DNA from: a virus
Direction: 5' to 3' (one strand)
Virus record (IMG/VR): IMGVR_UViG_3300044259_000094
Span: 1-64,000 of that record
DNA length: 64,000 bases
Shown here: positions 1 through 64,000 of the stretch, piece after piece
Layout of the letters: each line of letters starts with the position of its first letter
Position numbering within the stretch: the stretch's first letter is position 1
The notes under the pieces: generated by a model
Told to the model about the DNA's origin: nothing
Databases searched by the model: none
What the model saw: the letters and a program-made list of their open reading frames with translations, nothing else
Made by a program: the position numbers and the translations under genes

Positions 1-564
1 TCATGCGAACTCTCCAAGTTGTCTTTCTTTACGGTGTTCTTCGTCCAGCTCTTCCAGATAGTCGAGCCACAGTGCGAAGTATTTGGTGAGCTGCCGGCTA
101 CGGGCGTGCTTACCTTTGTGGTACTGGTTGAAATCACGCTCGTTCTGGATCTTGTCCGCGAACAGCATGTGAACCAGATCCTGGCTCAAGAAGCCCACAT
201 GAAAGCGCAGGTCTTCGAGTGTGAAGTGATCGGTACCGGGACGACACAGATAGGCATTGGCAGCATTGCGATAGCTGCGCGCCAGATACAGAGCGTCGAG
301 GTTGATAGCCTCATCTTTGATCAGGAGCTTCCAGTTGGGCTTGAAGATAGCCTCATCCTGGATGATTGGGTGCAAGCAGTAGGCGTCGATCGCCAACTCA
401 CTTGCACCCATGATGCGGAGCATATCGATGCCTTCATCGATATGGTTCATGAGCAGGACACCCGAGCGCTTAGCGCGGTCAGCACCATAGAACTGCTGAA
501 TGGCTTCGTACTCGTGGGTGAGGCGCTTCATCGGAAGCACGTTCTTGTTGGCTTGCTTTTTCAC
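1..564 (-). CDS. HD-domain (RelA/SpoT hydrolase, Mesh1-like) protein with degenerate HD motif; ends in LGEFA tag
   Basis: RSG.LLMNHIDE...G....AYCLHPIIQD...ADKIQN parallels the Mesh1/SpoT pattern (H..V...AA.LHD..ED...ADKL.N); GTG start overlaps upstream TGA. Confidence 0.55.
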   Translation of the reverse strand: MKKQANKNVLPMKRLTHEYEAIQQFYGADRAKRSGVLLMNHIDEGIDMLRIMGASELAIDAYCLHPIIQDEAIFKPNWKLLIKDEAINLDALYLARSYRNAANAYLCRPGTDHFTLEDLRFHVGFLSQDLVHMLFADKIQNERDFNQYHKGKHARSRQLTKYFALWLDYLEELDEEHRKERQLGEFA

Positions 565-761
565 TTAGCAGCCTCGATTGCAGCCTGACGATTCTTGCCG
601 GCTTCGATCAGCTCGGCGCACAGAGCGAGGTAGCGCTCGTTCTTGGAGACGTCGCCGACCATTTCGATAAGCGCCAGCATTTCGTCCACAATGTGTTTGC
701 ATTGCAAGCAGAACTCGTAATGCTCTTTGGCTTGCTGCTGGGAAGCTTGCTGTTTGCTCAT
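561..761 (-). CDS. hypothetical protein (66 aa)
   Basis: ORF with AGGA SD, just downstream of the promoter motif at 816-850. Confidence 0.7.
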   Translation of the reverse strand: MSKQQASQQQAKEHYEFCLQCKHIVDEMLALIEMVGDVSKNERYLALCAELIEAGKNRQAAIEAAK

Positions 762-815
762 ATCAGACGTCCTAGTTATTGCAGCGTGTCATTGCTGCGA
801 TTCATCAGAGCGTTG

Positions 816-850
816 ATTCTACGAGCTTTTAGAGAGGGTGTGATTGGCTG
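816..850 (-). promoter_or_regulatory. phage promoter motif (13-nt spacer variant)
   Basis: CAGCCA ATCA CACCCT N13 TAGAAT. Confidence 0.65.
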
Positions 851-870
851 CCAAATGACAGCCAATACAC

Positions 871-1299
871 TCAGATGGACTCTTGCCGATGGGCGCAGAG
901 CTTGACCACACGTTGGCACAGATCAGCATCGAACCAGCTGATGTGACAGCGCCAACGCTCGATGTCGAGTTTGTAAGCGAGCCACTTGTAGGCTTCACCA
1001 CGAGACATCTGCTTTGACTTCCAGATAGGATCGAACGCAGCATGTGCGGCTTTACGAGCAGTTTTGGTCTTCTCGTCAGCCAATGTACCTAACGGATGAG
1101 TGGTGCCGGCATGTACACCGACAGAAGCACCACAAGCCTTATTGGTACACAGGTAGATATAGGGCCAATCGCTGAAAGTCCGGCCGTTGTAAATCTCGGC
1201 GTGAGTCGTGTATTTGACCTCACTGCCGCAGAACCGACACTTTGTAGGAGCCTGCATGATGCTGCGTGGGTCTATCGACTTCTCGACGGACTTGACCAT
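871..1299 (-). CDS. DUF3268-family zinc-finger protein
   Basis: CRFCG...YLC..CGASVGVH.GT..PLGTLAD...AHAAFDPIWK...AYKWLA...CHI.WFD signature. Confidence 0.8.
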   Translation of the reverse strand: MVKSVEKSIDPRSIMQAPTKCRFCGSEVKYTTHAEIYNGRTFSDWPYIYLCTNKACGASVGVHAGTTHPLGTLADEKTKTARKAAHAAFDPIWKSKQMSRGEAYKWLAYKLDIERWRCHISWFDADLCQRVVKLCAHRQESI

Positions 1300-1463
1300 T
1301 ACTCTTCACGCTCAGGCAAACGAACCAGTACACCAATCAGTTCCTGAATGTAGTGATCGGTGCACTGGTCGTACTCTTCGCTTTGGATCGAACCAGGCAT
1401 AGCCTGGAGCGACTGTATGAAAGCCTGCAGCTGTTCTTCGGTGATAACCCGGACCTTAGCCAT
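1299..1463 (-). CDS. small hypothetical protein (54 aa, MAKVRVITEEQL...), not in ORF track
   Basis: Translated by hand; fills the gap exactly with TGATG and TAATG coupling at its ends. Confidence 0.7.
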   Translation of the reverse strand: MAKVRVITEEQLQAFIQSLQAMPGSIQSEEYDQCTDHYIQELIGVLVRLPEREE

Positions 1464-1786
1464 CAGTCGACCTCCTCGTCAGTGAGCAGAATGGCATCAC
1501 CCACGATCACATCACCGATGAACAGGCTATCAGCGGCCAGGCGAGTAGCAACGGCGTTGAATTTCAGGCCGCTGAACTTACCTTCTTCGTTCATACCCAT
1601 GATGCGATAGGTCTGCTGATCCAGAATCACCGGCTTCTTCAAGCGGATGATCTGAATCGGGCCACCCACCAGCTCTTGCATGGCTTTGAGGTGCATACCG
1701 CGATCACCTTCACCCTTGAAGTATTGCGGGTGAGTTTGGATGTTGATCAGAGTGGACTGATCGTTGGTCTTGATATGAACGGCCAT
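1463..1786 (-). CDS. DUF3846-like protein
   Basis: LKAMQELVGGPIQ...MNEEGK...L.FN..AT...IVGDAIL motif. Confidence 0.7.
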   Translation of the reverse strand: MAVHIKTNDQSTLINIQTHPQYFKGEGDRGMHLKAMQELVGGPIQIIRLKKPVILDQQTYRIMGMNEEGKFSGLKFNAVATRLAADSLFIGDVIVGDAILLTDEEVD

Positions 1787-1793
1787 GTGAACC

Positions 1794-1907
1794 TCAGTTG
1801 AATTGGAAGGAACCGCAGGCGAGCATGAAGCCCAGGATGACCAGGAGGATCAAGATGATCGCAAGACCCGGGTCTTTCTCGATGGTGTTGAAGATACGGT
1901 TGATCAT
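1794..1907 (-). CDS. small membrane protein (37 aa, MINRIFNTIEKDPGLAIILILLVILGFMLACGSFQFN), not in ORF track
   Basis: ATGA overlap with upstream stop; one hydrophobic helix. Confidence 0.65.
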   Translation of the reverse strand: MINRIFNTIEKDPGLAIILILLVILGFMLACGSFQFN

Positions 1908-2620
1908 GCGTCGAGGCTCTCTTGTACCTGACTGCGGTCTTCAACAAACGGCTCAACGTTCCGCTTGTGCATGTACTCCTGACCTTCTTCGAGTGGCCAT
2001 TCGACTTCGTGACCACAAGCGCCGTTGGAGCACAGCTTCTTGTCCTCGCTGCGCAGCGGGATCATTTCAGAACCACACTTGATGCAGTTCTTGGTGCTAC
2101 GGAAGCGGTTGAGGAACTTCTCGGCTTCTTTGAAAGCCTGGCCGTCGTCAGCTTTCAGCATGTCGCCGATACGATCAAGAGCCGCTTCGAGGTCTTGACG
2201 AACCATCACATGGCATTCGCTGGCACGAACACGGGCGTCAACGTGTTCTTCGATGGTGAGGGACAGCGCATCGAATTCTTCGGTTTTGCGGGTCAGAGCG
2301 TCACGCAGACCGTCATTGCGGCTGATCTGATAGCCAAGATTTTCACGACCCTCTTGGACTTGCTTGAGCAGGTCATTGATAACGGTCTTGTCGATGTTAG
2401 CCTGATCGCGCAGCTCGATTTCACGGTCAACGGCACGATGAACGTCTTTGACCGCCGCACACATCCAGGGACTATCGTCGGACAGACGTTGCTCGCCGGC
2501 AGACATCCGAGTGTTGCACTGCGCAGCCACGCTGATAGCAACCAGAGCCATCTCTTTCGCTTCCAGCTCAGCGTTGAAGCCGAACAGGTCGCCAATCTTA
2601 CGCTTGATGAAACGCTTCAT
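1904..2620 (-). CDS. coiled-coil protein with C-terminal zinc ribbon
   Basis: Start moved to MKRFIK (ATGA overlap at 2617-2620); CIKC...CSNGAC near C-terminus. Confidence 0.7.
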   Translation of the reverse strand: MKRFIKRKIGDLFGFNAELEAKEMALVAISVAAQCNTRMSAGEQRLSDDSPWMCAAVKDVHRAVDREIELRDQANIDKTVINDLLKQVQEGRENLGYQISRNDGLRDALTRKTEEFDALSLTIEEHVDARVRASECHVMVRQDLEAALDRIGDMLKADDGQAFKEAEKFLNRFRSTKNCIKCGSEMIPLRSEDKKLCSNGACGHEVEWPLEEGQEYMHKRNVEPFVEDRSQVQESLDA

Positions 2621-2808
2621 ACCCATGCTCCCATTGTCTGACGATTTTGAACCTGGAGTTCGACCAGCATGGCCTCTTCCAGTTCTTGTTTTTCCGCAAG
2701 GGCTTCCTGCGGTGTATAGCCCAGTTGTTCGACCCGACCCCAAAGCAGAGCACAAAGCTCTGCCCTGGCGATGTCGGTCAGCCTTTCTTCAAACCTTGTC
2801 CCGACCAT
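2617..2808 (-). CDS. hypothetical protein ending in MGAWV tag
   Basis: GAGGAG SD; translationally coupled to the next gene. Confidence 0.65.
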   Translation of the reverse strand: MVGTRFEERLTDIARAELCALLWGRVEQLGYTPQEALAEKQELEEAMLVELQVQNRQTMGAWV

Positions 2809-3038
2809 AGCTCCTCGATCTTCTTATCCAGATCACCCATTTTCTCAAGCAGGCTTTCCAGATGCTTGACGTAACGACCGGCGTTCTTGTGACCGTACAG
2901 CTCGATCATTCGATACACCAGTCTTTGAGCGTCCTCGATTTGGCACTTGAGGAAGAAGTGCTTCACCTTGAGCGTCATCAAGGTTGGCGCCCAGATGATG
3001 CGATGAACCGTCAGTTTGTCGACCTTGAACTTCTTCAC
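2778..3038 (-). CDS. hypothetical protein
   Basis: GTG start overlapping upstream TGA at 3035. Confidence 0.6.
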   Translation of the reverse strand: MKKFKVDKLTVHRIIWAPTLMTLKVKHFFLKCQIEDAQRLVYRMIELYGHKNAGRYVKHLESLLEKMGDLDKKIEELWSGQGLKKG

Positions 3039-3229
3039 AGACCCACCCACCCAAAAGGGGAGAGTTTAGCCGATGCCAACCAAAGAACACAGGCAGCGAT
3101 GATGATCAGCCCACCCTCCTTGTCGATCTTGCCACCCCCAAGCATGATGACCCCGTAGGTACCGATCGTAGCCATGATAGCTATGACGGTCACTACGAAC
3201 CAGCCGATGAACAGACCGAAAGTTTCCAT
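3035..3229 (-). CDS. small two-TM membrane protein
   Basis: Two hydrophobic segments; coupled to neighbours. Confidence 0.7.
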   Translation of the reverse strand: METFGLFIGWFVVTVIAIMATIGTYGVIMLGGGKIDKEGGLIIIAACVLWLASAKLSPFGWVGL

Positions 3230-3840
3230 CAGTCCTCCGTCAGCTCAGCATAGGTGTTCTGGCCTTTCTTGACGAACTTGAATCGAGCCTTGATACCCTT
3301 TTCCAGAGTACCTGCGATGAACTCCGGCTTCGCTACGCCGTCGATGATGCCCTGGATCAGACCGTCGATGCCGGATGGGCCGAATTCGATGGTTTGACCG
3401 TTACTGGCTTCGAACTGCATGGTCACGGAGCTGCGGCCGCGAGTGTAGCCAGTGAACTTGAGGATATCTTCGAACACCGGGACGTAATCGAACGCTACGA
3501 TCTGCTGGCGAACCTCGTCCTTCTCCCACTGTTGATGCGCGTAGACTTCGCGGTTGTACTTCTCGTAGGCAGCGTAGTCGTCCAGCTGCTGTTGAGTGAG
3601 CGGGGCGGCGTGAGCGGGGCGACCATGAGGATGGAACCCAGGCCATTTTACTTCCGGCCCAACTACAGGCTCCGGTTTAGCGTTCGCTTTGAGTTCGGCA
3701 ACCTTTTTGGTTACTTCATCGAAGCTACCATGCAGAGGCCAGTAGTCGTCATAGCCGACGTAGTAGTGACCGGTCTTGCTGTTTTGCATCAAGCACCAAG
3801 CTTTTGGCGCTTTACCCTTTGCCTTACCGACGATCTTCAC
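3229..3840 (-). CDS. hypothetical protein (203 aa)
   Basis: GAGG SD; downstream of promoter 3878-3911. Confidence 0.75.
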   Translation of the reverse strand: MKIVGKAKGKAPKAWCLMQNSKTGHYYVGYDDYWPLHGSFDEVTKKVAELKANAKPEPVVGPEVKWPGFHPHGRPAHAAPLTQQQLDDYAAYEKYNREVYAHQQWEKDEVRQQIVAFDYVPVFEDILKFTGYTRGRSSVTMQFEASNGQTIEFGPSGIDGLIQGIIDGVAKPEFIAGTLEKGIKARFKFVKKGQNTYAELTED

Positions 3841-3877
3841 AGGTGCTTCCTCTCGCTATGTTGTTGAATCTGCGCTG

Positions 3878-3911
3878 ATTTTACAGCGCAGATATAGGTG
3901 TTATTCGGCTG
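3878..3911 (-). promoter_or_regulatory. phage promoter motif, -10 in hairpin loop
   Basis: CAGCCG AATA ACACCT N12 TAAAAT; 10-bp inverted repeat 3868-3893 flanks the -10. Confidence 0.75.
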
Positions 3912-4650
3912 CCGCAGTCGCTTTTGCGGCGTCACGAATCTCTTCGGCTTGCTTGCGCAAGGTCTCAGCCTCGCATTCTTCTGGGTAGTTCTCCAGAATC
4001 CAGGTCATCATGGCGTAGTTGGCAATGTGAGCAGCGTTACCGCGCTTGTGTGAGGTCACATGGCTCATGAGCAGAGCATAGGTGTTGTACTCATGAGTAC
4101 CTTCCCAGCCTCCCTTGCCCTCTACTTCCCGCTTCACTTTCAGGGTCGCCCGCATGTGCTCCACGAACTTGTCCAGAGCCCAGTCATCGAAGTGCTGACC
4201 AGCCGGCGGCTCACTGACACGGCCGACCAGAGCCTGTTCCAGATCGCGGATCATCTTGCGTTGGGTATCAATGGTACCCAGATTGAGCTTGGCCTCTTTC
4301 TCCAGCAGCTTGATGACAGCCTTGTGGTCTTTGATTTCCTCTTCGAAAGATGCTTCCATCTCCTTCCATTTTGCTTCTATGGGTTCGAGGTACTTCTCGA
4401 AGATCTTGGTGCTTGCACGTTTGGCGGCGAAGTTGTGCATGTAGCTGTACCAAAGAACGCCCAACATACCAACGGCGATGGTCAGGATGAACCAGTATGA
4501 AACCTGGTCGTAGTAATACGAGTCGCCCCGGATGGTTCCGCCCAGTGCAACGAGGAAGATATCGAATGTGGTAGCCCACATATGAAGAAGCACGGCGAAT
4601 GCAGCGAGCAACGCCAGAGTTTTGAGCCAATACTTCCAGTTCTGTTTCAT
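3901..4650 (-). CDS. membrane-anchored coiled-coil protein with C-terminal all-alpha domain
   Basis: Two N-terminal TM helices; C-terminal D.F...M...L...R..GKGGW...L.SHV....IANYAMM resembles a common phage (Ead/Ea22-associated) domain. Confidence 0.7.
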   Translation of the reverse strand: MKQNWKYWLKTLALLAAFAVLLHMWATTFDIFLVALGGTIRGDSYYYDQVSYWFILTIAVGMLGVLWYSYMHNFAAKRASTKIFEKYLEPIEAKWKEMEASFEEEIKDHKAVIKLLEKEAKLNLGTIDTQRKMIRDLEQALVGRVSEPPAGQHFDDWALDKFVEHMRATLKVKREVEGKGGWEGTHEYNTYALLMSHVTSHKRGNAAHIANYAMMTWILENYPEECEAETLRKQAEEIRDAAKATAAAE

Positions 4651-4665
4651 GGTGACACCTCTTGG

Positions 4666-5151
4666 TTATGCCCAACTGCCATATGCAGAGGGCTTGGGGA
4701 TTTTTGCAGCGGCTTCTTTACGTTCTCGTTCTAGCTTGTCTCGCCGAGCACTCTCAATGGCGATTTCGAATACGTTCCAGGCGTCTTCGATATTCTTACC
4801 GCGCTCGCGAAGTCTGGTAACGAGGTCGATAGTTTCAAGCGGTTCATACAAGCCGGCGTCAATGATGTCGTCGATCAAGGCTTGCCACTTCTTGTTCTCG
4901 GACTCGACCATTGCTGCCTGTTTTGCAGCCTCAGCAGCGGCCATTTCAGCAACCATCTTTGCAATGGAGGCTTTGTGATCAGCCTCCATTTCAGCCGCAG
5001 CCTGCTTGTATATGTATTCGCCAGGCGGTCTTTTCTTGATGGCGTTGAATGTCGCTTCCGGGCCACTCTCGTAGTCATAGGCGAGACCCTTCTCAACCTT
5101 TTTGAACTCCTTGAGCATGTCAGCCAGGCTGGTTGGCTTGAGAGGTTTCAT
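4666..5151 (-). CDS. hypothetical protein ending in YGSWA tag
   Basis: ATGA overlap start MKPLKP. Confidence 0.75.
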   Translation of the reverse strand: MKPLKPTSLADMLKEFKKVEKGLAYDYESGPEATFNAIKKRPPGEYIYKQAAAEMEADHKASIAKMVAEMAAAEAAKQAAMVESENKKWQALIDDIIDAGLYEPLETIDLVTRLRERGKNIEDAWNVFEIAIESARRDKLERERKEAAAKIPKPSAYGSWA

Positions 5152-5441
5152 GCCCACTGGCCCATAGAAGTGGATCGCTGTTCGTCAGCCAGAAGTTCTT
5201 CAACCTCTTGTTCCACACGAATGCGATCAGCCTCTTTGATTTGCAGGCGAATAGACTCGATGTCACCAGAGGCTTTTATTGTCATCTGCTTAATGTGGAA
5301 ATACAGCCGGTCTTTGATGTCGAGGTTAGCCCGAGTAATTTCGTCAGCTTCATCGGCTTCGAAGTCTTCTTCTGGCTCGCTGCGCTTCTTCAACTCAGCC
5401 TCGAAGAAGTCTTTGAATTTCCACCCATGTACAGGTTTCAT
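5148..5441 (-). CDS. hypothetical protein ending in MGQWA tag
   Basis: ATGA overlaps at both ends. Confidence 0.75.
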   Translation of the reverse strand: MKPVHGWKFKDFFEAELKKRSEPEEDFEADEADEITRANLDIKDRLYFHIKQMTIKASGDIESIRLQIKEADRIRVEQEVEELLADEQRSTSMGQWA

Positions 5442-5743
5442 GCCCAGTCACCGTAAGTTTCAGGTTTTGGTTTGTTCTTCTCAGCTTCGAGGTGAACCTT
5501 GTGATCAGCCTCAAGCTCATAGAGGGTCTTGTCGCTCACCGGGATGTGTTCGGCTGCACACTGTGCGCAGATATCACCCTCAGCAAGGCTGAACAACCGA
5601 CGCTTGCTGCTGGATACCTGGCAGTAGACGCACTTCTTGGTCATGGTATCCAAGACCGACTCAACCTTCTTGCGCCTCTCATCCATCATCTTCTGAAAGC
5701 CTTGCTGGGCGCGTAACGTCGTCCCTTTCCCCTTGTACGCCAT
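5438..5743 (-). CDS. zinc-finger (CxxC...CxxC) protein ending in YGDWA tag
   Basis: Start moved to MAYKGKG with AGGAG SD; CVYC/CAQC. Confidence 0.7.
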   Translation of the reverse strand: MAYKGKGTTLRAQQGFQKMMDERRKKVESVLDTMTKKCVYCQVSSSKRRLFSLAEGDICAQCAAEHIPVSDKTLYELEADHKVHLEAEKNKPKPETYGDWA

Positions 5744-5775
5744 GACTACGGCACTCCTGTTGTTTGCTTGCTTCG

Positions 5776-5809
5776 ATTTTACGCAAAGAGCAAAGGCATC
5801 ACATGGCGC
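5776..5809 (-). promoter_or_regulatory. phage promoter motif
   Basis: GCGCCA TGTG ATGCCT N12 TAAAAT. Confidence 0.75.
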
Positions 5810-5855
5810 CCAGCGTTTGCTGTGACGCTCTGTGATGCGTTTTAAGCGACGTTCG

Positions 5856-6416
5856 CTAGTGAGACTTAGATGCGCTAGCAAGTCGTGCTAACGTCGCAGC
5901 AGCGAGCTGTGAGCGCTTGTCCCGAGCAGCTTCCTCTGAGCGTTCGAAGTAGCTTGCAGAGTCATCGAGCCAGCTGAGGTCAAGATGATAACTGCGGCGA
6001 CTGCGGATAGCGTGGATCTGGAACTGTCGATCGACGTACTCGATAGCCAAATCGAGCGGCCATTGGTTTACAGCAGCCAGTTGGTTGATAGCTCGCATGA
6101 ACTCAGCCTTACCCTGAGTGATAGCGAAGCCAATGTGCTTGACCTTGTGACAATCCGGGCACAGAGCGATCAACCCGGTGAGCCTCTGAATCAAGGCATG
6201 GTCTTCGTAATCCCAGATTTCGTGACACTCGACTGGATGCTTACGCCCACGACCACCGCAGACTTCACAGCGGTGACCTGCTTTTTGGTAGCAAGCCGCG
6301 CGAAGACTGTCCCACTGCACTTTGGTCAGCCGGCTGCGCAGGTTGTCTTCCCACTGCGTGGAAGGGACCAACTCAATGGTCAGCTTGGGTTCCGGGTACG
6401 GATGGAATTGGCTCAT
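5856..6416 (-). CDS. HNH-fold nuclease-like protein
   Basis: CEVCG...ECHEIW...LIALCPDCHKVKH. Confidence 0.75.
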   Translation of the reverse strand: MSQFHPYPEPKLTIELVPSTQWEDNLRSRLTKVQWDSLRAACYQKAGHRCEVCGGRGRKHPVECHEIWDYEDHALIQRLTGLIALCPDCHKVKHIGFAITQGKAEFMRAINQLAAVNQWPLDLAIEYVDRQFQIHAIRSRRSYHLDLSWLDDSASYFERSEEAARDKRSQLAAATLARLASASKSH

Positions 6417-6520
6417 GACAGACCCTCCGCAATCATGATCATGCGGACGATGCAGTAAACGGCTGTCAGAGAGCCGAAGATGATCATGCTCAAGCCAAGA
6501 GCCTTAATAAACTTGTTCAT
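6413..6520 (-). CDS. small membrane peptide (35 aa, MNKFIKALGLSMIIFG...), not in ORF track
   Basis: ATGA overlaps at both ends; hydrophobic. Confidence 0.6.
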   Translation of the reverse strand: MNKFIKALGLSMIIFGSLTAVYCIVRMIMIAEGLS

Positions 6521-6627
6521 TGGGTCGCCTTCGAAGCTGCGATCAAAAGAAGGTGCATGAAATAGCAGACGGCAAAAGTGACTGCGATATCCACAACCAG
6601 AATCAGAATTTTCTTACGAAGGCTCAT
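6517..6627 (-). CDS. small membrane peptide (36 aa, MSLRKKILILVVDIAV...), not in ORF track
   Basis: ATGA overlaps at both ends; hydrophobic. Confidence 0.6.
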   Translation of the reverse strand: MSLRKKILILVVDIAVTFAVCYFMHLLLIAASKATQ

Positions 6628-6845
6628 GCCCAGGGATTCTCCGGTTTATGGCTCTCCGGGACGAACCCTTCTGGCAGAGCCTTCATGACAACGCGACCAC
6701 CAAAGTAGTGCCAGTCGTGCAAACGACCAGTTTCTTTGGTGAGTTTCTTGCGGAGTTCTTCCGCTTCTGCTTTTGGCATGTCATAGACGCCAATCAGCTC
6801 ACCGTGTTTGTAGACATCAAGGTCACACGCCATATCAGTGCTCAT
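6624..6845 (-). CDS. hypothetical protein ending ENPWA
   Basis: Start MSTDMA with GGAGG SD. Confidence 0.7.
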   Translation of the reverse strand: MSTDMACDLDVYKHGELIGVYDMPKAEAEELRKKLTKETGRLHDWHYFGGRVVMKALPEGFVPESHKPENPWA

Positions 6846-6869
6846 AGTGCCTCCAAAAATCAGAGCCAT

Positions 6870-6891
6870 AAAAAAGCCCTCCGAAGAGGGC
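6870..6891 (-). terminator. intrinsic terminator
   Basis: GCCCTC-TTCG-GAGGGC followed by T6. Confidence 0.85.
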
Positions 6892-6910
6892 AAAGGCCAG
6901 GGTAAATCTG

Positions 6911-7765
6911 TTACTCGGCTGCGTCTTCTTCGGTTTCTACAGGACCGGTAGTAGGACCAGGCTGGTTCAGCGAAGTCAGAAGTGGCAGCAGAGTAGAAGT
7001 GGGGTTCGGGATCAGACGACCGCCGGATTTGATCGCGATACCCAGAGCAGGCAGCAGATTCATCATCTGGGTAGTCTGGCTCGACGAAGTGCCTTCGCTG
7101 TATGGACGCGCCAAGAAGGCGTCTTTCAGCTGCTTGCTGGACATTTCGTCGTTCTGCACCAGGAAGTTGATCGCGATCCGGGTGTAGTTCGACAACGCAG
7201 CGCCTTTGGCGATGTGAGCGAACAGGTTGGTGGTCTTCTCACCGATCTTGATCGGCATCTTGTCGATGGTTTCGAGCAAGGCGATACGCTTGTCGAAGCG
7301 TTCCTCGTCGGACAGAGCCAGGTCTTTGGTGTCGATGGTCAGCAGTTCATCGAGCTTGTCGCCGAGAGCAGTAGCGAGGGCCACGCTCTTAGTCATGCCG
7401 ATGGTGCTGATGCGCTTGGTGATAGGCGCTTTCTTCTTTTGTACTGGCGCCGGCATCTGAGCCGTATCGGGAGCAGGTTCGGACTGCTCGTCCATTTCAG
7501 CGAGAGCCTGTTCTTTCAGCTCACCGATGTTTGCAGCATGGCCGGCTTCGAGCAGCTGGCTTTCAGTTGGCACTTCCAACGGTTTCTCTTGGAGACCGGC
7601 TACAACGATGCTGGAATCGCTACCAGCGTTAACGCCTGCTTCGAGGTCTGCGAACATATCGTCCAGCAGATCCAGCGTGTTTTCGTTACCCTGACCGCCG
7701 AGAACAATCTCCTCCTCGTTGTTAACTGGGAGTTCTTGTTCAACCTGTTGAAGTGCTACTGCCAT
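6911..7765 (-). CDS. protein with acidic disordered N-terminus and possible C-terminal winged-helix domain
   Basis: Own promoter and terminator; C-terminal helix-helix-wing pattern (MSSKQLKDAF...LLPALGIAIKSGGRLIP). Confidence 0.75.
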   Translation of the reverse strand: MAVALQQVEQELPVNNEEEIVLGGQGNENTLDLLDDMFADLEAGVNAGSDSSIVVAGLQEKPLEVPTESQLLEAGHAANIGELKEQALAEMDEQSEPAPDTAQMPAPVQKKKAPITKRISTIGMTKSVALATALGDKLDELLTIDTKDLALSDEERFDKRIALLETIDKMPIKIGEKTTNLFAHIAKGAALSNYTRIAINFLVQNDEMSSKQLKDAFLARPYSEGTSSSQTTQMMNLLPALGIAIKSGGRLIPNPTSTLLPLLTSLNQPGPTTGPVETEEDAAE

Positions 7766-7847
7766 GTCATCCACCTAATGATCTGAGTTGGTTATTCTTT
7801 AGGACGCTAAGCAAATCAACTACTTAGCGTCTCTTTGTGTTGCAGCG

Positions 7848-7881
7848 ATAATACACAGCAGTTTTAGGCATAGCGTGGCGA
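7848..7881 (-). promoter_or_regulatory. phage promoter motif
   Basis: TCGCCA CGCT ATGCCT N12 TATTAT; leader hairpin GACGCTAAG/CTTAGCGTC at 7803-7831. Confidence 0.7.
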
Positions 7882-7887
7882 AATTAA

Positions 7888-8487
7888 CTAGCCCTCTACT
7901 GTGAGAAGGGGATCAGTGATGATCAGTTTCTTGCCATCGGTCATGTAGTTGGCCGGGTTGTACAGATCATGCACCAGATCCAGTGTTGAGGCGTTCATGA
8001 AGTTGGCGATCCACATCAGCGCTTTGGAAATTGAGGCGCTAAATAGATTGGATGCAGCCAACTCCTGCAATGCACTGGCATAACGCTCCTGCGCTTGCAT
8101 AACGCCAATGTGACGGTCGCTCTCGACAATACGGTGACGAATAGCAGCCATCACAGACTCGCGCTCGTAATAGAGAGTCGAGTGAATATCCGGGTCAATC
8201 GTTTGCAGCCTTTGAAGCTCCACAAGGTGAACTCCTTGTGGGTGTTCTGGTGAGCCCATATGACCCAGATACTCAATGAACTCAACCAGCCCGTCGCAGC
8301 CTTGAATACGGCCTAACAGGAGCAAGTTGACAGTGGTTTCATCCACAGTCAGCTTGTAAACGGTATTTTGGCAGGAGCCTTCGAAGACTATCGAGAACTC
8401 GCCCCGCCCAATCTGAGCCTTACCGCGTAACTCAGGGAAACGCTCCAGATATCCCGGAGCATCTTCCAGTTCAAACATATGGCTCAA
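7888..8487 (-). CDS. protein-kinase-like (PKL fold) protein
   Basis: IGRGEFSIVF glycine loop, VYKL lysine, HDLYNPANYM catalytic loop, IITDP; start may be TTG 8487 or ATG 8478. Confidence 0.65.
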   Translation of the reverse strand: MSHMFELEDAPGYLERFPELRGKAQIGRGEFSIVFEGSCQNTVYKLTVDETTVNLLLLGRIQGCDGLVEFIEYLGHMGSPEHPQGVHLVELQRLQTIDPDIHSTLYYERESVMAAIRHRIVESDRHIGVMQAQERYASALQELAASNLFSASISKALMWIANFMNASTLDLVHDLYNPANYMTDGKKLIITDPLLTVEG

Positions 8488-8975
8488 GACCAACCGCCAA
8501 TATCAACGCCCTTTTCAGCAGCTTTGGCGATCTGTTCTTCGTCCGCGATCAGCGTGCTACCAGGAACAACAGGAGCGAGCTGATTGCCGGCTTCAACGAA
8601 GAAGGTGTTACCGTCTTCATCCACGTCGATGGAGCTTTCGGTGTAGCGCAGGAGCATGTCCTCGAAAGCTTCTTCGGCAGCAGACTTGGTGCGGAAGGTC
8701 TGTGTGGCAGCCGGGTCGAGCACCCAGCCTTTGTCCTGAACAGTTTCTTCTTCCCACTCGGACTTCTTCACGATGACACGGTTGTACACCTGGATACCGT
8801 GAGAGTGACGGTACTCAGACGGCAGATCCTTGCGATAACGGCCGATCCAGTGGAATCGAACCCAGATCTTGTCGTTGCGGTACTCACGGAGAGTCCACTC
8901 CGGAGAATCTTTCTTGGCTTCCCAACCCTTAGCGTTCAGGCCGGTGCCGTCGATGTTTTGGTAGATGTAGGACAT
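8484..8975 (-). CDS. hypothetical protein ending in IGGWS tag
   Basis: Coupled ORF (TAATG start). Confidence 0.75.
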   Translation of the reverse strand: MSYIYQNIDGTGLNAKGWEAKKDSPEWTLREYRNDKIWVRFHWIGRYRKDLPSEYRHSHGIQVYNRVIVKKSEWEEETVQDKGWVLDPAATQTFRTKSAAEEAFEDMLLRYTESSIDVDEDGNTFFVEAGNQLAPVVPGSTLIADEEQIAKAAEKGVDIGGWS

Positions 8976-9307
8976 TAGTAGTTACTCTGAGTGCAGATGC
9001 CCGGGACGCCCAACAGACGGGAGAACTGTTCTTTGCTTTCGCGGTACTCGTAGCGGGCTTCGACCAATTCCCACTTCTTACCGATCTTGACGTTGCGAGC
9101 TTTGGTACTGGAGCAGGACAGACGTTGCTCTTTCCAAATGTAGCCAAATGGAATCTCACGCAAAGTGACCTTGCTGTTGGACTTGGAGCTGACGCGAACG
9201 CTGACCACTTCAACAGTGATGCGCTTCTCCGAAATCTTGATGGCTTCATCACAGCCAACAAGGGCCATGCTCGCAGCGAGGACGAGAGCTAAACGGTTAA
9301 GCCGCAT
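8975..9307 (-). CDS. putative lipoprotein
   Basis: Signal peptide with LVGC lipobox. Confidence 0.7.
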   Translation of the reverse strand: MRLNRLALVLAASMALVGCDEAIKISEKRITVEVVSVRVSSKSNSKVTLREIPFGYIWKEQRLSCSSTKARNVKIGKKWELVEARYEYRESKEQFSRLLGVPGICTQSNY

Positions 9308-9340
9308 GATGTGTGCTCTATGTTGTTGATATGTGCGCTG

Positions 9341-9374
9341 ATTTTACAGCGCACATTGAGGCAGGAGACGGCTG
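9341..9374 (-). promoter_or_regulatory. phage promoter motif, -10 in hairpin loop
   Basis: CAGCCG TCTC CTGCCT N12 TAAAAT; inverted repeat 9331-9356; near-duplicate of the 3878 element. Confidence 0.75.
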
Positions 9375-9941
9375 TTACAGCTCAGCCGGGTTCTTGAAGA
9401 GGCCACGCTCCACGCCAACCCAGTAGCAGTTTTCGAGGAGCTGCGTATCGTACAAGGCGCTGTGTGCGGCCTCAGTGTCGTAATCAAAGCCGCAGGCGAA
9501 CGCAAGCTCACCCAGGTTTGGGACTTTACCCATGCCAGTAGCTTTGCGGCCTTCTTGCATGGTGCAGTACACGTTGAACTTGGGCATTGGGAAGCCCATG
9601 CGTACAAGCTCCAATGCAAGGAAAGGCGCATCGAACTCGGCGTTGTGGGCGATGAAGACGTCGGTCTTCTCGATGATCCGGTTGACGACAGGAGCTACCG
9701 TCTTCCAGTCAGGCTCGCCACGCAAATCAGCCAGGCTGATCTTGTGAATCTCTTGTGCAGCCGGGTCAATCGCACGGTCAGGCTTGATGCGCTGAATGTA
9801 CGGCTTACCGATCTTGCGACGATCGCCAGTTACAGTGTTGTAGCCCCAGCAGGACAGAGCCACCTCAATTATGCGATGGCCAGCTTGCACATCCAAACCG
9901 GTTGTCTCGATGTCGCCAATGGTCAGAACTTTCCAGGTCAT
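9375..9941 (-). CDS. dnaQ: DnaQ/epsilon-like 3'-5' exonuclease (DEDDh)
   Basis: DIETTG, AHNAEFD, AHSALYD motifs. Confidence 0.9.
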   Translation of the reverse strand: MTWKVLTIGDIETTGLDVQAGHRIIEVALSCWGYNTVTGDRRKIGKPYIQRIKPDRAIDPAAQEIHKISLADLRGEPDWKTVAPVVNRIIEKTDVFIAHNAEFDAPFLALELVRMGFPMPKFNVYCTMQEGRKATGMGKVPNLGELAFACGFDYDTEAAHSALYDTQLLENCYWVGVERGLFKNPAEL

Positions 9942-10382
9942 TTAGGCCACCACAATACAGCCCTTGCTCTTGAGTCGTTGGATGATATCCACATACCCAG
10001 CGCAAGCAGCTTTAACGGGATCGGTTTCGTCTTCGAAGGCGTGAACCTTTGAAGTGAACTCCGGGTTTCGTGTGAGTTGGGTTACGACAACCTGTCCGCG
10101 AACCCGATCAAGCTCAACGGCTATCACAGTCTCTGCGCCAGACTTCTCGAACCTGTGCATCACAACCTTGTCTGGGAAGCCAGAACGTACATCGTCACGG
10201 CTTTCACGGGACCAGTCGTTGAACTTGTGATCAACCAAGCCCAAAGTGACCAGATCAAAAACGGTCAAAGCGGTGATGGCTTGTGGGCCAGTCACCGCTC
10301 CGCGTTTGATTTCCCCGTCTAGCCAGAGAGCCGCTTCACCCGTCTTCCGGGTCAGCTCGTCGTCTAGGGAGTAATCGCTCAT
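9942..10382 (-). CDS. hypothetical protein
   Basis: GAGG SD, promoter upstream. Confidence 0.75.
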   Translation of the reverse strand: MSDYSLDDELTRKTGEAALWLDGEIKRGAVTGPQAITALTVFDLVTLGLVDHKFNDWSRESRDDVRSGFPDKVVMHRFEKSGAETVIAVELDRVRGQVVVTQLTRNPEFTSKVHAFEDETDPVKAACAGYVDIIQRLKSKGCIVVA

Positions 10383-10406
10383 TTTCTACCTCGCTAATGA
10401 GCTGTG

Positions 10407-10440
10407 ATTATCGCAGTTACTCGTCGGTTTTCGGAGGCTG
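10407..10440 (-). promoter_or_regulatory. phage promoter motif
   Basis: CAGCCT CCGA AAACCG N12 GATAAT. Confidence 0.7.
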
Positions 10441-10866
10441 GCTGTCGAAGGCAGCAGTGGAGAAGCCATCTTCTTTGCCAATGACAGGGCGTTGCTGGAT
10501 CAGATCGATCTGAGCCTTCATCGTCGGAGTAAGGCTCTTTTCGTTCTGGAAGCCAGCTACGCAGGCAGTGAAGTTAGGCTCACCCGGGATCGGCGTGCGA
10601 ACCTGAAACAGAACGTCGAAACCCAGTACCGCGCACAGACGACTCGCCTGTTCAAGCAGAGGCAGAACCAGCTCTTCGTATGCCGGGTGCTTGTCTTTGT
10701 ATGGGCTAGCACCAAGCTGGTTCAGCTTGCAGCCGGCTCTGAGAGCATCCTCGTGGAACTTGGTGGCCTGATGAAGCAACTTCTTACCTTGTTTCCTTGC
10801 CCCACTGCGGATCGCTCGTTGTTCCGAGCGTTTCAGCTTGATCTTTTCTTTATCGGTTAGAGCCAT
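10417..10866 (-). CDS. hypothetical protein
   Basis: Start moved to MALTDK with AGGAG SD. Confidence 0.7.
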   Translation of the reverse strand: MALTDKEKIKLKRSEQRAIRSGARKQGKKLLHQATKFHEDALRAGCKLNQLGASPYKDKHPAYEELVLPLLEQASRLCAVLGFDVLFQVRTPIPGEPNFTACVAGFQNEKSLTPTMKAQIDLIQQRPVIGKEDGFSTAAFDSQPPKTDE

Positions 10867-11074
10867 TGGAACTCTCCTTGCGGTTGTAGTGACGACGAAT
10901 GGTGTAGCCACGAGCAAAGCTGGCTACGGTGCAGAGCGCTACTGACACGCCGGCTGCCAGAGCAGGTTCTGTGATGTACTTCATGCAGGCGAACACGATG
11001 ACGTAGCTGATGGCAGAACCAATCACCATGTTCGTTGCGGTTTCTTTCATCGAAGCCAGTTTGGACTGGCTCAT
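10850..11074 (-). CDS. small two-TM phage membrane protein (DUF7220-like)
   Basis: MSQSK..S..E...N..IG...S..RGY.IRR..N pattern. Confidence 0.7.
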   Translation of the reverse strand: MSQSKLASMKETATNMVIGSAISYVIVFACMKYITEPALAAGVSVALCTVASFARGYTIRRHYNRKESSNGSNR

Positions 11075-11484
11075 GCAAACGTACCCGCACCACGAAGCTC
11101 GTATTCAGCAATGCGAGCCTCAGCCTCATTTCGCAGCGCAGCTTTGACGCCGGCCGCTACCTTTTCCAGGGTTTCACGATCCATTGCCAGACCTTTACCT
11201 GCTGCACGCAGACTGGCATCGAACGAACCACCAAGCTTGTCAGCGCCGTTCAGGATCGCTTTCTCGATCAAGGTGTGCAGAAAGTCAGGCTTGTTGGTTA
11301 CTTCAAGCACAGCCTTCTCTACAGCCACAGTGATCATCGGTGCCACAGTGATCATCGAGTTGTTGATAGCCTGAGCAACGGCCGAAGTTATAGCTGGATT
11401 GTTTGCTGCGCAGGCTTTGATGGCATCTTCCACAGCTTTAGTGGCAGCGGCGTTGAGAAACGCCTGCTCGACAATGACACTCAT
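11071..11484 (-). CDS. Ala-rich helical protein ending in AGTFA tag
   Basis: Coupled ORF. Confidence 0.7.
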   Translation of the reverse strand: MSVIVEQAFLNAAATKAVEDAIKACAANNPAITSAVAQAINNSMITVAPMITVAVEKAVLEVTNKPDFLHTLIEKAILNGADKLGGSFDASLRAAGKGLAMDRETLEKVAAGVKAALRNEAEARIAEYELRGAGTFA

Positions 11485-11828
11485 TAGTCAACATCCAGGC
11501 CAGTGGTTTTTAGGCGCATGTACAGAGCATCAACCTGAGCCTGGCTGCAACCCTTAACGTGGGTGTATTCGCGAGAGAACGGACCAACTGCCGGATCTTC
11601 CAGCAGATCGCCTTTACGAAGCGCAGACAGCAGGTACAGGCCGGAGGTCATCAGCTCGATGTCGATTGGCGTGAATTCTTTCAGTGCCGGCGACAGTGCG
11701 CGCTTAACAGCGGCTACAGAGCAGTTGACCATTTCGGCAATTTCTTCGTAGGAGAGACCCGCGAGGATACCTTTCTCGATACGGGACTTGGTTGCATCGC
11801 TTACTGGGCGGCCTTTTTTGGTAGTCAT
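11484..11828 (-). CDS. helix-turn-helix protein
   Basis: GRP...GLSYEEIAEMVNCSVAAVKRAL. Confidence 0.7.
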   Translation of the reverse strand: MTTKKGRPVSDATKSRIEKGILAGLSYEEIAEMVNCSVAAVKRALSPALKEFTPIDIELMTSGLYLLSALRKGDLLEDPAVGPFSREYTHVKGCSQAQVDALYMRLKTTGLDVD

Positions 11829-12055
11829 TACTGTTGTTCCTTGTTTGCGTTGATAACGGAGTGAGCGACTTGGAGGTCGTAACGAAGAGCCTCGATTTCC
11901 TTCTTCATCAGATCCACAACCTCGAACCAACTGGTGTTGTCTGGATCGATGTTGATGACCTTCGAGGCTTGCTCAAAGAGCTGCTTGGTGTAGAAGCTGT
12001 TGTCACTGCGGCTCTGGTCACAATCGCCGCAGTTACATGGCTTACAAACGGTCAT
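11828..12055 (-). CDS. small Cys-rich/coiled-coil protein
   Basis: Start MTVCKPCNCGDC via ATGA overlap. Confidence 0.6.
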   Translation of the reverse strand: MTVCKPCNCGDCDQSRSDNSFYTKQLFEQASKVINIDPDNTSWFEVVDLMKKEIEALRYDLQVAHSVINANKEQQ

Positions 12056-12249
12056 TGCTTCACTTGCCAGTTGCAAGACAGAGCGGTACCGCTGCCAGTC
12101 GAAGCCAGAGCGCACTCAACGCCAGGTTTCGGATGAACGATATCAACCCGGGTGGTGACGCTACTGAAATAGCGGAAGCCCGCTACAGCGCCCAGGATGC
12201 CGGCGACAAACAGCACAACGATGCCTGTACAGATGATGGCGTTTTTCAT
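12052..12249 (-). CDS. small membrane-anchored protein
   Basis: N-terminal TM helix, C-terminal Cys pair. Confidence 0.65.
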   Translation of the reverse strand: MKNAIICTGIVVLFVAGILGAVAGFRYFSSVTTRVDIVHPKPGVECALASTGSGTALSCNWQVKQ

Positions 12250-12614
12250 TACTCGGCCCTTTTGGATTTGGTTTCGAAGCTGTTCGGGTCAGAGGGCCAT
12301 TTCGGGTCTTTCTTTTCGACCACCTTCCCCTCGTTCTTGTCGATCAGGTACTGGGCACGCTTCTTATCCCAGTAATCTTTGATGCGATCCATACCTTCGT
12401 TAGGTTCGCAGATGATGTTGAACTTCTCGTCGAGGCGAGAGCCCATACCAGCGCCGGCACACTTGGCGTGCTGCTCGATGCGGATATCATTCGGGTCTTT
12501 CTTTGGCGGCTCACTCAAGCCCTTGTCCATGACCCCCGCCCAGATAAAGACGACCCCGGCCATAACGGCACCACCTAAGAGTGCAATGCCATGCGTGTAA
12601 TTGAACTTGATCAT
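12249..12614 (-). CDS. membrane-anchored protein
   Basis: N-terminal TM helix; SD upstream. Confidence 0.7.
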   Translation of the reverse strand: MIKFNYTHGIALLGGAVMAGVVFIWAGVMDKGLSEPPKKDPNDIRIEQHAKCAGAGMGSRLDEKFNIICEPNEGMDRIKDYWDKKRAQYLIDKNEGKVVEKKDPKWPSDPNSFETKSKRAE

Positions 12615-12640
12615 TCCCTACTTTCCTTTGGTCAATAAAA

Positions 12641-12688
12641 ACAGACTGCTCTATTGCTAGAGACAGTCTGTCAGTTTTACGCAGGGAT
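12641..12688 (-). promoter_or_regulatory. partial phage promoter motif with hairpin
   Basis: Distal ATCCCT present, proximal CC absent; TAGCAAT in loop of the ACAGACTG/CAGTCTGT hairpin. Confidence 0.4.
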
Positions 12689-13302
12689 TAGACGGAGTGT
12701 TTCATGCGCTCAGTGAGGATATTGTTCACATACTGGGCGCGACCACCTAACGGATAGCCGTAAATCTTGTAGCAGTGAACCTGGTGGCTGGACATCAGAC
12801 CTTGCATGATGAAGTCAAAATGCAGGTTGTACGACGGACTGGTCTGAGCGCACACCTTGCCATCTTCTTCACGCTTCCACTCTTTGGGTGGGAACGGTGG
12901 CAAGTGGAAGATGCAATCGAACATCAACCCGGCACACTGACAATCCATGACGTACTGGACGATCCGCTTGTTCTGCTTCTCGGTCAACTCACCATAACCA
13001 CTCACCTCAGCCAGCATGAAGGCAATAAAGCAGTAAGGTGTCCGGTCAGTCAGGACGTACTCTTTATCCTGATTGTTGCCGATCGCCTCAGCCCACTGCA
13101 TTTTCAGCTCTTTGAGAATCACCTCTTGTACGTCGAGGCGTTCATCAATCGTCATGGCGACTTTCGGGTCTTTGCCCATGCGCTTGTAGATTTCAGAGAC
13201 AGTGGTCTTTACGAAGGCCACGTTCTCCGCATCCTCAAACTGCTTGCACAGGGTAGTCTTGCCACTACCCGATACACCCACAAAACCTACTAGCTTGGTC
13301 AT
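12688..13302 (-). CDS. P-loop dNMP/nucleoside kinase-like protein
   Basis: GVSGSGKTT Walker A, LTDRT motif; in nucleotide metabolism cluster. Confidence 0.75.
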   Translation of the reverse strand: MTKLVGFVGVSGSGKTTLCKQFEDAENVAFVKTTVSEIYKRMGKDPKVAMTIDERLDVQEVILKELKMQWAEAIGNNQDKEYVLTDRTPYCFIAFMLAEVSGYGELTEKQNKRIVQYVMDCQCAGLMFDCIFHLPPFPPKEWKREEDGKVCAQTSPSYNLHFDFIMQGLMSSHQVHCYKIYGYPLGGRAQYVNNILTERMKHSV

Positions 13303-13305
13303 AGC

Positions 13306-13947
13306 TTACCCCGCAATGATGTGTTCGCAGAGAATACGGGTCCAGTTCTCCAGCGGCAGACCGGAGTCCAGCAGTTCTCGCGGCGTCATGAAGCCCAGGG
13401 TTTCGAGTTCTTCCTCGCGGCACTCGGCAGTCGCTTCTTCTGGCAGTTGAGCCACGATCACCATGCCCATGTGAACCTTACCAACATCGTTGCTGTTGTC
13501 GAGCAGGATACCCAAGGAGCCCATCTGCAACGACTCGCCGATTTTGTCGAGGATGATTTCCTCCGACATTTCACGGCTCATTGCCTTCATGACGGTCTTG
13601 AAGGTGTCGACCACGCTACCTTCTGCAACAACGTCGACCATATCGATGTGCCCACCGATGCCGATGCTCACGTTGCCGGACAGTCGAGATTCACCCACGC
13701 CCTTGCCACGACGGTAGGCAAAGACTTTGGTCTCGCCGTTTACGACTTTCGCCAGCAGAACATACGGCAGGAACTGACGTGCGGACTCGTCCTTTTCGAG
13801 AGCTTCACGCTGTCCAAGGATGACGCCATGTTGAAGATGAGGCAGAACATCGGCGAAATCACACTGATAGATCGGCATATCAACGCCGGTCAGGTTGTTG
13901 GCTTCGAGAACGGAGGTTTTGCAGGCCAGGATGAATTCAGCTTTCAC
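13306..13947 (-). CDS. Nudix-family phosphoesterase (COG4112-like)
   Basis: E.D...RQFLPY...Y.R....GESRL....SIGIGGHID...REMSEE...VGKVH.G...LENW. Confidence 0.8.
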   Translation of the reverse strand: MKAEFILACKTSVLEANNLTGVDMPIYQCDFADVLPHLQHGVILGQREALEKDESARQFLPYVLLAKVVNGETKVFAYRRGKGVGESRLSGNVSIGIGGHIDMVDVVAEGSVVDTFKTVMKAMSREMSEEIILDKIGESLQMGSLGILLDNSNDVGKVHMGMVIVAQLPEEATAECREEELETLGFMTPRELLDSGLPLENWTRILCEHIIAG

Positions 13948-13967
13948 AGGTTATTTCCTTAGAGTGT

Positions 13968-13987
13968 GCCCTCCGAAGAGGGCTTTT
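13968..13987 (+). terminator. hairpin identical to the 6876-6891 stem, with T-tract on the + strand
   Basis: GCCCTC-CGAA-GAGGGC-TTTT. Confidence 0.5.
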
Positions 13988-13991
13988 GGGG

Positions 13992-14888
13992 TTAGAGACG
14001 CTTGAGAGTGGCTACAAGCCAATCCAGTTGAGGCGGGTTTTTCATACGAAGCTGGAACGTAGTGCCATTCTTGAGGAAAAGCTCTACGACCTCCGAACCG
14101 CGCATAGGATGCCACCCTAATATTTCACTGCGGAGGAAATGATACTCACCGGTGGTTGTGCGAACCTTGAGGTGAGTCTTCATTAGATGCGCGTACTTAG
14201 TATCTATGACGTCATCGTCATTTACAAAGGTGACGCTCGCAGCCCCGCGAACAGCCCGACTGCTTGAGGTGGCAGTCTTGTGGCTGATGTTCAGATTACC
14301 GTTGGTTTGCAGAATACCGAATGAAGGGTCCACGAACTTGCTCCTGAGCATGGTGAACAGCTCGGTGTAGTTCATGGATAGCTTTACGGGCTTCAACGGT
14401 GCGATTTCAGCGCTGTCCGCAGTGAAGATGTACGCTCGGTTCAACCGAGTCTTGCCGTCGCTCACAAGCTTAAATAGGTCGTCGTAGACCCGCTTACCGC
14501 CAATGACAGTGTAGCCGGCCAGGTTAAAGCAGCTGGTGTAGCTTTCTGCAAGCTTCAAGCCTTCTTTTAGGTCTTTTGCGTACAGCAGCCAGCGTTCGCA
14601 CTTGGCAAAGTCATCTGCAGCCTTACCTACAGAAAATGGGCCGCCGGTAACAATGCCACCTTCGGAAATCACCAGAAACGGGCGATCTTCCGTTGGATAG
14701 ACCTTGTGCTCGATCAGCTGCTGAGCGGTGTGCCGGCCGACAACCAATACTGTCTTTTTGGTGAACTCAGCGAATTCAGCCAGATCCAGCCTGCTCTTGA
14801 ACAGCAGATCGGGACCATCACCAATGACACCATCTGGTGTCATGGCAACAGAGACCTGGCGAAGGATATGATGGTCGCTCGCAATCAT
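13992..14888 (-). CDS. dihydrofolate reductase-like domain with long C-terminal extension
   Basis: VAMTPDGVIG....L.F....DL..F...T....VVGRHT...VIGGKRVY; adjacent to thyA. Confidence 0.75.
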   Translation of the reverse strand: MIASDHHILRQVSVAMTPDGVIGDGPDLLFKSRLDLAEFAEFTKKTVLVVGRHTAQQLIEHKVYPTEDRPFLVISEGGIVTGGPFSVGKAADDFAKCERWLLYAKDLKEGLKLAESYTSCFNLAGYTVIGGKRVYDDLFKLVSDGKTRLNRAYIFTADSAEIAPLKPVKLSMNYTELFTMLRSKFVDPSFGILQTNGNLNISHKTATSSSRAVRGAASVTFVNDDDVIDTKYAHLMKTHLKVRTTTGEYHFLRSEILGWHPMRGSEVVELFLKNGTTFQLRMKNPPQLDWLVATLKRL

Positions 14889-15844
14889 ACGGCCATTTTC
14901 CCCTTGATAGCCGGCATCGGGTTGTAGCCAACGATTTCGAAGTCGTCGCTGGTGTAGTCCCAGATGTTTTCACGGACAGTCTTGAACTTGATGGTCGGGG
15001 AAGCCGGCGCCTCGTTCATACGGCTGAACTGCTCTTGAACCTGCTCGATGTGGTTGTTGTACACATGGCAGTCGCCGCCGTTCCAGATGAACTCCATCGG
15101 AATCATGTTCAGCGTGTTGGCGATGTAGTGCAGCAGCAGGCTGTACGAAGCGATGTTGAACGGCACGCCCAGGAACATATCAGCCGAACGTTGGTACAGC
15201 TGCAGGCTGACACCGTACTTTGGAGCGCCTTTCTCGTCCAGCGCCTTGATTCGACCTTCATCGGTACCGTCGGTGAACACCATGACACCCTTCCGGGTCA
15301 TGAAGTCCATACGTTCTTCGATGGTCAGCTCACAGCAGTGAACTTGCCACATGGTGTGACACGGCGGCAGAGCTTGGCGGCCGGCATCGACGTTTTCAGC
15401 GTGACCGCGACCTTCTACGGGCAAAAGCTCAGGAATCCAGCCAGTTACAACGTGCCGACGGCTCATTGGGTTGGTGCGCAGGTTGTGCATCAACTCTTTG
15501 ATCTGGTCGATACCCTGGCTTTCGCTCTTACCACGCCATACAGCGCCGTAGATTTCACCCAACTCACCCTCGTCGTTGGCGAAAGGAGTCCAGATGTTGA
15601 TGCCTTCGTCGGCCAGGAAAGCGTTGTCGGTGATGCCTTTCAGGAACATCCGCAGTTCCCGCTCGATGATCTTCATCGAGGTGAACTTGGAGGTCAGCAG
15701 AGGGAAGCCGTCCTTCATGTTGAACCGCATACTCAAGCCCGGGAGCTTGGTAGTGCCGGTACCCGTGCGATCAGAGCTTGGGCGACCCCGATTCAGCACG
15801 TTTTGGCAGCCATACAGGTACATGGTGTCATGGGTGTTAGGCAT
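14885..15844 (-). CDS. thyA: thymidylate synthase
   Basis: DRTGTGT, LPPCH, LYQRSADMFLGVPFNIASY. Confidence 0.97.
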   Translation of the reverse strand: MPNTHDTMYLYGCQNVLNRGRPSSDRTGTGTTKLPGLSMRFNMKDGFPLLTSKFTSMKIIERELRMFLKGITDNAFLADEGINIWTPFANDEGELGEIYGAVWRGKSESQGIDQIKELMHNLRTNPMSRRHVVTGWIPELLPVEGRGHAENVDAGRQALPPCHTMWQVHCCELTIEERMDFMTRKGVMVFTDGTDEGRIKALDEKGAPKYGVSLQLYQRSADMFLGVPFNIASYSLLLHYIANTLNMIPMEFIWNGGDCHVYNNHIEQVQEQFSRMNEAPASPTIKFKTVRENIWDYTSDDFEIVGYNPMPAIKGKMAV

Positions 15845-15847
15845 TAT

Positions 15848-16165
15848 TCACTCGTCTTCTTGGTCATAGTAATCGGGTCGGTGATCAGACTGGATGTCTT
15901 CATAATCGAAGTCCGAATCATACCGGGTTCTTGGTGCTTCGAAATCATCCCGTATGCCTTGTCCACTTGAGTAGGGACGAACATAGGGTTGCGGTTTTGC
16001 GTGAATGTGCGGACGTTTGTAGTCTGTATCGCTGTCGCTGTCGTGATGATGCTTGTGATCATCGCGGCAAGCGCTCTCAGCGCTCGCTACAGCGACGTTT
16101 ACGCTTAGCGCTGCGCAGAGTAGCGCTAAGCAGGCGGACGTCTTAAAAACGCTTATAGAGCGCAT
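15848..16165 (-). CDS. exported small His/Asp-rich protein
   Basis: GGGAG SD, signal peptide, promoter immediately upstream. Confidence 0.6.
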   Translation of the reverse strand: MRSISVFKTSACLALLCAALSVNVAVASAESACRDDHKHHHDSDSDTDYKRPHIHAKPQPYVRPYSSGQGIRDDFEAPRTRYDSDFDYEDIQSDHRPDYYDQEDE

Positions 16166-16204
16166 CAGATAGCTCCCTTGTGAGCGTGATTTGCTGTCAT
16201 AGAC

Positions 16205-16238
16205 AGAATGCGCGATTTTGTAAGGGAGTAGTCGGGCT
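16205..16238 (-). promoter_or_regulatory. phage promoter motif
   Basis: AGCCCG ACTA CTCCCT N12 CATTCT. Confidence 0.6.
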
Positions 16239-16302
16239 TTGTGTAAGGAAGAAAAAATTTCCAGCCTAATTTTTCGGCGAGAATAACGGAAAGTTAGCCA
16301 TG

Positions 16303-16327
16303 AAAAAGCCCGACTTACGCCGGGCTT
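16303..16327 (-). terminator. intrinsic terminator after nrdB
   Basis: AAGCCCG...CGGGCTT followed by TTT. Confidence 0.75.
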
Positions 16328-16342
16328 CTGGTCAGCTAGCTG

Positions 16343-17380
16343 TCACCATTCGAGGCCCTTGTCCTCGTAGTCGATAACCTTGTCCTCGAAGAAGTTGGTT
16401 TCGACACCGTGTTCTTTGAGGTAAGCATCGGTCCACGCCAGCGGGTCTTTCTTCACATGCGGGAACGGTTCTTCGATGCCGACGGCACGAGCAACGCCGT
16501 TGGTACCGAACATGATGCTGCCGTCGGTGATTTCATCAGTGCAGCCCAGCTGGCCACCCTGGTTCACATGACGGTTCCACTCCATCTCCATTTCAGCAGC
16601 GACACGCAGGATTTCCTTGCAGTCTTTCAGGACTGCCGGCGTGAAGAACTCCGGGTTCTCCTTGCGAACGTCACGCCACATGCTGTTGAAGATTTGCAGG
16701 TGAGAACCTTCATCGCGCTGGATGTAGCGGACATCCTTCGCACAGCCGCCCATCAGACCGCGCTTGTGCAGGATGTAGAAGCGCTTGAAGCCCATCTGGA
16801 AGTAGATACCTTCCAGCGCCTGGTTGGCGACGATTGCACGGACGAAGTTCTCGCCGGTGAAGTCGTTACCCAGGATGTTCGCCATCTTGAGGATGTGCTT
16901 GTTCTTGGCTTCGAGAACTTCGTCGGTCATGAACAGGTTGTAGGTTTCGATCGGGTCCATTTCCAGACTGGTGATCATGTGATCGTAGGTCAGGACGTGA
17001 ACCAGTTCTTCGTAGGCTTGACGAGTCAGAGCCATACGATACTCCGGCGCTGTGATGTGCGCCTGGATGTTGTTTGCCAGCGTGCTGAGCTGAATGCCGT
17101 CGAGGTTCGACAGGAAGCCCAGGTTCATCTGAACAGAACGACGGGTTTTCGAATCGAGAGTGCGGAAGTCACGCAGATCGTCCAGCAGAGAAACGTGCCA
17201 GTGCTTCCAGTCATCACGGAGCGCTTTGTCCATGATTTCAATTGGCCTGTCGTACTTCTTGGGAGACGGAGACATCAGCTCGTCGTTTGGACCCAGGATC
17301 ACACGACGGCTATTGATAACCTCCATCGCACGTTCGGTTGAGGTCATTGGTCGACCTTTGAGGTCTACGAGATTGGACAT
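16343..17380 (-). CDS. nrdB: class Ia ribonucleotide reductase beta subunit
   Basis: LDGIQ, EELVH..TY, LEGIYF, RDEGSH, NFFE..V.DY. Confidence 0.95.
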   Translation of the reverse strand: MSNLVDLKGRPMTSTERAMEVINSRRVILGPNDELMSPSPKKYDRPIEIMDKALRDDWKHWHVSLLDDLRDFRTLDSKTRRSVQMNLGFLSNLDGIQLSTLANNIQAHITAPEYRMALTRQAYEELVHVLTYDHMITSLEMDPIETYNLFMTDEVLEAKNKHILKMANILGNDFTGENFVRAIVANQALEGIYFQMGFKRFYILHKRGLMGGCAKDVRYIQRDEGSHLQIFNSMWRDVRKENPEFFTPAVLKDCKEILRVAAEMEMEWNRHVNQGGQLGCTDEITDGSIMFGTNGVARAVGIEEPFPHVKKDPLAWTDAYLKEHGVETNFFEDKVIDYEDKGLEW

Positions 17381-17637
17381 TGAACAGGTTCCTTGTAGCT
17401 TGGGTCATACATTGGACATGGAGTGTCGAGTCTCCAATGTGACTCGAAGCCACATTTGCAGGTGTAGTGCCAGTGAAGCTCTGTGGCACGGAAAGACTCG
17501 ACGAGGTTGTTGGTGTGCATCTTACGCTTGCACTCCGGGCAGGTACACTCCCATCCGTAGTGGTTCAGAACAGCTAGCTCCTTTTTAGCGAGCTGGCGGT
17601 GCTCCCACCAGTGCAGTAACCGCTTGATAAGGTTCAT
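17365..17637 (-). CDS. zinc-ribbon protein
   Basis: CPEC...CKCG. Confidence 0.7.
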   Translation of the reverse strand: MNLIKRLLHWWEHRQLAKKELAVLNHYGWECTCPECKRKMHTNNLVESFRATELHWHYTCKCGFESHWRLDTPCPMYDPSYKEPVQCPIS

Positions 17638-17640
17638 GAA

Positions 17641-18150
17641 TCACCATTTCGGTTCGAGGTCTTCACGGCGTTGTTTCATGTACTTGTGGATGACTTTAGG
17701 GTCTTCCTCAAGCTCCAACATCAGGAGGATTTCATCGAGAGCCTTGACCGGATCGACGTTGGCTTTCGCAATCTTTTCCCGGCGCTCATTAAGCTCGGAC
17801 GCTTCGATTGTAATCAGGTTTCGATCAACGACGAGCTGGCTTTCCATGTTGGCGAGCTGTTCGCCAAGCTCAGCAAGCTCTTTCTCCTTGCGGTTCATTT
17901 CGTTTTCACGACGACGCCAGGTGTTCTCTTTTTCTTGGATGATGTTCGCTTGACGATGGGCGTACTCAAGCTTGTCGATTGCCTTGATGGTCAGGTGTTC
18001 CAGATCCTCAACGGCGATCGCCAGGTCTTTCATATCCCGAACCCAGCTAAAGTCATAACCGATACCATGATCGGTTTCTTTCCACTTTCTCTCGGGCCTG
18101 GTGGAGTAATCGTCCGAGTAGTCGTCTGGGTATTCGTCGTAGGTATTCAC
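17641..18150 (-). CDS. coiled-coil protein, paralog of 18152-18517
   Basis: C-terminal LLMLELEEDP...PKW. Confidence 0.75.
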   Translation of the reverse strand: MNTYDEYPDDYSDDYSTRPERKWKETDHGIGYDFSWVRDMKDLAIAVEDLEHLTIKAIDKLEYAHRQANIIQEKENTWRRRENEMNRKEKELAELGEQLANMESQLVVDRNLITIEASELNERREKIAKANVDPVKALDEILLMLELEEDPKVIHKYMKQRREDLEPKW

Positions 18151-18151
18151 T

Positions 18152-18517
18152 TCACCACTCCGGGATGATCATGCCGAACTGCTTGCGGATGTTGAGTGCG
18201 ATGGTCATCGGGTCTTCATCCAGCTCCAACTGGAGCAGAACCTCGCGAATGATATTGACCTCTTCGAGAAGGTTTCGCTCTTTGATCCAGTCTGAGATTG
18301 CAGAGGCTTTAGCTTTTCGAAGGTTCTCAACATCGCGGTTGTGAGCTACAACCTGATCAGCGAGCTGTGCCATTGCTGCGGCTTTATCAGACTCGAACTT
18401 GGCTGTGTCCGCTGCCAACTGCCGCTGCAAAGCCTCGATATTCCGAAGCTTTGCATCGGAGTCAAGCAGCGCACGTTGCCGGATCATATCGGCTTGCTTG
18501 CGCTGCTTGGCGTTCAT
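18152..18517 (-). CDS. coiled-coil protein, paralog of 17641-18150
   Basis: C-terminal LLQLELDEDP...PEW. Confidence 0.75.
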   Translation of the reverse strand: MNAKQRKQADMIRQRALLDSDAKLRNIEALQRQLAADTAKFESDKAAAMAQLADQVVAHNRDVENLRKAKASAISDWIKERNLLEEVNIIREVLLQLELDEDPMTIALNIRKQFGMIIPEW

Positions 18518-19413
18518 CAGTTGACGGTCCCGTTACCTTGAACCAGGGTGGAGGTAGCTTTCGCTTCGGCCGGCATATCTGCCGTACTTTCTTCCATCGC
18601 CTCTTCGCCGATGCCCATGCGTCGCTGAATGGAGTGCATCAGCGAAGACGGTACACATTCAGCAACTTCATCGGGGCTAAGATGCCACAGCGCTACCGTT
18701 GGACAGGCGATTGCCTGCTTGGCGGCGATGATGGACTCAACGGTCGAACAGAGCTGTGCGACACCCATGCGGCGGTCAACAGCGTGCATGGTCATCGCTT
18801 TGGACATCGCGCCGGTGATCTGATTGGCGAAGGATGAATGAGCGTCTTCGAGAACTACTTTCGGCAGGCCGGTCTTCACTTCAACTTGCAGCGCGCCGAA
18901 TTCAACCTGGCCGCCGGCAGCACGAACACCCGCCGAGATAACTTTGGCGATACGAGGCTCAAGAACAGCAACGCCAACGCCACTGTGGTCATCACCCAGG
19001 TTGCGAACTTCCTGCTCTTGCTCGGCAGTCAGAGCGCCCAGCTTGGTCAGGTCTCGATCGATGCCAGTGATCATTTCGCCCAGCGGGATGAAGTGCATGG
19101 CTTTGCCGATTTCGGAGATTTCATTCAGCATGTGGTTGATCTGAATGGAGGTGACGTCGCTGAACAGCTTGGCGATCTTGGTTACACCTTCTTCGTCTTC
19201 GACAGACTCGCCGATGTCGTAGCCGTCTACCAGAATGTGAAGCAGCTCTTTGACTTTGGCCTTGTACTCGGGGCCGTAGGTAGGGTGATCAGCGAGGGCA
19301 AACTGCAACTCACCCGGGACGTTGAGAATTTGGCCTGCGCGTTCGATAACAGCCCAAGCTTCTGCTTCGGACATGGTGATGTCGTGTACATTCGTTTCCA
19401 TTTTGAGGGTCAT
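18517..19413 (-). CDS. hypothetical protein (298 aa)
   Basis: Long ORF with phage-typical codon usage and its own promoter. Confidence 0.8.
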   Translation of the reverse strand: MTLKMETNVHDITMSEAEAWAVIERAGQILNVPGELQFALADHPTYGPEYKAKVKELLHILVDGYDIGESVEDEEGVTKIAKLFSDVTSIQINHMLNEISEIGKAMHFIPLGEMITGIDRDLTKLGALTAEQEQEVRNLGDDHSGVGVAVLEPRIAKVISAGVRAAGGQVEFGALQVEVKTGLPKVVLEDAHSSFANQITGAMSKAMTMHAVDRRMGVAQLCSTVESIIAAKQAIACPTVALWHLSPDEVAECVPSSLMHSIQRRMGIGEEAMEESTADMPAEAKATSTLVQGNGTVN

Positions 19414-19456
19414 GCAATGCTCTCTTTTGTGTGTGATACAACGAACTAGAGCGCTA

Positions 19457-19490
19457 ATAGTAGCGCTCTAGTCGAGGGATTAGCTGGGGT
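19457..19490 (-). promoter_or_regulatory. phage promoter motif, -10 at hairpin apex
   Basis: ACCCCA GCTA ATCCCT N12 TACTAT; 12-bp perfect inverted repeat 19445-19472. Confidence 0.75.
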
Positions 19491-19521
19491 TAACTGCTTC
19501 TAGAGCAGCTACCTGTTCAGC

Positions 19522-21783
19522 TTATTGGCAGGCTTCGCATTCGAAGTACGAGGTAACGTCCTGCTGACCATCCGGGACTTCGACAGTCTGTGCAGCGACC
19601 ACATCCTCAAGGCGACCTACGCCATCGGTTGCACCCTGGTTGCGCAGGTAGTACGAGGTCTTCGAGCCACCTTCCCACGCTTCGGTGTACCACAGGTCGA
19701 GAGTACGACCTTTGATTTCCTTGCGACGGTACAGGTTGAGCGACTGCGACTGGTCGATCCACTTCTGACGACGGTTGTTGGCCTTGATCGACCACAGCTG
19801 ATCAACTTCCCACACGGTCTTGATCAGTTCCGGCTTGCCATACTTCCACAGCGGAGTGATCTGAGTGAAGCGACCGGACAGGTTCTCTTTGTCGATTGCG
19901 ATTTCGTTCGGCAGCTGAATGCACTCGCTGACGCCGGCGATGTTCGCAATGGTAGCGGTAGGAGCAAGAGCAGTGACGTTGCTGTTACGCATACCGTACT
20001 TCATGACATCCTCGCGCAGAAGCTGCCATTCCATCGGGCTGAACACGTTCACCTTCTGGTCTTTGGCAGTGTCGATGGTCAGGATGCCTTTCGACCACTT
20101 GGAACCCGGGAACGTCTCGTAAGCACCGCGCTCTTTGGCCAGCTCCATCGAGGACTTGGTAGCGTAGTAGCAGATCTGCTCGAAGGTTTCGTCTGCCCAT
20201 TGCAGGTGATCGTGGGTTTCCCAATCGATACCGCACTGCAACAGAGCCTCAGCATAGCCCATCACACCCAGACCAATCGGACGGTGACGGAAGTTACTGC
20301 GAGCAGCCGTCTCAGTCGGGTAGTAGTTGAGGTCGATCACGTTGTCCAGCATACGAGTCGCGGTCTTGATGGTCCGGCTCAGCTTGTCGCTGTCGATCTG
20401 ACCATTGCGAACGTGGTTGCCCAGGACGATCGAGCCCAGGTTGCAGACTGCAACTTCATCCACGTTGTTGACCAGAGTGATTTCGGTGCAGAGGTTGCTG
20501 TTGTGGACTACGCCAACGTGGTCTTGCGGGTTGCGCAGGTTGCAGGCGTCTTTGAAAGTGACCCAGGGGTAGCCAGTACGCTGCAGCTTGTCGAGGTGGT
20601 ACTTCCACACGTCCATTGCTGGCATGGTCTTGCGAGCCAGACCCGCTTGTTCAGCAGCGATGTAGGCTTTCTCGAACTCTTCGCCGTACAGGTCATGCAG
20701 ACCCGGGACATCGGTTGGGCAGAAGAAGGACCAGTCCTCGCCGGCGTTCTTACGCTTCATGAACAGGTCAGAAACCCAGGCTGCCGGGTGCAGGTTGTGG
20801 GTACGCATGTTGTCGTCGCCAGTCTGCAAACGCATATCGCAGAAGTCGAGGAAGTCGGCGTGCCAGTTTTCGAGGTACGGACTGACCGCGCCTTTACGTT
20901 TACCACCCTGGTTCACAGCTACAGCGGTCGAGTCCACGATCTTGAGGAACGGAACGACACCGTTGGACTTGCCGTTGGTGGACTTGATGATCGAACCGGC
21001 TGCGCGGACTTCGGTCCAGTCGGTACCAACACCGCCAGCCCACTTGGACAGCATGGCCGTTTGGGTGATGCCCAGGTCGAAGATCTGTTTCAGGTCGTCG
21101 GTCACGTAGGACAGGTAGCACGAGGACATCTGAGCGTGACGAGTGCCGGAGTTGAACAGAGTCGGCGTCGAAGGGATGTAATCGAACTGGCTCATGACAT
21201 CGTAGAACTCGATGGCACGTTGAGTAGGATTGTCTTCGAGAATGGCCAGGCCCATCGCTACGCGCATCCAGAAGTGCTGTGGCATTTCATAGATGGCTTT
21301 CTTCTCGCCGGCTTTCAGCGGTCGGCACAGAAGGTAGCGGTCGGCGATGGTTTGAATACCCAGATAGGCGAACTTGTCGTCACGCTCAGGGACGATAGCC
21401 GCGTTCAGAGCTTCGAGGTCGAAAAGCTTGGGGTCGGCCAGGCGGTCATCCAGTTGTTGGAAGAAGATGCCCTGGGAAATCATGGTGCGCAGGTGAGGGT
21501 ACTCGATACCACCGCCAGTGACTTGCTTGTAGATCTTCTGGCGAACGAAGCGCGCGGTTACTTGGTCGTATTCCGGCTGCTTGAGGGAAATCAGGGAGCT
21601 GGCGGTCTGGATCTGTGCGTCTGCAATCTCGCTAGTGGGCATACCATCGTAAAACTGGATGCGAAGACTGGCGTCGAGTTCAGATTGGCTGACATTCAAA
21701 CCCTTGCACGCCCATGCGCTGTGTCCCAGGATTTTGCTGATGTCGAATTCTTGTTTGGAGCCGTTGGATTTAGTGACCTGCAT
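19522..21783 (-). CDS. nrdA: class Ia ribonucleotide reductase alpha subunit with ATP cone
   Basis: VTK.NG ATP cone, TPTLFNSG, SSC, SNLCTEI, VCNLGS, APTA, YYLR, C-terminal CEAC. Confidence 0.97.
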   Translation of the reverse strand: MQVTKSNGSKQEFDISKILGHSAWACKGLNVSQSELDASLRIQFYDGMPTSEIADAQIQTASSLISLKQPEYDQVTARFVRQKIYKQVTGGGIEYPHLRTMISQGIFFQQLDDRLADPKLFDLEALNAAIVPERDDKFAYLGIQTIADRYLLCRPLKAGEKKAIYEMPQHFWMRVAMGLAILEDNPTQRAIEFYDVMSQFDYIPSTPTLFNSGTRHAQMSSCYLSYVTDDLKQIFDLGITQTAMLSKWAGGVGTDWTEVRAAGSIIKSTNGKSNGVVPFLKIVDSTAVAVNQGGKRKGAVSPYLENWHADFLDFCDMRLQTGDDNMRTHNLHPAAWVSDLFMKRKNAGEDWSFFCPTDVPGLHDLYGEEFEKAYIAAEQAGLARKTMPAMDVWKYHLDKLQRTGYPWVTFKDACNLRNPQDHVGVVHNSNLCTEITLVNNVDEVAVCNLGSIVLGNHVRNGQIDSDKLSRTIKTATRMLDNVIDLNYYPTETAARSNFRHRPIGLGVMGYAEALLQCGIDWETHDHLQWADETFEQICYYATKSSMELAKERGAYETFPGSKWSKGILTIDTAKDQKVNVFSPMEWQLLREDVMKYGMRNSNVTALAPTATIANIAGVSECIQLPNEIAIDKENLSGRFTQITPLWKYGKPELIKTVWEVDQLWSIKANNRRQKWIDQSQSLNLYRRKEIKGRTLDLWYTEAWEGGSKTSYYLRNQGATDGVGRLEDVVAAQTVEVPDGQQDVTSYFECEACQ

Positions 21784-21792
21784 TTCCAATCC

Positions 21793-21840
21793 TTACATGA
21801 TGTAGTGGGTACAATGAGCTGCACACACAACTCATTGTAT
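21793..21840 (-). promoter_or_regulatory. putative tandem NrdR boxes
   Basis: ATACAATGAGTTGTGT (21840-21825) and CCACTACATCATGTAA (21808-21793), 32 bp apart, resembling acaCwAtATaTwGtg. Confidence 0.45.
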
Positions 21841-21867
21841 CTAGAGGGCGTCGAGTATAGACGGGGT
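21834..21867 (-). promoter_or_regulatory. phage promoter motif (proximal CC degenerate)
   Basis: ACCCCG TCTA TACTCG N12 TACAAT. Confidence 0.65.
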
Positions 21868-22428
21868 TCAGACGGTATTACTAGAGCGAAGCATGGCTAC
21901 GACGGCATCGAAGTCACCTTCTTTCATGCCGGCATTGATAGCTCCGCAAGCATCCGCAAGGTGCTCGTTTGCACCGATCAAGCGCTTGCCCGAGCGTAAC
22001 CAATTGATATCTGGCCACTTGTTGGTAGCCCACTCGATCATTTCTTCCTTCTGGGCCAGCTTGTCGCCAGTAGCTTGAACCTTCACAGCTGCCGGCGTGA
22101 CCTGGATCATTGGGCAGTCGATGGTTGCAGCTAGCATACACATCGCACCATAGGACTTCATGGCGTCAGACGACTGCGATCCGATCGGCATTTCGACGAA
22201 CGCAAGCTGTGCATCTTCCACGGTTTCCCGTAAGCCTTCATAGAGAATCCGGCAGCGGTCATAATCATCCGCGCTCTTGCGGATCATCTTGAGCTTGGAC
22301 TTCTCAGTCTTGACCAGCTTGACCTCTTCCACCTCCCATTGGAGCGTGTCGATGTCCAGCCAGCCTATTGCCAGGCCAGTTGAGCGAAGTGATGGGTCAA
22401 CACCTACGATCTTGATACGGTTACTCAT
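21868..22428 (-). CDS. RuvC-like Holliday junction resolvase
   Basis: IVGVDPSLRSTGLA, FVEMP, EHLADA; start moved to MSNRIK. Confidence 0.85.
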   Translation of the reverse strand: MSNRIKIVGVDPSLRSTGLAIGWLDIDTLQWEVEEVKLVKTEKSKLKMIRKSADDYDRCRILYEGLRETVEDAQLAFVEMPIGSQSSDAMKSYGAMCMLAATIDCPMIQVTPAAVKVQATGDKLAQKEEMIEWATNKWPDINWLRSGKRLIGANEHLADACGAINAGMKEGDFDAVVAMLRSSNTV

Positions 22429-22955
22429 GCTACTTCCTTCCAGTGCTTGCCTGTCGCCGCGTTGATGATCGTTCTCCGATCGACACCGTACTTGGCAGCA
22501 AGCTTGTTGATGACCTTGCGATCCCAACCTTTGGCGTAGGCTGCACGAATGATGCGCACCTTAGCCGGGTTGAGCTTCGCACTTCTGATGCGAACACCGA
22601 ACACTATACGCCCGTGCAGTCGCTTGTCAGCCTCGTTCTCTTTCTTGGTTGCCCATTTCAGATTGAGCAACCAGTTGTTCACGCTGTTGCCGTCGATGTG
22701 ACAGCCAACGTGATCAGAGGAAGGGCGAGGGCCGGCGAACGCTTCGAGCACCAGAAGGTGAACACGAACCTTACGGCCGACACCGTGATCGTCTTCCATG
22801 TAGACGCGCATGTAGGTGATGTTTTTGTACTTCTCGGCGTACAGCTTGATGATGTACGGCTTGCCAGTACGGTTGGAACGAATCCGGCCGTACTGTGACA
22901 CCTCATACCGAGTGTAACCCGGGATGACTTTCCATACCTCAGACACTAGGTTCAT
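22425..22955 (-). CDS. NUMOD4-HNH homing endonuclease
   Basis: EVWKVIPGY..YEVSQYGRIRS; VHLLVLEAF.G...CHIDGN..NN...NLKW.T..EN. Confidence 0.9.
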   Translation of the reverse strand: MNLVSEVWKVIPGYTRYEVSQYGRIRSNRTGKPYIIKLYAEKYKNITYMRVYMEDDHGVGRKVRVHLLVLEAFAGPRPSSDHVGCHIDGNSVNNWLLNLKWATKKENEADKRLHGRIVFGVRIRSAKLNPAKVRIIRAAYAKGWDRKVINKLAAKYGVDRRTIINAATGKHWKEVA

Positions 22956-23818
22956 GCCCATCCTCCAATCTCTATCAGCGCGTTTGGTGAGTCTTCTGGG
23001 TTAAGCGTCTTGCGTACAGTCCCTACGAAGCCTTTGTAGATGCCCTCTGGATCGCTCAGAGCGCCTCTCTCAGCGAGCTTCTCTGCAATCCCCACGCATC
23101 CACTGATCAGTGGCAGAGCGTCGCAGATAACGCCGTATAGGCCGATCATAGCGGTTTCATTATTGATATTTCTTGGTCGATCTTTTGTGCTGGCTCCGAA
23201 CCCAATAACGAAGCACTCCGGGATGTCGACAAGAAAGTCCTCACGACAAGGGATTTCGCCAGCATCACCCTTGTAGTGAGCTGAGGACATGGAGAGCATA
23301 GTCTGCTTTCTACCATCCTCATGCTCTGCCGTAACAAGACCTACGAGTCGAGTTGGCAGAGAGGCTTTCTGAACCTTCCGTGTTGCTGGAGTGCCTGCTA
23401 TCTGATCTTCTTTGGTTCTCCAGACGCGAGTGACTTCAACGGTGTCGCTGTAAGCGTATCGCCAGGGCGCTCGCTTGACCAACGTCTTGGTGAATTCATC
23501 GAGAGCCTCACCGAGCCGAGCAACGTGCATGGCCAGGTCAGTAGTCTTGTCCAAGAACTGCGAGTCATGACCCAGAGTCTTGATGTACTCAGAAGCCTGG
23601 GCGCACAACTCTCTTGGAGCGGTTGCGATGTAATTGAAGAGGTCTGCGCACGCGCCACTTGGATCGCGCATGAATGGCAGCATTTGATGCTCCATCATGC
23701 GCATCTGGGCAATGTTCACAGGCTGCTCGCCAATTTCATCGCGGAGAGTCATCATCGTATCCACGAAGTTCTCGACTGTGGAACCCGGCATGAGCATTTG
23801 ATTCAGCAGGTACTTCAT
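22952..23818 (-). CDS. hypothetical protein ending in IGGWA tag
   Basis: 288-aa ORF, coupled. Confidence 0.75.
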   Translation of the reverse strand: MKYLLNQMLMPGSTVENFVDTMMTLRDEIGEQPVNIAQMRMMEHQMLPFMRDPSGACADLFNYIATAPRELCAQASEYIKTLGHDSQFLDKTTDLAMHVARLGEALDEFTKTLVKRAPWRYAYSDTVEVTRVWRTKEDQIAGTPATRKVQKASLPTRLVGLVTAEHEDGRKQTMLSMSSAHYKGDAGEIPCREDFLVDIPECFVIGFGASTKDRPRNINNETAMIGLYGVICDALPLISGCVGIAEKLAERGALSDPEGIYKGFVGTVRKTLNPEDSPNALIEIGGWA

Positions 23819-24511
23819 TTATGCCCAACCTCCGAAGCTTTCTTCACCGCCGTACATCTTGGCTCGTTCTTCGATCATCTCCTGCTTGTAGGCTTCTGGT
23901 CGAAGGATCGAACCAAGTCTGGTGTAGGACTCACGCACTTGAGGATCATCCATAGCTTTGTTCTCCAGCTTGGCTATGTAAGCGGCCAGCTCAGGACTGA
24001 CCGTGTTTAAAGCTTCACGGGTGTAGCCGATCACGCCGGTGTTGCGAGTGTTGAGCATGAGGCTCTTTTCGTAGTCCAGGTTCGTTGTCCTGAACAGGTA
24101 CACACGCTCGTCACCGACATAGAAAGCTGCCACCGGAATCCAGATTAGATCTTTGCCGCGTGCAATGAAGTGATCGTCAGGCTCAAGCATACAAGCCACC
24201 TGGGAATTCATCTTTGCGGGATTCATCCCCAGGTGACGCACTGTCTGGAACAGGCTCTGCATTTTGCGACAGAGCCAGTCCTCAGAGTTTGCATAGGCTT
24301 GAAGCGCTTCTTCACCAATCACGACATCTGGCTCACTGATCTTGCGAAGCGTCTCGATAACAACCGCACCTTTGAGAGTGCTGGTACGGACGCTCACTAC
24401 TTTGCCCATCTCCACGCGACGGATGAAGTCGCGGGAGAGAACAAAGTCCTTGCGACGGAACGAATCGCCGCACAGATCAGGACACGTATTGAGGTTCTTG
24501 ATAAGAGGCAT
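23819..24511 (-). CDS. hypothetical protein ending in FGGWA tag
   Basis: 230-aa ORF with GAGG SD. Confidence 0.75.
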   Translation of the reverse strand: MPLIKNLNTCPDLCGDSFRRKDFVLSRDFIRRVEMGKVVSVRTSTLKGAVVIETLRKISEPDVVIGEEALQAYANSEDWLCRKMQSLFQTVRHLGMNPAKMNSQVACMLEPDDHFIARGKDLIWIPVAAFYVGDERVYLFRTTNLDYEKSLMLNTRNTGVIGYTREALNTVSPELAAYIAKLENKAMDDPQVRESYTRLGSILRPEAYKQEMIEERAKMYGGEESFGGWA

Positions 24512-24525
24512 CTTGCCCTCGCAGA

Positions 24526-26463
24526 TTACAGGAAGCCGTTGGACTCAAGCGTAGCTTTGCCGCCTTTCTTGGTCACAGTCACGGCTTGACGGATAAAATC
24601 ACGGAGGTCGCTGTGACTGATAACCAGCACCGTACCCTTGTCGCGAGCCTTGTCGTCAAGAATCGCCATCAGACGCTCCAAGCCGGCCGGGTCGAGTGCG
24701 GTATCGATTTCGTCCGCGATGAACAGCTTGATCGGTTTACCAGCTCGGCTGGCTACCAGGTCTTGCAGAGCCATTGCGCAGGCGAGACGGACTTTACGCT
24801 TCTCACCACCCGACAGGTCTTTGAAGGTCTCGCCACCGGTACGGGACTGGACGTCGATCACAAACTTCTCGCGCAGTTCGCCTTTGGCGGTCTTGCTCAC
24901 TGTAGACCATACAGCATCGATGTTGCCATCGGTGAGCGTGGACAGGTAGTGACTGGTCCGGGCGTTCAGAGCTGGCGTGACCGTATCCAGGATGTGAGCA
25001 CGCACGCCTGCTGGGCTGAACACACGGAACGCTTCTTCGGCAACGAACAGGGACTTCGCCGCTTCGACGCGCTTGTCTTCGAGGTCTTCCATTTCAGCCT
25101 GGATGGTGTCGACCTGCTTGTCCAGCGCTTCGATCTGGGCAATGTAGGGGTTAACCTGCCCTTGAAGTGTAGCCAGGCGCTGACGAGAAGCCTCGACGCC
25201 GGCCTTCTGACGATTCCAATTGGTCAACCCGGCATCAAGCCGCTGCTGACTATCGCCTAAGCTCGTAAGCTCTGCTGTGAGCGCTGATACGTCTGTCATG
25301 CTGTCACGATGCGTATAAAGCGCTTTCGTCGCTGTATCGACGTTCTGCGAGCTTACAGCGAGTGCCTTTTCAGCGTCTGCGAGCGCTGTTTTGAGCTTCT
25401 CTAGCAAGGACTCATTTGCGGAATCCCGAAGAGAGAGCTTTTCAGGGTCGAGTGCGGCACCGCAAGCCTCACAACGGTCATCCTCGCAAGCATGAGCCAT
25501 AGTCTTTTCTTGCGCGGCAACACTGTACTTCGCCCGATCAACAGCATTGGCTGCATTGGACTCGACAGCAGTAGCCTTCGCTACTTCGTCAGCCAGCACA
25601 CGCTCTTGGAGACGCTCGGCATCAGACCCGGCGATCTTGCTGCGCAGGTCAGCTGCTTTGCTAGCCAGCTCAGCCTTCTTCTTGGTGATCTTGTCACCCA
25701 GGTCGGCATCGAACGCATCTTCGGCGGTCTTCACTTCCACCCGGGCTGCTTCGATCTTATCTTCCTGCTCGGTTTCCCAGCGACCCTGATCACCTTGCAG
25801 GCTCAGACGATTGCCATTGAGCAGGTCAACGTTCGACTGCTTGGTTGCGATCTTGCCGGCGAAGTCCTGTACAACCGCTTTGCGCTCTTTGACATGGCGG
25901 TTGGCGATTTCGTGGGCGTCTTGAAGCAGGGTGATGCCGGCCGATTCTTCAACCAGAACCTTGAGTTGCTTGTCAGTCATGCCTGGCAGATCGGGCATGG
26001 CTTCTTGACCGGCGTAGATGGCCGCAGCGAACACTTCCAGGTTGCAACCGATCACACGGTTCACGACTTCCTGGGTCAGCTTGTCGGTACCGCCAGTCAG
26101 GTCTTTCCAGGAGGAACCTTGCTCAAGCTCAAGGCGGAGCATGTTCTTGTAGACTTTATGCTTGCGGTAGCGGCTGATGCGGTACACATCGTCGGTGTCT
26201 TCGTCGACCACCAAGACGGAAACGGCAGTGTCTTTCTTGGCGGTACGGTTGACGAGCTTATCACCCGACTGGCCCTTCGCGGTCTCACCGAATACACACC
26301 AGCACAGAGCATCCGGGATAGAAGACTTGCCCGACCCGTTGGAATCTTGTGAGGTGTCGTCGTCATTCTTGCCCTGTATGAGAATGAGTCCCTTGTCGTT
26401 CAGCTCGACCTTGATACTGCCGATCGCCGAAAAGTTCTCAATCTCCATTCCTAGAAATTTCAT
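24526..26463 (-). CDS. SbcC/Rad50/gp46-like ABC ATPase
   Basis: NGSGKSS Walker A, CEAC zinc hook, LSGGE signature, FIADE, ISH; start moved to MKFLGM. Confidence 0.92.
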   Translation of the reverse strand: MKFLGMEIENFSAIGSIKVELNDKGLILIQGKNDDDTSQDSNGSGKSSIPDALCWCVFGETAKGQSGDKLVNRTAKKDTAVSVLVVDEDTDDVYRISRYRKHKVYKNMLRLELEQGSSWKDLTGGTDKLTQEVVNRVIGCNLEVFAAAIYAGQEAMPDLPGMTDKQLKVLVEESAGITLLQDAHEIANRHVKERKAVVQDFAGKIATKQSNVDLLNGNRLSLQGDQGRWETEQEDKIEAARVEVKTAEDAFDADLGDKITKKKAELASKAADLRSKIAGSDAERLQERVLADEVAKATAVESNAANAVDRAKYSVAAQEKTMAHACEDDRCEACGAALDPEKLSLRDSANESLLEKLKTALADAEKALAVSSQNVDTATKALYTHRDSMTDVSALTAELTSLGDSQQRLDAGLTNWNRQKAGVEASRQRLATLQGQVNPYIAQIEALDKQVDTIQAEMEDLEDKRVEAAKSLFVAEEAFRVFSPAGVRAHILDTVTPALNARTSHYLSTLTDGNIDAVWSTVSKTAKGELREKFVIDVQSRTGGETFKDLSGGEKRKVRLACAMALQDLVASRAGKPIKLFIADEIDTALDPAGLERLMAILDDKARDKGTVLVISHSDLRDFIRQAVTVTKKGGKATLESNGFL

Positions 26464-27548
26464 ACAGTCACGCTCCGTACTTCGGTCAGAATTTCGCCAC
26501 ACAGCTTGTCTACCTCAGCGGAGGTGGAGGCTGCGGCGTTGTTTTTGATCCACTCACTCACGCTTTCACCGAGCGTTGGAGCTTTAGCTGCTGCACTTGC
26601 GGTACGAGCAGTGGCGGTACCCTTCGGCACAGCGACAGCTTGAACAAGACAGCCGAGAGCACCCAGACCGGTGATGTGGTCACGGATCATGGTGATTTCG
26701 TCTTCGTCGGCCTCACCCAGACGGACACGGATGAAGTTGCCTTTGCACTGCTCAGCCGCAGTGTCGTCGTCCCAGGCAATGTCGTACTCACGGAACTCAG
26801 GAGCTTTCGACTTGGTGTGGATGACGTCGGTGTCGGTCACGATCATGTGGCCGGCGCGAGTACCGATGTCGTTCCAGGTTTGATGGGTCAGAGCGCCGCA
26901 GCTGTAGACTTCGGACTCACCCATCTTGCGATGGTTGTGGTAGTGACCGGAGAACACACGCTTGAAGCCGAAGCCTTCCAGTTCCTTGTAGTAGAAACCG
27001 TGATCCGGGATGCCAGTCAGCACGCCGTTCATTGGAGCATGGATCATCAGCGTGTAGCTGGACGCGGTGTCACCCAGGTCTTCGATTTCTTCGATAGCTG
27101 CCTTGATGTAGCTACGGACATCATCGAGGCTGTCGTACCAGGGAACCATAACCACGTTGTCGTCATGGAAGATGGTCATGTGACTGATCACCTTGACACC
27201 TTCGATAGGAGACAGTGCTTCACAGGCGTTGCTCAGGCTCTCGCTGTCACGCGATTCGAGGTCGTGGTTGCCGGTGAGAATGCGAATCTCCAAACCCAGA
27301 CCGGTCAGCTTTTCGAACAGATCTTTGGTTGGGTTCAGGACTTTCGGACTTACAGAACCACGAACGTGGAACAGATCGCCGGCGATGTACAGGCGCTTAC
27401 CACCGGCTGCGAGTACAGCTCGACCAGCTTCCAGCTCTGCATCGAGGATGTCTTGCAGACGGCTGTTGATACCCGTCGAGTAGATGTGGCTGAATTGTGA
27501 CCAGGAGTGGTTGTGACAATCAGAAATGATACCGAATGGAATGCTCAT
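26460..27548 (-). CDS. SbcD/Mre11/gp47-like nuclease
   Basis: SDCH, AGDLFH, GNHD, GHYH metallophosphoesterase motifs. Confidence 0.92.
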   Translation of the reverse strand: MSIPFGIISDCHNHSWSQFSHIYSTGINSRLQDILDAELEAGRAVLAAGGKRLYIAGDLFHVRGSVSPKVLNPTKDLFEKLTGLGLEIRILTGNHDLESRDSESLSNACEALSPIEGVKVISHMTIFHDDNVVMVPWYDSLDDVRSYIKAAIEEIEDLGDTASSYTLMIHAPMNGVLTGIPDHGFYYKELEGFGFKRVFSGHYHNHRKMGESEVYSCGALTHQTWNDIGTRAGHMIVTDTDVIHTKSKAPEFREYDIAWDDDTAAEQCKGNFIRVRLGEADEDEITMIRDHITGLGALGCLVQAVAVPKGTATARTASAAAKAPTLGESVSEWIKNNAAASTSAEVDKLCGEILTEVRSVTV

Positions 27549-27575
27549 GGGTTGCTCTCTGTTGTAGAAGTGACA

Positions 27576-27609
27576 AGCTTACATAATGACGAAAGGGACA
27601 GCGTGGGGT
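27576..27609 (-). promoter_or_regulatory. phage promoter motif
   Basis: ACCCCA CGCT GTCCCT N12 TAAGCT. Confidence 0.7.
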
Positions 27610-27625
27610 TCACGACTGTCCCTTT
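27592..27625. terminator. possible bidirectional terminator hairpin overlapping the promoter upstream elements
   Basis: AAAGGGACAG...CTGTCCCTTT. Confidence 0.55.
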
Positions 27626-27643
27626 GGTAGAGCTAACTAGTGG

Positions 27644-28045
27644 TTAGCTTTTCGCTGGCGCTTTACCTCGACGGATACCCAACGCCTTGCCGGCGTAGTA
27701 CACGACGATCGTGAGCCAGAAGAACTGCTGCCAGTTCAGTGTCAGCCAACGCGGGTCAAGTTGAGGGAACAACTCTGCTCCCAGTCCTGCCCAGGTCCAG
27801 CCTACCCACAAGATGGAGCCGAACAGCAGGCCCGGGATAGACAAGCAGAACAGGAAGAAGCCGATGATCAGTGCGACCACGCCCAGAACAGCGACAGTCG
27901 CAGCCAGCAGGATTGCGCCCGTCTTCACCCAGCCCAACACGCCGCTCTGCGACTTCTTGCCTTTGTCAATCTGAGCCATCGCCCAATTCGACACAGCGCT
28001 CAGCCACTTTTTGGCTCGCTCTTTCATGCCAACGAGAAATTTCAT
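27644..28045 (-). CDS. integral membrane protein
   Basis: Three hydrophobic segments. Confidence 0.75.
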   Translation of the reverse strand: MKFLVGMKERAKKWLSAVSNWAMAQIDKGKKSQSGVLGWVKTGAILLAATVAVLGVVALIIGFFLFCLSIPGLLFGSILWVGWTWAGLGAELFPQLDPRWLTLNWQQFFWLTIVVYYAGKALGIRRGKAPAKS

Positions 28046-29163
28046 TCTTCTACCGCTCCTGTTTCGATTTCGCCACCTTCGGTGGGCAATTTGGCGGACT
28101 CAGCGTCCTCTTTCTGCAACTCTTCTACCTTCGCAGGCAGGAAAGCGCGCAGCTTGGCCATTGCATCTGGATCATCCTGCAGCTTTTTCTCCAGTGCAAC
28201 TTGGTAGATCTTCTTCCCTTCCCACACAATGTAGTTGCCTTCGCGCGGGAGCAGGTTCTTACGGACAAGGAAGTCGACCGTCGAACCCACAACATCAACC
28301 TTCGCACCGAAGCCGGTCATGTTGTACATCACACGCCACTTCGCTTTCTGGAACGGACGAGTGACCTTGTTCTTCACCACGTTGGCGGTGATTTCCTGAC
28401 CAAGAGTCTCTTTGTCGTCACCAGATTTGCCGTTGGTGATCATCTTGCGACCCAGGCTGATACGGATCGAAGCGTAATACTCGGCAGCGTTACCACCTGG
28501 GGTAGTGGTTGGGTCGCCGTACATCACACCGGGTTTCATACGAATCTGGTTCAGCAGAATCACCGTCATGTTGTAGTCCTCAGCGAACTGAGCCAACTGA
28601 GGGTAGTTCTGACTGGTGGCAGTTGCCAGCGCCAGTTTGTCCTTCATGTTGATACGATCGACGCGGCGTTTACCTTTGTCGTCGTACAGCTTGTCGTATG
28701 GAACCATCGAAGCTACCGAGTCGAACACCCATACCAGCGGTGCGTCATCAGGGATCAGCTTGAGCTTGCGAACCTGCTCACAGAAGTGCATCGCCAACTG
28801 GATGCTTTCTTCGAAGGTCTCAGGGCGCTTGTACACGAAGTTGCCGACATCCGGGTCAACGTTCAGGCCCAGAGATTGAGCCAACAGAGGCTCGAAGCTA
28901 CGTTCGTGGTCAGAGAAGCCGGCGATACCACCAGCATCTTGTGCGGCCTTCATGATCATGGTCGCGAGGAAGGTTTTACCCGACGAGGCTGGACCGAAGA
29001 TTTCGATCATGCGGCCACCTGGAACACCGCCCTTTTCAAACAAGCCGGAGAGCGCAGCGTCAAGCTCCGGGATGCCAGTGGACATCCAGTTCTTGATACC
29101 AACTCGGGTGGCGTTCTTACCGATCACGCCTTCGAGTGCTGCTGCCAATGCGGATTTAGCCAT
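28042..29163 (-). CDS. recA: RecA/UvsX-like recombinase
   Basis: GRMIEIFGPASSGKT, DSVA, NQIRMKPGVMYGDPTTTPGGNA..YYAS.RI, VVKNKV. Confidence 0.92.
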   Translation of the reverse strand: MAKSALAAALEGVIGKNATRVGIKNWMSTGIPELDAALSGLFEKGGVPGGRMIEIFGPASSGKTFLATMIMKAAQDAGGIAGFSDHERSFEPLLAQSLGLNVDPDVGNFVYKRPETFEESIQLAMHFCEQVRKLKLIPDDAPLVWVFDSVASMVPYDKLYDDKGKRRVDRINMKDKLALATATSQNYPQLAQFAEDYNMTVILLNQIRMKPGVMYGDPTTTPGGNAAEYYASIRISLGRKMITNGKSGDDKETLGQEITANVVKNKVTRPFQKAKWRVMYNMTGFGAKVDVVGSTVDFLVRKNLLPREGNYIVWEGKKIYQVALEKKLQDDPDAMAKLRAFLPAKVEELQKEDAESAKLPTEGGEIETGAVEE

Positions 29164-29173
29164 GTTCTTCCCC

Positions 29174-30145
29174 TTATTCGAAAATCTTGCGCCAGTTTTT
29201 CATATCGGTGGTGATAGTCAAAAAGGCATATTCATGACAGAAGTCGATGAAGCCGTTCTCGTCGAATGGCTTCTTCAACGTCACCTGCTTTTTCAGGATT
29301 TCGGTGCCGCGATGACGCTTGGTCAACAGGCTCATTAACTGCATGTTCCGCTTGAAGACCTCACGACCCGGGCCGAAGCAGAACTTTTCAATCTTGGAAC
29401 GCCAGAAGGACAGGTCAGCTGGGATGTCGGCTTTGGTAACTGCTTTCACAGGCAGAGCATCTGCCCAGGCATACATCTTCGCCACGCTACCCCAGCTCTT
29501 GAAGATCAGAGGGATAGCTTTCTCACCAATGCCTTCGACACCCGGGATGTTGTCGCTGCCATCACCAAGCATAGCTTTGGCTTGAGCGAACTCGATCACG
29601 TTCTTGTAGCCAGTGGATGCTTCGAAGTCGGCGAACGACACGAAGCGACCTTCTGGATACGAGTCAGTGCGACGAGGGTCAAACCAATCTACGTCCTCAT
29701 CAACCAGCTGCAACCAGTCCTGATCACCGGATACCAACAGGATCTTCGCGTTGGGCGAACGGTTGTGGATGATTGCAGAAGCCAGGTCATCAGCTTCATC
29801 ACCTTGAGCAAACGTCTGCTCGATACCCAGCAGAGCAAGACCCTGGCGCAGGATTGGTACCTGGCGCTTGTACTCACGGCGGGAGATAGCTTTCTCGGGA
29901 GTGTTGTCACGCTTGCCTTTGTACTCAGGGAACAAGTCATAGCGCCATTGCGCTCGGCTGTCCCACAGACATTGGACTTTGGTGCGACCCGGAGTAGCGA
30001 ACTTCTCCATTGCGGTCTTGATCATTTTCATGCCGAAGAAGACGGCTTGAATCTGACCAGTCCGATGCTTGAGTTCGCGGGCGTTGTGAGCGGCGTAACC
30101 GACAGAGTTGGTGTCGATCAGAATGAGGTCGTATTGCTTAGACAT
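29174..30145 (-). CDS. 5'-3' exonuclease / RNase H (FEN family)
   Basis: LID.N, WD...R...FPEYKGKR, EADD, SGDQD, LGDGSDNIPGVEGIGEK. Confidence 0.92.
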   Translation of the reverse strand: MSKQYDLILIDTNSVGYAAHNARELKHRTGQIQAVFFGMKMIKTAMEKFATPGRTKVQCLWDSRAQWRYDLFPEYKGKRDNTPEKAISRREYKRQVPILRQGLALLGIEQTFAQGDEADDLASAIIHNRSPNAKILLVSGDQDWLQLVDEDVDWFDPRRTDSYPEGRFVSFADFEASTGYKNVIEFAQAKAMLGDGSDNIPGVEGIGEKAIPLIFKSWGSVAKMYAWADALPVKAVTKADIPADLSFWRSKIEKFCFGPGREVFKRNMQLMSLLTKRHRGTEILKKQVTLKKPFDENGFIDFCHEYAFLTITTDMKNWRKIFE

Positions 30146-30167
30146 TGGTGCATTCCTCTTGGAATTA

Positions 30168-30190
30168 GAAAAGGGGCCTTTCAGCCCCTT
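30168..30190 (-). terminator. intrinsic terminator after ssb
   Basis: AAGGGGC-TGAAAG-GCCCCTT then TTCT. Confidence 0.75.
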
Positions 30191-30209
30191 CCTTAGACAG
30201 GTCGAACGA

Positions 30210-31055
30210 TCAGCCCAGCAGATCGTCCAGCTCGTCCAGACCTTCGAGGTCAGCGTCGCTCACTGCGCTGGATGCGGTAGCAGCACGGACGGTAGGTTTC
30301 ACCGATTCGTACTCTACTTCATCTGCGTCCGAGGACAGATCAGCCAAAGCTGGATGGCTACCACGTTTTGCAGGAGCCCCCGAAGCAGCAGGCAGCAGAC
30401 CAGCGATAGCGCCGACAGCGGTCAGAGCTTTGGTCTCGCCGGCAGGGTTTTCCTGAGCAACGAACTCGTCCAGGTTCGGCAGCTGGGTCAGCACGCTCGC
30501 AGGAACGGGCTTCGACTTCGCAGCCGGGATCACAGTGTACTTGGTGTCCAGGCCGGAACCGGTACGGGTGATCTTGATGTCGGTACCTTCGTTGAGGTCG
30601 GTGATGTCACCGTACTCGCCGATCAGACCGCAGATCGCTTCGAACACACCCTGGCCAACTTCCATGATCTGCACTTTGCCTGGCTCGGTGCCAGTCAGGT
30701 GCTGAACGTTCAGGAGGTAGCGCTGTGCGGACAGGGAGTCTTTCAGCTGCTTGGTCATATCGTCGTTGGTCGACACTGCCATCAGCTTCTTCGCGGCTTC
30801 ACACACTTCACACGGCTTGCCGAAGGTCTTGTCGCTGCAAATGTACACAGCGGCAGGCTTGGTCGTGCCGTCGTTGGACTTGATGAAGTGCATGGCGAAG
30901 TCATGCCAGAACTGCTTGTCGTCACCACCGCGCCACGAAGGCATGATGCGGTAGGTGTGGGTGCCTGGCTGAGGTTTCAAAGTATTCTGGCGCGATTTCT
31001 TCGCGGCCATATCCTTCTGTTTGCCAGCAATCAGGTCTTGAATGGATACACCCAT
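30210..31055 (-). CDS. gp32-like single-stranded DNA-binding protein
   Basis: RIMP, H...C......CEVCE zinc site, DITD..EG.DI.I.RTG.G..TKY, acidic tail LDELDDLLG. Confidence 0.8.
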   Translation of the reverse strand: MGVSIQDLIAGKQKDMAAKKSRQNTLKPQPGTHTYRIMPSWRGGDDKQFWHDFAMHFIKSNDGTTKPAAVYICSDKTFGKPCEVCEAAKKLMAVSTNDDMTKQLKDSLSAQRYLLNVQHLTGTEPGKVQIMEVGQGVFEAICGLIGEYGDITDLNEGTDIKITRTGSGLDTKYTVIPAAKSKPVPASVLTQLPNLDEFVAQENPAGETKALTAVGAIAGLLPAASGAPAKRGSHPALADLSSDADEVEYESVKPTVRAATASSAVSDADLEGLDELDDLLG

Positions 31056-31224
31056 TTTTACATCCTCAGTTTATATAGCGATATGTCGAAAAGGTTTTAT
31101 GTCGATCATTGCAGGTTGTTCATCAGAGAACAGGTCACTTGGGCTTCGAACCTGAGCTGCTGCTCTCTGATGTTGTTGATTCTACGCAGTCACTCGAAAC
31201 GAGTCTACAGGTAGAAGTGAGGCA

Positions 31225-31740
31225 TCAATCGCAGCTCGAAGAACCGGAATCGGAGCTGCAAGAACTGGACGACGAGCTGCTGGACGATGACGAGCAGCTA
31301 CCACCGCTGTAGCTCGGGCTGGAGTCATACGATGAAGAACGCGACGAGCTGCCGCAGTCATCCCAGGATGAACCAGAACGAGAAGAGGACGAAGGGGCCG
31401 GCGTGCTGTGAATCGGGTTCAGCGGACTGATTGGATTCGACGGGTTGACCAGAGAGTCGTCACTACGACTTTGGCTCGACGTTGCGCTACGGCTACTGGT
31501 TACAGATGGGCCAGACCCACTTGTTGAGCGCAAACGGTCGCGCTCACGGCGTTCACGTTCCAGTCGACGATTACGGTCTTCGCGCGTCTGCTCGGCCTGT
31601 TTCATGCTTTTCAGGTCAGAGCGGGCTTCATCACGTTGACGGAGCGCACGACGGCGCCCCGCTTCGAGGATGATAGCCACGCCGGTTACTGTTGCGAGGG
31701 CAATACCCGACGCAATTTCACTCAGTGTGGTTTCGATCAT
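31225..31740 (-). CDS. membrane-anchored protein with Ser-rich low-complexity tail
   Basis: N-terminal TM helix, poly-Ser C-terminus. Confidence 0.7.
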   Translation of the reverse strand: MIETTLSEIASGIALATVTGVAIILEAGRRRALRQRDEARSDLKSMKQAEQTREDRNRRLERERRERDRLRSTSGSGPSVTSSRSATSSQSRSDDSLVNPSNPISPLNPIHSTPAPSSSSRSGSSWDDCGSSSRSSSYDSSPSYSGGSCSSSSSSSSSSSCSSDSGSSSCD

Positions 31741-31958
31741 TGCTGGTTCTCCAGATTGCATACACGCTCGTGCAGAGCGTTGTCGGCCGCATTAACGACC
31801 GAAGAAAGGGTCGCAACAGAGGTATTCAGCGAGTCGATGCTGACCTTGAAACGACTGTTCTCGGCCTTGAGCGATTCGATTGCCGCGTGCAGCTTGATTT
31901 GCTGCCCGGCGAGCCAAATGACCGATATGGCAATAGCGATGACAAGCAGTGTAGCCAT
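31737..31958 (-). CDS. small membrane-anchored coiled-coil protein
   Basis: N-terminal TM helix; coupled at both ends. Confidence 0.65.
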   Translation of the reverse strand: MATLLVIAIAISVIWLAGQQIKLHAAIESLKAENSRFKVSIDSLNTSVATLSSVVNAADNALHERVCNLENQQ

Positions 31959-33166
31959 TACTTGCTCTCCAGTTGGGACAGAGCGCGCTCGCCGGCATGT
32001 TCTTTCATGCGAAGTTCACCCTGCTTCTCCAGGCGAAGGTCTGCACCTACCTGAATCAGCATGTCCTTACGGTGACGGAAGCTGTCCGCCGCAGATGCAA
32101 CCATCGAGGCGATTGCTTTCGCTTCGTGGGCACGTTCTTGTGCAGCTTGGTAGCTGCTGTCCTGGATGACCAGCGCGTCGATGGACTTCTCGGTGAACTT
32201 GGTACCGGATGCAATCATCGCATCGCGGAACTTCTGGTTCAGCTGCGCTTCCAGAAGGTCGACTTGCTGCTTGGCACGGTCGGACTGATAGGTAGCATCG
32301 GCCGACAGGCGAGCGTAGTGGGCAAACAGCGCCGCTTGACGGGTCATGCCGTCGTTGATGGTTGCTTCGGTGAAGTGCAGGTCACGCTGCAACTGATCGG
32401 CGTCGATGAAGGTGTTCAGAGCACCGGCTTTACGACCGGCTGCACCGACCGGAGTTACAGCTACCGGCTTGCTTGGTGCGGAAACGACTGGCGCTGGAGC
32501 AGGTTCAACTTCGACGGTAGCGAGCAGAGCTGCCAGCTCGTCTTCATCGGACTTCGCAGAGCCGCTGTTGATCACCCGCTCGGCCGTCTCGACAGTTTCG
32601 ACCAGCTCAGCCAGCTCGGCGTCGGTTACGTCTTCGACAGTGCGGGGCTTTGCTTCGTCAGGCTCGAACGGCTTGTCAGCCAGCTTGTCATGCTCTTGCT
32701 TGCGGACCAGGAGACCCAGCATCTGCTGATGCACCGAGTCGATGTCGGACGTATCGTCGATCTGGGCGATGACAGGCGCTACCACATTGGTAACCAATTC
32801 TTCGGTCATGGCGAACTTGATTGCCAGCGAGCCGATCAGGTCGATCACTTCGACAGCGAAGGCTTCGAGTTCGGCCGCGTTCATCGCTGCCTTCGAAGTT
32901 GCAGGTGCAACAACTGGCGCCGAGTCCAGATCTTCCAGACCGGCCAGGTCATCTTCGGTTACGACTGCTTGAACCGCCGGCGCTTGAGTAGCGACAGGCT
33001 CGTCGAAGTCTTTCAGCGGCTTGAGGTTACGCTTGCGAACAGGCTTTGCAGAAGCTGGTGCTGCAGCTACAGGCGCATCCAGTTCTTCGAGTGCCGCAAG
33101 GTCGTCGTTGTCCAAGCCGGCGAGCATCGCTTCCAGCTCGTCAATGTCGTTCACTTCTTTTGCCAT
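31958..33166 (-). CDS. acidic N-terminal region plus UvsY-like recombination mediator domain
   Basis: C-terminal DL......Q..L...Y......KFTEKSI...V..D..Y.....F.HRKDML helical pattern; next to ssb/recA; start moved to MAKEVN. Confidence 0.6.
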   Translation of the reverse strand: MAKEVNDIDELEAMLAGLDNDDLAALEELDAPVAAAPASAKPVRKRNLKPLKDFDEPVATQAPAVQAVVTEDDLAGLEDLDSAPVVAPATSKAAMNAAELEAFAVEVIDLIGSLAIKFAMTEELVTNVVAPVIAQIDDTSDIDSVHQQMLGLLVRKQEHDKLADKPFEPDEAKPRTVEDVTDAELAELVETVETAERVINSGSAKSDEDELAALLATVEVEPAPAPVVSAPSKPVAVTPVGAAGRKAGALNTFIDADQLQRDLHFTEATINDGMTRQAALFAHYARLSADATYQSDRAKQQVDLLEAQLNQKFRDAMIASGTKFTEKSIDALVIQDSSYQAAQERAHEAKAIASMVASAADSFRHRKDMLIQVGADLRLEKQGELRMKEHAGERALSQLESK

Positions 33167-33205
33167 TTGGGTTGTCTCGCTGTTTATGTGAGTGAGTCGA
33201 GCGCT

Positions 33206-33239
33206 ATTAAAGCACTCGCTCACAGGGTTTACGCGGGGT
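33206..33239 (-). promoter_or_regulatory. phage promoter motif, -10 in hairpin loop
   Basis: ACCCCG CGTA AACCCT N12 TTTAAT; imperfect inverted repeat around the -10. Confidence 0.7.
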
Positions 33240-33242
33240 TTG

Positions 33243-36200
33243 TTAGCTGAAAATGTCAGCTACCTGCTGAAACACTTGGTCGAGCAGGGCTTGTTTGGAC
33301 CCGTCGAAGCAAATCATAGCCGGGTTGAAGCCGGATACAACCGTGCAGTCGGACTTTGGATCGAAGAAGGACTTGCCACAGTTGTCCTCCCAGCCACCCT
33401 TGATATCCGGGACGAGCTGTCTTACAGATTTGCTACCCAGAGCTACGATCACCGGTGGTTTCAGAAGGGCAATCTCCCGCTCAAGGAACTTGCCACAACC
33501 GTTCGCAGTGACGTTGGTAATCTCCTCGTCTTTCAGCTTGCGGGCTTTGATGTAGCTGGTCACATAGACTTCGGACATCTTGAGACCTGCTTTGGTCAGG
33601 GACGCCTTGATGAAGTTCGCGGTGTCACCCACCATCATCTGACCCTTCTCTTCCTCTTTGTAGGATGGGCCATCCACGACGATCATGACTTTGGGTTTCT
33701 TACCCAGGACTGGTTGAGGGTGGTTGCGACCAATGAACGGACACCCGTCACAACCCTTGTAGGTCTGGTAGTCCTCAACGATCTGAACCAGCTCAGCACT
33801 CACAGCGCCGGTGACATCGATCACCCGTTCGGCTTTGACGTTGCTAACCACAATCCCGGGTAGCAGCTCCTTCTGGTCACGCAACCGATCTGGGTGACGG
33901 CTATCAAGTTGCCCGGGTTCGATCTTGCTGAATGCACCGATCTTGTCGAGTTTCTCCTGTGCGGTCTTGTTGCACGCACGACGGTCGACCTCAAGAATCA
34001 TTTCGGCCTTGTTCTTGAAACCACGACCAAGCTTCTTGCGTGCAGCCAGAATAGCTGCGGCCGACTTCTCAGACAGACCCTTCACAGACTGGAACGGTGC
34101 ATAGAGGATCTTCTGACCCCGTGCGCTATCGAAACCAATCTCATAGCGGTCAGAGCTATGGTTGATATCAGGAGGGACGATGTAGATGTCACTGGCTTGA
34201 GCGTCTTTGGCAAGACCAGGCAGCTTCTGCTCATCCAGAATCGACAGACAGGCTGCATAGAACGCTTCTGGGTAGTACACCTTCACCCACATGGTCATGT
34301 AGCTGATCAGGGTGTACGCCACAGAGTGAGACTTGTTGAAGCCATAGCCGGCGAACTTCTCGATCTGCTCGAAGATGAAGGTCGCGGTCGCATGATCCAG
34401 CCCGGACGTAGCGATACAGCCGTCAACGAACTTGTCGCGTTGCTCAGCCATCTTCACCGGGTCTTTCTTACCCATGATCTTTCGCAGGCCGTCTGCTTCT
34501 GGGAAGGTGTAACCCGCAAGGTCACGGGAAATCTGCATGACCTGTTCCTGATAGACCATGACGGACATCGTAGGCTCAAGCGCAGCTTTCATGTTCGGGT
34601 GAAGATACTCGGGTTCCTGGAACTCCTTCTTGATGGCGACGTACATTTCCATCAGACCCGCTTGCATTGGACCCGGGCGATACAGAGCTGTTGCGGCTAC
34701 ACAGTCCTCGAATGTCAACGTACCGGTTGATCCAAGCTCCTTGAGAAGCTTCCGCATACCGCCGGATTCAAACTGGAATACGCCGTAGGTCTTAGCCTCT
34801 GCGAACGCCTGCAAAACCTTCTTGTCATCAAGAGGCAACCTGGTGAAGTCTACAGACACGCCAGAGCTTTCGTGGATGTAGTCTTTGCAGAGACGGAGAA
34901 TGTCCAAGTTGGACAGACCCAGTACGTCGAGCTTGATCAAGCCAAAGTCTTCCACGACCCGCTTGTCCCAGTTGACGATACCCACACCTTGTCTGTTGTT
35001 GACTACGCCACGATGGACGATCTTGTCGCCGGCTACAACGACACCAGCTGCGTGCTTGGCAAAGTTCTTGAACGTACCTTGCAGACCCACAGACGTTGCC
35101 CAGACTTGAGGATGGTTGAGCGCAAGCTTCTCAAGCTCCGGGACATACGCGACCGCTTTCTCAAGCGGAACAGGTACACCAGATTCTTTGGGCACCAGCT
35201 TGGAACAATCGTACTCGCTCTCATGCAGGCCATACGCTTTGCCCACCGCTTGAATCGCACCAGCGCCAGCAAGGGTGTTGTAGTTGGCGATCTGGACAAC
35301 GTGATCGTTGCCGAACTTGCTTACAAGGTGGTCAACGATATCCTGGCGTCGGCTGGACATGAAGTCCAAGTCAACGTCTGGCAAGTCGATACGTTCCGGG
35401 TTGATGAAACGTTCGAAAATCAGGTTGAAGCGGATCGGGTCAACGTCAGTGATGCCCATGAGATACGCGACAAGGCTACCGCCGACAGAACCACGACCCG
35501 GGCCTACCATGATTTCGTTTGTCTTCGACCAGTTCACGACATAGTGAACCAACTGGAAGTAGGCTTCGAACTTCATCTTCTGGAGGATGGACAGCTCGTA
35601 CTTGAGACGGTCTTGATACTTCGGCAGATCAGCAGACGCCGGCTTGTAGCCGAAGACTTCCGTACCCAGGCGATCCTTCCAGCCTTGCTTACAGATGGCT
35701 ACGATATCTGCCATTGGTGTAGCGGACATCGTAGGGAGACTGGGCTCAAGTTTCTTCCATTGGTACGGATGATCCTTGAAGTAGTCGTTGGTCTTCGCCA
35801 AAGCATCGTTGAGCCACTCAGTAACGTTGTCACCGTCGGCTCCGTCATCCACGCGATTGCAGATCCGGTCGACAGTCTTCGCTACTTGGTCGAGCCACTC
35901 AGCTTGCTCCAAGACATAGAGGTCTTCTGGAGGTTCACGCCGCCACATGCTGTCTGCTTTGTCGTGGGACAGGATCGAGTTCATCGTCGACCGGAAGCTG
36001 GACTCGCCTTTCTGATTGAGGGTCGGTCGAGTGACGATAGCTTTGATGCCCCGTTCCTCGAATGCTTTGTAGCTCTGCGCATTGTGCGCGTCGTAATACA
36101 TTGAGTTGACTGGGACGACTTCTGCGAGCACTTGTGACACGTCCAAATGATCGCACAGCATGTCTAGTAACTTATCTTTGTCTCGCAGCGTAAACGCGCT

Positions 36201-36641
36201 GTAAGCGCTTCCCAGAGTCATCGTCAGGTTGCCCCGAGACACGAACTCGATCAGCTCTTCGCGGCTGATTTGTGCGCGTGCAGGCTTGGTGCAGTAGTGG
36301 TCTTCCTGCTGTGCGAGGGTCATGAGTTCACACAGGTCACGGAAGCCTTGTTCGTTGCGGACAAACAAGGTCGTGACGAACACCGGGTTGGGCTTGCGTT
36401 TCGGCTCACCACGCTTGGCTGCTACCCAGGTGAGGTCTTCGACCACAGCCATTTGCACGCCCAGTCCGATACGCAGGGTCTTTGCCTTGCTCATGAGAAT
36501 GGGCATGGCGTCGATCGACTCAACGTCCGTTACCACTAAGCCATCATACCCAGCAAGCTCAGCCTTTTTGACTAGAGCTTCTGGGTCATAGATGCTTTCG
36601 CCAAGACTGAAATGTGTCTTGGCTCCTAGCAGGTTATTCAT
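33243..36641 (-). CDS. dnaE: DNA polymerase III alpha subunit with C-terminal uracil-DNA-glycosylase-like domain
   Basis: GPGRGS.GGSLVAY, FERFINPER.DLPDVDLDF, HAAGVV, KLDVLGL, FNKSH; C-terminal family-4 UDG-like region. Confidence 0.95.
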   Translation of the reverse strand: MNNLLGAKTHFSLGESIYDPEALVKKAELAGYDGLVVTDVESIDAMPILMSKAKTLRIGLGVQMAVVEDLTWVAAKRGEPKRKPNPVFVTTLFVRNEQGFRDLCELMTLAQQEDHYCTKPARAQISREELIEFVSRGNLTMTLGSAYSAFTLRDKDKLLDMLCDHLDVSQVLAEVVPVNSMYYDAHNAQSYKAFEERGIKAIVTRPTLNQKGESSFRSTMNSILSHDKADSMWRREPPEDLYVLEQAEWLDQVAKTVDRICNRVDDGADGDNVTEWLNDALAKTNDYFKDHPYQWKKLEPSLPTMSATPMADIVAICKQGWKDRLGTEVFGYKPASADLPKYQDRLKYELSILQKMKFEAYFQLVHYVVNWSKTNEIMVGPGRGSVGGSLVAYLMGITDVDPIRFNLIFERFINPERIDLPDVDLDFMSSRRQDIVDHLVSKFGNDHVVQIANYNTLAGAGAIQAVGKAYGLHESEYDCSKLVPKESGVPVPLEKAVAYVPELEKLALNHPQVWATSVGLQGTFKNFAKHAAGVVVAGDKIVHRGVVNNRQGVGIVNWDKRVVEDFGLIKLDVLGLSNLDILRLCKDYIHESSGVSVDFTRLPLDDKKVLQAFAEAKTYGVFQFESGGMRKLLKELGSTGTLTFEDCVAATALYRPGPMQAGLMEMYVAIKKEFQEPEYLHPNMKAALEPTMSVMVYQEQVMQISRDLAGYTFPEADGLRKIMGKKDPVKMAEQRDKFVDGCIATSGLDHATATFIFEQIEKFAGYGFNKSHSVAYTLISYMTMWVKVYYPEAFYAACLSILDEQKLPGLAKDAQASDIYIVPPDINHSSDRYEIGFDSARGQKILYAPFQSVKGLSEKSAAAILAARKKLGRGFKNKAEMILEVDRRACNKTAQEKLDKIGAFSKIEPGQLDSRHPDRLRDQKELLPGIVVSNVKAERVIDVTGAVSAELVQIVEDYQTYKGCDGCPFIGRNHPQPVLGKKPKVMIVVDGPSYKEEEKGQMMVGDTANFIKASLTKAGLKMSEVYVTSYIKARKLKDEEITNVTANGCGKFLEREIALLKPPVIVALGSKSVRQLVPDIKGGWEDNCGKSFFDPKSDCTVVSGFNPAMICFDGSKQALLDQVFQQVADIFS

Positions 36642-36643
36642 GG

Positions 36644-37069
36644 TCAGTACCTTAGTAAGATCCTTCCACCTTCCACACTGGCAAGGTTGTTTGTTAACAG
36701 CACACCGACGGTTTCTTTTGCCGTCTGCACAGCCTCATCCTTTTGCCATTTCAGCTTTTGCATGAGGGTTTGAACGAGAACACCCGGCGTGGGGCTCTCC
36801 AACGTCATCAGAATCCCAACAGCTTTTTGCTGTCGAGAGTTCATTGTAGCGACGATGCGCTCGGTAGAGTCAGGTAGTCGCTTCTGTGCCTTCTGTGACG
36901 CGCTGTGAGACATTTTCAGCACCGAGTCGACGCTCACCATTGCTCTGAGTTCCTCGATGCGCTGTAGCGCTGCCAGAGCGCATGACTGGCTCTCGTCACA
37001 CTTGGCACATGCAGGCGACTTGTTGCTGTAGGTGATGGCGTTGCCGTAGCAACCGGGTTTGTCGTACAT
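36644..37069 (-). CDS. Cys-rich N-terminus plus possible winged-helix protein
   Basis: PGCYG...CAKC...C; AGGAG SD. Confidence 0.7.
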   Translation of the reverse strand: MYDKPGCYGNAITYSNKSPACAKCDESQSCALAALQRIEELRAMVSVDSVLKMSHSASQKAQKRLPDSTERIVATMNSRQQKAVGILMTLESPTPGVLVQTLMQKLKWQKDEAVQTAKETVGVLLTNNLASVEGGRILLRY

Positions 37070-37088
37070 CGCCAACTCCTTTCTTTGG

Positions 37089-37119
37089 AAACAAAAAAGC
37101 AGGTCCGAAGACCTGCTTT
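37089..37119 (-). terminator. intrinsic terminator
   Basis: AAAGCAGGTC-TTCG-GACCTGCTTT followed by TTTGTTT. Confidence 0.88.
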
Positions 37120-37138
37120 CGCTAACGAGCTACCGATA

Positions 37139-38386
37139 TTAGCTCAGGATACGCTTCGCAACACCCAGTGCTGCTTCTTTTTCTGCTTCTGGCAGACGGT
37201 TGCAGTAGGCGTACATCGCGCCTTCTACGAAGTCCGCTTTCATCATGCCGATGCGAGCGATGTTGATGGCAACACGCGGGCCGATGGTCAGCGACACGAT
37301 GTTCGGGAACGACTTGTGACGAATCTCGTCGGCGAACTGACGGATCTTCTTCGCGTCGGCCTCGTTCAGACCAGTCGCAGCAGCGATCATGGCGATTTCT
37401 TGCTTCTCTGGTGGGTAGTCCACCATCGCTACGACACCGAAGCGTTCGATGGTCGCGGCGTCCTGGGTCAGCGTTGCTTGGTACAGACCGGACTGGTCAC
37501 CAGTACCGTTCGTGTTACCAGTAGCAGCGAACGTGAACAGCGGGTGAGGCTTGATGACACGCAGGTGCGGCGGAGCGTTCTTGATGATCAGCGGCTCACC
37601 TTCGAGAATCGCCTGGTAGGCCGACAGGACAGTCGGAGACGAACGATCGATTTCGTCAGCGAGGTAGGTCCAGCCGTTCAGCATCGCAGTAGGCAGTGGG
37701 CCGAGTTCGAATTCGGTCACCGATACAGCGTTGCCGTCCGGGTTAACGTGAGGCTTGACGACCCACTGACCGACGATGTGGCTTTCTTCGGTATCGACAG
37801 TGTGCTGGAAGCGGAACAGACGACGATTCAAACCGGCGCACATTTGCTTGAAGATCGAGGACTTGCCCACACCCGAGTGGCCGAACAGGAAGATCGGGGT
37901 ACGCAGTTCCATCGCCATCATGACGGTCTTCGTCAGATCAGGGTTCAGGATGTAGTTGTCGCTCCAGGCCGGGATCATGTGACCGTAATCACCGGAAGCA
38001 GGACGAGCGTCAGCGGTGCAAGGAATGCCCTGGCCCGACTTGGTGTACGCAGACTTCGTGCTTTTCGGGAAGCGGAAGGCTTCGTGGAAGAACACTTTGG
38101 TCAGGTCAGGGTTGCCGGTCTGAGCAGGCTTGGCGCCTTCGGCCGGTGCATTCGCAGCGACTGCGGATTCTTCCGCTTCACGCTTGGCTTTCATTTCGGC
38201 CATCTTCTTCTTGGCCGTTTCGGACAGCAGCTCAGGGCTCTTGCCATCTTCGGTGGCGTAAGTGCTGATGTAGGTTTCCAGATCCATCGGCTGAGCAGAG
38301 TCCTCGCCGTGCGCGGTTTTCAGGTGGTTCGCGATGCTGTGTACTTCTTCACCGCAGATCAGGCACTTGATTTTGTCGTTGCTCAC
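37139..38386 (-). CDS. CobS/CbbQ/MoxR-type AAA+ ATPase with N-terminal C2H2 finger
   Basis: CLIC...HLKTAH; GHSGVGKSS, YLADEID, ATGNT.G.GD..G.Y......A...RF, GPR. Confidence 0.88.
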   Translation of the reverse strand: MSNDKIKCLICGEEVHSIANHLKTAHGEDSAQPMDLETYISTYATEDGKSPELLSETAKKKMAEMKAKREAEESAVAANAPAEGAKPAQTGNPDLTKVFFHEAFRFPKSTKSAYTKSGQGIPCTADARPASGDYGHMIPAWSDNYILNPDLTKTVMMAMELRTPIFLFGHSGVGKSSIFKQMCAGLNRRLFRFQHTVDTEESHIVGQWVVKPHVNPDGNAVSVTEFELGPLPTAMLNGWTYLADEIDRSSPTVLSAYQAILEGEPLIIKNAPPHLRVIKPHPLFTFAATGNTNGTGDQSGLYQATLTQDAATIERFGVVAMVDYPPEKQEIAMIAAATGLNEADAKKIRQFADEIRHKSFPNIVSLTIGPRVAINIARIGMMKADFVEGAMYAYCNRLPEAEKEAALGVAKRILS

Positions 38387-38442
38387 AGGTTGTATCCTTG
38401 TTTACGTTAATTTGTACTGCGTTGTTTTGTTTCAGTGAGCGC

Positions 38443-38476
38443 ATTTTGTACGCTCACTGATGGGCGTTCAATGGGT
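38443..38476 (-). promoter_or_regulatory. phage promoter motif, -10 in hairpin loop
   Basis: ACCCAT TGAA CGCCCA N12 CAAAAT; 10-bp inverted repeat 38432-38460. Confidence 0.65.
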
Positions 38477-38477
38477 T

Positions 38478-40544
38478 TTAGCTGGCCAGCAGCGCGTCCC
38501 GGAGTTGCTTGAGGACGATGCCCGGCAGGTCCGCAACGTTGTCCAGCTTCACGTTTTTACGGTAGAAGTGCTGAACGGAGTTGGACATGATGCCGACGCC
38601 AACAATGTTGGTGCCGTCCTTCTCGATACGCTGGACGACCTTCTTCAAGTGGGCATTCAGCTTGCGGCCATCTACACCACCCGCCGGCTGACCGTCACTG
38701 AATACAATCATCATCTTGCCTTTCTTCTTGCCCTTGTTGGCATGTCGGCACAAGGACTCGTAGGCATACTGCACCGATTCGCCGTCGATGTTCGATGCCA
38801 TCGAGGACTGGACGTGTGCATACGACGCCATACGCTTCTTGACCTCGATGGAGAACTTCTCCTGGAAGGTCTTGAACATCGGCAGCATGAGAGGCTCACA
38901 GCGGTCGAAGTGTTTGCCGGCGTTGTAAGCGTCCTGCATTTCGCGATACAGGTCTTGCGAGCGATTACTGCCGAGATAACCGGTAGTGAAGCCCATGATT
39001 TCGCAATCAACACCCAGGCGGCCGAGTACGTCTGCAAGCACCCACGCAGCGCACATTGCGGTGTGGATCTTCGAACCGCCCATCGAACCCGAACAGTCGA
39101 TCACCAACGACACTGCGATTTCGCGGGTCTTGTGTTCGATCTTATTCTTGTAGATATGATCGTCGCCGGCGGTCAGACGATACAGGTTGTTCGAGGACAG
39201 CTTGCCCTTGCGCAGACCCTGCTGGGTGAGCGACTTGTTCCGGGCTGCGAACGCACGTTCGAGTTGGCGTGCAACCGGGCCAACCATACCAGCGATGGAG
39301 TTTTCGAGGTCGTCCATCCACTTGGGACTGTAGGACGATGGGATTTTTGGCGGTTCGAGAATGTCCCACTCACGGGTGAACACCGTGTATTCCTCGTCTT
39401 CCATTTCGGTAGAGCAGAGGTCAGACACGTATTGACCGAACTCGGTGCCGATATCCTGCACCTTGTCCCAGTCAAAGTTCTTCATGTAGTTGGCGCCACC
39501 GTATTCGGACTGAGCCGATTCGGTGTCTTCGGTCGCTTTGTCGCGCTCGCTTTGCTTGGACTGACCGTCAGCACCTACAGCGGCGTCTTCTTTGCGAGGG
39601 TCTTTGTCGCCGGCTTCGTCTTCGGACTCGTCGCCTTCGTCGTCGCCGTCAGCAGCGTCGTCGGCTTCATCGTCCTCTTCCGCTTCTTCGTCACCAGGCG
39701 CACCGCCACCACCAGCTTCGTCTTCTTCCTCTTCTTCCTCTTCGCCTTCGAGGTCGCCGGCACCTTTACCCTTGTTCGCTTCGGGCTTACCGCCACCGCC
39801 CTTACCCTTGCTTTTACCGCCACCGCCACCCCCGCCACCTTTGCCTTTCTTGCTAGGGTCTTCGTCACCGTAAGGGTTGTCGCCATCACCTTCTGGCGGC
39901 TCACCCATTACGATGTTGCGAATTTCCTTCGCCATGTCGTAGCAGTCGGACGCTTTGGTCATGGACTGCATCTTCTTCTGGATAGGCTCCAGCTGTTTCT
40001 GAATGCCGGCGATCAGCGACCACTTGTCGCTCATGTAATCCTGGAAGAACTTCTGACCGCCCCAGGCACGCAGCGCAGGCACTGCGAGAACTTGGAACAG
40101 CTCTTGCTCTTCCGCGCCGTTTGCGAGCGCTTCTTTCAAGCGAGGCGTGATGAACTTGTCCACGAAGGTCTGGTGCATGTTCGCCAGGTTATGACGAGAG
40201 CCAGAGAAGTTCTTCACCATTTCCTTCTCGCAGAAGAAGGATTCGAGCGGGTTGTACAGAGAAGCCATGTTCTCGTGCGCCGCTCGCAAGTTGGACTTGC
40301 CGTCAGCGTACAGAACTTTGGAGATTTCGCTGTCAAGGAAGCCCTGTACCGCTTCGATCAGCTCTTCGCTGGCATCGTCAGGGATCATAGGCAAGTTGAC
40401 GCGAGTGGCCTTCATGGTGCGTTCGTCGTACTTGACGAAGGCTTTGACGCCGGACTGGGTTACGAGAACTTTGCCATCAGAGAGGATCTGAGCAATCTTG
40501 GTGATTGCCTCCCTCATGATGACGATGCGTTGAGTGCGATCCAT
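38478..40544 (-). CDS. CobT-like vWA-domain protein
   Basis: Gly/acidic linker; C-terminal vWA with DCSGS MIDAS, N.DGE, SDGQP, VGVGI. Confidence 0.88.
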   Translation of the reverse strand: MDRTQRIVIMREAITKIAQILSDGKVLVTQSGVKAFVKYDERTMKATRVNLPMIPDDASEELIEAVQGFLDSEISKVLYADGKSNLRAAHENMASLYNPLESFFCEKEMVKNFSGSRHNLANMHQTFVDKFITPRLKEALANGAEEQELFQVLAVPALRAWGGQKFFQDYMSDKWSLIAGIQKQLEPIQKKMQSMTKASDCYDMAKEIRNIVMGEPPEGDGDNPYGDEDPSKKGKGGGGGGGGKSKGKGGGGKPEANKGKGAGDLEGEEEEEEEDEAGGGGAPGDEEAEEDDEADDAADGDDEGDESEDEAGDKDPRKEDAAVGADGQSKQSERDKATEDTESAQSEYGGANYMKNFDWDKVQDIGTEFGQYVSDLCSTEMEDEEYTVFTREWDILEPPKIPSSYSPKWMDDLENSIAGMVGPVARQLERAFAARNKSLTQQGLRKGKLSSNNLYRLTAGDDHIYKNKIEHKTREIAVSLVIDCSGSMGGSKIHTAMCAAWVLADVLGRLGVDCEIMGFTTGYLGSNRSQDLYREMQDAYNAGKHFDRCEPLMLPMFKTFQEKFSIEVKKRMASYAHVQSSMASNIDGESVQYAYESLCRHANKGKKKGKMMIVFSDGQPAGGVDGRKLNAHLKKVVQRIEKDGTNIVGVGIMSNSVQHFYRKNVKLDNVADLPGIVLKQLRDALLAS

Positions 40545-40594
40545 GTTTCCAACCTGTGTTAATGGACTGTTAGTTGCGCTTTGCTACTGCGCAC

Positions 40595-40628
40595 ATTATG
40601 CAGAAATGAAACTGGGAGCTTTCGGCTC
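40595..40628 (-). promoter_or_regulatory. phage promoter motif overlapping a terminator hairpin
   Basis: GAGCCG AAAG CTCCCA N12 CATAAT. Confidence 0.7.
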
Positions 40629-40633
40629 CCAGT
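40604..40633 (-). terminator. intrinsic terminator after ligase
   Basis: ACTGGGAGC-CGAAA-GCTCCCAGT followed by TTCATTT. Confidence 0.7.
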
Positions 40634-40642
40634 GAGGTAGTT

Positions 40643-42058
40643 TCACTTGATAGCGTTCTCGAATTGGCGCTCGACCTCAGCGAAGCTGTCGGCGAACTGC
40701 TTGTCGAAACGGCGCTCAACGAAGATCGGCAGGAACAGGCTGTGTTCGATCTTGCCGCGCTTGGCGTACATGATTTCGTTGGCCTTGACGGTGATGATTG
40801 CGCCGATCCAATCCCAACGGTTCTCGTTGATTTCACGGCGCTGTTCATCGGTGAAGCCGGAGCCTACGTTGACTTTCAACATGCCGCAGGACGTCTTGCA
40901 CTTGAGTGAGCCGAAGGTATCAGCGGTCTTGCCACCTTCCTTGCCCTCTTCGAAGTCATAGACTTCCAGCTCGACAGGCACTTCCTGCTTGAGCTTCACC
41001 TGATCTTTGGAAGTACCGTCCTTCCAGATCTTGCCAGGCTTCTTGGCGATCGTACCTTCAAGCTTGCGCCGACGAGCATCGTAGTAATGCTCCATCGCCT
41101 CTTCGTAGCTACGGACGACCCGGGTTTCGATGACGCTGATGGGATGATTCAAACGCTTGGCTTGAACCAAGCTGATTGCGGCGTTCAGCGTGCGCAGGCG
41201 CGTCACATAAGGCTGATCAAACTGGCCCTTCTTGACCGCTTTGTCTTTGGGGATGACATCCCACAGAACTGCGGATAGCTCGTAACCTTTCGGCAGTAGT
41301 GTGCCTTTGATCAGCTTGTTGATCAGGCCGTTGCCTACTTCGCGAGCGCAGACATTACCTTCTGAGTCGAGGACAAGCAGCTCGCCGTGAGTGTTCAGAC
41401 CGTTGGCGAACTCAGGGTGACTGGTCAGTAGAGGCTTGAAGGTCTCGTAGAACGCTTCCATAAGCCCTTCGAAGCCTTCTGTTGGGAACGGCTGACCCTG
41501 GCGACTGGTGAAGCTGACCAATGTAGGCTCAACAATGCCGTTGAAGAACATGCCATCAGCTTTGATCTGGCTGATTACACCTGTTGCCCAGGGCCAGGCT
41601 TCGAAGTCTACGTCCTTCGGCAGAGAGCAGCGCTCGTAAGGTGAAGAAGGGATGAAGTCCTTGCTGACCTTGTTGATGGAGTTCTCAGTGAAGCCGGCCT
41701 TCATATCCTTGTTCAGGACACGCCACAGCAACTCGGCCGAACGAACATCAAGTGCCGAATACTGATCGCCGATGGCGGACAGCGCTGCGTTGCCGGTGAG
41801 CTTGCGAGTGGCAAGGTCGTCAAGCATCTGCCAAGTTTCGTCTGTCCAGACACCGGTGTACATCGGATGATCCGGGCAATGCTCACCGGTGAAACGCGCT
41901 GGGCGAACACCAAAGGTAATGAACGGGCTGTAGGCGTACAGCATGGTCTTACCGAACTGGCTATCTTCCATAGCCAGGCTGAGGAACGCTTGCTTGTCGT
42001 TCTTACCAGGAGTCAGCGCGATTGAGCTGATACATTCCATGATTTGATTGGAGTTCAT
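40643..42058 (-). CDS. ATP-dependent DNA ligase
   Basis: KADG motif I, SRQG, HGELL, WD, LEG...K, KLK, VGSGFTD, SLFLP.F...RFDK. Confidence 0.92.
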   Translation of the reverse strand: MNSNQIMECISSIALTPGKNDKQAFLSLAMEDSQFGKTMLYAYSPFITFGVRPARFTGEHCPDHPMYTGVWTDETWQMLDDLATRKLTGNAALSAIGDQYSALDVRSAELLWRVLNKDMKAGFTENSINKVSKDFIPSSPYERCSLPKDVDFEAWPWATGVISQIKADGMFFNGIVEPTLVSFTSRQGQPFPTEGFEGLMEAFYETFKPLLTSHPEFANGLNTHGELLVLDSEGNVCAREVGNGLINKLIKGTLLPKGYELSAVLWDVIPKDKAVKKGQFDQPYVTRLRTLNAAISLVQAKRLNHPISVIETRVVRSYEEAMEHYYDARRRKLEGTIAKKPGKIWKDGTSKDQVKLKQEVPVELEVYDFEEGKEGGKTADTFGSLKCKTSCGMLKVNVGSGFTDEQRREINENRWDWIGAIITVKANEIMYAKRGKIEHSLFLPIFVERRFDKQFADSFAEVERQFENAIK

Positions 42059-42723
42059 TTGCCCGCCTTGAGTTTCATTGCGGCCCGACGCTTGATGAAG
42101 TCCGCAGTGGACTCACCTGGCAGTGGACGAGTGGATGATTGATCAGCTGCTGGGGTTGCAGCGACAGTAGGAGTAGGTGCCGCCTTGTTCTCTGCGTGCT
42201 CTTTCATAAGCACGTTGACTACATCGGCCATACCCTCTTCAACAAACCCGGACTTCTTGATCGGGCCAATGTTGCGAGTGGGTCGTGGAGCTTGACGCTT
42301 TGGAATAGGCTTGTCAGTGCTGTAGCCTTCACGACCGCCGATAGCCCAACCGCGTGCGTAGCTCGGGTTCGACATATCGTATTTGCCGCTGCTTACTGCG
42401 CCATCGACAGCTGCTTGCTTCTTAGCAGACTCGTACACATGACGAGGGCGCTCCTTGAAGTACAGAGCGTGACCGGCTTTACGCTCTTCCTCCCGCATAC
42501 CCTTTGCGGGGCAAGTGTTATGGCAGTAGTAGCGCTGGCAGTCGGTGAACTGATCGCGAGCCAAACGATCTTCTTCGATGGCCTTGAGCGTGTGCAGGCA
42601 TACAGCGTAGTTCACCTGCTGCTGGCGAGCGTCACAGAACTGGTAGAAGGCGTTGCGGCCGCTCATGCTTGCCTCTACGGGGAGGATAGCAATCAGCTCC
42701 GGGTCTTCTTTGACTTCGGACAT
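42055..42723 (-). CDS. hypothetical protein with Cys cluster
   Basis: Start moved to MSEVKE downstream of promoter 42756. Confidence 0.7.
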   Translation of the reverse strand: MSEVKEDPELIAILPVEASMSGRNAFYQFCDARQQQVNYAVCLHTLKAIEEDRLARDQFTDCQRYYCHNTCPAKGMREEERKAGHALYFKERPRHVYESAKKQAAVDGAVSSGKYDMSNPSYARGWAIGGREGYSTDKPIPKRQAPRPTRNIGPIKKSGFVEEGMADVVNVLMKEHAENKAAPTPTVAATPAADQSSTRPLPGESTADFIKRRAAMKLKAGK

Positions 42724-42755
42724 TGGGAGACTCTCTCGTTTGTTGTCGCGCTTGC

Positions 42756-42789
42756 ATGATACAAGCGCGCTGGAGGGCTTATACGGCGT
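42756..42789 (-). promoter_or_regulatory. phage promoter motif, -10 in hairpin loop
   Basis: ACGCCG TATA AGCCCT N12 TATCAT; CGCGCTTG/CAAGCGCG inverted repeat. Confidence 0.75.
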
Positions 42790-42791
42790 TC

Positions 42792-43565
42792 TTATGCGAA
42801 CCCACCCCAACCGCTACCGTAGACCTCTTCGCGATCAATAACGGGCACTGGGGTCTTTGGAGCGACTGGTGGTTTGCCCTTCTGAGCGCCGAACATCATG
42901 GCTGTCATGGCTGACACGATGTCCTGGCTGACACGATCCTTTGGCGCCAATTCCATTTCAGATTGAATCGATAGACCCTTACCTTCGAGGAAGGTGATGA
43001 AGTCTGCAGTTGGGAAGATGTCTTCGGCGATCGCCTTACCAATCAGAGTACCAATCTTGGATTCGGTACCCATCTGGATAAGACTGGCAGCTTGAGCTGG
43101 GCAGAACCCCATAGCCGGCAGTCTGCCGGCGTCTTCATCGGCGAGAACGTCGTAAACGAACTGGTGATTTGAGTCGATTGGAATGTATCGACCAATGTAC
43201 TGCTCGATCTTGTAGTCCTTGCCCACAGCCTTCGACTTGACTACGCCGTACCACTCCTTCTCGCTCACAATCTTGGCTTGAGCTTGACCCTTTACGCCGA
43301 GATTCTTGCCCCACCAGGTTACGGATATACCGGTAGAGCCAGACTTGTTCAAAGCGATGAACATGGACTTCCAGATCTTGCCTTCCGGGTGATGACAGGA
43401 CACGAACGACGAGCTGTAGACCGCGCCACTGGTTTCAGAAATGGCGGTGAACGAATCAGCCAGAGATTGCCGGCCGGCGTTGTCGTAAGTGGGCCAGGCT
43501 ACCCTGTGAGACACGGTTTCAAGGCTAAGATTCGTGGTAGAAAAGGGAGTGAATGGGATGGTCAT
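42792..43565 (-). CDS. protein with WGR-like segment, ending in WGGFA tag
   Basis: K.W......VTWWGK..G..GQ.........KSK..KDY resembles a WGR domain. Confidence 0.7.
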   Translation of the reverse strand: MTIPFTPFSTTNLSLETVSHRVAWPTYDNAGRQSLADSFTAISETSGAVYSSSFVSCHHPEGKIWKSMFIALNKSGSTGISVTWWGKNLGVKGQAQAKIVSEKEWYGVVKSKAVGKDYKIEQYIGRYIPIDSNHQFVYDVLADEDAGRLPAMGFCPAQAASLIQMGTESKIGTLIGKAIAEDIFPTADFITFLEGKGLSIQSEMELAPKDRVSQDIVSAMTAMMFGAQKGKPPVAPKTPVPVIDREEVYGSGWGGFA

Positions 43566-43590
43566 GTGATCTGCCTATGAATGTGCGCTT

Positions 43591-44697
43591 TCAAAGTGTG
43601 AATTTTGACATCACAGATGCGGCATAGAGCGGGGTAAGCTCTTTAGCCTTTACGAATGCCTGTCGTACTACTTCGGTTTCTACTTCGTTGGGGTCTTTGT
43701 CCAACGGCAGGATTGCCAGCTTTACTTTGAACCCGAAGGTTCTCAGCTTAACGCCGGTCTTCACAGCGTTCAGGATTGCACTGGGTGATCCGTCCCACAT
43801 CATGGTGATTTCACGGAGACCCTTCTCTCGCATCGCTTTGAGGTCGCTAAGCTGATCCTTCTCACCGCCAGACTCGGCGATAGAAAGGTGCATACCGAAT
43901 GTCCCGCAGATACCCACATCCTTGAAGGTGATGTCCTCGTCGAACGCCTTCTTGATTGCGGCTACGTCAAACACGCCCTCCCCCAAAACAAGCTCTGACA
44001 ATCCTAGGGAATTGTGGGCGTTGTATATAAAACGACCAGCTCCAGCTAACCCAGGTGGGAACAGGTACTTCTGGAATGGGTTTGCTTCTATGCTTCGACC
44101 CTGGAACGTAACGAGCTGTCCGTCGATGCCATATACAGGAATGACAACTCGGTTTGCCCAGTCCTGAGACTTCTCTTCGCCGCCTAACGTGTAGCTGTAG
44201 GTTCCGGTCTTGCTGAATCGCCAACCAAAATACTCGGCAAGGTCAGGGCCAAACCCACGATCAGAAAGGTACTTGAGAGTTTTGCCGTTGATTGGCAGAG
44301 GGTAGCTGTCCGGGATCACAATTTCATCCGGGTTCTCGTCAGCTGGTCTTGGGGCGCGTTTGCGGGTTGCTGTCCACCCAAGAGTCTTGGCGTATCGCTT
44401 GAGATTCTGGATCGTCTCGCGATGGCTCTTGTCGTTACGGTGGAACATATAGCTGTACTTGTTGAAGCCTGGCTCACCTGAGCATGACCCATGAAAGCAA
44501 CTACCCAAACCTGTCTCAGCGTTTAGGTAGACCTTCCAGCCAGTACCCCCACAACGGGGGCACTCTTTAAGGTTCAACTGTGTACCGGATCGCCCGCGAG
44601 TGACCCGGTAGTCGATGCTTTCAAAGCTCAGGAAGTCTTCCATGTCGACCAGATCGAGCAGGTCTTCAATCTCGGAATCATCCTTTGCTTTGGTCAT
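43591..44697 (-). CDS. DNA primase (zinc finger plus TOPRIM)
   Basis: CPRC...CFHGSC, FQGR, EGVFD, MMWDG, KDPNE. Confidence 0.88.
   Translation of the reverse strand: MTKAKDDSEIEDLLDLVDMEDFLSFESIDYRVTRGRSGTQLNLKECPRCGGTGWKVYLNAETGLGSCFHGSCSGEPGFNKYSYMFHRNDKSHRETIQNLKRYAKTLGWTATRKRAPRPADENPDEIVIPDSYPLPINGKTLKYLSDRGFGPDLAEYFGWRFSKTGTYSYTLGGEEKSQDWANRVVIPVYGIDGQLVTFQGRSIEANPFQKYLFPPGLAGAGRFIYNAHNSLGLSELVLGEGVFDVAAIKKAFDEDITFKDVGICGTFGMHLSIAESGGEKDQLSDLKAMREKGLREITMMWDGSPSAILNAVKTGVKLRTFGFKVKLAILPLDKDPNEVETEVVRQAFVKAKELTPLYAASVMSKFTL
43602..43635 (-). promoter_or_regulatory. phage promoter motif inside the primase 3' end
   Basis: ACCCCG CTCT ATGCCG N12 CAAAAT. Confidence 0.65.
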
Positions 44698-44698
44698 G

Positions 44699-44956
44699 TT
44701 AGTGCGCCTGGGCCAGGGCCTCTGGGTGGTCGTGAATAGTTGCCAGCAGAAGCTTCATGACCGGCTCGTCCTCACGAACAGAGGCGTTGCTGCCGCCGCG
44801 AGCGATGCGGCCGTCCATGTACTTCACAGCGGCCGAATCGTCACCGAAAGCCAGACGAGCAAACTCGCGCCAGTTTTCGTTGGTGCTTTTCATACCGTTG
44901 CTCAGCTTTTTGGGCTTGTGGACAACGATGTCGAACTTTGCTTTTTTCTTGGCCAT
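44699..44956 (-). CDS. hypothetical protein
   Basis: GAGGAG SD. Confidence 0.7.
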   Translation of the reverse strand: MAKKKAKFDIVVHKPKKLSNGMKSTNENWREFARLAFGDDSAAVKYMDGRIARGGSNASVREDEPVMKLLLATIHDHPEALAQAH

Positions 44957-44959
44957 GAC

Positions 44960-45166
44960 TTACTCCTCGCTATACAGATCGATGCCGGCCGCTTTCAGAT
45001 CGAGGTCGTCAGGCAGAGTCAGAGTGCGAGAGTAGCCTTCGTTCATACCGAACCATTCAGGCTGTTCCTCGCACAGGCGATCCAGAAGATCGTAATCGGT
45101 GGTGAAACGCACAGCTGAGCTGCCGTCACCCAAGTCTTCCGCGAACAGATAAACTTTTTGAGCCAT
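44960..45166 (-). CDS. small acidic hypothetical protein
   Basis: AAGGA SD, TGATG coupling. Confidence 0.7.
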   Translation of the reverse strand: MAQKVYLFAEDLGDGSSAVRFTTDYDLLDRLCEEQPEWFGMNEGYSRTLTLPDDLDLKAAGIDLYSEE

Positions 45167-45612
45167 CAGATTTTCCTTACGTTTGCTTTGTTCAGCTCAG
45201 CATATGCGAGTTGAACTGGGGTGTAATAGGGTTTCGACAGTACCACTTCGGCTTCTTCGACTGTCATTCCCGTGTGATGGGCCATGAACTCCGCATAGCT
45301 GGAGAAACAAGTCTCATGGTCCGGTTCGTGGGTGAGCAGTGTATCCCAAGCCTTGCCAGTTCCACGCTTCTCATTCATGCCGAGATTCGCACGGAACGTG
45401 GCAGTACCTGCACACTGCGGCGTCTGACCTGGGCCGGCTTTCAGCTTCCATTCCGGGTCGTTGAAGTCGCAGTGGAGGTGACAAGGGATCGAGAACGGTG
45501 CATACACTTGACCGATATACACCGTCACATCGCTGCCACCCAAAGCACCAGGTTCACACTTGCGGTTGAATACGCACTCTGCGCAGGCTTTCTTTGGGTT
45601 GCGGCAGCTCAT
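45166..45612 (-). CDS. Cys/His-rich metal-binding protein
   Basis: CAECVF...CH...CAG. Confidence 0.7.
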   Translation of the reverse strand: MSCRNPKKACAECVFNRKCEPGALGGSDVTVYIGQVYAPFSIPCHLHCDFNDPEWKLKAGPGQTPQCAGTATFRANLGMNEKRGTGKAWDTLLTHEPDHETCFSSYAEFMAHHTGMTVEEAEVVLSKPYYTPVQLAYAELNKANVRKI

Positions 45613-45965
45613 ATCATTTGGCCGAAACGTTTCTTGTGACCCAGGTGACGAGTCTGGATAGGGATGGTCGACTGAGGTCTTGGTTTGAACCAGCCGATGT
45701 AGGTGAGCTGCTCGATGAACAGAGAGCCGTTGGTTCGATACTGCGGCGAAAGATCCTTGATCATGTTCGGAACAAGAGCCTTCTTGAGGTTGCGATGAAA
45801 CGCAAGCTCATTACGGTCAGTAACGCTCATGGTCATTGAGTTGGTCACATAGCCCGTATTTGGGACACCCGGGTTCATGTTGTAGCGGAACGTCACATGA
45901 TAGTTCCAGGTACGACCAGTGAGCTTGTGAATCAGCTTGTCGAAGGAGAACTTTGGTAGCTTCAT
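45609..45965 (-). CDS. hypothetical protein
   Basis: Coupled ORF. Confidence 0.7.
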   Translation of the reverse strand: MKLPKFSFDKLIHKLTGRTWNYHVTFRYNMNPGVPNTGYVTNSMTMSVTDRNELAFHRNLKKALVPNMIKDLSPQYRTNGSLFIEQLTYIGWFKPRPQSTIPIQTRHLGHKKRFGQMI

Positions 45966-46318
45966 CAGAAGTGTTGCTCCATATCTTCGAGTGGAATCAG
46001 ATCGCTTTCGTTCGCGGTAGAGGCGCGTTCAGCAATCGCTTCATCCGGGAACATGCTGTTGACCTGCGAAATGGTTGGGTCGATCAGCTTGCGAACGGTT
46101 TCTTCGGTCAGGCCATCGAACGCCTTTTCAGCGTCGTCCCAGCCCTGATCGCTGTCCTTGAAGGAGGTGATCAGTTGAGTGATGCCGAACATCTGGTTGC
46201 CGGTCATGAAGCTGAAACGCAACTCCGGGCCTGAGCGGGTTTCAGCGTCGCTCTCGTCAAGGACAACGAGAACCTGGCCGATGTCGTCAAAGCGGAACAG
46301 CTTGGCGAAGTCTTTCAT
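45965..46318 (-). CDS. hypothetical protein
   Basis: Coupled ORF; FAKLF....IGQVLV. Confidence 0.7.
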   Translation of the reverse strand: MKDFAKLFRFDDIGQVLVVLDESDAETRSGPELRFSFMTGNQMFGITQLITSFKDSDQGWDDAEKAFDGLTEETVRKLIDPTISQVNSMFPDEAIAERASTANESDLIPLEDMEQHF

Positions 46319-46611
46319 TTTTCATCCTTTTGTGCGGCACGCAGAAGGCATACCTTGTTCTCGCTGCTGCCATCGAAAGCGCAGTAGGCGTCGATAGGAT
46401 TGGAGCCAGCTTTGATAGCCGCTTCCATCTTGGCGTTTGCATCCAGGTTGTAGGAGGTGACACCCCAGGCGATCGAGCCAACGATCGCTACAACGGACAA
46501 GCAGGCGATGATCTTGGTCATCTCCTCCCAGTCGATCACAAAGGGGTGCTTCTCGACGGTGTGAGTGTGGTAGTTGTTTACCACGCCTTCTTTCGGTGCT
46601 TCGTCGCTCAT
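46315..46611 (-). CDS. membrane-anchored protein
   Basis: Central TM helix; start moved to MSDEAP with GAGG SD. Confidence 0.7.
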   Translation of the reverse strand: MSDEAPKEGVVNNYHTHTVEKHPFVIDWEEMTKIIACLSVVAIVGSIAWGVTSYNLDANAKMEAAIKAGSNPIDAYCAFDGSSENKVCLLRAAQKDEK

Positions 46612-46646
46612 TACGTTTCCTCTATGAATGAAAAGACTCAAGCGCG

Positions 46647-46680
46647 AGATTACACGCTTGAGTCTGGGGTGTAGCGGGTT
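46647..46680 (-). promoter_or_regulatory. phage promoter motif, -10 in hairpin loop
   Basis: AACCCG CTAC ACCCCA N12 TAATCT; 11-bp inverted repeat AGACTCAAGCG/CGCTTGAGTCT. Confidence 0.75.
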
Positions 46681-46683
46681 TGA

Positions 46684-47088
46684 TCAGTCTGCCCAAATAG
46701 CGTTCGGATCTACCCAGTCCGGGTCTTTCTCGAAGCTCACATCCACGCTCTCGCTGTAGTAACCATTGGACTCACCCAGCCAGCGAATGACCACGAACCC
46801 ATGTTCGGTAGCAAGCCTGTAAAAAGTCCAGGTGGAAGTTCCATAATTCTCTTCATCACCAGACTGGGACGACTCTTCTGCGAGGACGAGAGGCCCATAA
46901 CCAATGAGGTCACCAATATCGCCCTCAACATCCGAAACCGATACAGACTCACAGCAATCCTGCTCGTGATGCATACGAATAACCAAACCGTCACTGGTGT
47001 GGATTCTGATTTCCTCACTGTCCTTACTCGCTCCGTCAATCTTGACGATGGTTTTACCTACAAGGTCTTCAAACTTCATTCGTTCCAT
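46684..47088 (-). CDS. DUF7448-like phage protein
   Basis: HEQDCCESV...TWTFY.LAT..G.V.IRWLGESNGYYSESV. Confidence 0.75.
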   Translation of the reverse strand: MERMKFEDLVGKTIVKIDGASKDSEEIRIHTSDGLVIRMHHEQDCCESVSVSDVEGDIGDLIGYGPLVLAEESSQSGDEENYGTSTWTFYRLATEHGFVVIRWLGESNGYYSESVDVSFEKDPDWVDPNAIWAD

Positions 47089-48560
47089 TAGCTAATCTCC
47101 AAGATGCCAGTCATGAACCGCATCTTGCTCAAGTCCTGGCTGATTTTGAGGGTGAATTCACCAGCTTGGTTCCGGGATGCTGCGAAGTAAAGGCGAGCTT
47201 CACCTTTGGCCTTCTCTTCATCCGTGCGGTTGATGGTCAACACCAAGTCGGCGATGCGGATTTTGTTGAAGTCTTCTGCGGCGTGCTCTGCTTTCGCTAC
47301 GTCAGCAGTGAAGCCGGCACGGTTCGTCTGTGTTGCGGTCAGTACAGCGGCGTTCTCTTCGTGGGCGATTGCACGCAGACCCAACCAGACCTGCTTGGAC
47401 TCGTTGATGTCGTTACCCGATTTGATTTCGGCCGCCATGATGTCGGCGTAGTCGACTACGATCAGGTCGAAGATGATGCCTTGTGCGCGGTAGAACTCGA
47501 TGACTTTGCGCAGGTCTGCACAGGTCATTGTACCCGATGGATACTCAACGACTTTCAAGACGCCAGGCTTACGCATGGATGCCCGATTCTTGACGCCCTT
47601 CTCGACTTCGTTACCCTTGGCTGCCAAGTCAGCCATATCAACGCCGGACACGTTTGCGTCCATACGTTCCATGATGATCTTGGCTGCTACTTCGAGGGTG
47701 ACATACAGCACGTTGTAGCCGGCGCTAGAAGAAGCGATTGCCCAGTGAAGCAAGCCAGTGGACTTACCCTTCTTGGCACCACCCATGACAACGGACAGTT
47801 CCTTTCGGCCCCATCCATCGTGGTACAGCATCTTGTTCAGTTTCGGCAGACCCGTGGTCACACCGTCTTTCTTAATCAGACCGGCTTCAACGTCACGACG
47901 GTACTGAGTACGGGACTCGATGCTGTTCCAGTAGTCGTTGTCTTGAACCACAGCCTGCGCGCCTGTAGCAAACGCCTTCTGCATGATTTTTTCGGCTTTC
48001 GCATGTTCTCCCTTCTCCACAAGCGGGATGGTCATCATGTAAGCCGCGCTGATTGCTTGCTTCTTGGCGAACTCAGCAACCTTATCTACAGCGTAGTCAC
48101 GGCTCGGCAGACCCTCTTTCAGGATTTTCTTGAGAGCGACGACCATATCCGGGACGTCATCGTCACGAATCGCCTTCTCTGCTTTCGCATCCTTGATCAG
48201 CTCTGCCCACTCGCCGCGCTCGGGTAGACGACGGTACTTCTCATGATAGGTTTGGCTGATGTGAACCAGTGCCGACAGACTGCGGTCTTCGAAGTATTCA
48301 GGTTTGACCAACCCGTCTACGCGACGATAGAAAGCTTCATCGCGTAGGGTCAGTGCCGCGATCTTCTGTTGGAAGTCTGCTTCGAATTGGAAAGCCTCAG
48401 CACCCTCTTCCAGGGTTGGGAGCGGCTTGATCCGGGTGCTCATTTGCATGACGGTTTCGATTTCGTCATCCAATTCTTCGTCTGGCTCGGGTTCGACCAT
48501 GCCCATCTGTCTCGCCAATTGATCGGCGAGACTATTCTTAATTTCGGATTCGTCAGACAT
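47088..48560 (-). CDS. DnaB-like (SF4) replicative helicase
   Basis: GGAKKGKS, YVTLE, IVVDYAD, TATQTNR; start moved to MSDESE. Confidence 0.9.
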   Translation of the reverse strand: MSDESEIKNSLADQLARQMGMVEPEPDEELDDEIETVMQMSTRIKPLPTLEEGAEAFQFEADFQQKIAALTLRDEAFYRRVDGLVKPEYFEDRSLSALVHISQTYHEKYRRLPERGEWAELIKDAKAEKAIRDDDVPDMVVALKKILKEGLPSRDYAVDKVAEFAKKQAISAAYMMTIPLVEKGEHAKAEKIMQKAFATGAQAVVQDNDYWNSIESRTQYRRDVEAGLIKKDGVTTGLPKLNKMLYHDGWGRKELSVVMGGAKKGKSTGLLHWAIASSSAGYNVLYVTLEVAAKIIMERMDANVSGVDMADLAAKGNEVEKGVKNRASMRKPGVLKVVEYPSGTMTCADLRKVIEFYRAQGIIFDLIVVDYADIMAAEIKSGNDINESKQVWLGLRAIAHEENAAVLTATQTNRAGFTADVAKAEHAAEDFNKIRIADLVLTINRTDEEKAKGEARLYFAASRNQAGEFTLKISQDLSKMRFMTGILEIS

Positions 48561-48600
48561 TGTTGGCCCTTTGGGGTGATTTGTGCGTTGCAGCACTCGA

Positions 48601-48634
48601 AGTATACGCGCTGCGAAGTGGGGTAAAACTAGCT
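48601..48634 (-). promoter_or_regulatory. phage promoter motif (distal CC absent)
   Basis: ACCCCA N12 TATACT. Confidence 0.6.
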
Positions 48635-49345
48635 AGACAGAGCTACCGCACGGCGAATCAGATCACTACCGGATCGAGGGAAGGCGAACATGATTTGTTC
48701 GCGGGAGATTTGACCCTTCTCCATGATGGTCGCGAGCACACCTTCCGGGTAGCTTGAGCCTTTGATCCTGTTGAACAGCCAGTTCAGATACTTGATCTGC
48801 TCCTGCCCACCCTGATAGTTCTCTGCCAGATACGCTTCGTGGGCTGCGTAGAACGCGCTGTGAGACGTCCGGGCTACCCAGCGCTCTACGACATACTCGA
48901 CAAGCGATGGCAGCCCTTTAAGACGCTCAGGGACGGTCTGGGTGTACATCTGCGACGTAGTGGGCAAGAAAGTCATGCGAGCTTTGTCGGCAAACTGCAT
49001 CGCGTGCTCGCAATAGAAGTCATAAGGGCAACCGATGCGATCTGCCATCTGACGACCACGCCATAGGCCGTTGAGAGCGCGGGCTGGCAATTCGAAGATG
49101 ACGTCCTTTTTGAGGCCCTTCATGTTCAGACCGATCCACAGATCAGTACGCCGGGACACTGCACGTTTCAGAGCGGACGCATAAGCCTCAGCGTAAGCCT
49201 GGGTAGCTTGAGCCGGGTGCATGAAACGGTAGTCCCAGAATTTGGTTTCGTTTAGCTCAGCCTCTTCCTGGAGAAGGTTGAGAGGAATGTACCGGAGTGA
49301 CAGTGCGTCACATTGGAGTGGGGTCCATTCTGCGCTGTTAACCAT
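48629..49345 (-). CDS. hypothetical protein upstream of helicase (possible initiator or loader)
   Basis: TKFWDYRFMHP...GLWRGRQMAD.IGCPYDFY; start uncertain (ATG 49345 chosen). Confidence 0.7.
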   Translation of the reverse strand: MVNSAEWTPLQCDALSLRYIPLNLLQEEAELNETKFWDYRFMHPAQATQAYAEAYASALKRAVSRRTDLWIGLNMKGLKKDVIFELPARALNGLWRGRQMADRIGCPYDFYCEHAMQFADKARMTFLPTTSQMYTQTVPERLKGLPSLVEYVVERWVARTSHSAFYAAHEAYLAENYQGGQEQIKYLNWLFNRIKGSSYPEGVLATIMEKGQISREQIMFAFPRSGSDLIRRAVALSS

Positions 49346-49424
49346 GATGGGTAGCTCTGTGCGTTGCTGAGCTGTGAATGATGAAGCGAGGAGACCGGGT
49401 TTGCAAGAAGGTGGGTCAGTGTGT

Positions 49425-49498
49425 CCACATCCAACCCTTCCCTTATATAAGACTTCTAACAAGAAGAATTGTATTAAATAGGGAAGGGTAGGATGTGG
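49425..49498. repeat. long inverted repeat enclosing an AT-rich core
   Basis: CCACATCCAACCCTTCCCT (49425-49443) / AGGGAAGGGTAGGATGTGG (49480-49498), 18 of 19 pairs. Confidence 0.85.
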
Positions 49499-49501
49499 CT
49501 G
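49468..49501 (-). promoter_or_regulatory. phage promoter motif
   Basis: CAGCCA CATC CTACCC N12 TACAAT. Confidence 0.7.
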
Positions 49502-49503
49502 TA

Positions 49504-50289
49504 TCAGTTGTCGCGGTAAGCCAAGACTACATCGCGGACCAGAGGATCGCGCTCGATGTCATCCACATCGAACTCAAACATGGCGGCGGCTTTGCTGTTG
49601 CGGAGACGGTGGGTAGCGTCAGCCAGGCCATTTTCATCGCCGGCACGGTCAGACTGCTTCAAGTCACCGGTCAGAACCACAGTGCTGTCTGCACCGATCC
49701 GGGTCAGGAACATCTTCATCTGGCCCTGGGTCGAGTTTTGAGCCTCGTCCATGATCACGAAGGCGTTACGGAAGGTGGCACCACGCATCATCATCAGTGG
49801 CTTGCCGATGATCAGGCCGTATTTCACATAGCTCTCGACCTTGCTGCGACCGAGCTTGCCTTCGAGGACTTCCAGCGCTGGACCGATCCAGGCTTGGAAC
49901 TTCTCCCACTCACTACCCGGGAGGAAGCCGATGTCCTCGTCACAGCCGACCATTGGGCGAGTGATGATGATCCGCTCGATTTCACCAGCTTCGAGGGCTT
50001 CGCAGGCCAGGCTCACGCTCAAGAAGGTCTTGCCGGTACCAGCGGGGCCGGTCAGGAAGATCAGGCGGTTGTTCTCGATCAGGTTGATAGCTCGGGATTG
50101 CGATTCGTTCCGTGGCTCCAGCTTGCCGAAGCGGGTTCGATTCGCCTGGTACTCCAGGTGAGCTTCCAGGTCTTCCTGGTTCTGGTGGTTGGCGTTGCTC
50201 AGCTCGGGGAATTTACCCCCATGTTTTTCCTCGCGGCGAGTTTGACGACGGTTTTCACGGCGTTTTTGGCGAGCTTGATTACCAGACAT
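49504..50289 (-). CDS. phoH: PhoH-family ATPase
   Basis: GPAGTGKT, IITRP, GFLPG, MRGATF, DEAQN, LTRIG, GD..QSD. Confidence 0.93.
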   Translation of the reverse strand: MSGNQARQKRRENRRQTRREEKHGGKFPELSNANHQNQEDLEAHLEYQANRTRFGKLEPRNESQSRAINLIENNRLIFLTGPAGTGKTFLSVSLACEALEAGEIERIIITRPMVGCDEDIGFLPGSEWEKFQAWIGPALEVLEGKLGRSKVESYVKYGLIIGKPLMMMRGATFRNAFVIMDEAQNSTQGQMKMFLTRIGADSTVVLTGDLKQSDRAGDENGLADATHRLRNSKAAAMFEFDVDDIERDPLVRDVVLAYRDN

Positions 50290-50299
50290 AGGGCTTTCC

Positions 50300-50581
50300 T
50301 TACTTCAAAGGACTGGGTTTGACTTGCTGGGTTTTGATGCACTCAAGCACTTGTGTGGCGCACAGCTTGAGTTCGGCTTCCAGAACGTTAGCTCTGGAAA
50401 TCCAGTCTTCATTGCTTCGAGGTTGATTGAATCCCGGGAGTGGGCATGGTGTCAGAGCGCACCGTTCCACCTTGCTCTCCGATTCCGTATAAACGGGGAT
50501 CGGTTGTGGCTTCACGGATGAACAGCCGACCAAGAGCATCAGGTACAGGCTGAGCGAGGTAATCGCGGACTGCTTGGTCAT
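50300..50581 (-). CDS. o-spanin (Rz1-like lipoprotein)
   Basis: LLVGC lipobox, Pro-rich, overlaps the Rz-like gene. Confidence 0.8.
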   Translation of the reverse strand: MTKQSAITSLSLYLMLLVGCSSVKPQPIPVYTESESKVERCALTPCPLPGFNQPRSNEDWISRANVLEAELKLCATQVLECIKTQQVKPSPLK

Positions 50582-50879
50582 TCTCTTTTACCTGCTGGAT
50601 GGCTTGATCGAGCTTGCGGCCTTGGCTACGAATATCGCCCTTCAACGCCTCAAAGTCCACACGAATTTCTTGAACCTGGCTGATGACCGACTCTCTGTCG
50701 GTGTACAGTTTCGTTTGCGACTCTAGCGCAGCTTGAAAACTAGCGCTCTGAGTCGCTAGAACGCTGTTTTTAGCGCGTTCAACGTCGAGCGCTGATCTGT
50801 AGTAGATAATTGCAGCGCTAAGCGCTATGAGCACGCTAAGCGCTGCTAGCGCAGCTGTGATTTTCGCTTGAAGATTCAT
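50409..50879 (-). CDS. i-spanin (Rz-like)
   Basis: N-terminal TM helix, coiled coil, YL.QPVPD; follows endolysin. Confidence 0.8.
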   Translation of the reverse strand: MNLQAKITAALAALSVLIALSAAIIYYRSALDVERAKNSVLATQSASFQAALESQTKLYTDRESVISQVQEIRVDFEALKGDIRSQGRKLDQAIQQVKENDQAVRDYLAQPVPDALGRLFIREATTDPRLYGIGEQGGTVRSDTMPTPGIQSTSKQ

Positions 50880-51370
50880 TGGTAGGGACTCAGGCAGAGT
50901 TCTTGTTCACGAAGCCGGCGCTCCCATACTCCCCAGCAGTTGTTCGAACGGACAGAGCAGTCTAAGCCGCCTGCGAACTTCCAACGTGGGAGCTGATTGC
51001 AGGCTCCGATTATGTCGCCTGAGTTGGCTTTCTTGAGAAGAGTTGAGGACTTGAAATTACCACCACCGGCGTTGAAGACAAAGCTGGTGAAGCTAACCAG
51101 TACGGGTTCAGGCAATTCAACCTTTGTGTTCTGGAGAACGACTTGCATCGCCTTCCAGATGTCGGTGCGGAACAAGGTTTCGCACATGGCGTTCGTGTAG
51201 ACCAGACCCTTCTTGACCTCCGGGCCAGTATGACCCCGACAGATAGTCCAGACCTTCACGCTGTCTTGATAGGCTTTGAGACTGATACCTTCTTCTGGAC
51301 CGATGAATGCCGCCGAAGCGGCAATAGCACCGGTGAAGGCGGTAGCAAGTAAGGTCTTTTTAACGTCCAC
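50876..51370 (-). CDS. SAR endolysin (phage lysozyme, GH24)
   Basis: Ala/Gly-rich N-terminal SAR segment; EG...AYQD...VWTIC.GHT catalytic triad; RR..E..LC. Confidence 0.9.
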   Translation of the reverse strand: MDVKKTLLATAFTGAIAASAAFIGPEEGISLKAYQDSVKVWTICRGHTGPEVKKGLVYTNAMCETLFRTDIWKAMQVVLQNTKVELPEPVLVSFTSFVFNAGGGNFKSSTLLKKANSGDIIGACNQLPRWKFAGGLDCSVRSNNCWGVWERRLREQELCLSPYQ

Positions 51371-51390
51371 ACTTCACCTCCACTAAGGCG

Positions 51391-51600
51391 TTAGCCTTTC
51401 TTTTTCTTGAACTTGGCGGCCCATTCGCCGATCTGAACCCAATACTTCGGGATCAAAAGGCCGATAGACATCACCAAATACAGCAGAGTAAGGACCGTGA
51501 TCCACTCTGTAGGGGTCATGCCCATTAGTACCGCTCCCGTAACTGCAACTGGTGGTGCTACTTTCAAGCCCTCCACCCCAATTTCTACTGCGGCGCTCAT
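51391..51600 (-). CDS. holin
   Basis: Small hydrophobic protein with basic C-terminus immediately upstream of endolysin. Confidence 0.75.
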   Translation of the reverse strand: MSAAVEIGVEGLKVAPPVAVTGAVLMGMTPTEWITVLTLLYLVMSIGLLIPKYWVQIGEWAAKFKKKKG

Positions 51601-51720
51601 CAGGAAATTACCATCTGAGGTTTAGAGCTGAGGTTCTTTTTCATAGTCTTGCGCCTCTTATGGTTGGCTAAGTGCTAGCACGGAATATTCTATTGCAAAT
51701 TTTACTTTTTCACCTGATAG

Positions 51721-51748
51721 AAAAAGGCCAATCTCGAAAGATTGGCCT
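51721..51748 (-). terminator. intrinsic terminator ending the tail operon
   Basis: AGGCCAATCT-TTCG-AGATTGGCCT followed by TTTT. Confidence 0.88.
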
Positions 51749-51785
51749 GATTTTTGATCGATGGCGCTAAAGTTTAGCGTCGTTT

Positions 51786-52019
51786 TTATTCCACCGGATC
51801 GGGTTCAGCAGGGACGACCGGAGCCGGGTCAGCCTTGGTGATCACAACGGCGGCGGTGTAGGTCTTCTGAACCTGGGCAACCGCGAGCTGAGCTTTCGGG
51901 TTGGTGTTCAGGAAGGCTTCTGCGGCTGCTTCGGCTTCCAGGAAGGTACCGTACTCGACGCCAAAATTCGGCGAGAACGGGTTTTCTTTGTTCAGAACGA
52001 TGAAGGTCATTTCTTCCAT
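51786..52019 (-). CDS. small tail-region protein
   Basis: AAGGA SD. Confidence 0.7.
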   Translation of the reverse strand: MEEMTFIVLNKENPFSPNFGVEYGTFLEAEAAAEAFLNTNPKAQLAVAQVQKTYTAAVVITKADPAPVVPAEPDPVE

Positions 52020-52044
52020 TTCCTTTCAGTTACCACAAGTGGAC

Positions 52045-52068
52045 AAGCCGCCGGGATGGTGGCTTTTT
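52045..52068 (+). terminator. hairpin with T-tract on the + (antisense) strand
   Basis: AAGCCGCC-GGGAT-GGTGGCTT-TTT. Confidence 0.45.
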
Positions 52069-52081
52069 CCAAGTGTACCAG

Positions 52082-52273
52082 CTACGAGTTCAAATCACCC
52101 TGAAATCTCTTTGGGTATTTGTCCTTGACAGCTTTGATCCTTGAGTACATAGGCTCTATCTTTGGGATCATGCCTTGATCCATGGCGTGCCAGATGGAAT
52201 CCATCTGCTCCTCGATCGAGGGGTATTCCTCGGACCGGCGCTTCCTGTGGTCCGATTCGTGCTTAATTTTCAT
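52082..52273 (-). CDS. small tail-associated protein (fibre chaperone-like)
   Basis: R..EYPSIEEQMD.IWH...IKAVKDKYPK motif common next to tail fibre genes. Confidence 0.7.
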   Translation of the reverse strand: MKIKHESDHRKRRSEEYPSIEEQMDSIWHAMDQGMIPKIEPMYSRIKAVKDKYPKRFQGDLNS

Positions 52274-52616
52274 ATAGTAACTCCATCGGCATATACGGCC
52301 AGATCTTTATTTCGATTTTGTGAGCCGCTTCAATAGAGAAGCTCAGTTCGATGTCCGAGCCATCCGCTTCGTACTCCATATCGTCAATGATTACCGACGC
52401 ACCCTCGGGTACACCACTCAGGATGTTGCCATTCAGAGTAGCGTTCAGGATAGGGCGATTGACAACCTCGCCCATGCTGACGTACTGCCGAGTCATATCG
52501 GCTTCCTTTTCGACGAACGACTTGGCTTCCTGGTTCACTAGGCGGATGGAGCCTGGAGACGAATGCGTCTCCAGGATCTCACCAGTGACCGGGTCGTACA
52601 CGGTCAGGTAGTTCAT
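52263..52616 (-). CDS. tail-associated protein
   Basis: YDP.TGEI; coupled to the tail-tip gene. Confidence 0.7.
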   Translation of the reverse strand: MNYLTVYDPVTGEILETHSSPGSIRLVNQEAKSFVEKEADMTRQYVSMGEVVNRPILNATLNGNILSGVPEGASVIIDDMEYEADGSDIELSFSIEAAHKIEIKIWPYMPMELLYEN

Positions 52617-55600
52617 TACTTCATCGCTCCAATAATGGTGATGCCGTAGGACGACTGGGCATCACTGTCGACGGTTACATAGTAGCTACCAGCGCCAACA
52701 TAGAAGCTATAGCTTGCGCAGGAGGTAGACGGGTTGTAATCGCCTTGGTAGTAGAAGCCATTAGTGTAACCCCCAACGACACGGCTAAGAAGGGTGCCGG
52801 CGGAGTTATACAGGTTGATGTAGATCGGCTGACCACCAATGTATTTCGACGACCGGTTAGCCGTCACGATGATCGCCAGGTTAACGGCAGCTGGGTACGA
52901 AATCACAGCAGTCGCACCGCCGTTGCCGTTAACTTGAGCGTAGTACGGGATCGTTACCGCGTTACCCGCAATCTTGATCGTATCGACAGCCAGATCCTGA
53001 ATTTTGGCATTGGTAATATGCCCGTTCATGATGTGGGTGTCGGCGATCTGAGCCGTACCAATCTTCGCGTAGGTGATAGCCGCATCAGCGATGTGAGCAG
53101 TGGTGATGGTTGCTGCAGCGATAGTGGCTACGTTCAGACGCACGATCCCGCCAACAACTTGGAACGGAGCAATCGCGTTGCTGTTGCCCGGGTTGATCAT
53201 CACAATCCGATCCGCCTGGAAGGCGATCTGAGACTGAGTGATACCCTGACTGGTGTTCTGGATACCAATACCCATACCAGCGAAGTATTGAGTGCCGTCA
53301 GAGGACACCTGAACCTTAGCAGTCCAAGAGGCGCTCAACTTGCCATCCAGCGTAGACAATGCGGTCGATGTGGTGGAAATCGAAGCGGTGTTGGTACCCA
53401 CGCTGCTCTGGAGAGTGCTAATCGAGGACGCCTGAGAGGTGATGTTACCCTCGGCAGTAGTCACGCGAGTAGTCAGGCTGTTCAGAGCGGTCGCTTGAGC
53501 CTGTGCCTGGGTGTAGCTGGTACCGGCTTCGAAGGTCGAAGGGGTGGTGTTGGTACCGATCTGCTTCTCGATCATGATGCGGTCGAAGAAGATATCGCGG
53601 CCAGAAACACCCGATACGTTAGGCTGTAGCGCTACAGCCATCTGAGTGCCGGAGAAGGTGGTAGCGTTGGTCATATCAATGACCATCGAGTAGCGCACCC
53701 AGCCAGTGGTCAGGGAGAACAGAGCCGAAGTGGTGCTACCCACAGTAGCGGTCGAGGTCACATACCGGGTGAAGGCCCGGATCTGATGACCAGCAACGCT
53801 CGCCTTGGCGTAGAACGACAGGATGTACTTCGAGTTGTCGTAGCTGATCGGGAACGAGCCGACCGCACCAACCACGTTAGAGGTATGCAGATAGCAGGCG
53901 ACGGTGGTGCTGGTGCTAGAGGTCGCAAACTTCAACGCATAGCCGCCCAGAGCAGCGCTATCTACAACGGTATCGTAGGTGAGACCGGTGCTGATTGCGC
54001 CAATGGTAGGCTTGTTTGGACCGAACACGGAGTATTCGGACGGGTTCAAGTTGCTACCAGAACCACCGATACCACCCACAGTGCTTTGCAGCGCGGTCAC
54101 GGCGTTACCCTGAGAGGTGATGGTACCCTCAGCAGTGGTTACACGAGTGGTCAGCGCGTTCAGAGCACTGGTGTCTGCCTTGTTGGCTACGGTGTTGTTC
54201 AGGCTGGTGATCGCAGAACCCTGCGAAGTCAAAGTACCTTCGGCAGTGGTTACGCGAGTATCCAGAGTCTGGATAGCGGCAGCCTGAGCGCTCAGCTGAC
54301 CAGAACGTTTGGTGAACGACGGTTTGCTGATGTAGAAGTCACCAGCAGAGCCAGCTGAAACCCGGAGGTTCATGGCTACACGCAGGCAGTCCGGGGCGAC
54401 AGTCCAGGTACCAGTCACCTTAACCCAAGCGTTTGCGGTCTGGCTTGTCTGAACACCGTCGCCACCAGTAGTTGCCCAGGTATGCCCGATAGAGGCGTTA
54501 GCGGCATCGTATTGCTGAACCCAGATACCGAATACCCGTGCGGCTACGGTGCTGTAGATGTAGACCTCGAAGTCGTAGACCTCACCGCCGGTGGTCATCA
54601 TGTCGTGAAGCCGGCTGCCACCGAAGCGGACGTTAGGCGACACAATGAAACCGCTGTAGTTGTTGCCGGTCGACTGGGCTACAGACCACTTAACAGCTCG
54701 ACCACTCGGGCAGCCTACAGGAGCGTCAGCTCTCTGAACTACCGTTGCGGAAGACGTGTTAGTCATACCAGTGCTTGTCGCGAAGGTTGGATCTTCAATG
54801 AAGTTCTCGGTCGCGATGTTGCCCAAGCTGCTAGTCAGGTTGGTAATCGAACCACTTTGAGAGGTGATGTTGTTCTCAGCGGTGGTTACACGAGTGGTCA
54901 GAGCGGTCAACGCCGAAGCGTCAGCCTTACCGTTCACAGTCGTGGTCAGGTTGGTGATCTGAGTTGCCTGAGTGGTGTTCACACCTTCGGCCGCAGTTAC
55001 GCGAGCATCCAATGCAGTCTGCGCAGTTGCCAGGCCAGCTACTTCGGCTGCGATTGGGCCGGCAGCAAACACAGAAGGCTCAGTGCCGCCGGCGATCTGA
55101 CGCTCGATCATCACCGAGTCGATGGTTACTTCGGTACCAACTACACCGTTCCGGTTGAAGAAGAAGGTGTAGCCAACCTTGGTTGCAGCGGTAACGGTGA
55201 TTACACCGGAGTAGCGAGCGCGAGTCGTACCGATGTTGAAGGTCGAGGTCATGCGCTGAGCACCGTCATACATGCTCAACTGCACCTGAGAGCCGTTTGG
55301 CGACGAGGCGTAGAACGAGCAGATGTAGGTACCCGGGTCCAGAGGCAGGTTCCAACCGGCAGCGCTGTTGCTTGGCGCCAACATCAGGTACGCACCGCTG
55401 TTAGTGGTGGTAGACGTGGCCTTATAACCGAACCCGCTAGTTGCTTCCGCTACAGCTACCCCAACTCGGCTTGCGTTCGAAACGGTAGTAGCCGGGATAG
55501 AGGTGGAGGTCACCCAGCTGTAGGTCGAAGCCAGCAGGTTAGAGCCGTTACCAGCGATGTTACCCAGGGTAGCCGAGACGTTGGTCAGGGAAGTACCTTG

Positions 55601-58600
55601 GCTGCTGATAGTACCTTCTGCGGTGGTTACGCGAGTGGTCAGCGCATTCAGTGCCGATACATCAGCCTTGTTACCAATGCTGTTGTTCAGGCTAGTAATC
55701 GCGGTGCCCTGCGAAGTGTTCACACCCTCGGCAGCAGTAACTCGGGTAGTGAGAGCAGTTACAGCCGACGCATTCAGAGCGCTCTGACGGAAGCTATTGC
55801 CCGGCTCAAATACCGACGGAGCGGTGTTAGAACCAATAGCCTCTTCGATCATGATCTTGTCGAGCCAGAAGGTGCGACCAGAAGTGACCGATACGTTGGT
55901 CTGCAAGCAGAGCATCATCAGATCACCAACATGGGAAGCGGAGGTCATATCAATGACCGCGCTGTATCGTACCCAATCGGTAGTCAGAGCTTGGTTTTGA
56001 CTGGAGATGGTCGAGTTCACACTCGCATTATCCGAGGACCGGATGGTCTTCAAGAACGGAGCGATGGTGTGACCAGCTACAGCAGCTTTCGCGTAGTAGG
56101 ACAGGATGTATTTGGTGCGCTTGAACCCCATGTTGGCGTGAGCATAGATGATGCTCGAACCAGCAGAAGGCGCGAAGTACATGGTGCTGTTGGTGGTGTT
56201 GTTGGTGGTGACCTTGAAAGCGTAACCGCTAAACGCTGCAACATCAGCCTCAACACCGACGGAGTACGCCGAGTTGGTCGAGGTTACAGGCGCGTCAGAA
56301 GTGAAAGCGGAGTATTCGGCCGGCATCATGTTAGAGCCGGTACCACCGATAGCATTCACCGAGTTGTTAAGGTTCGTGATGCTGGTGCCTTGAGAGGTGT
56401 TAACCCCTTCGGCAGCAGTTACACGGGTAGTAAGAGCCGTCAGAGCCGAAGCGTCAGCTTTTCCGGTCAGGCTGTTGTTCAGGTTGGTGATCGCAGAACC
56501 CTGAGAAGTCAGGGTGCCTTCTGCGGCAGTTACCCGGGAGTCCAGCGACTGAGTTGCAGCACCCAGAGCAGCAGTCTGGATGTAAGAGCTACCAGGAACA
56601 AACACAGATGGATTCGAGTTCGAACCAATCATTGGCTCGACCATGAATCGGTCCCAGTACACAACGCGACCACTTACGCCAGATCGGTTGAACTGGATAC
56701 CCAGGCTCATCCGGTCTTTGTTGTCGTAGGCAGAGGTGTCGTGGTCAACCACTACGCTGTAGCGAGCCCAATCAGTGGTCAGAGTGTGAACCACAGTAGT
56801 CGGGTTAGCGGTGCCGCCGGCGGCGTCCTTAGCGCGCAGGAACAGAGACACCTGATGACCAGCAGTCTCAGCCTTGGCGTAGAACGAAATGATGTACTTA
56901 CCGCGCTTGAACGGCATACGGTAGTTTTCATACACGTCGGTACCATTTACGGTGTAAATGGTCACACTGTTGGTGGTGTTCACCGAAGTGGTCTTGTAAA
57001 CAAACCCGCCCAAGCCTTGAGGGTCAGCTACCACAGTACCTACGTTAGTTGCGTAGGTCATTGGCGGTACAGTCGCATCCATGAAGCAGGCGTACTCTGC
57101 TGGCACCAGGTTGGTACCGGCACCGCCAATCGCGCTCACCGAAGTGTTCAGGTTGGTGATGGAAGTACCCTGCGAGGTGTTCACACCTTCGGCGGCAGTA
57201 ACCCGGGTAGTCAGGGCATTCAGCGCGGAGGTATCCGCTTTACCTGCTACGGTGTTGTTCAGCGAGGTGATCGAGCTACCTTGAGAAGTCAGGGTACCTT
57301 CCGCTGCGGTAACGCGAGTATCCAGAGCCTGAGTAGCAGTTGCCAGCGAGCGCTCAGCGGCGTTCTGGCGGGAGAGCGACAGGTTGGCAACCCACATCTT
57401 GAAACCGACAACTGCAGGCGCGTCTGGTACCAGATACAGGGAAACCTCAGTGGTCTGCGCAGGAACTGTGACCTGCACAGACAGCTTCTGCCAACCACCT
57501 GCGGCCATATCATAGCCCAGGATGCGAACGTTGCCGTTTACGCTTGTAGAACCGTTGATCCAGTAGGTAATAGCGATTTTGCCCGCGTTCAGCGTGGCGT
57601 TCTCGCAGTACATCTGGCACTCAACATTGAGCACTTCACCCGGGGTTGCTGCGGTACGGTTACTACCGTTGGTGAAGTACAGCGCGTTACCACCCCAGCC
57701 CGATACGTTACCTGCTTTCGACATGCACAGCAGACGGTTAGCGGGGGCAGCGGCGGGTACACCGGCGTCGGTCTTGCTGAAATACTGAATTGGGAAGTCA
57801 GCAGTACCGCTGATCAGGTCGCCGGCCGCGTTGAAGTCTGGGTTGCGCAGCAGGTTGTCCTGACTGGTGTTAGCCATGCTGGTGTTCAGGCTGGTGATCG
57901 AGTTCGCCTGAGTAGTGTTCACGCCCTCAGCCGCAGTAACTCGGGTAGTCAGAGCAGTCAGAGCAGAAGCATCGGCCTTACCAGCCAGCGAGCTGGTCAG
58001 GTTGGTGATCGAGGTAGCCTGCGAGGTGTTTACACCCTCTGCACTGGTCAGACGGACATCCAGGGCCTGAACGGCAGAGCCAAGTGCAGCTGCTTGACGC
58101 AGGCTGTTACCAGGCACGAATACCGAAGGAGCGGTGTTGCTGCCAACCATTGGCTCCAACATGAAGCGATCAAGGTAGATAACTCGACCTGCTACCCCGG
58201 ATCGGTTGATCTGGATGCCAACGATCATCTTGTCTTTGTCGGCAAAGCCAGAGCCAGTCAGATCCACAACGCTCGAATACCGCTGCCAAGAGGTTGTCAG
58301 AGCATCTTGTGGAGCGCCGGCGGAGCTTGCAGCGGAACCAGCGGAGTTACGAGTGCGTGCGAACACCGCAATGGTGTGACCTGCAGTATCGGTTTTCGCG
58401 TAGTAGGACAGGATGTACTTACCCGGCTTGCACGCGATGTTAGCGGAAGCATAGTCCTCTGGGGTTGGCGACAAGTAGATCGCAGCACTGGTGCTGGTGT
58501 TTGCGCTCGTTACCTTGAGTGCATAGCCATTGAAAGCCTGTGCATCAACCACAGTCTCGGACAGGGAAGTTGCATAGACGATATCCGGCTTGGTAGCACC

Positions 58601-61600
58601 GAAGGTCGAATACTCTGCCGGAACAAGGTTAGTACCGGTACCACCGATTGCATCCATGGATGCAGTCAAGCTGGTGATCGAGTTGCTCTGCGAGGTGATC
58701 GAGTTCTCAGCAGTGGTTACACGGGTGGTCAGCGCATTCAGAGCGGTAGTGTCCGCTTTACCCGCTACCGAGTTGTTCAGCGAGGTGATCGAGTTACCCT
58801 GGCTGGTGTTCACACCCTCAGCTGCGGTCACGCGAGTAGTCAAAGCGGTCAACGCGCTAGCGTCTGCTTTGCCGGCCAGGCTGTTGTTCAGACCGGTGAT
58901 TGCGGAACCCTGGCTGGTGATCGTGCCCTCGGCATCGGTGACGCGAGCGGACAGAGCGCTGGTGGCATCCGCTTGGTTGCGAGCCTGTACCGAACGACGC
59001 TGAATGACTGGTCGACCAACCCATACGGTGAGTGGTTCAGCGTGAATGCTTGCGCGCAGGGTGATGTTCAGGCTGACAGCAGTCGCCGGGATGGTGATCG
59101 AGCCAGAGATAGTAACCCACTGACCGTTTACGCCAGTGATGCTGGTCGACGAAGGCGTCAGCCAACCGTGGTTAATCGAAGTGCCATTCAGGCTGTACGG
59201 CTGTACCCAGATACCGAACTGACGATCACTGGTGCCTTCACGATATACGGTGAAGGATACGTCGTATACCTCGCCTTCCTGAACAGCCAGGCGACCAGTA
59301 GTATCACGCAGCAGCACAGGCCAAGCGGTGCGCTGATAGATATTGCCGGTGGAGCTTGCCGCATAGACGAACTTCAAGAGACGTGGCGAAGGTGCAGCCG
59401 CAGGCGCCGATGCGTCAGTGCGATCAACGTTGGTGATGGTGACATTGGACACGGTAGGGAAAGCGTTGCGGCCATCCGTGAAGTCCGGGTCATACATCAG
59501 GTTCTCTTGCGGCAGAGCATTCAGACCAGTCTGAATAGTCGTGATCTGCGAACCCTGAGCGGTCAGCGTAGAGCCCTGCTGAGTAACGGTGTTGTTCAGC
59601 GCGGTCAGAGCACTGGCGTCAGCTTTATCGGCCAGGTTGTTGGTCAGAGTGGTGATCGAACTGGACTGGGACGTGTTCACACCCTCAGCCGCAGTTACGC
59701 GAGCCTCAAGAGCGGTGTTCGCGGTAGCGTTGGTCAGAGTTTGACGGAAGCTATCACCCAGAACGAACGCAGATGGCGAAGTGTTCTCACCGATCATAGG
59801 TTCGATCATGATCTTGTCGAGCCAGAAGATGCGGTTTGCTACTGCGGACACGTTGGTCTGCAGACACAGCAGCATCATGTCGCCAACATGAGTAGCGGAG
59901 GTCATATCGATGACCGCGCTATAACGAGTCCAGCTGGTGGTCAGCGCTTGGTTCTGAGTAACGATGGTCGAGTTGACGCTCGAACCGTCGGACGAAATCG
60001 ACTTGAGGAACGGTGCGATGGTGTGACCAGCTACTGCCGATCGAGCGTAGTAGGACAGGATGTACTTGCCACGCTTGAAGCCCATGTTCGCGTGAGCATA
60101 GGTGATCGACGAAGGGCCGGATGGTACGAAGTACATCGCACCGTTAGCGGAGGTCAGTGCGGTGATCTTGAGAGCGTAACCGTTGAACGTCGCAGCATCC
60201 GCATCACCGACAATCGAGTAAACGGCGTTGCTCGACAGAACAGGCGGGTTCGCCGCGAATACGTTGTACTCAGCCGGCAGCATGTTCGAACCTGCGCCAC
60301 CGATGTTACCCAGAGTTGCTTGTACGCTGGTCAGGCTGTTGCCCTGAGAAGTCAAGGTGTCTTCCGCAGCAGTAACCCGGGTGGTCAGCGCATTCACCGC
60401 AGAGACATCAGCTTTACCAGCCAGGCTGTTGTTCAGCGAGGTGATGCTGTTGCCTTGAGAGGTGATGTTCCCCTCAGCGGTAGTCACTCGGGTAGTCAGA
60501 GCATTGAGTGCAGAAGCGTCGGCTTTGGTAGCCAGAGCGCTTGCGTCAGCCTTGCTAGCCAGCGAAGTGTTCAGGTTGGTGATCGAGGTAGCCTGAGACG
60601 TGTTAACGCCTTCTGCTGCCGTTACACGCGCATCCAGAGCAGAGGTAGCCGAAGCCAGACCTGCAATCTGCGAAGCAGTCGGGCCAGCTACAAACGGGGA
60701 AGCTACGTTGCTTTCACCGATACGCTTCTCCAGCATCACCGAGTCAATGATGACCTCAGTACCAGTTACACCACCAACGTTTGGATACAGGGTAACTGCG
60801 ATCTTGGCCGAATCAGTGACAGTAACCGGCAGAGAGTAGCGAGTGCGGGTCGCGCTCAGAGCGGTAGTGGTGGTGTAGCGGCTTGCACCGTTCCACAGGT
60901 TCGCACGGATCGAGGCACCGGTAGTGGTCGAAGCGTAGAACGAAACCAAGTAGATGCCGGGTTCAATCGGGATGTTGTAGCCAGCAGCGTTGTTGCTTGG
61001 GCACAGCATGAAGAACAGGCCAGCGCTGTTGGAGCCTGCGGTGAACTTGTAACCGAAACCGCTGATAGCTTCTGCCACAGCCACACCCACAACGGTAGTA
61101 CCGGTGTTCAGCGGAGTGGTTGGCAGGGTAGCGCTGGTCAGCCAGGAGTATTGAGCCGGCACCATGTTGCTGCCGTTACCCGCGATGTTACCCAGAGTGG
61201 CTTGCACGCTGGTCAGCGAGTTGCCTTGCGAGGTGATGGTACCCTCAGCCGCAGTGACACGGGTGGTGAGTGCGTTAACGGCGCTCGCATCTGCTTTACC
61301 AGCAACACTGTTGGTCAGGTTGGTGATTGCAGTGCCTTGCGAAGTGTTCACACCTTCGGCCGCAGTTACACGGGTCGTCAGAGCCGTCAGAGCGGAAGCG
61401 TCAGCTTTGCCGTTCAGAGTGGTCTGAATGCCATTGATGGTCGACGCCTGAGAAGTCAGGGTGCCATTGATGGTACCGATGTTGGTTTCAGCGGTGGTTA
61501 CACGCGCAGCCAGGCCGTCGGCCGAAGACACAACTGAGCCGGCGTCACGCCAGTAGGTACCGTTTGGTGGAGCGTTGGTACCGGCAGCGTTTGCTGGAAC

Positions 61601-64000
61601 GTTGATCTTGGCTTGATACAGAGAGCGACCAACACGGATGAACTGATCTTTCGTGTACGCCTTGTTCTTGTCGTACTCGGTTGCATCCAGAATGGTGTTC
61701 ACCTGGGTTTGCAGACCGGCCGCAGTCGCTTCGATAGCGGTCTTGTTGTTCGTTACCTGAGTTTGCAGACCGCTGACGGTGCCTTCGATCGCCGTCTTGT
61801 TGTTGTTCACCTGAGTCTGCAACGCGGTTGCGGTGTTCTTGACGTTGGTGATTTCAGTGTTGACGTTGCCGATCGCCGTGTTGGTCGCAGCCAGGTTATT
61901 GTTAACCTGAGTTTGCAGAGCGGTCGCGGTGTTCTTGATGCCGGTAATCTGACCGTTTACATCAGTCAGAGTAGCGTTCACGCCGGCCATCTGATTAGCT
62001 ACGTCAGCCTGAATGTTAGCCAGGTCGCCCTGAACCAAATCAACTTCGGTGTTCAGGTTGTCGAGAGCGCTGTTGGCGTTAGCCATTGCCTGCTCAAGTT
62101 CTTCCTGGCCGATCTTGATGTCGGAGATGTCTTCGATTGGCTTAGCCAGTTCTTCTTCGAGGTCAGTCTTGGCAATCAGACCGGCAATCGCAGACACGCC
62201 GGCCTCGGAGTTGAAGTCCGAAACCATGCCACGCTTGTTGACGGTACGCACCCAGTACCAGTATTTCATCAGACCCGGGATACCAGTTCGGGTGTAGGTG
62301 TTGCTCGGGGTACGGTCGAGGTAGTAGGCGGTATCTACGTCATCAACGGTGTTCTCGAAGATTTCCACATAGTCGAAGTCAACGTCACCGCTGTTCACCC
62401 AGTTCAGGATGATCTGACGGAAATCGCCCACTGCGGTCAGGTCAGTAGGAGCCTTCGGTGGGTTCAGAGTGCCAAGGGTCGTGTAAGTCCCTACAAGCTC
62501 GCTAGAGAGCTTTCCGGTCACAGAGATACCTACGACCTTGAAGTCGTAGATCACGCCACCAGAGACGTTCTCAAGCGTGAAGGCTGGCTTGCTGACCTTC
62601 GTGCGCACCCAACCCGATGCACCTGCACCAGAGTTTGCACGCCAGCTGACGTAGTAGCTTGGCGACTTGCCTTCCCACGATACTTCCAGCTTGGTACCCA
62701 GCTGACCAGGAGCTACCAGATAGGTGAACTCCTCGATCTTGATGAACTCCGGGTTGGAGTTGGTTGGGTCGAGGATGGTGGTCGGCTGAGATTCGAGGTT
62801 CAGACCCTGTTCAATCGAGGCGTACTTCGAAGGGTTGTGGTCGACCACGCTGATCACAAATTGACCAGGGGTATCCGACTGCGACACACCTACGACACGC
62901 GCCAATTGAGGAACGAGGTTTGGCTCAGTGATGATCCAGGTAGCGTTTGGCTTTGGCTCTACGCTGAGCTGGGTCACGAAGGTCAGAGTATCGGTCTCGC
63001 CAATCTGGTTGACGGCCACTTCTTCGAACTTGCCATCGGGCATCTTGATGGCGATCTTGCTACCGCCCGCAACATTGACAGTCGCATCCAGCGTGCAACC
63101 GGTACGGCTCGAAGCTTTCAGACGACCGCCGTTACGCTTGCCGGCCTTGTACTGGTCTTGAATCTTGACGATATCGCCAGGCGCGCACTGTACGCCCTCG
63201 AAGCCCACTTCGAAGGTCATGACGTTGGTTTCTACGGACTCGGTGTACAGAATCCACAGACCAATACGGTGCGCTTGTGCGCGACTGGTGCAACCGAAAG
63301 CTACGGTGTCGAGCTTGCGGTAGCCCAGCTTGTTGATGAGGTCTTTGTCCTCAACGTACTCGATCTTCTGCTTGTACTGGTCGAGAGGGTCGTTCCAGGT
63401 TACATGCACGACGCTGTGACGGTCCTTACGAGCAGAACCGGTACGGTTGAATACGCCATCGATGACGTTGGAGTTGTTGTACAGGAACTGAGCGTCAGCA
63501 GGGGAGTCCTGAGTCACCTGTACAGCGCCGTTCGCCCAGTACGACATACCCCGGAATACAGAACAGATGTCCTGAATAACCTTGTAGGCGTCACGCTGTG
63601 CAGCGATCACGGTGTTGATAGTGAAACGAGGCTCTTGGCCGCCCTTGCCGTCAGTCACCATACCGTCGCAGTAGCGAGCAATGGTGTACAGCTTGGCGGA
63701 GTTGACCTGAGAGGCGTTGATGAACTCACCCAGACCGTAGCGCTTGTTTAGCAGCAGGTCACGGAGAATCCACGCAGGGTTGTTCGTGTAGCCGATCTTG
63801 AACGAGCCATCCCAGATGCCGGTGTAGGTACGGGTATCCGGGTTGTAGTTCGAAGGGATCTGAACGTACAGACCGTCAACCAGATACGACCGGGACGGGT
63901 TGTCATTCAGCTGCTCGGCGTTGATCTTGATCCCGCACATTACCGAGTTAGGGTAGGTGAGCTGGTGATCCAGAACCTCGTAGTACGAATCGATGTAGGT
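52616..64000 (-). CDS. giant tail-tip / central fibre (lambda J-like) protein, 5'-truncated by the window edge
   Basis: J-like N-terminal region (TNNPAWIL.DLL...RYGLG, GCTSR.QAHR.G.W), FN3-like domains, coiled-coil repeats, ten CBM-like modules, DUF1983-like region; frame stays open to 64000. Confidence 0.93.
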   Translation of the reverse strand, partial: TYIDSYYEVLDHQLTYPNSVMCGIKINAEQLNDNPSRSYLVDGLYVQIPSNYNPDTRTYTGIWDGSFKIGYTNNPAWILRDLLLNKRYGLGEFINASQVNSAKLYTIARYCDGMVTDGKGGQEPRFTINTVIAAQRDAYKVIQDICSVFRGMSYWANGAVQVTQDSPADAQFLYNNSNVIDGVFNRTGSARKDRHSVVHVTWNDPLDQYKQKIEYVEDKDLINKLGYRKLDTVAFGCTSRAQAHRIGLWILYTESVETNVMTFEVGFEGVQCAPGDIVKIQDQYKAGKRNGGRLKASSRTGCTLDATVNVAGGSKIAIKMPDGKFEEVAVNQIGETDTLTFVTQLSVEPKPNATWIITEPNLVPQLARVVGVSQSDTPGQFVISVVDHNPSKYASIEQGLNLESQPTTILDPTNSNPEFIKIEEFTYLVAPGQLGTKLEVSWEGKSPSYYVSWRANSGAGASGWVRTKVSKPAFTLENVSGGVIYDFKVVGISVTGKLSSELVGTYTTLGTLNPPKAPTDLTAVGDFRQIILNWVNSGDVDFDYVEIFENTVDDVDTAYYLDRTPSNTYTRTGIPGLMKYWYWVRTVNKRGMVSDFNSEAGVSAIAGLIAKTDLEEELAKPIEDISDIKIGQEELEQAMANANSALDNLNTEVDLVQGDLANIQADVANQMAGVNATLTDVNGQITGIKNTATALQTQVNNNLAATNTAIGNVNTEITNVKNTATALQTQVNNNKTAIEGTVSGLQTQVTNNKTAIEATAAGLQTQVNTILDATEYDKNKAYTKDQFIRVGRSLYQAKINVPANAAGTNAPPNGTYWRDAGSVVSSADGLAARVTTAETNIGTINGTLTSQASTINGIQTTLNGKADASALTALTTRVTAAEGVNTSQGTAITNLTNSVAGKADASAVNALTTRVTAAEGTITSQGNSLTSVQATLGNIAGNGSNMVPAQYSWLTSATLPTTPLNTGTTVVGVAVAEAISGFGYKFTAGSNSAGLFFMLCPSNNAAGYNIPIEPGIYLVSFYASTTTGASIRANLWNGASRYTTTTALSATRTRYSLPVTVTDSAKIAVTLYPNVGGVTGTEVIIDSVMLEKRIGESNVASPFVAGPTASQIAGLASATSALDARVTAAEGVNTSQATSITNLNTSLASKADASALATKADASALNALTTRVTTAEGNITSQGNSITSLNNSLAGKADVSAVNALTTRVTAAEDTLTSQGNSLTSVQATLGNIGGAGSNMLPAEYNVFAANPPVLSSNAVYSIVGDADAATFNGYALKITALTSANGAMYFVPSGPSSITYAHANMGFKRGKYILSYYARSAVAGHTIAPFLKSISSDGSSVNSTIVTQNQALTTSWTRYSAVIDMTSATHVGDMMLLCLQTNVSAVANRIFWLDKIMIEPMIGENTSPSAFVLGDSFRQTLTNATANTALEARVTAAEGVNTSQSSSITTLTNNLADKADASALTALNNTVTQQGSTLTAQGSQITTIQTGLNALPQENLMYDPDFTDGRNAFPTVSNVTITNVDRTDASAPAAAPSPRLLKFVYAASSTGNIYQRTAWPVLLRDTTGRLAVQEGEVYDVSFTVYREGTSDRQFGIWVQPYSLNGTSINHGWLTPSSTSITGVNGQWVTISGSITIPATAVSLNITLRASIHAEPLTVWVGRPVIQRRSVQARNQADATSALSARVTDAEGTITSQGSAITGLNNSLAGKADASALTALTTRVTAAEGVNTSQGNSITSLNNSVAGKADTTALNALTTRVTTAENSITSQSNSITSLTASMDAIGGTGTNLVPAEYSTFGATKPDIVYATSLSETVVDAQAFNGYALKVTSANTSTSAAIYLSPTPEDYASANIACKPGKYILSYYAKTDTAGHTIAVFARTRNSAGSAASSAGAPQDALTTSWQRYSSVVDLTGSGFADKDKMIVGIQINRSGVAGRVIYLDRFMLEPMVGSNTAPSVFVPGNSLRQAAALGSAVQALDVRLTSAEGVNTSQATSITNLTSSLAGKADASALTALTTRVTAAEGVNTTQANSITSLNTSMANTSQDNLLRNPDFNAAGDLISGTADFPIQYFSKTDAGVPAAAPANRLLCMSKAGNVSGWGGNALYFTNGSNRTAATPGEVLNVECQMYCENATLNAGKIAITYWINGSTSVNGNVRILGYDMAAGGWQKLSVQVTVPAQTTEVSLYLVPDAPAVVGFKMWVANLSLSRQNAAERSLATATQALDTRVTAAEGTLTSQGSSITSLNNTVAGKADTSALNALTTRVTAAEGVNTSQGTSITNLNTSVSAIGGAGTNLVPAEYACFMDATVPPMTYATNVGTVVADPQGLGGFVYKTTSVNTTNSVTIYTVNGTDVYENYRMPFKRGKYIISFYAKAETAGHQVSLFLRAKDAAGGTANPTTVVHTLTTDWARYSVVVDHDTSAYDNKDRMSLGIQFNRSGVSGRVVYWDRFMVEPMIGSNSNPSVFVPGSSYIQTAALGAATQSLDSRVTAAEGTLTSQGSAITNLNNSLTGKADASALTALTTRVTAAEGVNTSQGTSITNLNNSVNAIGGTGSNMMPAEYSAFTSDAPVTSTNSAYSVGVEADVAAFSGYAFKVTTNNTTNSTMYFAPSAGSSIIYAHANMGFKRTKYILSYYAKAAVAGHTIAPFLKTIRSSDNASVNSTISSQNQALTTDWVRYSAVIDMTSASHVGDLMMLCLQTNVSVTSGRTFWLDKIMIEEAIGSNTAPSVFEPGNSFRQSALNASAVTALTTRVTAAEGVNTSQGTAITSLNNSIGNKADVSALNALTTRVTTAEGTISSQGTSLTNVSATLGNIAGNGSNLLASTYSWVTSTSIPATTVSNASRVGVAVAEATSGFGYKATSTTTNSGAYLMLAPSNSAAGWNLPLDPGTYICSFYASSPNGSQVQLSMYDGAQRMTSTFNIGTTRARYSGVITVTAATKVGYTFFFNRNGVVGTEVTIDSVMIERQIAGGTEPSVFAAGPIAAEVAGLATAQTALDARVTAAEGVNTTQATQITNLTTTVNGKADASALTALTTRVTTAENNITSQSGSITNLTSSLGNIATENFIEDPTFATSTGMTNTSSATVVQRADAPVGCPSGRAVKWSVAQSTGNNYSGFIVSPNVRFGGSRLHDMMTTGGEVYDFEVYIYSTVAARVFGIWVQQYDAANASIGHTWATTGGDGVQTSQTANAWVKVTGTWTVAPDCLRVAMNLRVSAGSAGDFYISKPSFTKRSGQLSAQAAAIQTLDTRVTTAEGTLTSQGSAITSLNNTVANKADTSALNALTTRVTTAEGTITSQGNAVTALQSTVGGIGGSGSNLNPSEYSVFGPNKPTIGAISTGLTYDTVVDSAALGGYALKFATSSTSTTVACYLHTSNVVGAVGSFPISYDNSKYILSFYAKASVAGHQIRAFTRYVTSTATVGSTTSALFSLTTGWVRYSMVIDMTNATTFSGTQMAVALQPNVSGVSGRDIFFDRIMIEKQIGTNTTPSTFEAGTSYTQAQAQATALNSLTTRVTTAEGNITSQASSISTLQSSVGTNTASISTTSTALSTLDGKLSASWTAKVQVSSDGTQYFAGMGIGIQNTSQGITQSQIAFQADRIVMINPGNSNAIAPFQVVGGIVRLNVATIAAATITTAHIADAAITYAKIGTAQIADTHIMNGHITNAKIQDLAVDTIKIAGNAVTIPYYAQVNGNGGATAVISYPAAVNLAIIVTANRSSKYIGGQPIYINLYNSAGTLLSRVVGGYTNGFYYQGDYNPSTSCASYSFYVGAGSYYVTVDSDAQSSYGITIIGAMK

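Follow-up and report, generated by a model that had tools for sequence, protein, structure and literature searches.

The window, that is the whole stretch of 64,000 nucleotides at positions 1 to 64,000 of IMG/VR virus record IMGVR_UViG_3300044259_000094, belongs to a 95.7-kb contig, about 85% complete, of a Pseudomonas phage. Translation of the minus-strand open reading frames shows ten listed proteins that all terminate in hydrophobic-G-x-[WF]-[ASV]. The weakest copy, LGEFA, ends a 187-aa protein of phrog_21276 (1..564), the ortholog of which is untagged in phage nickie. A 63-aa protein ending in MGAWV (2617..2808) is overlapped by a longer reading frame; phage nickie has an annotated 63-aa ortholog, gp052, which ends in MGGWA. 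Proteins of 163 aa (KPSAYGSWA; 4666..5157, with a TAA stop and without ATGA overlap), 97 aa (MGQWA; 5148..5441) and 147 aa (KPETYGDWA; 5438..5881) follow, the latter two tagged in three of the three cultured genomes compared. One gene away from dnaQ a 163-aa protein ends in IGGWS (8484..8975), a tag found in five genomes, while a 137-aa protein (11071..11484) ends in AGTFA and its orthologs in MGAFA, MGNFS or AGAFA. A 288-aa protein (22952..23818) carries IGGWA, retained as IG[GE]WA in homologs, and a 230-aa protein ending in FGGWA (23819..24511) immediately follows sbcC. The tenth carrier, the 257-aa protein fam3 (42792..43565; YGSGWGGFA), is flanked by primase and Zn-finger/ligase genes, and always adjoined by an untagged Cys4 Zn-finger-like protein called as 222 aa (42055..42810, minus strand), which served as a marker to fetch relatives. 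Beyond the window, an eleventh copy, YGVFS, terminates a protein that is Mu Gam-like according to PHROGs (contig positions 92676-93014, minus strand). The ten termini listed in an earlier note on this DNA are therefore all as it stated; a few of its start coordinates differ from those of the longest open reading frame, with no effect on the termini. ENPWA, the end of an 89-aa protein (6624..6893, minus strand) which the note had taken for a partial match, is indeed a variant with Gly(-4) missing and is kept as ESPWA in the relative G004.

Functional annotation of the ten tagged window proteins gives little: PHROGs assigns only two families, both of unknown function, Pfam and NCBIfam return no significant match, an Atlas search for function returns none, and two carrier models find no match with Foldseek. 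A wide VIA search with fam3 retrieves weak WGR rows only, so that its fold is tentatively WGR-like. The carrier genes are located in early and replication operons and not in the late module, and the earlier remark that the tag is missing from core enzymes, lysis proteins and tail proteins is correct.

Of 116 called genes 10 end in the tag, where composition, or alternatively the rate at which the identical pattern occurs inside proteins, predicts 0.12 (Poisson P 2e-16), and a looser pattern combined with a generous expectation still yields P 3.5e-11; the count against chance that had been proposed as a check thus favours the motif. By count from the listing of open reading frames, W/F at -2 together with G at -4 is present in 7 of about 18 ATGA-coupled genes; the remaining ones have Q, K, I, E or V as their last residue, which shows that coupling is not the source of the motif. 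Among 39 copies Gly(-4) is encoded by GGC (12), GGT (9), GGA (9) and GGG (9), the aromatic position alternates between Trp (25) and Phe (14), and differences in the tag DNA of orthologs are synonymous. The target of selection is the peptide, not the DNA. The codon differences among copies noted before hence extend to all four glycine codons, and the accompanying caveat that ATGA and Shine-Dalgarno coupling cannot account for the motif stands, as coupling explains codon choice only.

The tag is family-wide and occurs in relatives of about 110 kb on other hosts. A wider form, P-x-x-[FYW]-G-x-[WF](-small), has equally been found in Rhizobium phage RHEph10, with seven copies of NPx[FY]G[RM]F, and in Xanthomonas phage JGB6, with at least ten copies of P[DE]xYGxW, and the relative G008 has WG[LM]F tails. 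In most lineages, including RHEph10, JGB6, G008 and most IMG/VR relatives, the protein stops at the aromatic residue, without trailing Ala or Ser. The motif as originally described consequently holds for one clade and fails as the general form, and its apparent restriction to Nickievirus was rejected as an artefact of a pattern that demands a residue after the aromatic. Each genome encodes 10-17 tagged proteins, about one gene in ten. Among viral contigs fetched via CobS similarity, 57 of 80 contain at least one copy, and in these 80 contigs 78 of 4448 co-oriented open reading frames are tagged versus 7 of 5682 on the opposite strand. Many related contigs of about 110 kb have been seen in Logan and ENA; an IMG/VR scan with the 230-aa carrier alone gave no match. 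On the other hand, the tag is absent from six control phages, and a general Pseudomonas-phage trait was rejected since phiKZ, PB1, PAK_P1, phiPsa374 and YuA show no enrichment, PAK_P1 and phiPsa374 having no tag at all. It is equally absent from the cobS-bearing cyanophages Syn9 and S-PM2, which led to rejection of a general link between tag and cobS. T4, which is without cobS, has no tag either. Literature searches found no description of the tag, and the motif and its phage family appear undescribed.

The 39 carriers across three cultured relatives fall into 20 unrelated BLAST families without within-genome paralogs, so that the lack of relatedness among carriers proposed before is confirmed by BLASTP. 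Eight of these families carry the tag in each of the three cultured genomes. Retention in orthologs, another check suggested at the outset, is found almost always, with disagreement in one ortholog pair, and homologs of the 288-aa protein retain the tag at 34-47% identity. In fam3, the most widely conserved carrier, the invariant columns among 15 sequences with identity down to 19% are only M1, G93, G172 and the W, G and F of the tag. AF2 models place the tag on disordered tails of otherwise confident domains, the final 33 residues of the 288-aa carrier and residues 228-257 of fam3 (roughly 30 residues) having pLDDT below 50. The linker preceding the tag is rich in Glu (15.7% vs 7.4% elsewhere) and Pro (8.9% vs 3.7% elsewhere). 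In the Gam-like family, close homologs end in PKPEG[YF]GxF[SAG] and distant homologs stop at an acidic tail; in this family the tag is a lineage-specific add-on. The tag is thus portable, resides on a disordered Glu/Pro-rich tail and is kept by orthologs. The general inference of a terminal signal that defines a set of client proteins is supported by peptide-level selection, the disordered tail, portability and ortholog retention.

With a probability of roughly 0.55, the tag is best explained as a short linear C-terminal docking motif, by which 10-17 clients per genome would bind one receptor from the shared core, with CobT/CobS as the best single candidate. The motif would comprise [KR/N]-P-x-x-[FYW]-G-x-[WF] at the free C-terminus, to which this clade adds one small residue, and would be held by the disordered Glu/Pro-rich linker; the clients would be fast-evolving accessory proteins, many of them encoded in replication and recombination modules. 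A pocket might be plugged by a pair of side chains, aromatic or hydrophobic and three positions apart, together with the terminal carboxylate, with the invariant Gly permitting a tight turn. The single receptor would derive from the core common to every tag-bearing lineage, which consists of DnaB, DnaG, ligase, CobT, CobS, DnaE, gp32-like SSB, RecA and SbcCD, although the clients may not all share one receptor. The C-terminal tip of SSB (DDDIPF) and the acidic-aromatic tails of T7 gp2.5 and gp4 likewise combine a disordered, often acidic linker with a terminal aromatic residue and a free carboxylate, and dock in a pocket of the partner as is supposed for the tag. Compared to the SSB tip, however, the polarity is reversed, as here the tip is on the many clients, for which a single receptor is expected; nor is D-D-D-I-P-F itself matched, since some linkers are acidic but the tip reads [KR]P-x-x-Phi-G-x-Ar.

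The candidate reader is a CobT-like protein of 688 aa (38478..40544, minus strand) with a C-terminal vWA domain (CobT_C/VWA Pfam matches), an intact MIDAS (DCSGS at residue 483), a long Gly/acidic linker and no HExxH. Its partner is a CobS-like MoxR-type AAA+ ATPase of 415 aa (37139..38386, minus strand) with an AAA_5 match, AAA_3 and bpMoxR matches remaining below their cut-offs, and with a C-terminus [KR]-[IVH]-[LF]-[SAG] that is kept in seven of eight genomes compared. We know of no viral role for the CobS-CobT pair in phages. The cobST genes share a module with the ancestral carriers and are present in every tag-bearing lineage examined, these contigs having been either fetched by CobS similarity, so that CobS is not separable from the rest of the shared core, or sharing the whole core. 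As in the MoxR-vWA pairs CobS-CobT, NorQ-NorD, CbbQ-CbbO and RavA-ViaA, the genes for a MoxR-class AAA+ protein and an intact-MIDAS vWA protein are adjacent, and in a published model such pairs capture peptide at the MIDAS (PMC7159879). The tag presents a free carboxylate beside an aromatic residue, on a peptide that is extended and disordered, much like the ligands proposed for MIDAS sites. The C-terminal domain of CobN adjoins the CobT MIDAS (bioRxiv 10.64898/2026.07.21.739949); this known CobST client, of which no gene was noticed in the phage, is, however, folded and docks by its surface, in contrast to a C-terminal peptide tag. Furthermore, 10-17 unrelated clients that share one C-terminal motif were not found described for MoxR-vWA pairs in literature searches. 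As cobST is widespread in phages (PMC8651126) and Syn9 and S-PM2 are without the tag, CobST does not need the tag. That CobST is a protein-handling motor, in which the CobT vWA/MIDAS would capture the tagged clients and remodel them together with the CobS AAA+ motor, is on this comparative analysis a tentative and rather doubtful proposal.

Instead of addressing CobT/CobS, the tag could represent a non-canonical sliding-clamp-binding motif, or be directed at a different replisome hub, for example the gp32-like SSB, DnaB or RecA; in the clamp version, a phage with DnaE and DnaQ and without its own clamp would use the host beta clamp via C-terminal tails. Both the hub and the clamp version are judged unlikely. 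Carriers cluster after the primase, after SbcCD and near DnaQ, and one is Gam-like, as either would lead to expect. E. coli Pol II has the tail QLGLF, and the G008 tails GWGLF, RWGMF and RWGLFA are similar to it and conform to phi-x-[LM]-F. Equally, the untagged DnaE polymerase (33243..36641, minus strand) ends in QVADIFS by its translated reading frame, and this VADIF[SA] end resembles the clamp-binding motif QADMF of E. coli alpha. No DnaN, gp45 or PCNA clamp was detected by PF02916, PF00705, PF00712 and PF02768 in the 95.7-kb contig at about 85% completeness, profiles which a very divergent clamp could escape; the 42055..42810 protein was rejected as a hidden PCNA-sized clamp, being a Cys4 protein with disordered regions. 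The CBM (Q-L-x-L-F), the PIP box and the T4 gp43/gp33/gp55 tails are also short, hydrophobic or aromatic and often at the extreme C-terminus, and they join unrelated DNA-metabolism proteins to one hub with the same Phi-x-x-aromatic spacing as the tag. While G008 WG[LM]F is close to QLGLF, most lineages have neither Leu nor Met at position 4: the Nickie clade shows G, A, S, T, K, E or H there, RHEph10 shows R, and L/M is confined to G008. The tag furthermore is without Gln: G, D, E or N precedes the -5 hydrophobic residue, and a number of copies in RHEph10 and JGB6 have Asn there. It requires an invariant Gly and prefers Trp at CBM position 5 (25 of 39 copies). The canonical beta-clamp motif was rejected, as the tag fails the published consensus Q-phi-x-[L/M]-[F/L], in which a change of Phe to Trp weakens binding (PMC11139829). 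Without Gln and without a second aromatic, the tag is equally not a PIP box (Q-x-x-[ILM]-x-x-[FY]-[FY]), and 10-17 clamp binders per genome would be unusual.

A degron that times the destruction of early and accessory proteins, whether through a host AAA+ protease or through the HslV/proteasome-beta-like peptidase of the phage, seems improbable. In bacteria a non-polar C-terminal tail is a classic type of degron, the tag carriers are accessory and in many cases small proteins, and the genome encodes an HslV-like Ntn-Thr peptidase (contig positions 90890-91393) with intact Thr1/Asp/Lys/GSG residues. GQYL is the tail of mycobacterial proteasome activators, and the register of this clade, G(-4) and aromatic(-2), matches it; in HbYX/GQYL activator tails and in HslU tails on HslV an aromatic-containing C-terminal tail likewise docks in a pocket. 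The peptidase was at first an attractive reader, with its seemingly clade-specific occurrence, its intact catalytic residues and the matching GQYL register. As a general reader it was rejected, because RHEph10 and JGB6 are tagged yet without an HslV-like gene, and G001 has such a gene and no tags. Unlike proteasome activators, the tag carriers are not ATPase rings, and the penultimate-aromatic HbYX/GQYL register, found only in the Nickie clade, is broken by the terminal aromatic of most lineages. The pattern is also stricter than known ssrA-type degrons: it has no Ala-Ala end, and A, S, G, V or nothing follows Trp/Phe, which does not fit the ssrA-like C-motif 1 (-L-A-A).

Far less probable is a capsid-targeting signal that loads clients into proheads for co-injection, similar to encapsulin cargo peptides or the HK97 protease tail. 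In its Phi-G-x-Phi shape the tag is reminiscent of encapsulin cargo peptides, VGSLR for example, and a DNA-end-protection protein would be sensible to co-inject. No structural or head-assembly protein is tagged, however, and the early and replication operons rather than the late module harbour the carriers, so that capsid loading, one of the roles initially envisaged, finds no support; virion proteomics for these phages was not found in the literature. Finally, that the tag is a functionless by-product of translational coupling, through a Gly-codon Shine-Dalgarno sequence and an ATGA stop-start overlap, is hardly credible: GCA encodes the last residue in 20 of the 23 copies that end in Ala (vs 19% of Ala codons genome-wide), 20 of 39 copies end in NNA-TGA and Gly(-4) over-uses GGA and GGG, but this reading is already contradicted by an SD-like core in only 9 of 39 copies, the missing ATGA in 19 of 39, the preservation of Trp/Phe and the -5 hydrophobic residue by different codons, the other endings of further ATGA genes and the sister lineages that retain the peptide without a trailing residue.

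About a tenth of the genes in a widespread phage family bear a single address label, and this family includes biocontrol candidates against Pseudomonas syringae, Rhizobium and Xanthomonas phages and at least dozens of metagenomic contigs. Identification of the reader would assign dozens of function-unknown proteins to a common pathway at once, and could reveal a viral role of CobS/CobT or a new route of replisome recruitment. The tag would also provide a 9-residue handle that can be moved between proteins for pull-downs or engineering, and as phage nickie and relatives are cultured, the system is directly testable. If CobST was indeed the reader, these phages would possess a virus-encoded client-tagging and remodelling system for replication, recombination and host-takeover proteins.

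The shared terminal peptide is genuine: a short linear motif at the C-terminus, which is under protein-level selection, occurs family-wide and is positioned on disordered tails. The ten tags of the form hydrophobic-G-x-[WF]-[ASV] which the earlier note had described on proteins of the window are all present as given there, and the ENPWA terminus (6624-6893), regarded as a partial match, stands as a conserved variant without the Gly. An eleventh copy, YGVFS, is found beyond the window on a protein that is Mu Gam-like by PHROGs (contig 92676-93014 (-)). The pattern G-x-[WF]-[ASGV]-stop terminates 10 of 116 called genes versus 0.12 expected (P 2e-16), whether the expectation is taken from composition or from how often the pattern occurs internally; as the internal frequency is ordinary, the surplus is C-terminus-specific. 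The window covers the first 64 kb of a viral contig of 95.7 kb and has all its genes on the minus strand, and the closest cultured relatives are the Nickievirus siphophages of Pseudomonas syringae nickie, ZY21, Nican01, phiK7B1 and hairong. The DNA of the replication module, encoding DnaB, DnaG, ligase, CobT, CobS, DnaE, a T4 gp32-like SSB, RecA, SbcCD, RuvC, NrdAB and ThyA, is approximately 75% identical to Nickievirus phages. In the tail-fibre region, a giant ORF of approximately 3,800-4,000 aa (52616-64000 (-), extending to contig position 64654) shows 63% identity to G004, another viral sequence compared, and 23-25% to parts of nickie and hairong tail proteins.

With the tail removed, 39 tagged proteins (carriers) group into 20 BLASTP families without paralogs within a genome. 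Eight of these 20 families carry the tag in each of the three genomes, the window phage, nickie and hairong, and the sole discordant ortholog pair consists of the tagged protein of 1-564 and untagged nickie gp044. Equally, all metagenomic homologs of a 288-aa carrier (34-47% identity) end in IG[GE]WA. The carriers are fast-evolving, most with 27-60% identity to nickie or hairong as compared to 70-88% for most core enzymes. Counted back from the C-terminus, the tag logo reads K/R at -9, P at -8, E at -7, G/D/E/N at -6, F/Y/M/W/I at -5, G at -4, a small residue at -3, W/F at -2 and A/S/G at -1; the 25 residues upstream hold more Glu and Pro and fewer hydrophobic residues than elsewhere, and AF2 models of two carriers combine domains of pLDDT 74 and 88 with tails below 50 (residues 256-288 and 228-257). 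Among Gam-like proteins, PKPEG[YF]GxF[SAG] terminates the six closest cluster representatives, whereas more distant homologs end after a short acidic tail, which marks the tip as an addition specific to a lineage.

The most conserved carrier is fam3, a 257-aa protein (42792-43565 (-)) ending in YGSGWGGFA and constantly located between the primase and a Cys4 protein plus ligase, with M1, G93, G172 and the W, G and F of the tag as its only invariant columns (15 sequences, down to 19% identity). Foldseek with the high-confidence fam3 model gave no match; the best rows of a wide structure search were WGR domains (2ra8, Z 4.4; PARP1 WGR, Z 3.6-3.9). Considered together with TWWGK, conserved in the family, and a Pfam WGR match in 1 of 15 members (E 0.11), these rows permit only the tentative reading that fam3 may be a WGR-like domain binding nicks or breaks. 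Its constant neighbour, the Cys4 protein (42055-42810 (-); approximately 220 aa, 67 homologs), combines an invariant Y-A-R-G-W-A-I-G-G within the chain with a disordered stretch rich in Pro and Lys and, at the C-terminus, a basic helix, ADFIKRRAA.

Selection on the tag is at the protein, not the DNA. Among the 39 copies of the window phage, nickie and hairong, all four Gly codons are in use at -4 (12, 9, 9 and 9), Trp (25) and Phe (14) alternate at -2, and F, Y, M, W, I, L or A occurs at -5 by unrelated codons; tag orthologs differ synonymously (e.g. GGT/GGG, TTT/TTC), and GGAG, GAGG or AGGA is found within the last 15 nt of only 9 copies. A contribution of translational coupling, as suspected in the earlier note, is equally evident: the terminal Ala codon is GCA in 20 of 23 Ala-ending copies versus 19% of Ala codons, with 16 of these 20 within GCATGA, so that codon choice is tuned to the stop-start overlap and sometimes to an SD sequence. 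Coupling is not the source of the motif, since ATGA-coupled genes other than carriers end in Q, K, I, E or V and 19 of the 39 tags lack ATGA.

Confinement of the tag to Nickievirus was rejected as a product of the initial pattern, which demanded a residue after the aromatic one; the relaxed pattern then applied matches other lineages. Seven proteins of Rhizobium phage RHEph10 terminate in [NH]-P-x-[FY]-G-[RM]-F-stop, two of them located between primase and ligase, and at least ten of Xanthomonas phage JGB6 in P-[DE]-x-Y-G-x-W-stop. The JGB6 count is a lower bound, as most large genes of this record (OQ436456), such as dnaE, nrdA and tape measure, are broken into several annotated CDS, which suggests many frameshift errors. 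The IMG/VR fragment G008 encodes GWGLF and RWGMF between primase and a Zn-finger gene and RWGLFA after sbcC, and the divergent complete genome G006 approximately 14 copies, mostly with W/F-S/G termini. Of 80 IMG/VR loci retrieved for their similarity to CobS (36-89% identity), many of them on contigs of approximately 110 kb, 57 possess at least one co-oriented tagged ORF within 10 kb; 78 of 4448 co-oriented versus 7 of 5682 opposite-strand ORFs are tagged, most commonly as ERG[DE]xWGSW-stop. No tag enrichment was observed in T4, PAK_P1 and phiPsa374 (one ORF each), in phiKZ, PB1 and YuA by a DNA-pattern check, or in the cobS-bearing cyanophages Syn9 and S-PM2. The lone tag-like terminus in these cyanophages, TGK[FL]FFGIF, belongs to an orthologous 64-67-aa protein (Syn9 163373-163576; S-PM2 124362-124556). 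RHEph10 (NC_034248) furthermore ends 22 of its 145 called proteins in Ala-Ala and 44 in Ala, against an overall Ala content of 10.7%, with all four Ala codons and core enzymes represented, a C-terminal feature of this sister lineage separate from the tag.

Common to every tag-bearing lineage are a replication, recombination and CobST core and structural genes, and the tag is missing from unrelated phages of the same hosts; thus the receptor most likely belongs to the shared core or is a universal host hub used by the core. The best single candidate is CobT/CobS (38478-40544 (-) and 37139-38386 (-)). The CobT-like protein has an intact MIDAS, an N-terminal zincin-like region without HExxH and a linker of approximately 120 residues (about 225-345) with Gly runs and poly-acidic sequence. 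Capture of extended peptides at the MIDAS has been proposed for MoxR-vWA pairs (PMC7159879), and in the Brucella CobSTN structure the CobT MIDAS is adjoined by CobN C-terminal helices (bioRxiv 10.64898/2026.07.21.739949); incidentally, without a dedicated search, no CobN gene was noticed in the phage genome. Seven of the eight genomes compared keep a CobS C-terminus of the form [KR]-[IVH]-[LF]-[SAG], which resembles the final residues of the tag, and DnaE (33243-36641 (-)) ends in V-A-[DE]-I-F-[SAT] in Nickie-like genomes, divergently in G008 and RHEph10; through such tails the core enzymes may themselves dock. Against a CobT/CobS reader, cobST is common across phages (PMC8651126) and the two cyanophages with cobS are tag-free.

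Docking on a non-canonical clamp or replisome hub is a less likely alternative, for which three points speak: the WG[LM]F forms of G008 look like QLGLF of Pol II, DnaE terminates in VADIF[SA], and Pfam searches of the contig for a phage-encoded clamp found none. The canonical beta-clamp motif was rejected, as the tag does not fit the published consensus Q-phi-x-[LM]-[FL], where Phe-to-Trp lowers binding (PMC11139829). An HslV/proteasome-beta-like Ntn-Thr peptidase (contig 90890-91393 (-)) was excluded as general reader, as RHEph10 and JGB6 are tagged without it and the IMG/VR contig G001 has it without tags. This peptidase, with invariant MTT, D14, K30, GSG and D143 and a profile match to proteasome beta5 in the PDB (E 6e-9), is located beside a thioredoxin-like gene in 5/5 Nickie-like complete genomes. 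In G001, a 607-aa phage protein (33208-35031 (+)) with the terminus DFDSFDDDIPF, a bacterial SSB C-terminal tip, may mimic SSB partner docking.

The literature searched appears to contain no description of the motif, its set of clients or the phage family. The unified motif is P-x-x-[FYW]-G-x-[WF] at a free C-terminus, optionally followed by one small residue, and tracks one large DnaE/gp32/CobST siphophage family on at least three host genera. There it most likely serves to dock the labelled proteins on a single reader, and it belongs to a known kind of signal, with SSB tips, clamp-binding motifs, HbYX tails and degrons as examples.

Follow-up and report, generated by a model that had tools for sequence, protein, structure and literature searches.

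Clearing of CC/GG dinucleotides at a putative early/middle promoter class of a Nickievirus-like Pseudomonas syringae phage

The window analysed here, a 64-kb stretch of DNA, is part of an 85%-complete contig of a Nickievirus-like phage of Pseudomonas syringae. The related phages, siphoviruses of 112 kb, have long terminal repeats (PMC11256456). About 22 putative early/middle promoters on the minus strand of the window share a -10 hexamer (TAnnnT) and are preceded by two C-tracts, near -27/-26 and -38, that lie one helical turn apart. In 14 of the 22, the first CC/GG met on going upstream of the hexamer is a CC, at a distance of exactly 13 nt. The consensus has no -35 element, and canonical -35/-10 pairs are missing from 16.6 kb (0, against 6.8 ± 2.5 in shuffles). 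A search of four genomes for sigma-70 region 2 returned no match and no sigma gene was found, while the annotations of the relatives include no phage RNA polymerase; a giant ORF considered for that role was rejected, as it encodes a tail protein. The sites are probably promoters used by the host polymerase. Motif matches followed by at least 20 nt free of CC and GG numbered 15/31, 18/38, 23/34 and 29/51 on the coding strand of four genomes (1.4–5.0 expected), and 0/23, 1/17, 3/22 and 2/30 on the opposite strand, which served as control. Table 1 lists the CC/GG-free runs and islands.

Table 1. CC/GG-free runs at putative promoters and CC/GG-free islands in genes of the window
Feature	Position (nt)	Length (nt)	Strand	Remarks
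Run over promoter	772–836	65	-	-10 TAGAAT 816–821
Run	3850–3897	48	-	-10 TAAAAT 3878–3883 within 8-bp inverted repeat; run limit is GAGAGG ribosome site
Run	5757–5795	39	-	-10 TAAAAT 5776–5781
Run	7803–7867	65	-	-10 TATTAT 7848–7853
Run	9303–9360	58	-	-10 TAAAAT 9341–9346, hairpin loop; AGAG ahead of ATG 9307
Run	10390–10426	37	-	-10 GATAAT 10407–10412
Run	12631–12684	54	-	Hairpin and T-run, loop with -10-like AGCAAT; least certain promoter
Run	16177–16224	48	-	-10 CAAAAT 16215–16220; three further runs downstream (16012–16175), three CC/GG in all
Run	19409–19476	68	-	AACCCC-N7-CCC-N13-TACTAT, -10 19457–19462, 11-bp hairpin; GAGAG ahead of ATG 19413
Shorter run	21809–21846	38	-	-10 TACAAT 21834–21839; exception, CCC in spacer
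Run	27551–27595	45	-	-10 TAAGCT 27576–27581; GAGAG ahead of ATG 27548
Run	31152–31210	59	-	-10 TAGAAT 31179–31184
Run	33171–33225	55	-	AACCCC-N7-CCC-N13-TTTAAT, -10 33206–33211, hairpin; GAGA ahead of ATG 33166
Run	36817–36863	47	-	-10 TACAAT 36843–36848
Run	38397–38462	66	-	-10 CAAAAT 38443–38448, 12-bp hairpin
Run	40565–40614	50	-	-10 CATAAT 40595–40600, directly past terminator hairpin
Run	42727–42772	46	-	-10 TATCAT 42756–42761, hairpin; GAGAGAG ahead of ATG 42723
Run	46620–46666	47	-	-10 TAATCT 46647–46652, loop of 13-bp hairpin, then T-run
Run	48576–48620	45	-	-10 TATACT 48601–48606; one upstream C-tract only
Run, 23% GC	49442–49481	40	-	-10 TACAAT 49468–49473; exception, CC in spacer
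Intragenic island	50701–50881	181	-	Start of spanin-like gene, recoded synonymously; 0 vs 19.0 expected
Intragenic island	25257–25408	109 + 43	-	SbcC-like gene; 0 vs 11.9 expected over 36 codons
Island	5811–5921	111	-	End of HNH-like gene, immediately upstream of promoter 5776
Two runs	36057–36211	56 + 68	-	Inside dnaE; longer run 0 vs 5.7 expected, P = 0.001

Eleven of these runs had been listed in a preliminary description of the sequence, and all eleven lack CC and GG, with true limits 1–3 nt wider than given there. Its two exceptions, the promoters at 21834 and 49468, were also borne out and have a CC at 7–8 nt from the -10. A lone run of 40–65 nt is not in itself rare, because first-order Markov copies of the genome contain about 112 runs of at least 40 nt, against 42 observed; what is non-random is the location, since 19 of the 22 promoters lie inside runs this long and these cover just 2.6% of the genome. 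The depletion was measured in fixed windows on a promoter set defined by motif, intergenic position and downstream gene, with no use made of the runs. Over the 20 nt that follow the hexamer, the 13 promoters of this phage contain 2 CC/GG (27.8 expected, at 49% GC), and the corresponding counts are 7 in nickie (42.9 expected) and 4 in hairong (37.4 expected). The 13-nt spacer contains 3, 5 and 11 CC/GG in this phage, nickie and hairong, where 17.1, 24.5 and 28.3 are expected. In each of the three genomes the observed counts were reached by none of 2000 shuffles. The remaining non-coding DNA shows an observed/expected ratio of 0.86–0.92, and by eye the intergenic stretches of the late region contain both CC and GG.

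A pooled profile of 53 promoters, numbered from the hexamer's first base, shows almost no CC/GG between -12 and +27 and a normal level past about +28. CC has maxima at two fixed positions, and GG is missing from about -40 to +15. With start sites predicted for the class, the cleared core spans about -24 to +15 and frequently extends up to the start codon. As the profile is normal beyond about +28, this core is shorter than the whole leader. That the clearing belongs with the positioned CC pair is supported by the 14 promoters with exact 13-nt spacing. CC is kept out of the RNA strand no less strictly than GG (0 vs 26.4 expected). The cleared zone shows an enrichment of about two-fold for GC steps and about 1.3-fold for CG steps, A and C predominate in the leaders (35% and 27%), and the information content is about 0.1 bit per position (0.0–0.3). 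Orthologous promoters have widely diverged in their letters and retained the clearing.

Chance, local base composition or a shared origin of the promoters by cassette duplication might be invoked, given how common such runs are in the Markov copies and that promoter 3878 is nearly a copy of promoter 9341. This account, to which we give next to no credence, is refuted by the shuffles, by a pairwise identity between promoters of 29–30% and by the opposite-strand control; the zones have 46–50% GC and the tested windows 46–51% GC, and local AT content does not account for the depletion. The depletion is explained neither by composition, nor by a shared consensus, nor by hairpins: it is a rule, and its presence in related phages points to a factor that would read the CC/GG step.

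The clearing overrides the ribosome site. GG is absent from positions -18 to -4 in 25 of 52 promoter-proximal genes and in 54 of 354 others (odds ratio 5.1, p = 4e-7), and the five starts previously singled out for such sites (9307, 19413, 27548, 33166 and 42723) are indeed preceded by GAGAG, AGAG or GAGA. These observations bear on an explanation by intrinsic mechanics, according to which CC/GG steps would impede DNA melting, escape from the promoter or the first phase of elongation at strong promoters lacking a -35, and the leader would be kept without structure and without the GGA targets of CsrA/RsmA-type repressors. The zone matches the usual span of the polymerase open complex plus the leader, the leaders are rich in A and C, and half of the promoter-proximal genes lack GG in the ribosome site. 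Initial transcribed sequences strongly influence promoter escape; in T5 N25 and N25anti, as may be the case here, the sequence from +1 to about +20 affects promoter output, and the good N25 variant likewise reads GAGAGAGGAG. We know of no CC/GG rule for such effects, however, and in the present phages the rule extends to the untranscribed spacer and to whole genes. GC and CG steps form a more stable duplex than GG/CC in nearest-neighbour tables, yet they are the steps enriched in the zone. The equally strict exclusion of CC from the RNA strand, the presence of CC and GG in other non-coding and late intergenic DNA, and the intragenic islands also count against intrinsic mechanics, which we consider unlikely, though the strongest of the alternatives.

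The islands extend the rule into coding sequence. The SbcC-like genes of nickie and hairong also contain an island, and that at the end of the HNH-like gene is retained in both with diverged letters. As the preliminary description proposed, the promoter clearing appears linked to the intragenic islands, which result from synonymous recoding (0 CC/GG vs 19.0 and 11.9 expected); marking or binding of every CC/GG genome-wide is purely conjectural. Every complete relative carries an immediate-early cassette of 1.1–1.5 kb that is cleared of CC/GG, coding sequence included, in a unit driven by a near-consensus sigma-70 promoter. The cassette, with its candidate reader gene, is absent from this contig and is located in the missing part. 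The promoter class is present in all four tested genomes with a fully cleared cassette and absent in one distant relative whose cassette is merely partly depleted, a single negative case.

Phage DNA modified at CC/GG, in base or backbone, would account for these features if promoter cores, cassette and some islands must stay blank while marked C-tracts are recognised. The exclusion is strand-symmetric and absolute across 1.1–1.5 kb in ten relatives, it includes a spacer that is not transcribed by its own promoter, it has forced synonymous recoding, and no function is known for about 70% of the genes. No enzyme was found behind the 'marked' CC/GG of the preliminary description, however: PF01555 and PF00145 methyltransferases are absent from this contig, nickie and hairong, and TGT/DpdA from these three and G003. 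The annotated 'DNA methyltransferase' of nickie is only a ParB-like domain protein, and ThyA scores as an ordinary thymidylate synthase. Moreover, if polymerase elongates through marked genes, a blank cassette coding sequence would be needless. We regard a covalent mark as quite improbable.

Evasion of host defence was also considered. Phages are known to avoid restriction sites and to deplete CRISPR PAMs (PMC4246573), as reported for the CC PAM of type I-F systems in P. aeruginosa phages (PMC12174588). CC/GG corresponds to the I-F PAM and occurs in many restriction sites, so the words might be removed where hits are costliest, as in the first-entering DNA of T5, where host defences are effective only if the first-step-transfer DNA contains their sites (PMC10644984). 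As in the known cases, a short word is counter-selected on both strands, the genome-wide CC/GG ratio is about 0.8 (0.75–0.82), and restriction sites are avoided (CTGAAG 1 vs 82, GGWCC 63 vs 181, GTGCAC 2 vs 36). The immediate-early cassette fits well; like T5, the relatives combine long terminal repeats, described as T5-like in Nican01 (PMC11256456), with an immediate-early unit lacking a class of target words. The likeness to T5 concerns the cassette outside the window, not the promoter zones, at about 1.1 kb compared with 10 kb; two-step injection and a cassette at an entering end are conjectural here. Known avoidance is genome-wide and statistical, whereas the present avoidance is confined to particular sites, almost complete there and aligned with a promoter element that also requires CC at two fixed positions. 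With some 11,500 CC/GG left in the rest of the genome, patches of 40 nt free of PAMs protect nothing, the CC placed at -27 would itself be a PAM for the promoter core, and the constant spacing from the -10 is left unaccounted for. Defence evasion is accordingly very unlikely.

The explanation we tentatively favour, while holding it to be short of probable, is a phage DNA-binding protein that recognises the C-tracts, combined with selection against all other CC/GG within the polymerase footprint; the runs would then mark the DNA under RNA polymerase, about -24 to +15, at a phage-specific promoter class. The phage-made protein would bind the two C-tracts and recruit the host sigma-70 polymerase, in parallel to lambda CII and T4 MotA at -35-less promoters. 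The recognised word would be very short, and any remaining CC, or GG on the opposite strand, in the footprint would therefore be counter-selected, keeping the reader out of the wrong register and off the zone where polymerase binds and melts DNA. In short leaders, the clearing would extend across the ribosome site, with GAGAG as a fallback, and a covalent mark would be unnecessary. Both the existence and the identity of such a reader are inferred. The 'bound' CC/GG of the preliminary description is plausible through one candidate only, an early protein of the relatives with a predicted winged helix. The model of this cassette protein, gpA, has a pLDDT of 95, and residues ~100–184 align to the winged-helix regulators TubR, ArsR/AntR, SarA and MarR (Z 7.5–8.6, rmsd 2.2–2.9 Å, 72–76 residues), a match of middling strength in a shared fold that shows no function. 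Directly past the cassette, nickie has three direct repeats of AACCCCTTACACAACC built like the promoter upstream element, and four further relatives have one exact copy. gpA is the best candidate reader of the C-tracts. Several points tell against the reader model. Winged-helix proteins usually read more than two bases, so the effect of a lone CC/GG is unaccounted for; the inverted orientation, GG, is excluded as strictly as CC; and neither the zero CC/GG across the reader's own 1.1-kb cassette, including its coding part, nor the recoding of the islands in sbcC, dnaE and the spanin gene is explained. CC pairs 10–11 nt apart also show no clear avoidance in coding DNA.

The closest parallels to a reader-dependent promoter are those of lambda CII and the T4 middle promoters (MotA box at -30, with AsiA), which likewise combine a sigma-70-type -10, no usable -35 and a short upstream element at a fixed distance, and serve genes expressed after the first phase. 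CII resembles the present case further in its two direct half-sites (TTGC-N6-TTGC), which straddle the -35 at a spacing of one helical turn. Pfam searches of the early proteins and gpA gave no matches, and no homologues of CII, MotA or AsiA were found. Unlike in those systems, the element here consists of two bare C-tracts and about 40% of the -10s sit in a hairpin loop. To our knowledge, no dinucleotide exclusion zone over the polymerase footprint has been described for CII or MotA/AsiA.

The hairpins, present at 20 of the 53 promoter sites, recall the N4 early promoters, at which an inverted repeat is read by a virion RNA polymerase. Unlike in N4, the loop is a -10-like hexamer, only that minority of sites has a hairpin, and the giant ORF specifies a tail protein. 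The inverted repeat is kept through compensatory changes; in the nickie and hairong orthologues of promoter 38443, both hairpin and cleared leader are kept in different letters. At 46620–46666, terminator and promoter overlap.

The contig IMGVR_UViG_3300044259_000094 is listed in its IMG/VR record as linear, 95,733 bases long and 85% complete; the window covers its bases 1–64,000. At the DNA level it is about 80% identical to the P. syringae siphoviruses nickie, phiK7B1, ZY21 and Nican01, and about 78% identical to hairong, all of which belong to the genus Nickievirus. Nearly all genes are carried on the minus strand, and those within the window specify replication, recombination and nucleotide metabolism functions (a DnaE-UDG fusion, CobT/CobS-like ATPases, ligase, a DnaB-like helicase, an SbcC-like protein and NrdA); the window also includes the beginning of the tail region. 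Gene starts were called by our own heuristic, which gave no bonus for ribosome sites. In the DnaE protein (DNA polymerase III alpha), a uracil-DNA glycosylase superfamily domain occupies residues 981–1110 at the C-terminus. The tail region holds a single open frame of about 4012 codons with tail-protein, tail-tip-fibre and carbohydrate-binding domains; where nickie could be aligned, the matching region carries several separate tail genes. Another ORF has a C-terminal half that is an extreme Ser/Cys/Asp-rich low-complexity tract (coordinates in the table).

The predicted promoters of this phage read, in the RNA sense, (A)AACCCC-N7-xCC-N13-TAnnnT. Their function as promoters, their start sites and their timing are predictions from sequence. 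Going upstream from the hexamer, the first CC/GG encountered at 14 of 22 sites is a CC, at a distance of exactly 13 nt. The second C-tract lies 10–11 nt beyond it, and together they form a conserved element whose distance to the -10 is fixed. When 53 sites of three phages are pooled, all picked by pattern and all lying in intergenic DNA and on the coding strand only, CC is confined to these two positioned tracts, GG is absent beginning about 28 nt ahead of the hexamer, and both dinucleotides are near zero up to 27 nt past the first base of the hexamer, after which they return to normal. If transcription is assumed to start about 7 nt after the hexamer, the cleared zone runs from about -24 to +15 and is free of GG from -40, roughly the extent usually given for the footprint of RNA polymerase. 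The pooled consensus of the hexamer is TAtAAT, a -10 of sigma-70 type, in which the first, second and last positions were preset by the picking pattern and the independent signal is the inner A only (0.6–0.9 bit). The 53-site consensus has no conserved letters at the expected place of a -35 hexamer, and canonical sigma-70 -35/-10 pairs are absent from window positions 33,000–49,600 (0 vs 6.8 ± 2.5 in shuffles).

All eleven of the CC/GG-free runs listed downstream of promoters in the preliminary description are present in the sequence. A single run is uninformative, because first-order Markov copies of the genome hold about 112 runs of at least 40 nt while the real genome holds 42; the signal lies in where the runs are located. 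Such runs make up 2.6% of the genome, and 19 of 22 promoter-like sites fall inside them. With promoters defined independently of the runs (the motif CC-N8-10-YC-N13-hexamer, an intergenic position and a gene no more than 120 nt away), the first 20 nt past the hexamer contain 2 CC/GG in the contig (27.8 expected), 7 in nickie (42.9) and 4 in hairong (37.4). The corresponding counts for the 13-nt spacers are 3 (17.1 expected), 5 (24.5) and 11 (28.3). None of 2000 shuffles approached the observed counts, and CC/GG in the remaining non-coding DNA stands at 0.86–0.92 of expectation. The GC content of the tested windows is 46–51%, so that AT-richness is excluded as the cause. A test that needs no gene calls, in which motif matches followed by at least 20 clean nt were counted on each strand, gave 15/31 on the coding strand of the contig, 18/38 in nickie, 23/34 in hairong and 29/51 in G003, a 108-kb environmental relative (1.4–5.0 expected at random positions). 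The opposite strand gave 0/23, 1/17, 3/22 and 2/30. The same test of a distant relative (G001) found none of the class (0/15 and 1/25), a single negative genome that lends weak support to a linkage between the promoter class and the early gene cassette described below. In coding DNA, where avoidance of decoy sites was sought, the spacing of CC pairs dips at most weakly at 10–11 nt (0.85–0.98).

The clearing follows a rule rather than a consensus. Positions in the spacer and past the hexamer carry 0.0–0.3 bit of information each (0.6 at one position), and promoters of the same genome share 29–30% identity there. In orthologous leaders, such as that upstream of cobS, the letters have changed almost wholly among three phages while the DNA is CC/GG-free up to the ribosome site. 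A GC-rich inverted repeat with the hexamer in its loop was found at 20 of 53 sites (about 40%; z below -2, down to -9), and its pairing is kept between phage orthologues by compensatory changes. Some of these hairpins are followed by a T-run, so that a terminator and the next promoter overlap. Palindromes were rejected as the cause of the clearing, as the sites with no strong hairpin are equally cleared.

Ribosome sites are also affected. GG is missing from positions -18 to -4 in 25 of 52 promoter-proximal genes and in 54 of 354 others (odds ratio 5.1, p = 4e-7), and the former use GAGAG or CGAGAG instead. The exclusion therefore overrides the usual ribosome site, as the preliminary description had claimed. 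Intrinsic promoter and mRNA mechanics, with no factor acting on CC/GG, would be a rather unlikely source of the pattern. Against it, GC and CG steps are enriched in the zone, the spacer is cleared as well, the exclusion is no less strict for CC than for GG, and the rule extends to whole genes. In the hand-curated set of 22 sites, the stretch after the hexamer has no CC (26.4 expected) and 2 GG (17.1 expected), and GC steps are about doubled.

Some genes of the window contain CC/GG-free islands of 68–181 nt. Synonymous resampling, based on the protein sequence and phage codon usage, predicts 19.0 CC/GG for the spanin island (never fewer than 6 in 5000 resamples) and 11.9 for that of sbcC; it rules out amino-acid composition as the cause, and the islands are instances of synonymous recoding. 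They are found in the same genes of the relatives. An immediate-early cassette, a tract of 876–1490 nt and about 46% GC without CC/GG, is also present in each of the five sequenced relatives and in five additional viral contigs; in L017, the 876-nt run is interrupted by one CC/GG within a gene. The two or three genes of the cassette encode proteins devoid of Gly, Pro and Trp, and the tract also contains a CGAGAG ribosome site and a promoter close to the sigma-70 consensus (TTGCAC-N16-TAGAAT). The cassette is directly bordered by several of the non-coding stretches densest in CC/GG in these genomes, rich in GG on the upstream side and in CC on the downstream side. Directly past it are direct repeats, AACCCCTTACACAACC, with an architecture like that of the promoters' upstream element. 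This repeat was sought in the contig and is absent, and a search of viral contigs for a conserved cassette-boundary motif returned nickie only. The contig lacks the cassette segment; alignment to nickie places the contig end near the end of the tract, and other assemblies continue past this point. Around distant homologues of the first cassette gene (29–34% identity), the DNA is only partly depleted.

Coordinates of cassette tracts, their flanks and other features of the contig and related genomes
Feature	Record	Position	Strand	Remark
DnaE with glycosylase domain	window	33243–36641	−	
Giant tail ORF	window	52616–64000	−	extends to 64654
Ser/Cys/Asp-rich ORF	window	31225–31761	−	
Hairpin, hexamer in loop	window	46634–46665		example
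Hairpin, hexamer in loop	window	38420–38460		example
Hairpin, hexamer in loop	window	19440–19480		example
Counterpart of nickie gp158	G000	84019–84711	−	same as L010 8019–8711; ParB-like domain
Cassette tract	NC_042091	103938–105074		
Cassette tract	OM223115	103086–104210		
Cassette tract	L007	1629–2736		
Cassette tract	L008	1581–2695		
Cassette tract	L009	1583–2665		
Cassette tract	L012, L013, L015, L016, L017			
CC/GG-dense cassette flank	NC_042091	103462–103581		
CC/GG-dense cassette flank	NC_042091	105142–105261		
CC/GG-dense cassette flank	OM223115	102418–102658		
CC/GG-dense cassette flank	L012	1–560		

Being free of CC/GG under a near-consensus sigma-70 promoter in ten relatives, the cassette may be comparable to the first-step-transfer DNA of T5, the segment that enters first, carries pre-early genes and is devoid of defence target words. 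Long terminal repeats have been reported for Nican01 (PMC11256456). Evasion of host defence would suit the cassette by analogy with T5 first-step-transfer DNA (PMC10644984) and with the depletion of CC PAMs (PMC12174588). Genome-wide, CC/GG is at 0.82 of expectation in the contig, 0.80 in nickie and 0.75 in hairong, as CC-PAM depletion would require. A literature search for type I-F systems or spacers directed against these phages gave nothing specific to P. syringae. As an account of the promoter zones, defence evasion is very improbable, since it fails to fit patches of 40 nt held in register with the -10. Several other words are avoided over the whole contig, namely CTGAAG (1 vs 82 expected), GGWCC (63 vs 181), GTGCAC (2 vs 36), GCATGC (2 vs 37), GAGATC (2 vs 31) and CTAG (120 vs 322), which looks like ordinary avoidance of restriction sites.

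It had been suggested that CC/GG is marked or bound, and that a modifying enzyme may be encoded outside the window. The rest of the contig did not bear out the latter: N4/N6 (PF01555) and C5 (PF00145) DNA methyltransferases were not found in the contig, nickie or hairong, nor was TGT/DpdA (PF01702) in these three or in G003, while control genomes were matched in each case. The nickie protein gp158, annotated as a DNA methyltransferase, has 230 aa and a ParB-like domain but lacks a methyltransferase domain; in the same block as its counterpart are two ABC-type ATPases and another ParB-like protein. ThyA is a thymidylate synthase of the ordinary kind. With no enzyme found, a covalent mark at CC/GG appears improbable, and modification enzymes of unknown families may still be present. 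Sigma-70 region 2 was likewise not detected in the contig, nickie, hairong or G003 (control genomes matched), and an N4-like virion polymerase was rejected, the 3774–4012-residue ORF being a tail protein. The simplest interpretation is therefore host polymerase acting together with a phage factor.

We tentatively favour, at less than even confidence, a protein that reads the C-tracts, combined with selection against other CC/GG in the polymerase footprint. A phage-made protein would recognise the C-tracts upstream of the -10, and all remaining CC/GG within the footprint would be selected against. We infer the existence and identity of such a reader; it agrees with the constant geometry, the absence of a -35, the strand-specific upstream CC and the joint occurrence across genomes, and an early protein is a candidate for binding the DNA. 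The candidate is gpA, the first cassette protein (184 aa; gp019 in nickie), known from the relatives only, its gene being absent from the contig. It is modelled with confidence (pLDDT 95) as a long helical hairpin followed by a winged-helix-like domain, which aligns to the winged-helix regulators TubR, ArsR/AntR, SarA and MarR (Z 7.5–8.6, RMSD 2.2–2.9 Å over 72–76 residues), middling scores that speak to the fold only; gpA may be an activator or the reader. The model of gpB, another cassette protein, is poor (pLDDT 65). Neither protein has a Pfam or PHROG family, the gpA profile had no sequence match in the PDB, and both fall only into unnamed clusters, below 0.9, in the protein atlas. Ten early proteins of the contig likewise have no Pfam family, and no homology to CII, MotA or AsiA was seen among these ten, gpA and gpB (Pfam, part of the proteome). 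In its upstream element, -10 and lack of a -35, the class would work like the promoters of lambda CII and T4 MotA, and by homology it is not a member of either. The exclusion is similar to motif avoidance and differs from it in being local, almost absolute and bound to the geometry of the promoter; we know of no description of a dinucleotide exclusion of this kind.

A reader of the C-tracts leaves the blank coding sequence of the cassette and the intragenic islands unexplained, and something broader may therefore act. Possible, but doubtful, is a system of Nickievirus-type phages working at the level of the dinucleotide, in which a protein coat or covalent mark acts wherever double-stranded DNA has CC/GG, the genome being written so that the polymerase-contact zones of some 20–30 promoters stay blank, together with a single immediate-early cassette and a few stretches recoded within genes, and with two positioned C-tracts as the promoter signal. 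Such a system would be the dinucleotide code of the preliminary description, whether by binding or by marking. If a factor does read CC/GG, this would be a new way of distinguishing regulatory DNA from other DNA, the signal being the absence of a two-letter step, an absence that takes precedence over ribosome sites and codon choice, and even over whether Gly, Pro and Trp are used. It would also provide a candidate early regulator and, for the P. syringae phages under biocontrol development, a class of promoters open to direct testing. CC/GG-free tracts would in addition be a simple signature for the promoters and first-expressed genes of uncultured phages. The isolated relatives nickie, phiK7B1, ZY21, hairong and Nican01 make experiments feasible.

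The word AGCGCT is 2.1–2.4-fold over-represented in the contig and its relatives, with about one third of the copies inside CC/GG-free runs (2.6–5.8% of the genome); it may be a positive signal or a by-product of the clearing. The nickie cassette alone has 11 copies, where its dinucleotide composition would predict about 2.6 (estimated by hand).

Follow-up and report, generated by a model that had tools for sequence, protein, structure and literature searches.

Putative promoters with paired CC boxes and a sigma70-type -10, overlapped by hairpins, in a nickie-like phage of Pseudomonas syringae

The window, which is the whole 64,000-nt stretch analyzed here (positions 1-64,000 of IMGVR_UViG_3300044259_000094), belongs to a nickie-group Pseudomonas phage whose genome is 85% complete, and it was compared with the relatives nickie, G001, L007, L028, and L029. 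Many of the genes of this phage are ORFans without a Pfam match, and no lysogeny genes are visible in it. Between 0.8 and 49.5 kb, the gaps between genes carry a repeated element with the architecture CC-N8-CC-N13-hexamer, in which the two CC boxes lie at -37/-36 and -27/-26, a 10-bp period corresponding to one helical turn. The boxes often read CCC, with half-sites of the form (A/T)AnCC(C) or TGCC; the information in each box is small, consisting of CC and weak flanks. Every copy lies on the minus strand, which is the coding one, and the structural module is free of the element; about 19 putative CC-box promoters would drive nearly all non-structural genes, including a helicase gene (after the site at 48601), cobT (after 40595), cobS (after 38443), and nrdA (after 21834).

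All 14 sites that an earlier note had listed as exact were found to be CC-N8-CC-N13-hexamer on the minus strand at the coordinates given there (Table 1). Their hexamers are TAAAAT in three cases and TATTAT, GATAAT, CATTCT, TACTAT, TAAGCT, TTTAAT, CATAAT, TATCAT, CAAAAT, TAATCT, and TACAAT once each. The five sites given as near matches are indeed near matches, except that the hexamer assigned at 12653 is doubtful, as CAGACT at 12665-12670 fits the pattern exactly. Of the roughly 23 true gaps between genes in our list, 18 carry the motif, in agreement with the claim that it occupies nearly every gap of the region; among those without it, the gaps at 37.1, 30.2, 14.0, and 6.9 kb hold only a terminator, and the gap at 31.2 kb holds a variant without CC boxes.

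Table 1 Putative CC-box promoters, overlapping hairpins, and candidate box readers in the window
Feature	Position	Strand	Details
Near-match promoter, -10 TAGAAT	816-847	-	N14; hairpin 843-866 covers first CC box
Hairpin, 10 bp, loop TAAAAT	3868-3893	-	dG -17.3, z -7.2; no T run
Putative CC-box promoter, -10 TAAAAT	3878-3908	-	Exact; 26.8 bits
Putative CC-box promoter, -10 TAAAAT	5776-5806	-	Exact; 23.9 bits
Candidate box reader, 284 aa, C-terminal winged helix	6911-7765	-	AlphaFold model and conservation
Putative CC-box promoter, -10 TATTAT	7848-7878	-	Exact; 20.4 bits; before the 284-aa winged-helix gene
Hairpin, 10 bp, loop TAAAAT	9331-9356	-	dG -17.6, z -7.7; no T run
Putative CC-box promoter, -10 TAAAAT	9341-9371	-	Exact; 27.1 bits
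Putative CC-box promoter, -10 GATAAT	10407-10437	-	Exact; orthologues nickie 81501, G001 9798
Weaker candidate, 114 aa, sigma70 region-4-type helix-turn-helix	11484-11828	-	Pfam Sigma70_r4_2, 30.6 bits (cut-off 25.7)
Hairpin with T run beginning within -10	12641-12671	-	Kept in nickie, G001, L028, L029
Putative CC-box promoter, -10 CAGACT (our reading)	12665-12695	-	CAGACT/TAGACT in nickie, G001, L028, L029
Putative CC-box promoter, -10 CATTCT	16205-16235	-	17.9 bits; intrinsic terminator 16304-16329 about 70 nt upstream
Hairpin, 13 bp, around -10	19444-19473	-	dG -21.1, z -6.5; compensatory changes in nickie, G001
Putative CC-box promoter, -10 TACTAT	19457-19487	-	Exact; 21.8 bits; orthologues nickie 71523, G001 1058
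Near-match promoter, -10 TACAAT	21834-21864	-	Before nrdA; second box TC; hairpin 21810-21839 begins with -10
Putative CC-box promoter, -10 TAAGCT	27576-27606	-	Exact; 18.4 bits; CC boxes in hairpin 27592-27625
Terminator-like hairpin over CC boxes	27592-27625	-	Read from sequence; T run
Hairpin around -10	33192-33223	-	dG -21.1, z -6.3
Putative CC-box promoter, -10 TTTAAT	33206-33236	-	Exact; orthologue nickie 57391
Hairpin, 12 bp, around -10	38432-38460	-	dG -19.4, z -7.9; no T run; nickie orthologue has a different stem, still a hairpin
Near-match promoter, -10 CAAAAT	38443-38473	-	Before cobS; first box CA (or N14); 12.7 bits; orthologue nickie 52070
Putative CC-box promoter, -10 CATAAT	40595-40625	-	Before cobT; 25.4 bits; both CC boxes in terminator hairpin 40611-40633
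Intrinsic-terminator-like hairpin with both CC boxes	40611-40633	-	T run; stem covaries in L007 (GGGGAC/GTCCCC)
Hairpin, 10 bp, around -10	42747-42769	-	dG -15.6, z -4.7; no T run
Putative CC-box promoter, -10 TATCAT	42756-42786	-	Exact; 26.1 bits; orthologues in nickie, G001, L007
Putative CC-box promoter, -10 CAAAAT	43602-43632	-	Within primase gene 3' end; 18.6 bits; kept in nickie, G001, L007; no hairpin
Hairpin, 13 bp, -10 in loop	46634-46665	-	dG -22.3, z -8.3; T run after
Putative CC-box promoter, -10 TAATCT	46647-46677	-	Exact; 19.1 bits; orthologues nickie 43745, G001 82427
Near-match promoter, -10 TATACT	48601-48631	-	Before helicase gene; second CC box only; hairpin 48590-48614 brackets -10
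Putative CC-box promoter, -10 TACAAT	49468-49498	-	Exact; wholly inside long hairpin 49426-49498

The motif family proved to be real by several measures. The strict pattern CC-N8-CC-N13-TAnnnT occurs 10 times in the window, compared with 3.2 +/- 1.6 times in shuffled sequence, and none of 100 dinucleotide shuffles reached 10; nine of the 10 matches are both intergenic and on the minus strand. A scan of 120 spacing combinations gave a sharp peak at (8,13), with nine matches against a mean of 1.2 elsewhere, while the same spacing yielded one match on the antisense strand and none in the structural module. Using a weight matrix trained on two relatives only, we obtained 13 sense matches above 12 bits in comparison to one antisense match and 0.5 in shuffles. 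The family is common to nickie, G001, L007, L028, and L029, with 15 copies in nickie (1.3 expected) and 20 in a 108-kb IMG/VR relative (2.3 expected). In 12 orthologous triplets all four C are kept, with the bases between them about 60% identical.

The hexamer is of the sigma70 -10 type (TAnAAT), with A2 in 15 and T6 in 16 of 18 aligned sites and A5 often present; it lies 21-57 nt ahead of start codons, with C at -1. A search for a TTGACA-type -35 hexamer 16-18 bp upstream gave no intergenic match of 10 or more of 12 positions in this genome or in nickie, and no TTG occurs in the N8 between the CC boxes. The earlier statement that TTGACA, sigma54, and sigma32 consensus sequences are lacking holds. 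The sites look like promoters with a sigma70-type -10 and without a -35 hexamer. The earlier note had called them middle-type; this label is not supported, since the same architecture also stands ahead of small, presumptive early genes in complete relatives (nickie 95-106 kb, G001 24-36 kb), and the motif therefore extends over all of the non-structural region.

Transcription from the copies before such genes would have to precede the synthesis of phage proteins, which favors a purely host-based reading, in which the promoters are active in uninfected cells, either because the sigma70 holoenzyme can work without a -35 or because a host activator binds the CC boxes. The near absence of canonical sigma70 promoters from the complete relatives also favors this reading; nickie shows only a few weak sigma70-like ones (TTGCAa/c as -35). 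A precedent is offered by TLS, a T1-like siphophage that encodes neither a polymerase nor a sigma factor, has very few sigma70-like promoters, and carries about 18 intergenic copies of a box oriented along transcription (PMC11447400). Its 21-nt direct repeat, with the consensus aaATAGCACnnnTTGnTAAAA and a function left unresolved in that study (PMC11447400), is similar in being a repeated upstream box in a siphophage without polymerase or sigma factor, but it is much longer and belongs to another host and lineage, and no such word appears in our site alignments. We nevertheless consider host-only reading unlikely. In a 5.7-Mb P. syringae genome, we counted seven strict matches versus 11 for the reversed control, and the density per strand is about 70-fold higher in the phage, indicating that promoters of this design are not common in the host. 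Little compensates for the absent -35, as no AT-rich UP element was found and TG at -15/-14 is present at only three of 14 sites. More distant relatives, whose hosts are not known, carry other upstream boxes, suggesting that the reader evolves with the phage. The rarity of the motif in a host genome makes it reasonable to postulate a dedicated box reader.

Alternatively, a phage sigma factor or RNA polymerase missed by profile searches might read these promoters, an idea compatible with the conserved, phage-specific upstream element and with the many ORFans. We regard this as very improbable. The -10 resembles that of sigma70 promoters and is not a novel word, and profile searches of this genome and three complete relatives detected no sigma region 2 and no T7-type RNA polymerase, consistent with the earlier statement that the window encodes neither kind of protein, save for the 11484-11828 product, which has a sigma region-4-type helix-turn-helix only. 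The only protein large enough, a giant 4012-aa ORF considered as a virion RNA polymerase of the N4 type, was rejected, as its Phage-tail_3, Phage_Tail_Tip, and CBM_4_9 domains make it a tail fibre; phages with N4-type hairpin promoters, by contrast, carry a giant virion polymerase gene. In other gaps, intrinsic terminators of the canonical kind, complete with T runs, argue for the host polymerase.

By analogy, the geometry of the CC boxes is that of lambda CII, PhoB, or T4 MotA sites. T4 middle promoters likewise have a sigma70-type -10 but lack a -35, with a phage-specific box whose end lies about 12-13 bp before the -10, and they drive replication and nucleotide-metabolism genes. They differ in their single MotA box of 9 bp (TGCTTtA, centred at -30), in contrast to the two CC boxes 10 bp apart and the lack of TGCTT here, and T4 has canonical early promoters, whereas here one motif also precedes presumptive early genes. 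The lambda CII promoters pRE, pI, and paQ carry TTGC-N6-TTGC with a 10-bp period straddling a poor -35 and serve the lysogeny decision. Two short boxes so arranged imply a protein bound to a single helix face in both systems, but the half-sites here are not TTGC, and lambda has three such promoters, compared with about 20-28 per genome here. In the 85%-complete genome, PF09114 and PF09010 (for MotA and AsiA) gave no match at E <= 1, and a CII homologue (PF05269) is absent, limiting the T4 MotA/AsiA analogy drawn earlier to geometry. The accompanying proposal of host RNA polymerase with a factor on one DNA face agrees with the sigma70-type -10, the one-face boxes, and the lack of a phage polymerase, observations that do not tell a phage-encoded factor, as proposed there, from a host-encoded or virion-delivered one. 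The host-dependent Pseudomonas phages 14-1 and YuA, which have no polymerase of their own, carry a second, phage-specific, non-sigma70 motif that is inactive in E. coli and for which a phage factor is suspected; these motifs, of which that of 14-1 has a CTGGG core close to the transcription start, were mapped by ONT-cappable-seq (PMC10914365). They are different motifs with mapped starts, whereas the CC-box sites are predicted from sequence.

Among the three candidate factors proposed earlier, the 6911-7765 protein remains a candidate reader. Its AlphaFold model (pLDDT 84-94 over residues 121-260) contains a helix-turn-helix and a beta wing, with only weak matches in the PDB, to generic winged-helix proteins, and the protein is 50-84% identical across the nickie group and conserved in all phages with CC boxes. 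The 11484-11828 protein is weakened as a candidate: its nickie counterpart shares only 36% identity, and none was detectable in G001, although the motif is present there. No helix-turn-helix evidence was found for 36644-37069. The tie between candidate proteins and boxes is one of co-occurrence alone.

A second feature, on which the earlier note was silent, overlies these sites. At about half of them the -10 forms the loop of a strong GC-rich palindrome, and at other sites a hairpin lies over the CC boxes or downstream of the -10. The hairpin always lies just 3' of the upstream stop codon (8-25 nt), its offset from the promoter varies, and its stems differ between orthologues yet remain paired; at one site, only one of three phages has it. 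A GC-rich hairpin followed by a T run, as in an intrinsic terminator, was found at four sites (hairpins starting at 12641, 27592, 40611, and 46634), whereas no T run directly follows those starting at 3868, 9331, 38432, and 42747; most -10 hairpins are therefore not standard terminators. PeSL cassettes of T4-type phages are similar composite intergenic modules of stem-loop, promoter, and Shine-Dalgarno sequence, with a "middle" version comprising a Mot box and -10 (PMC4122927); they have a near-canonical -35/-10 with the stem-loop just upstream, whereas the sites here lack a -35, and in most cases their hairpin surrounds the -10.

The strong, covarying hairpins past stop codons, some with T runs, could suggest that there are no promoters here at all, and that hairpins with a UAnAAU loop and a C-rich tract mark processing, termination, or protein-binding sites on polycistronic transcripts. 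This appears improbable, as roughly half the sites, among them every one ahead of the small nickie and G001 genes, keep the CC boxes and the hexamer at the same spacing without a hairpin, the hexamer matches the -10 consensus position by position, and the hairpin shifts in position with respect to the motif. G.U is not in excess over A.C in the stems, leaving a role at the RNA level putative, and the hairpins have no Rfam match. Their perfect Watson-Crick pairing without strand bias, a 3.7-fold enrichment of GCGC around the -10, and a genome-wide over-representation of AGCGCT would instead fit palindromes acting as DNA, either as cruciforms exposing a single-stranded -10 or as operators of dimeric regulators with a GCGC core. 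We give this little credence too, since stem sequences vary widely among sites, the offset from the -10 is not constant, and palindromes are gained and lost at orthologous promoters. The hairpins are better viewed as probable 3'-end hairpins of the upstream genes that overlap the promoter, presumably acting in RNA.

In summary, we propose as the probable model that the host sigma70 polymerase, together with an accessory CC-box protein, reads these promoters of the early and middle (non-structural) units, and that the promoters overlap a separate hairpin module. The polymerase would recognize the TAnAAT hexamer and start about 7 nt downstream, while the two CC boxes bracketing the -35 position would replace the -35 hexamer. 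The accessory protein, most likely bound to the boxes on one helix face, would provide the contact normally made by sigma region 4 with the -35. We think that this putative reader is phage-encoded or virion-delivered rather than a host protein; in view of the boxes before presumptive early genes, a phage-made factor would need another route for its first expression. Each gap would have to provide a hairpin for the gene before it and a promoter for the one after, and in short gaps these may overlap, so that the AT-rich -10 falls within the loop or the C-rich boxes become part of a stem arm. A transcript initiated at the promoter would not include the 5' arm and would therefore not form the hairpin. 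More tentatively, a conserved nickie-group protein, at best guess the 284-aa winged-helix protein or one delivered with the virion, might replace -35 recognition by sigma70 region 4 at virtually all non-structural promoters through the two CC half-sites, with the -10 hairpins insulating neighboring units. If true, this would represent a new polymerase-redirecting system, by sigma appropriation or class II activation, unrelated to MotA/AsiA or CII.

The window DNA is ~79% identical to that of the Pseudomonas syringae phages nickie, phiK7B1, ZY21 and Nican01 (genus Nickievirus, ~112 kb), and the virus record containing it (95.7 kb) was judged 85% complete. Phages of this group are under development against kiwifruit canker and cherry canker. 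No promoter work is evident in the titles and abstracts of the papers found to mention the genus. Essentially all genes of the window lie on the minus strand and, from 49.5 to 0.8 kb, are arranged as in the nickie annotation: PhoH, helicase, primase, ligase, CobT/S, DnaE, SSB, RecA, an SbcCD-like nuclease, RuvC, NrdAB, ThyA and many small genes. The simple gene caller used counted 22429-22951, which separates the RuvC-like gene from the next gene upstream, as a gap; an ORF lies there, and its place corresponds to that of the HNH endonuclease annotated in nickie.

The earlier note had described a promoter family with two CC boxes upstream of a -10-like hexamer (CC-N8-CC-N13-hexamer), and this observation was confirmed as a whole. 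All 14 sites called exact are present, with their hexamers where they had been placed, and the five called near are genuine near matches; for the one at 12653 we prefer CAGACT at 12665-12670, a conserved hexamer that matches the pattern exactly. The strict pattern yielded 10 matches versus 3.2 +/- 1.6 in shuffles, nine of them on the minus strand, all intergenic. A scan in which both gaps were varied (120 combinations) gave a sharp peak at spacings of 8 and 13 (9 versus a background of 1.2), the only high neighbours being those explained by CCC runs; this pattern occurred once on the antisense strand and never in the structural module. A weight matrix built solely from two relatives recovered 13 sense sites versus one antisense site. 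By our gap list, the motif is present in 18 of ~23 real intergenic gaps, and four of those lacking it hold a classical terminator only. The gap at 31056-31224 (169 nt) contains a variant that lacks CC boxes, in which TAGAAT precedes the usual CA-rich leader; a further inverted repeat is also present there, with no obvious gene start nearby.

The same spacing peak was found, limited to the coding strand, in nickie (15 versus 1.3) and in G001, a complete 108-kb IMG/VR relative with 50% G+C (20 versus 2.3), and three further contigs contain the motif. None of the four C's varies across twelve orthologous triplets, in which identity is ~60% for N8 and N13 and 37-54% for the flanks; three nickie orthologues have CA as the first box. 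More distant relatives, with a ligase ~41% identical or a 43-47% identical version of the 284-aa protein encoded at 6911-7765, have other boxes instead of the motif, one being AAGTCA-N5-TGAC followed by TATAAT and another ACTAACCGCTTAGTTA; GATAAT in hairpin loops is still seen in some of them. In one such relative, G002 (L021-L025, IMGVR_UViG_3300012001_000006; ligase 41% identical), the palindrome AAGTCA-N5-TGAC(T) precedes TATAAT in ~15 intergenic copies; this upstream box differs from the CC boxes and occupies a similar position.

Several features point to promoters. Position for position, the hexamer agrees with the -10 consensus (A2, T6 and usually A5), the predicted -1 is preferentially C, a start codon comes 21-57 nt after the hexamer, and the motif is strand-specific and linked to gene starts. 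If the hexamer occupies -12 to -7, the two boxes are placed at -27/-26 and -37/-36, in agreement with the earlier note, and thus bracket the -35 position. No -35 hexamer is present at the sites. CCGACA in this role would require an overlong 19-bp spacer and is not general among the sites, and an extended -10 or a UP element was rejected as a substitute, since TG occurs at -15/-14 in only 3 of 14 sites and no AT-rich UP element is present. The sites likewise show no sigma54 or sigma32 pattern, in line with the earlier note; these sigma factors, and promoters of the ECF type or with an HrpL hrp-box (GGAACC-N15/16-CCAC), were discarded because spacings did not fit and matches were absent. As to the polymerase, neither a sigma region 2 nor a T7-type enzyme was found in this genome or three complete relatives, in agreement with the first reading, and classical hairpin plus T-run terminators are present, so the phage must use the host polymerase. 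An N4-type virion RNA polymerase had been suggested by an ORF of more than 3700 aa and by the hairpins. This ORF, at 52.6-64.7 kb (from 52616, past the window end to 64654 in the genome), encodes not a polymerase but a central tail fibre of the J type, a 4012-aa protein with Phage-tail_3, CBM_4_9 and Phage_Tail_Tip domains; it is ~3 times the length of the nickie J protein. We consider it reasonably probable that the CC-box promoters are host-sigma70 promoters in which an accessory reader of the boxes has taken over the -35 function. Most of their leaders are CA-rich (CAACAACA), with ribosome-binding sites of the GAGAG type, not the GGAGG type.

The architecture is not a common host one, as indicated by only seven strict matches, versus 11 for the reversed control, in the 5.7 Mb of the single P. 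syringae genome compared (located through a 16S word); the phages have 4-6 per ~100 kb, all on one strand. This rarity favours a dedicated reader and is no proof of its phage origin. Homologues of MotA, AsiA and CII were not found. Among the three candidate factors proposed earlier, the 114-aa protein (11484-11828) does have a sigma region-4-type helix-turn-helix, but it diverges fast and was not found in G001. The 284-aa protein is conserved in the whole group, and its model includes a confidently predicted helical domain with a winged helix at its end; a PDB sequence search returned nothing, and Foldseek gave weak, generic winged-helix matches only. Nothing relevant was seen in the third (36644-37069). 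Phylogenetic profiling met too many conserved uncharacterised proteins to single out a factor, and Pfam gave no hits for eight small presumptive early nickie proteins.

The designation of these promoters as middle-type was not upheld: in the complete relatives the same motif also precedes small genes that look early, and it represents the general promoter type of the non-structural genome. Promoters of early-looking genes often carry the box TTGCAAGCGTT directly before the -10. A 12-bp box, TTGCAAGCG(T/C)TT, which looks like an operator, immediately precedes the -10 in three or four of the CC-box promoters that lie before small, presumably early genes; reversed, it provides a small number of sigma70-like promoters with a -35-like TTGCAa/c. 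Sigma70 promoters of the canonical kind are nearly absent, and the few weak ones with TTGCAa/c as -35 could be the source of an early factor.

A point overlooked in the first reading is that at about half of the sites a perfect, GC-rich palindrome (8-13 bp; dG -13 to -22, z down to -8) has the -10 as its loop. Orthologues retain a hairpin despite a changed stem (see table); column-anchored counts of compensatory changes were obscured because the orthologues are shifted in register. The hairpin is not an invariable component of the promoter: other arrangements occur (see table), and it is missing from the promoters before the small genes in nickie and G001. The constant feature is a hairpin start 8-25 nt after the upstream stop codon, and we therefore read the hairpin as a 3'-end element of the upstream gene, which would act in termination, pausing or stabilisation. 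Hairpin and promoter would then share the same short gap, where the AT-rich -10 would fit only in the loop and the C-rich boxes could occupy a stem arm; transcripts begun at the promoter would lack the 5' arm. Alternatively, the palindromes may act at the DNA level, as cruciform or operator, a role for which the stems leave room since they show no G.U bias and mostly lack a T run; between -15 and +21 relative to the -10 hexamers, GCGC is enriched 3.7-fold. The comparison of G.U with A.C bias, meant to distinguish RNA from DNA hairpins, is uninformative, the stems being almost perfect palindromes. Genome-wide, AGCGCT is 2.2-2.5-fold over-represented in this genome, nickie and G001. The hairpin overlapping the -10 is a neat example of two signals in one short gap. 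The 284-aa winged-helix gene has an unusually long leader, of 73 nt, that contains a second hairpin, of 12 bp; conservation of this hairpin in G001 may hint at autoregulation.

Positions of hairpins, leaders and the 12-bp box associated with CC-box promoters
Feature	Genome	Position
Terminator-like hairpin over CC boxes, -10 not enclosed	own	40595, 27576
Hairpin starting within -10	own	12665, 21834
Long hairpin around whole promoter	own	49468
Strong hairpin in only one of three phages	own	7848 site
Hairpin kept, stem changed	own; nickie	38473; 52070
Hairpin kept, stem changed	own; nickie; G001	19487; 71523; 1058
Second hairpin, leader of 284-aa gene	own	7803-7831
CA-rich leaders (examples)	own	3841-3870, 9308-9335, 42724-42750
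12-bp box	L005 (nickie 100-112 kb)	1398-1440, 2129, 3626-3660, 3961, 5891, 8263
12-bp box	G001	31193-33259
12-bp box, gaps outside window	own	95049, 92675, 88033

In working principle, a box replacing the -35, the nearest systems are T4 middle promoters, lambda CII-dependent promoters and PhoB-type sites. By genome-wide use, the best comparisons are with the 21-nt repeats, as yet unexplained, of TLS/T1-like phages (PMC11447400) and with the second promoter motifs described in phages 14-1 and YuA (PMC10914365). PeSL cassettes (PMC4122927) share the idea of a promoter combined with a hairpin, but have a normal -35 and the hairpin upstream. The defining sequences and proteins of these families are absent here, and the CC-box promoters are thus a new version of a known principle. 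Collectively, a compact rule (two CC boxes, 13 bp and a -10) accounts for ~20-28 transcription units per genome and leads to the prediction that the host polymerase is redirected by some factor. Such a factor, if found, would be a new example beside T4 MotA/AsiA and would provide phage-specific, infection-dependent promoters for Pseudomonas engineering.
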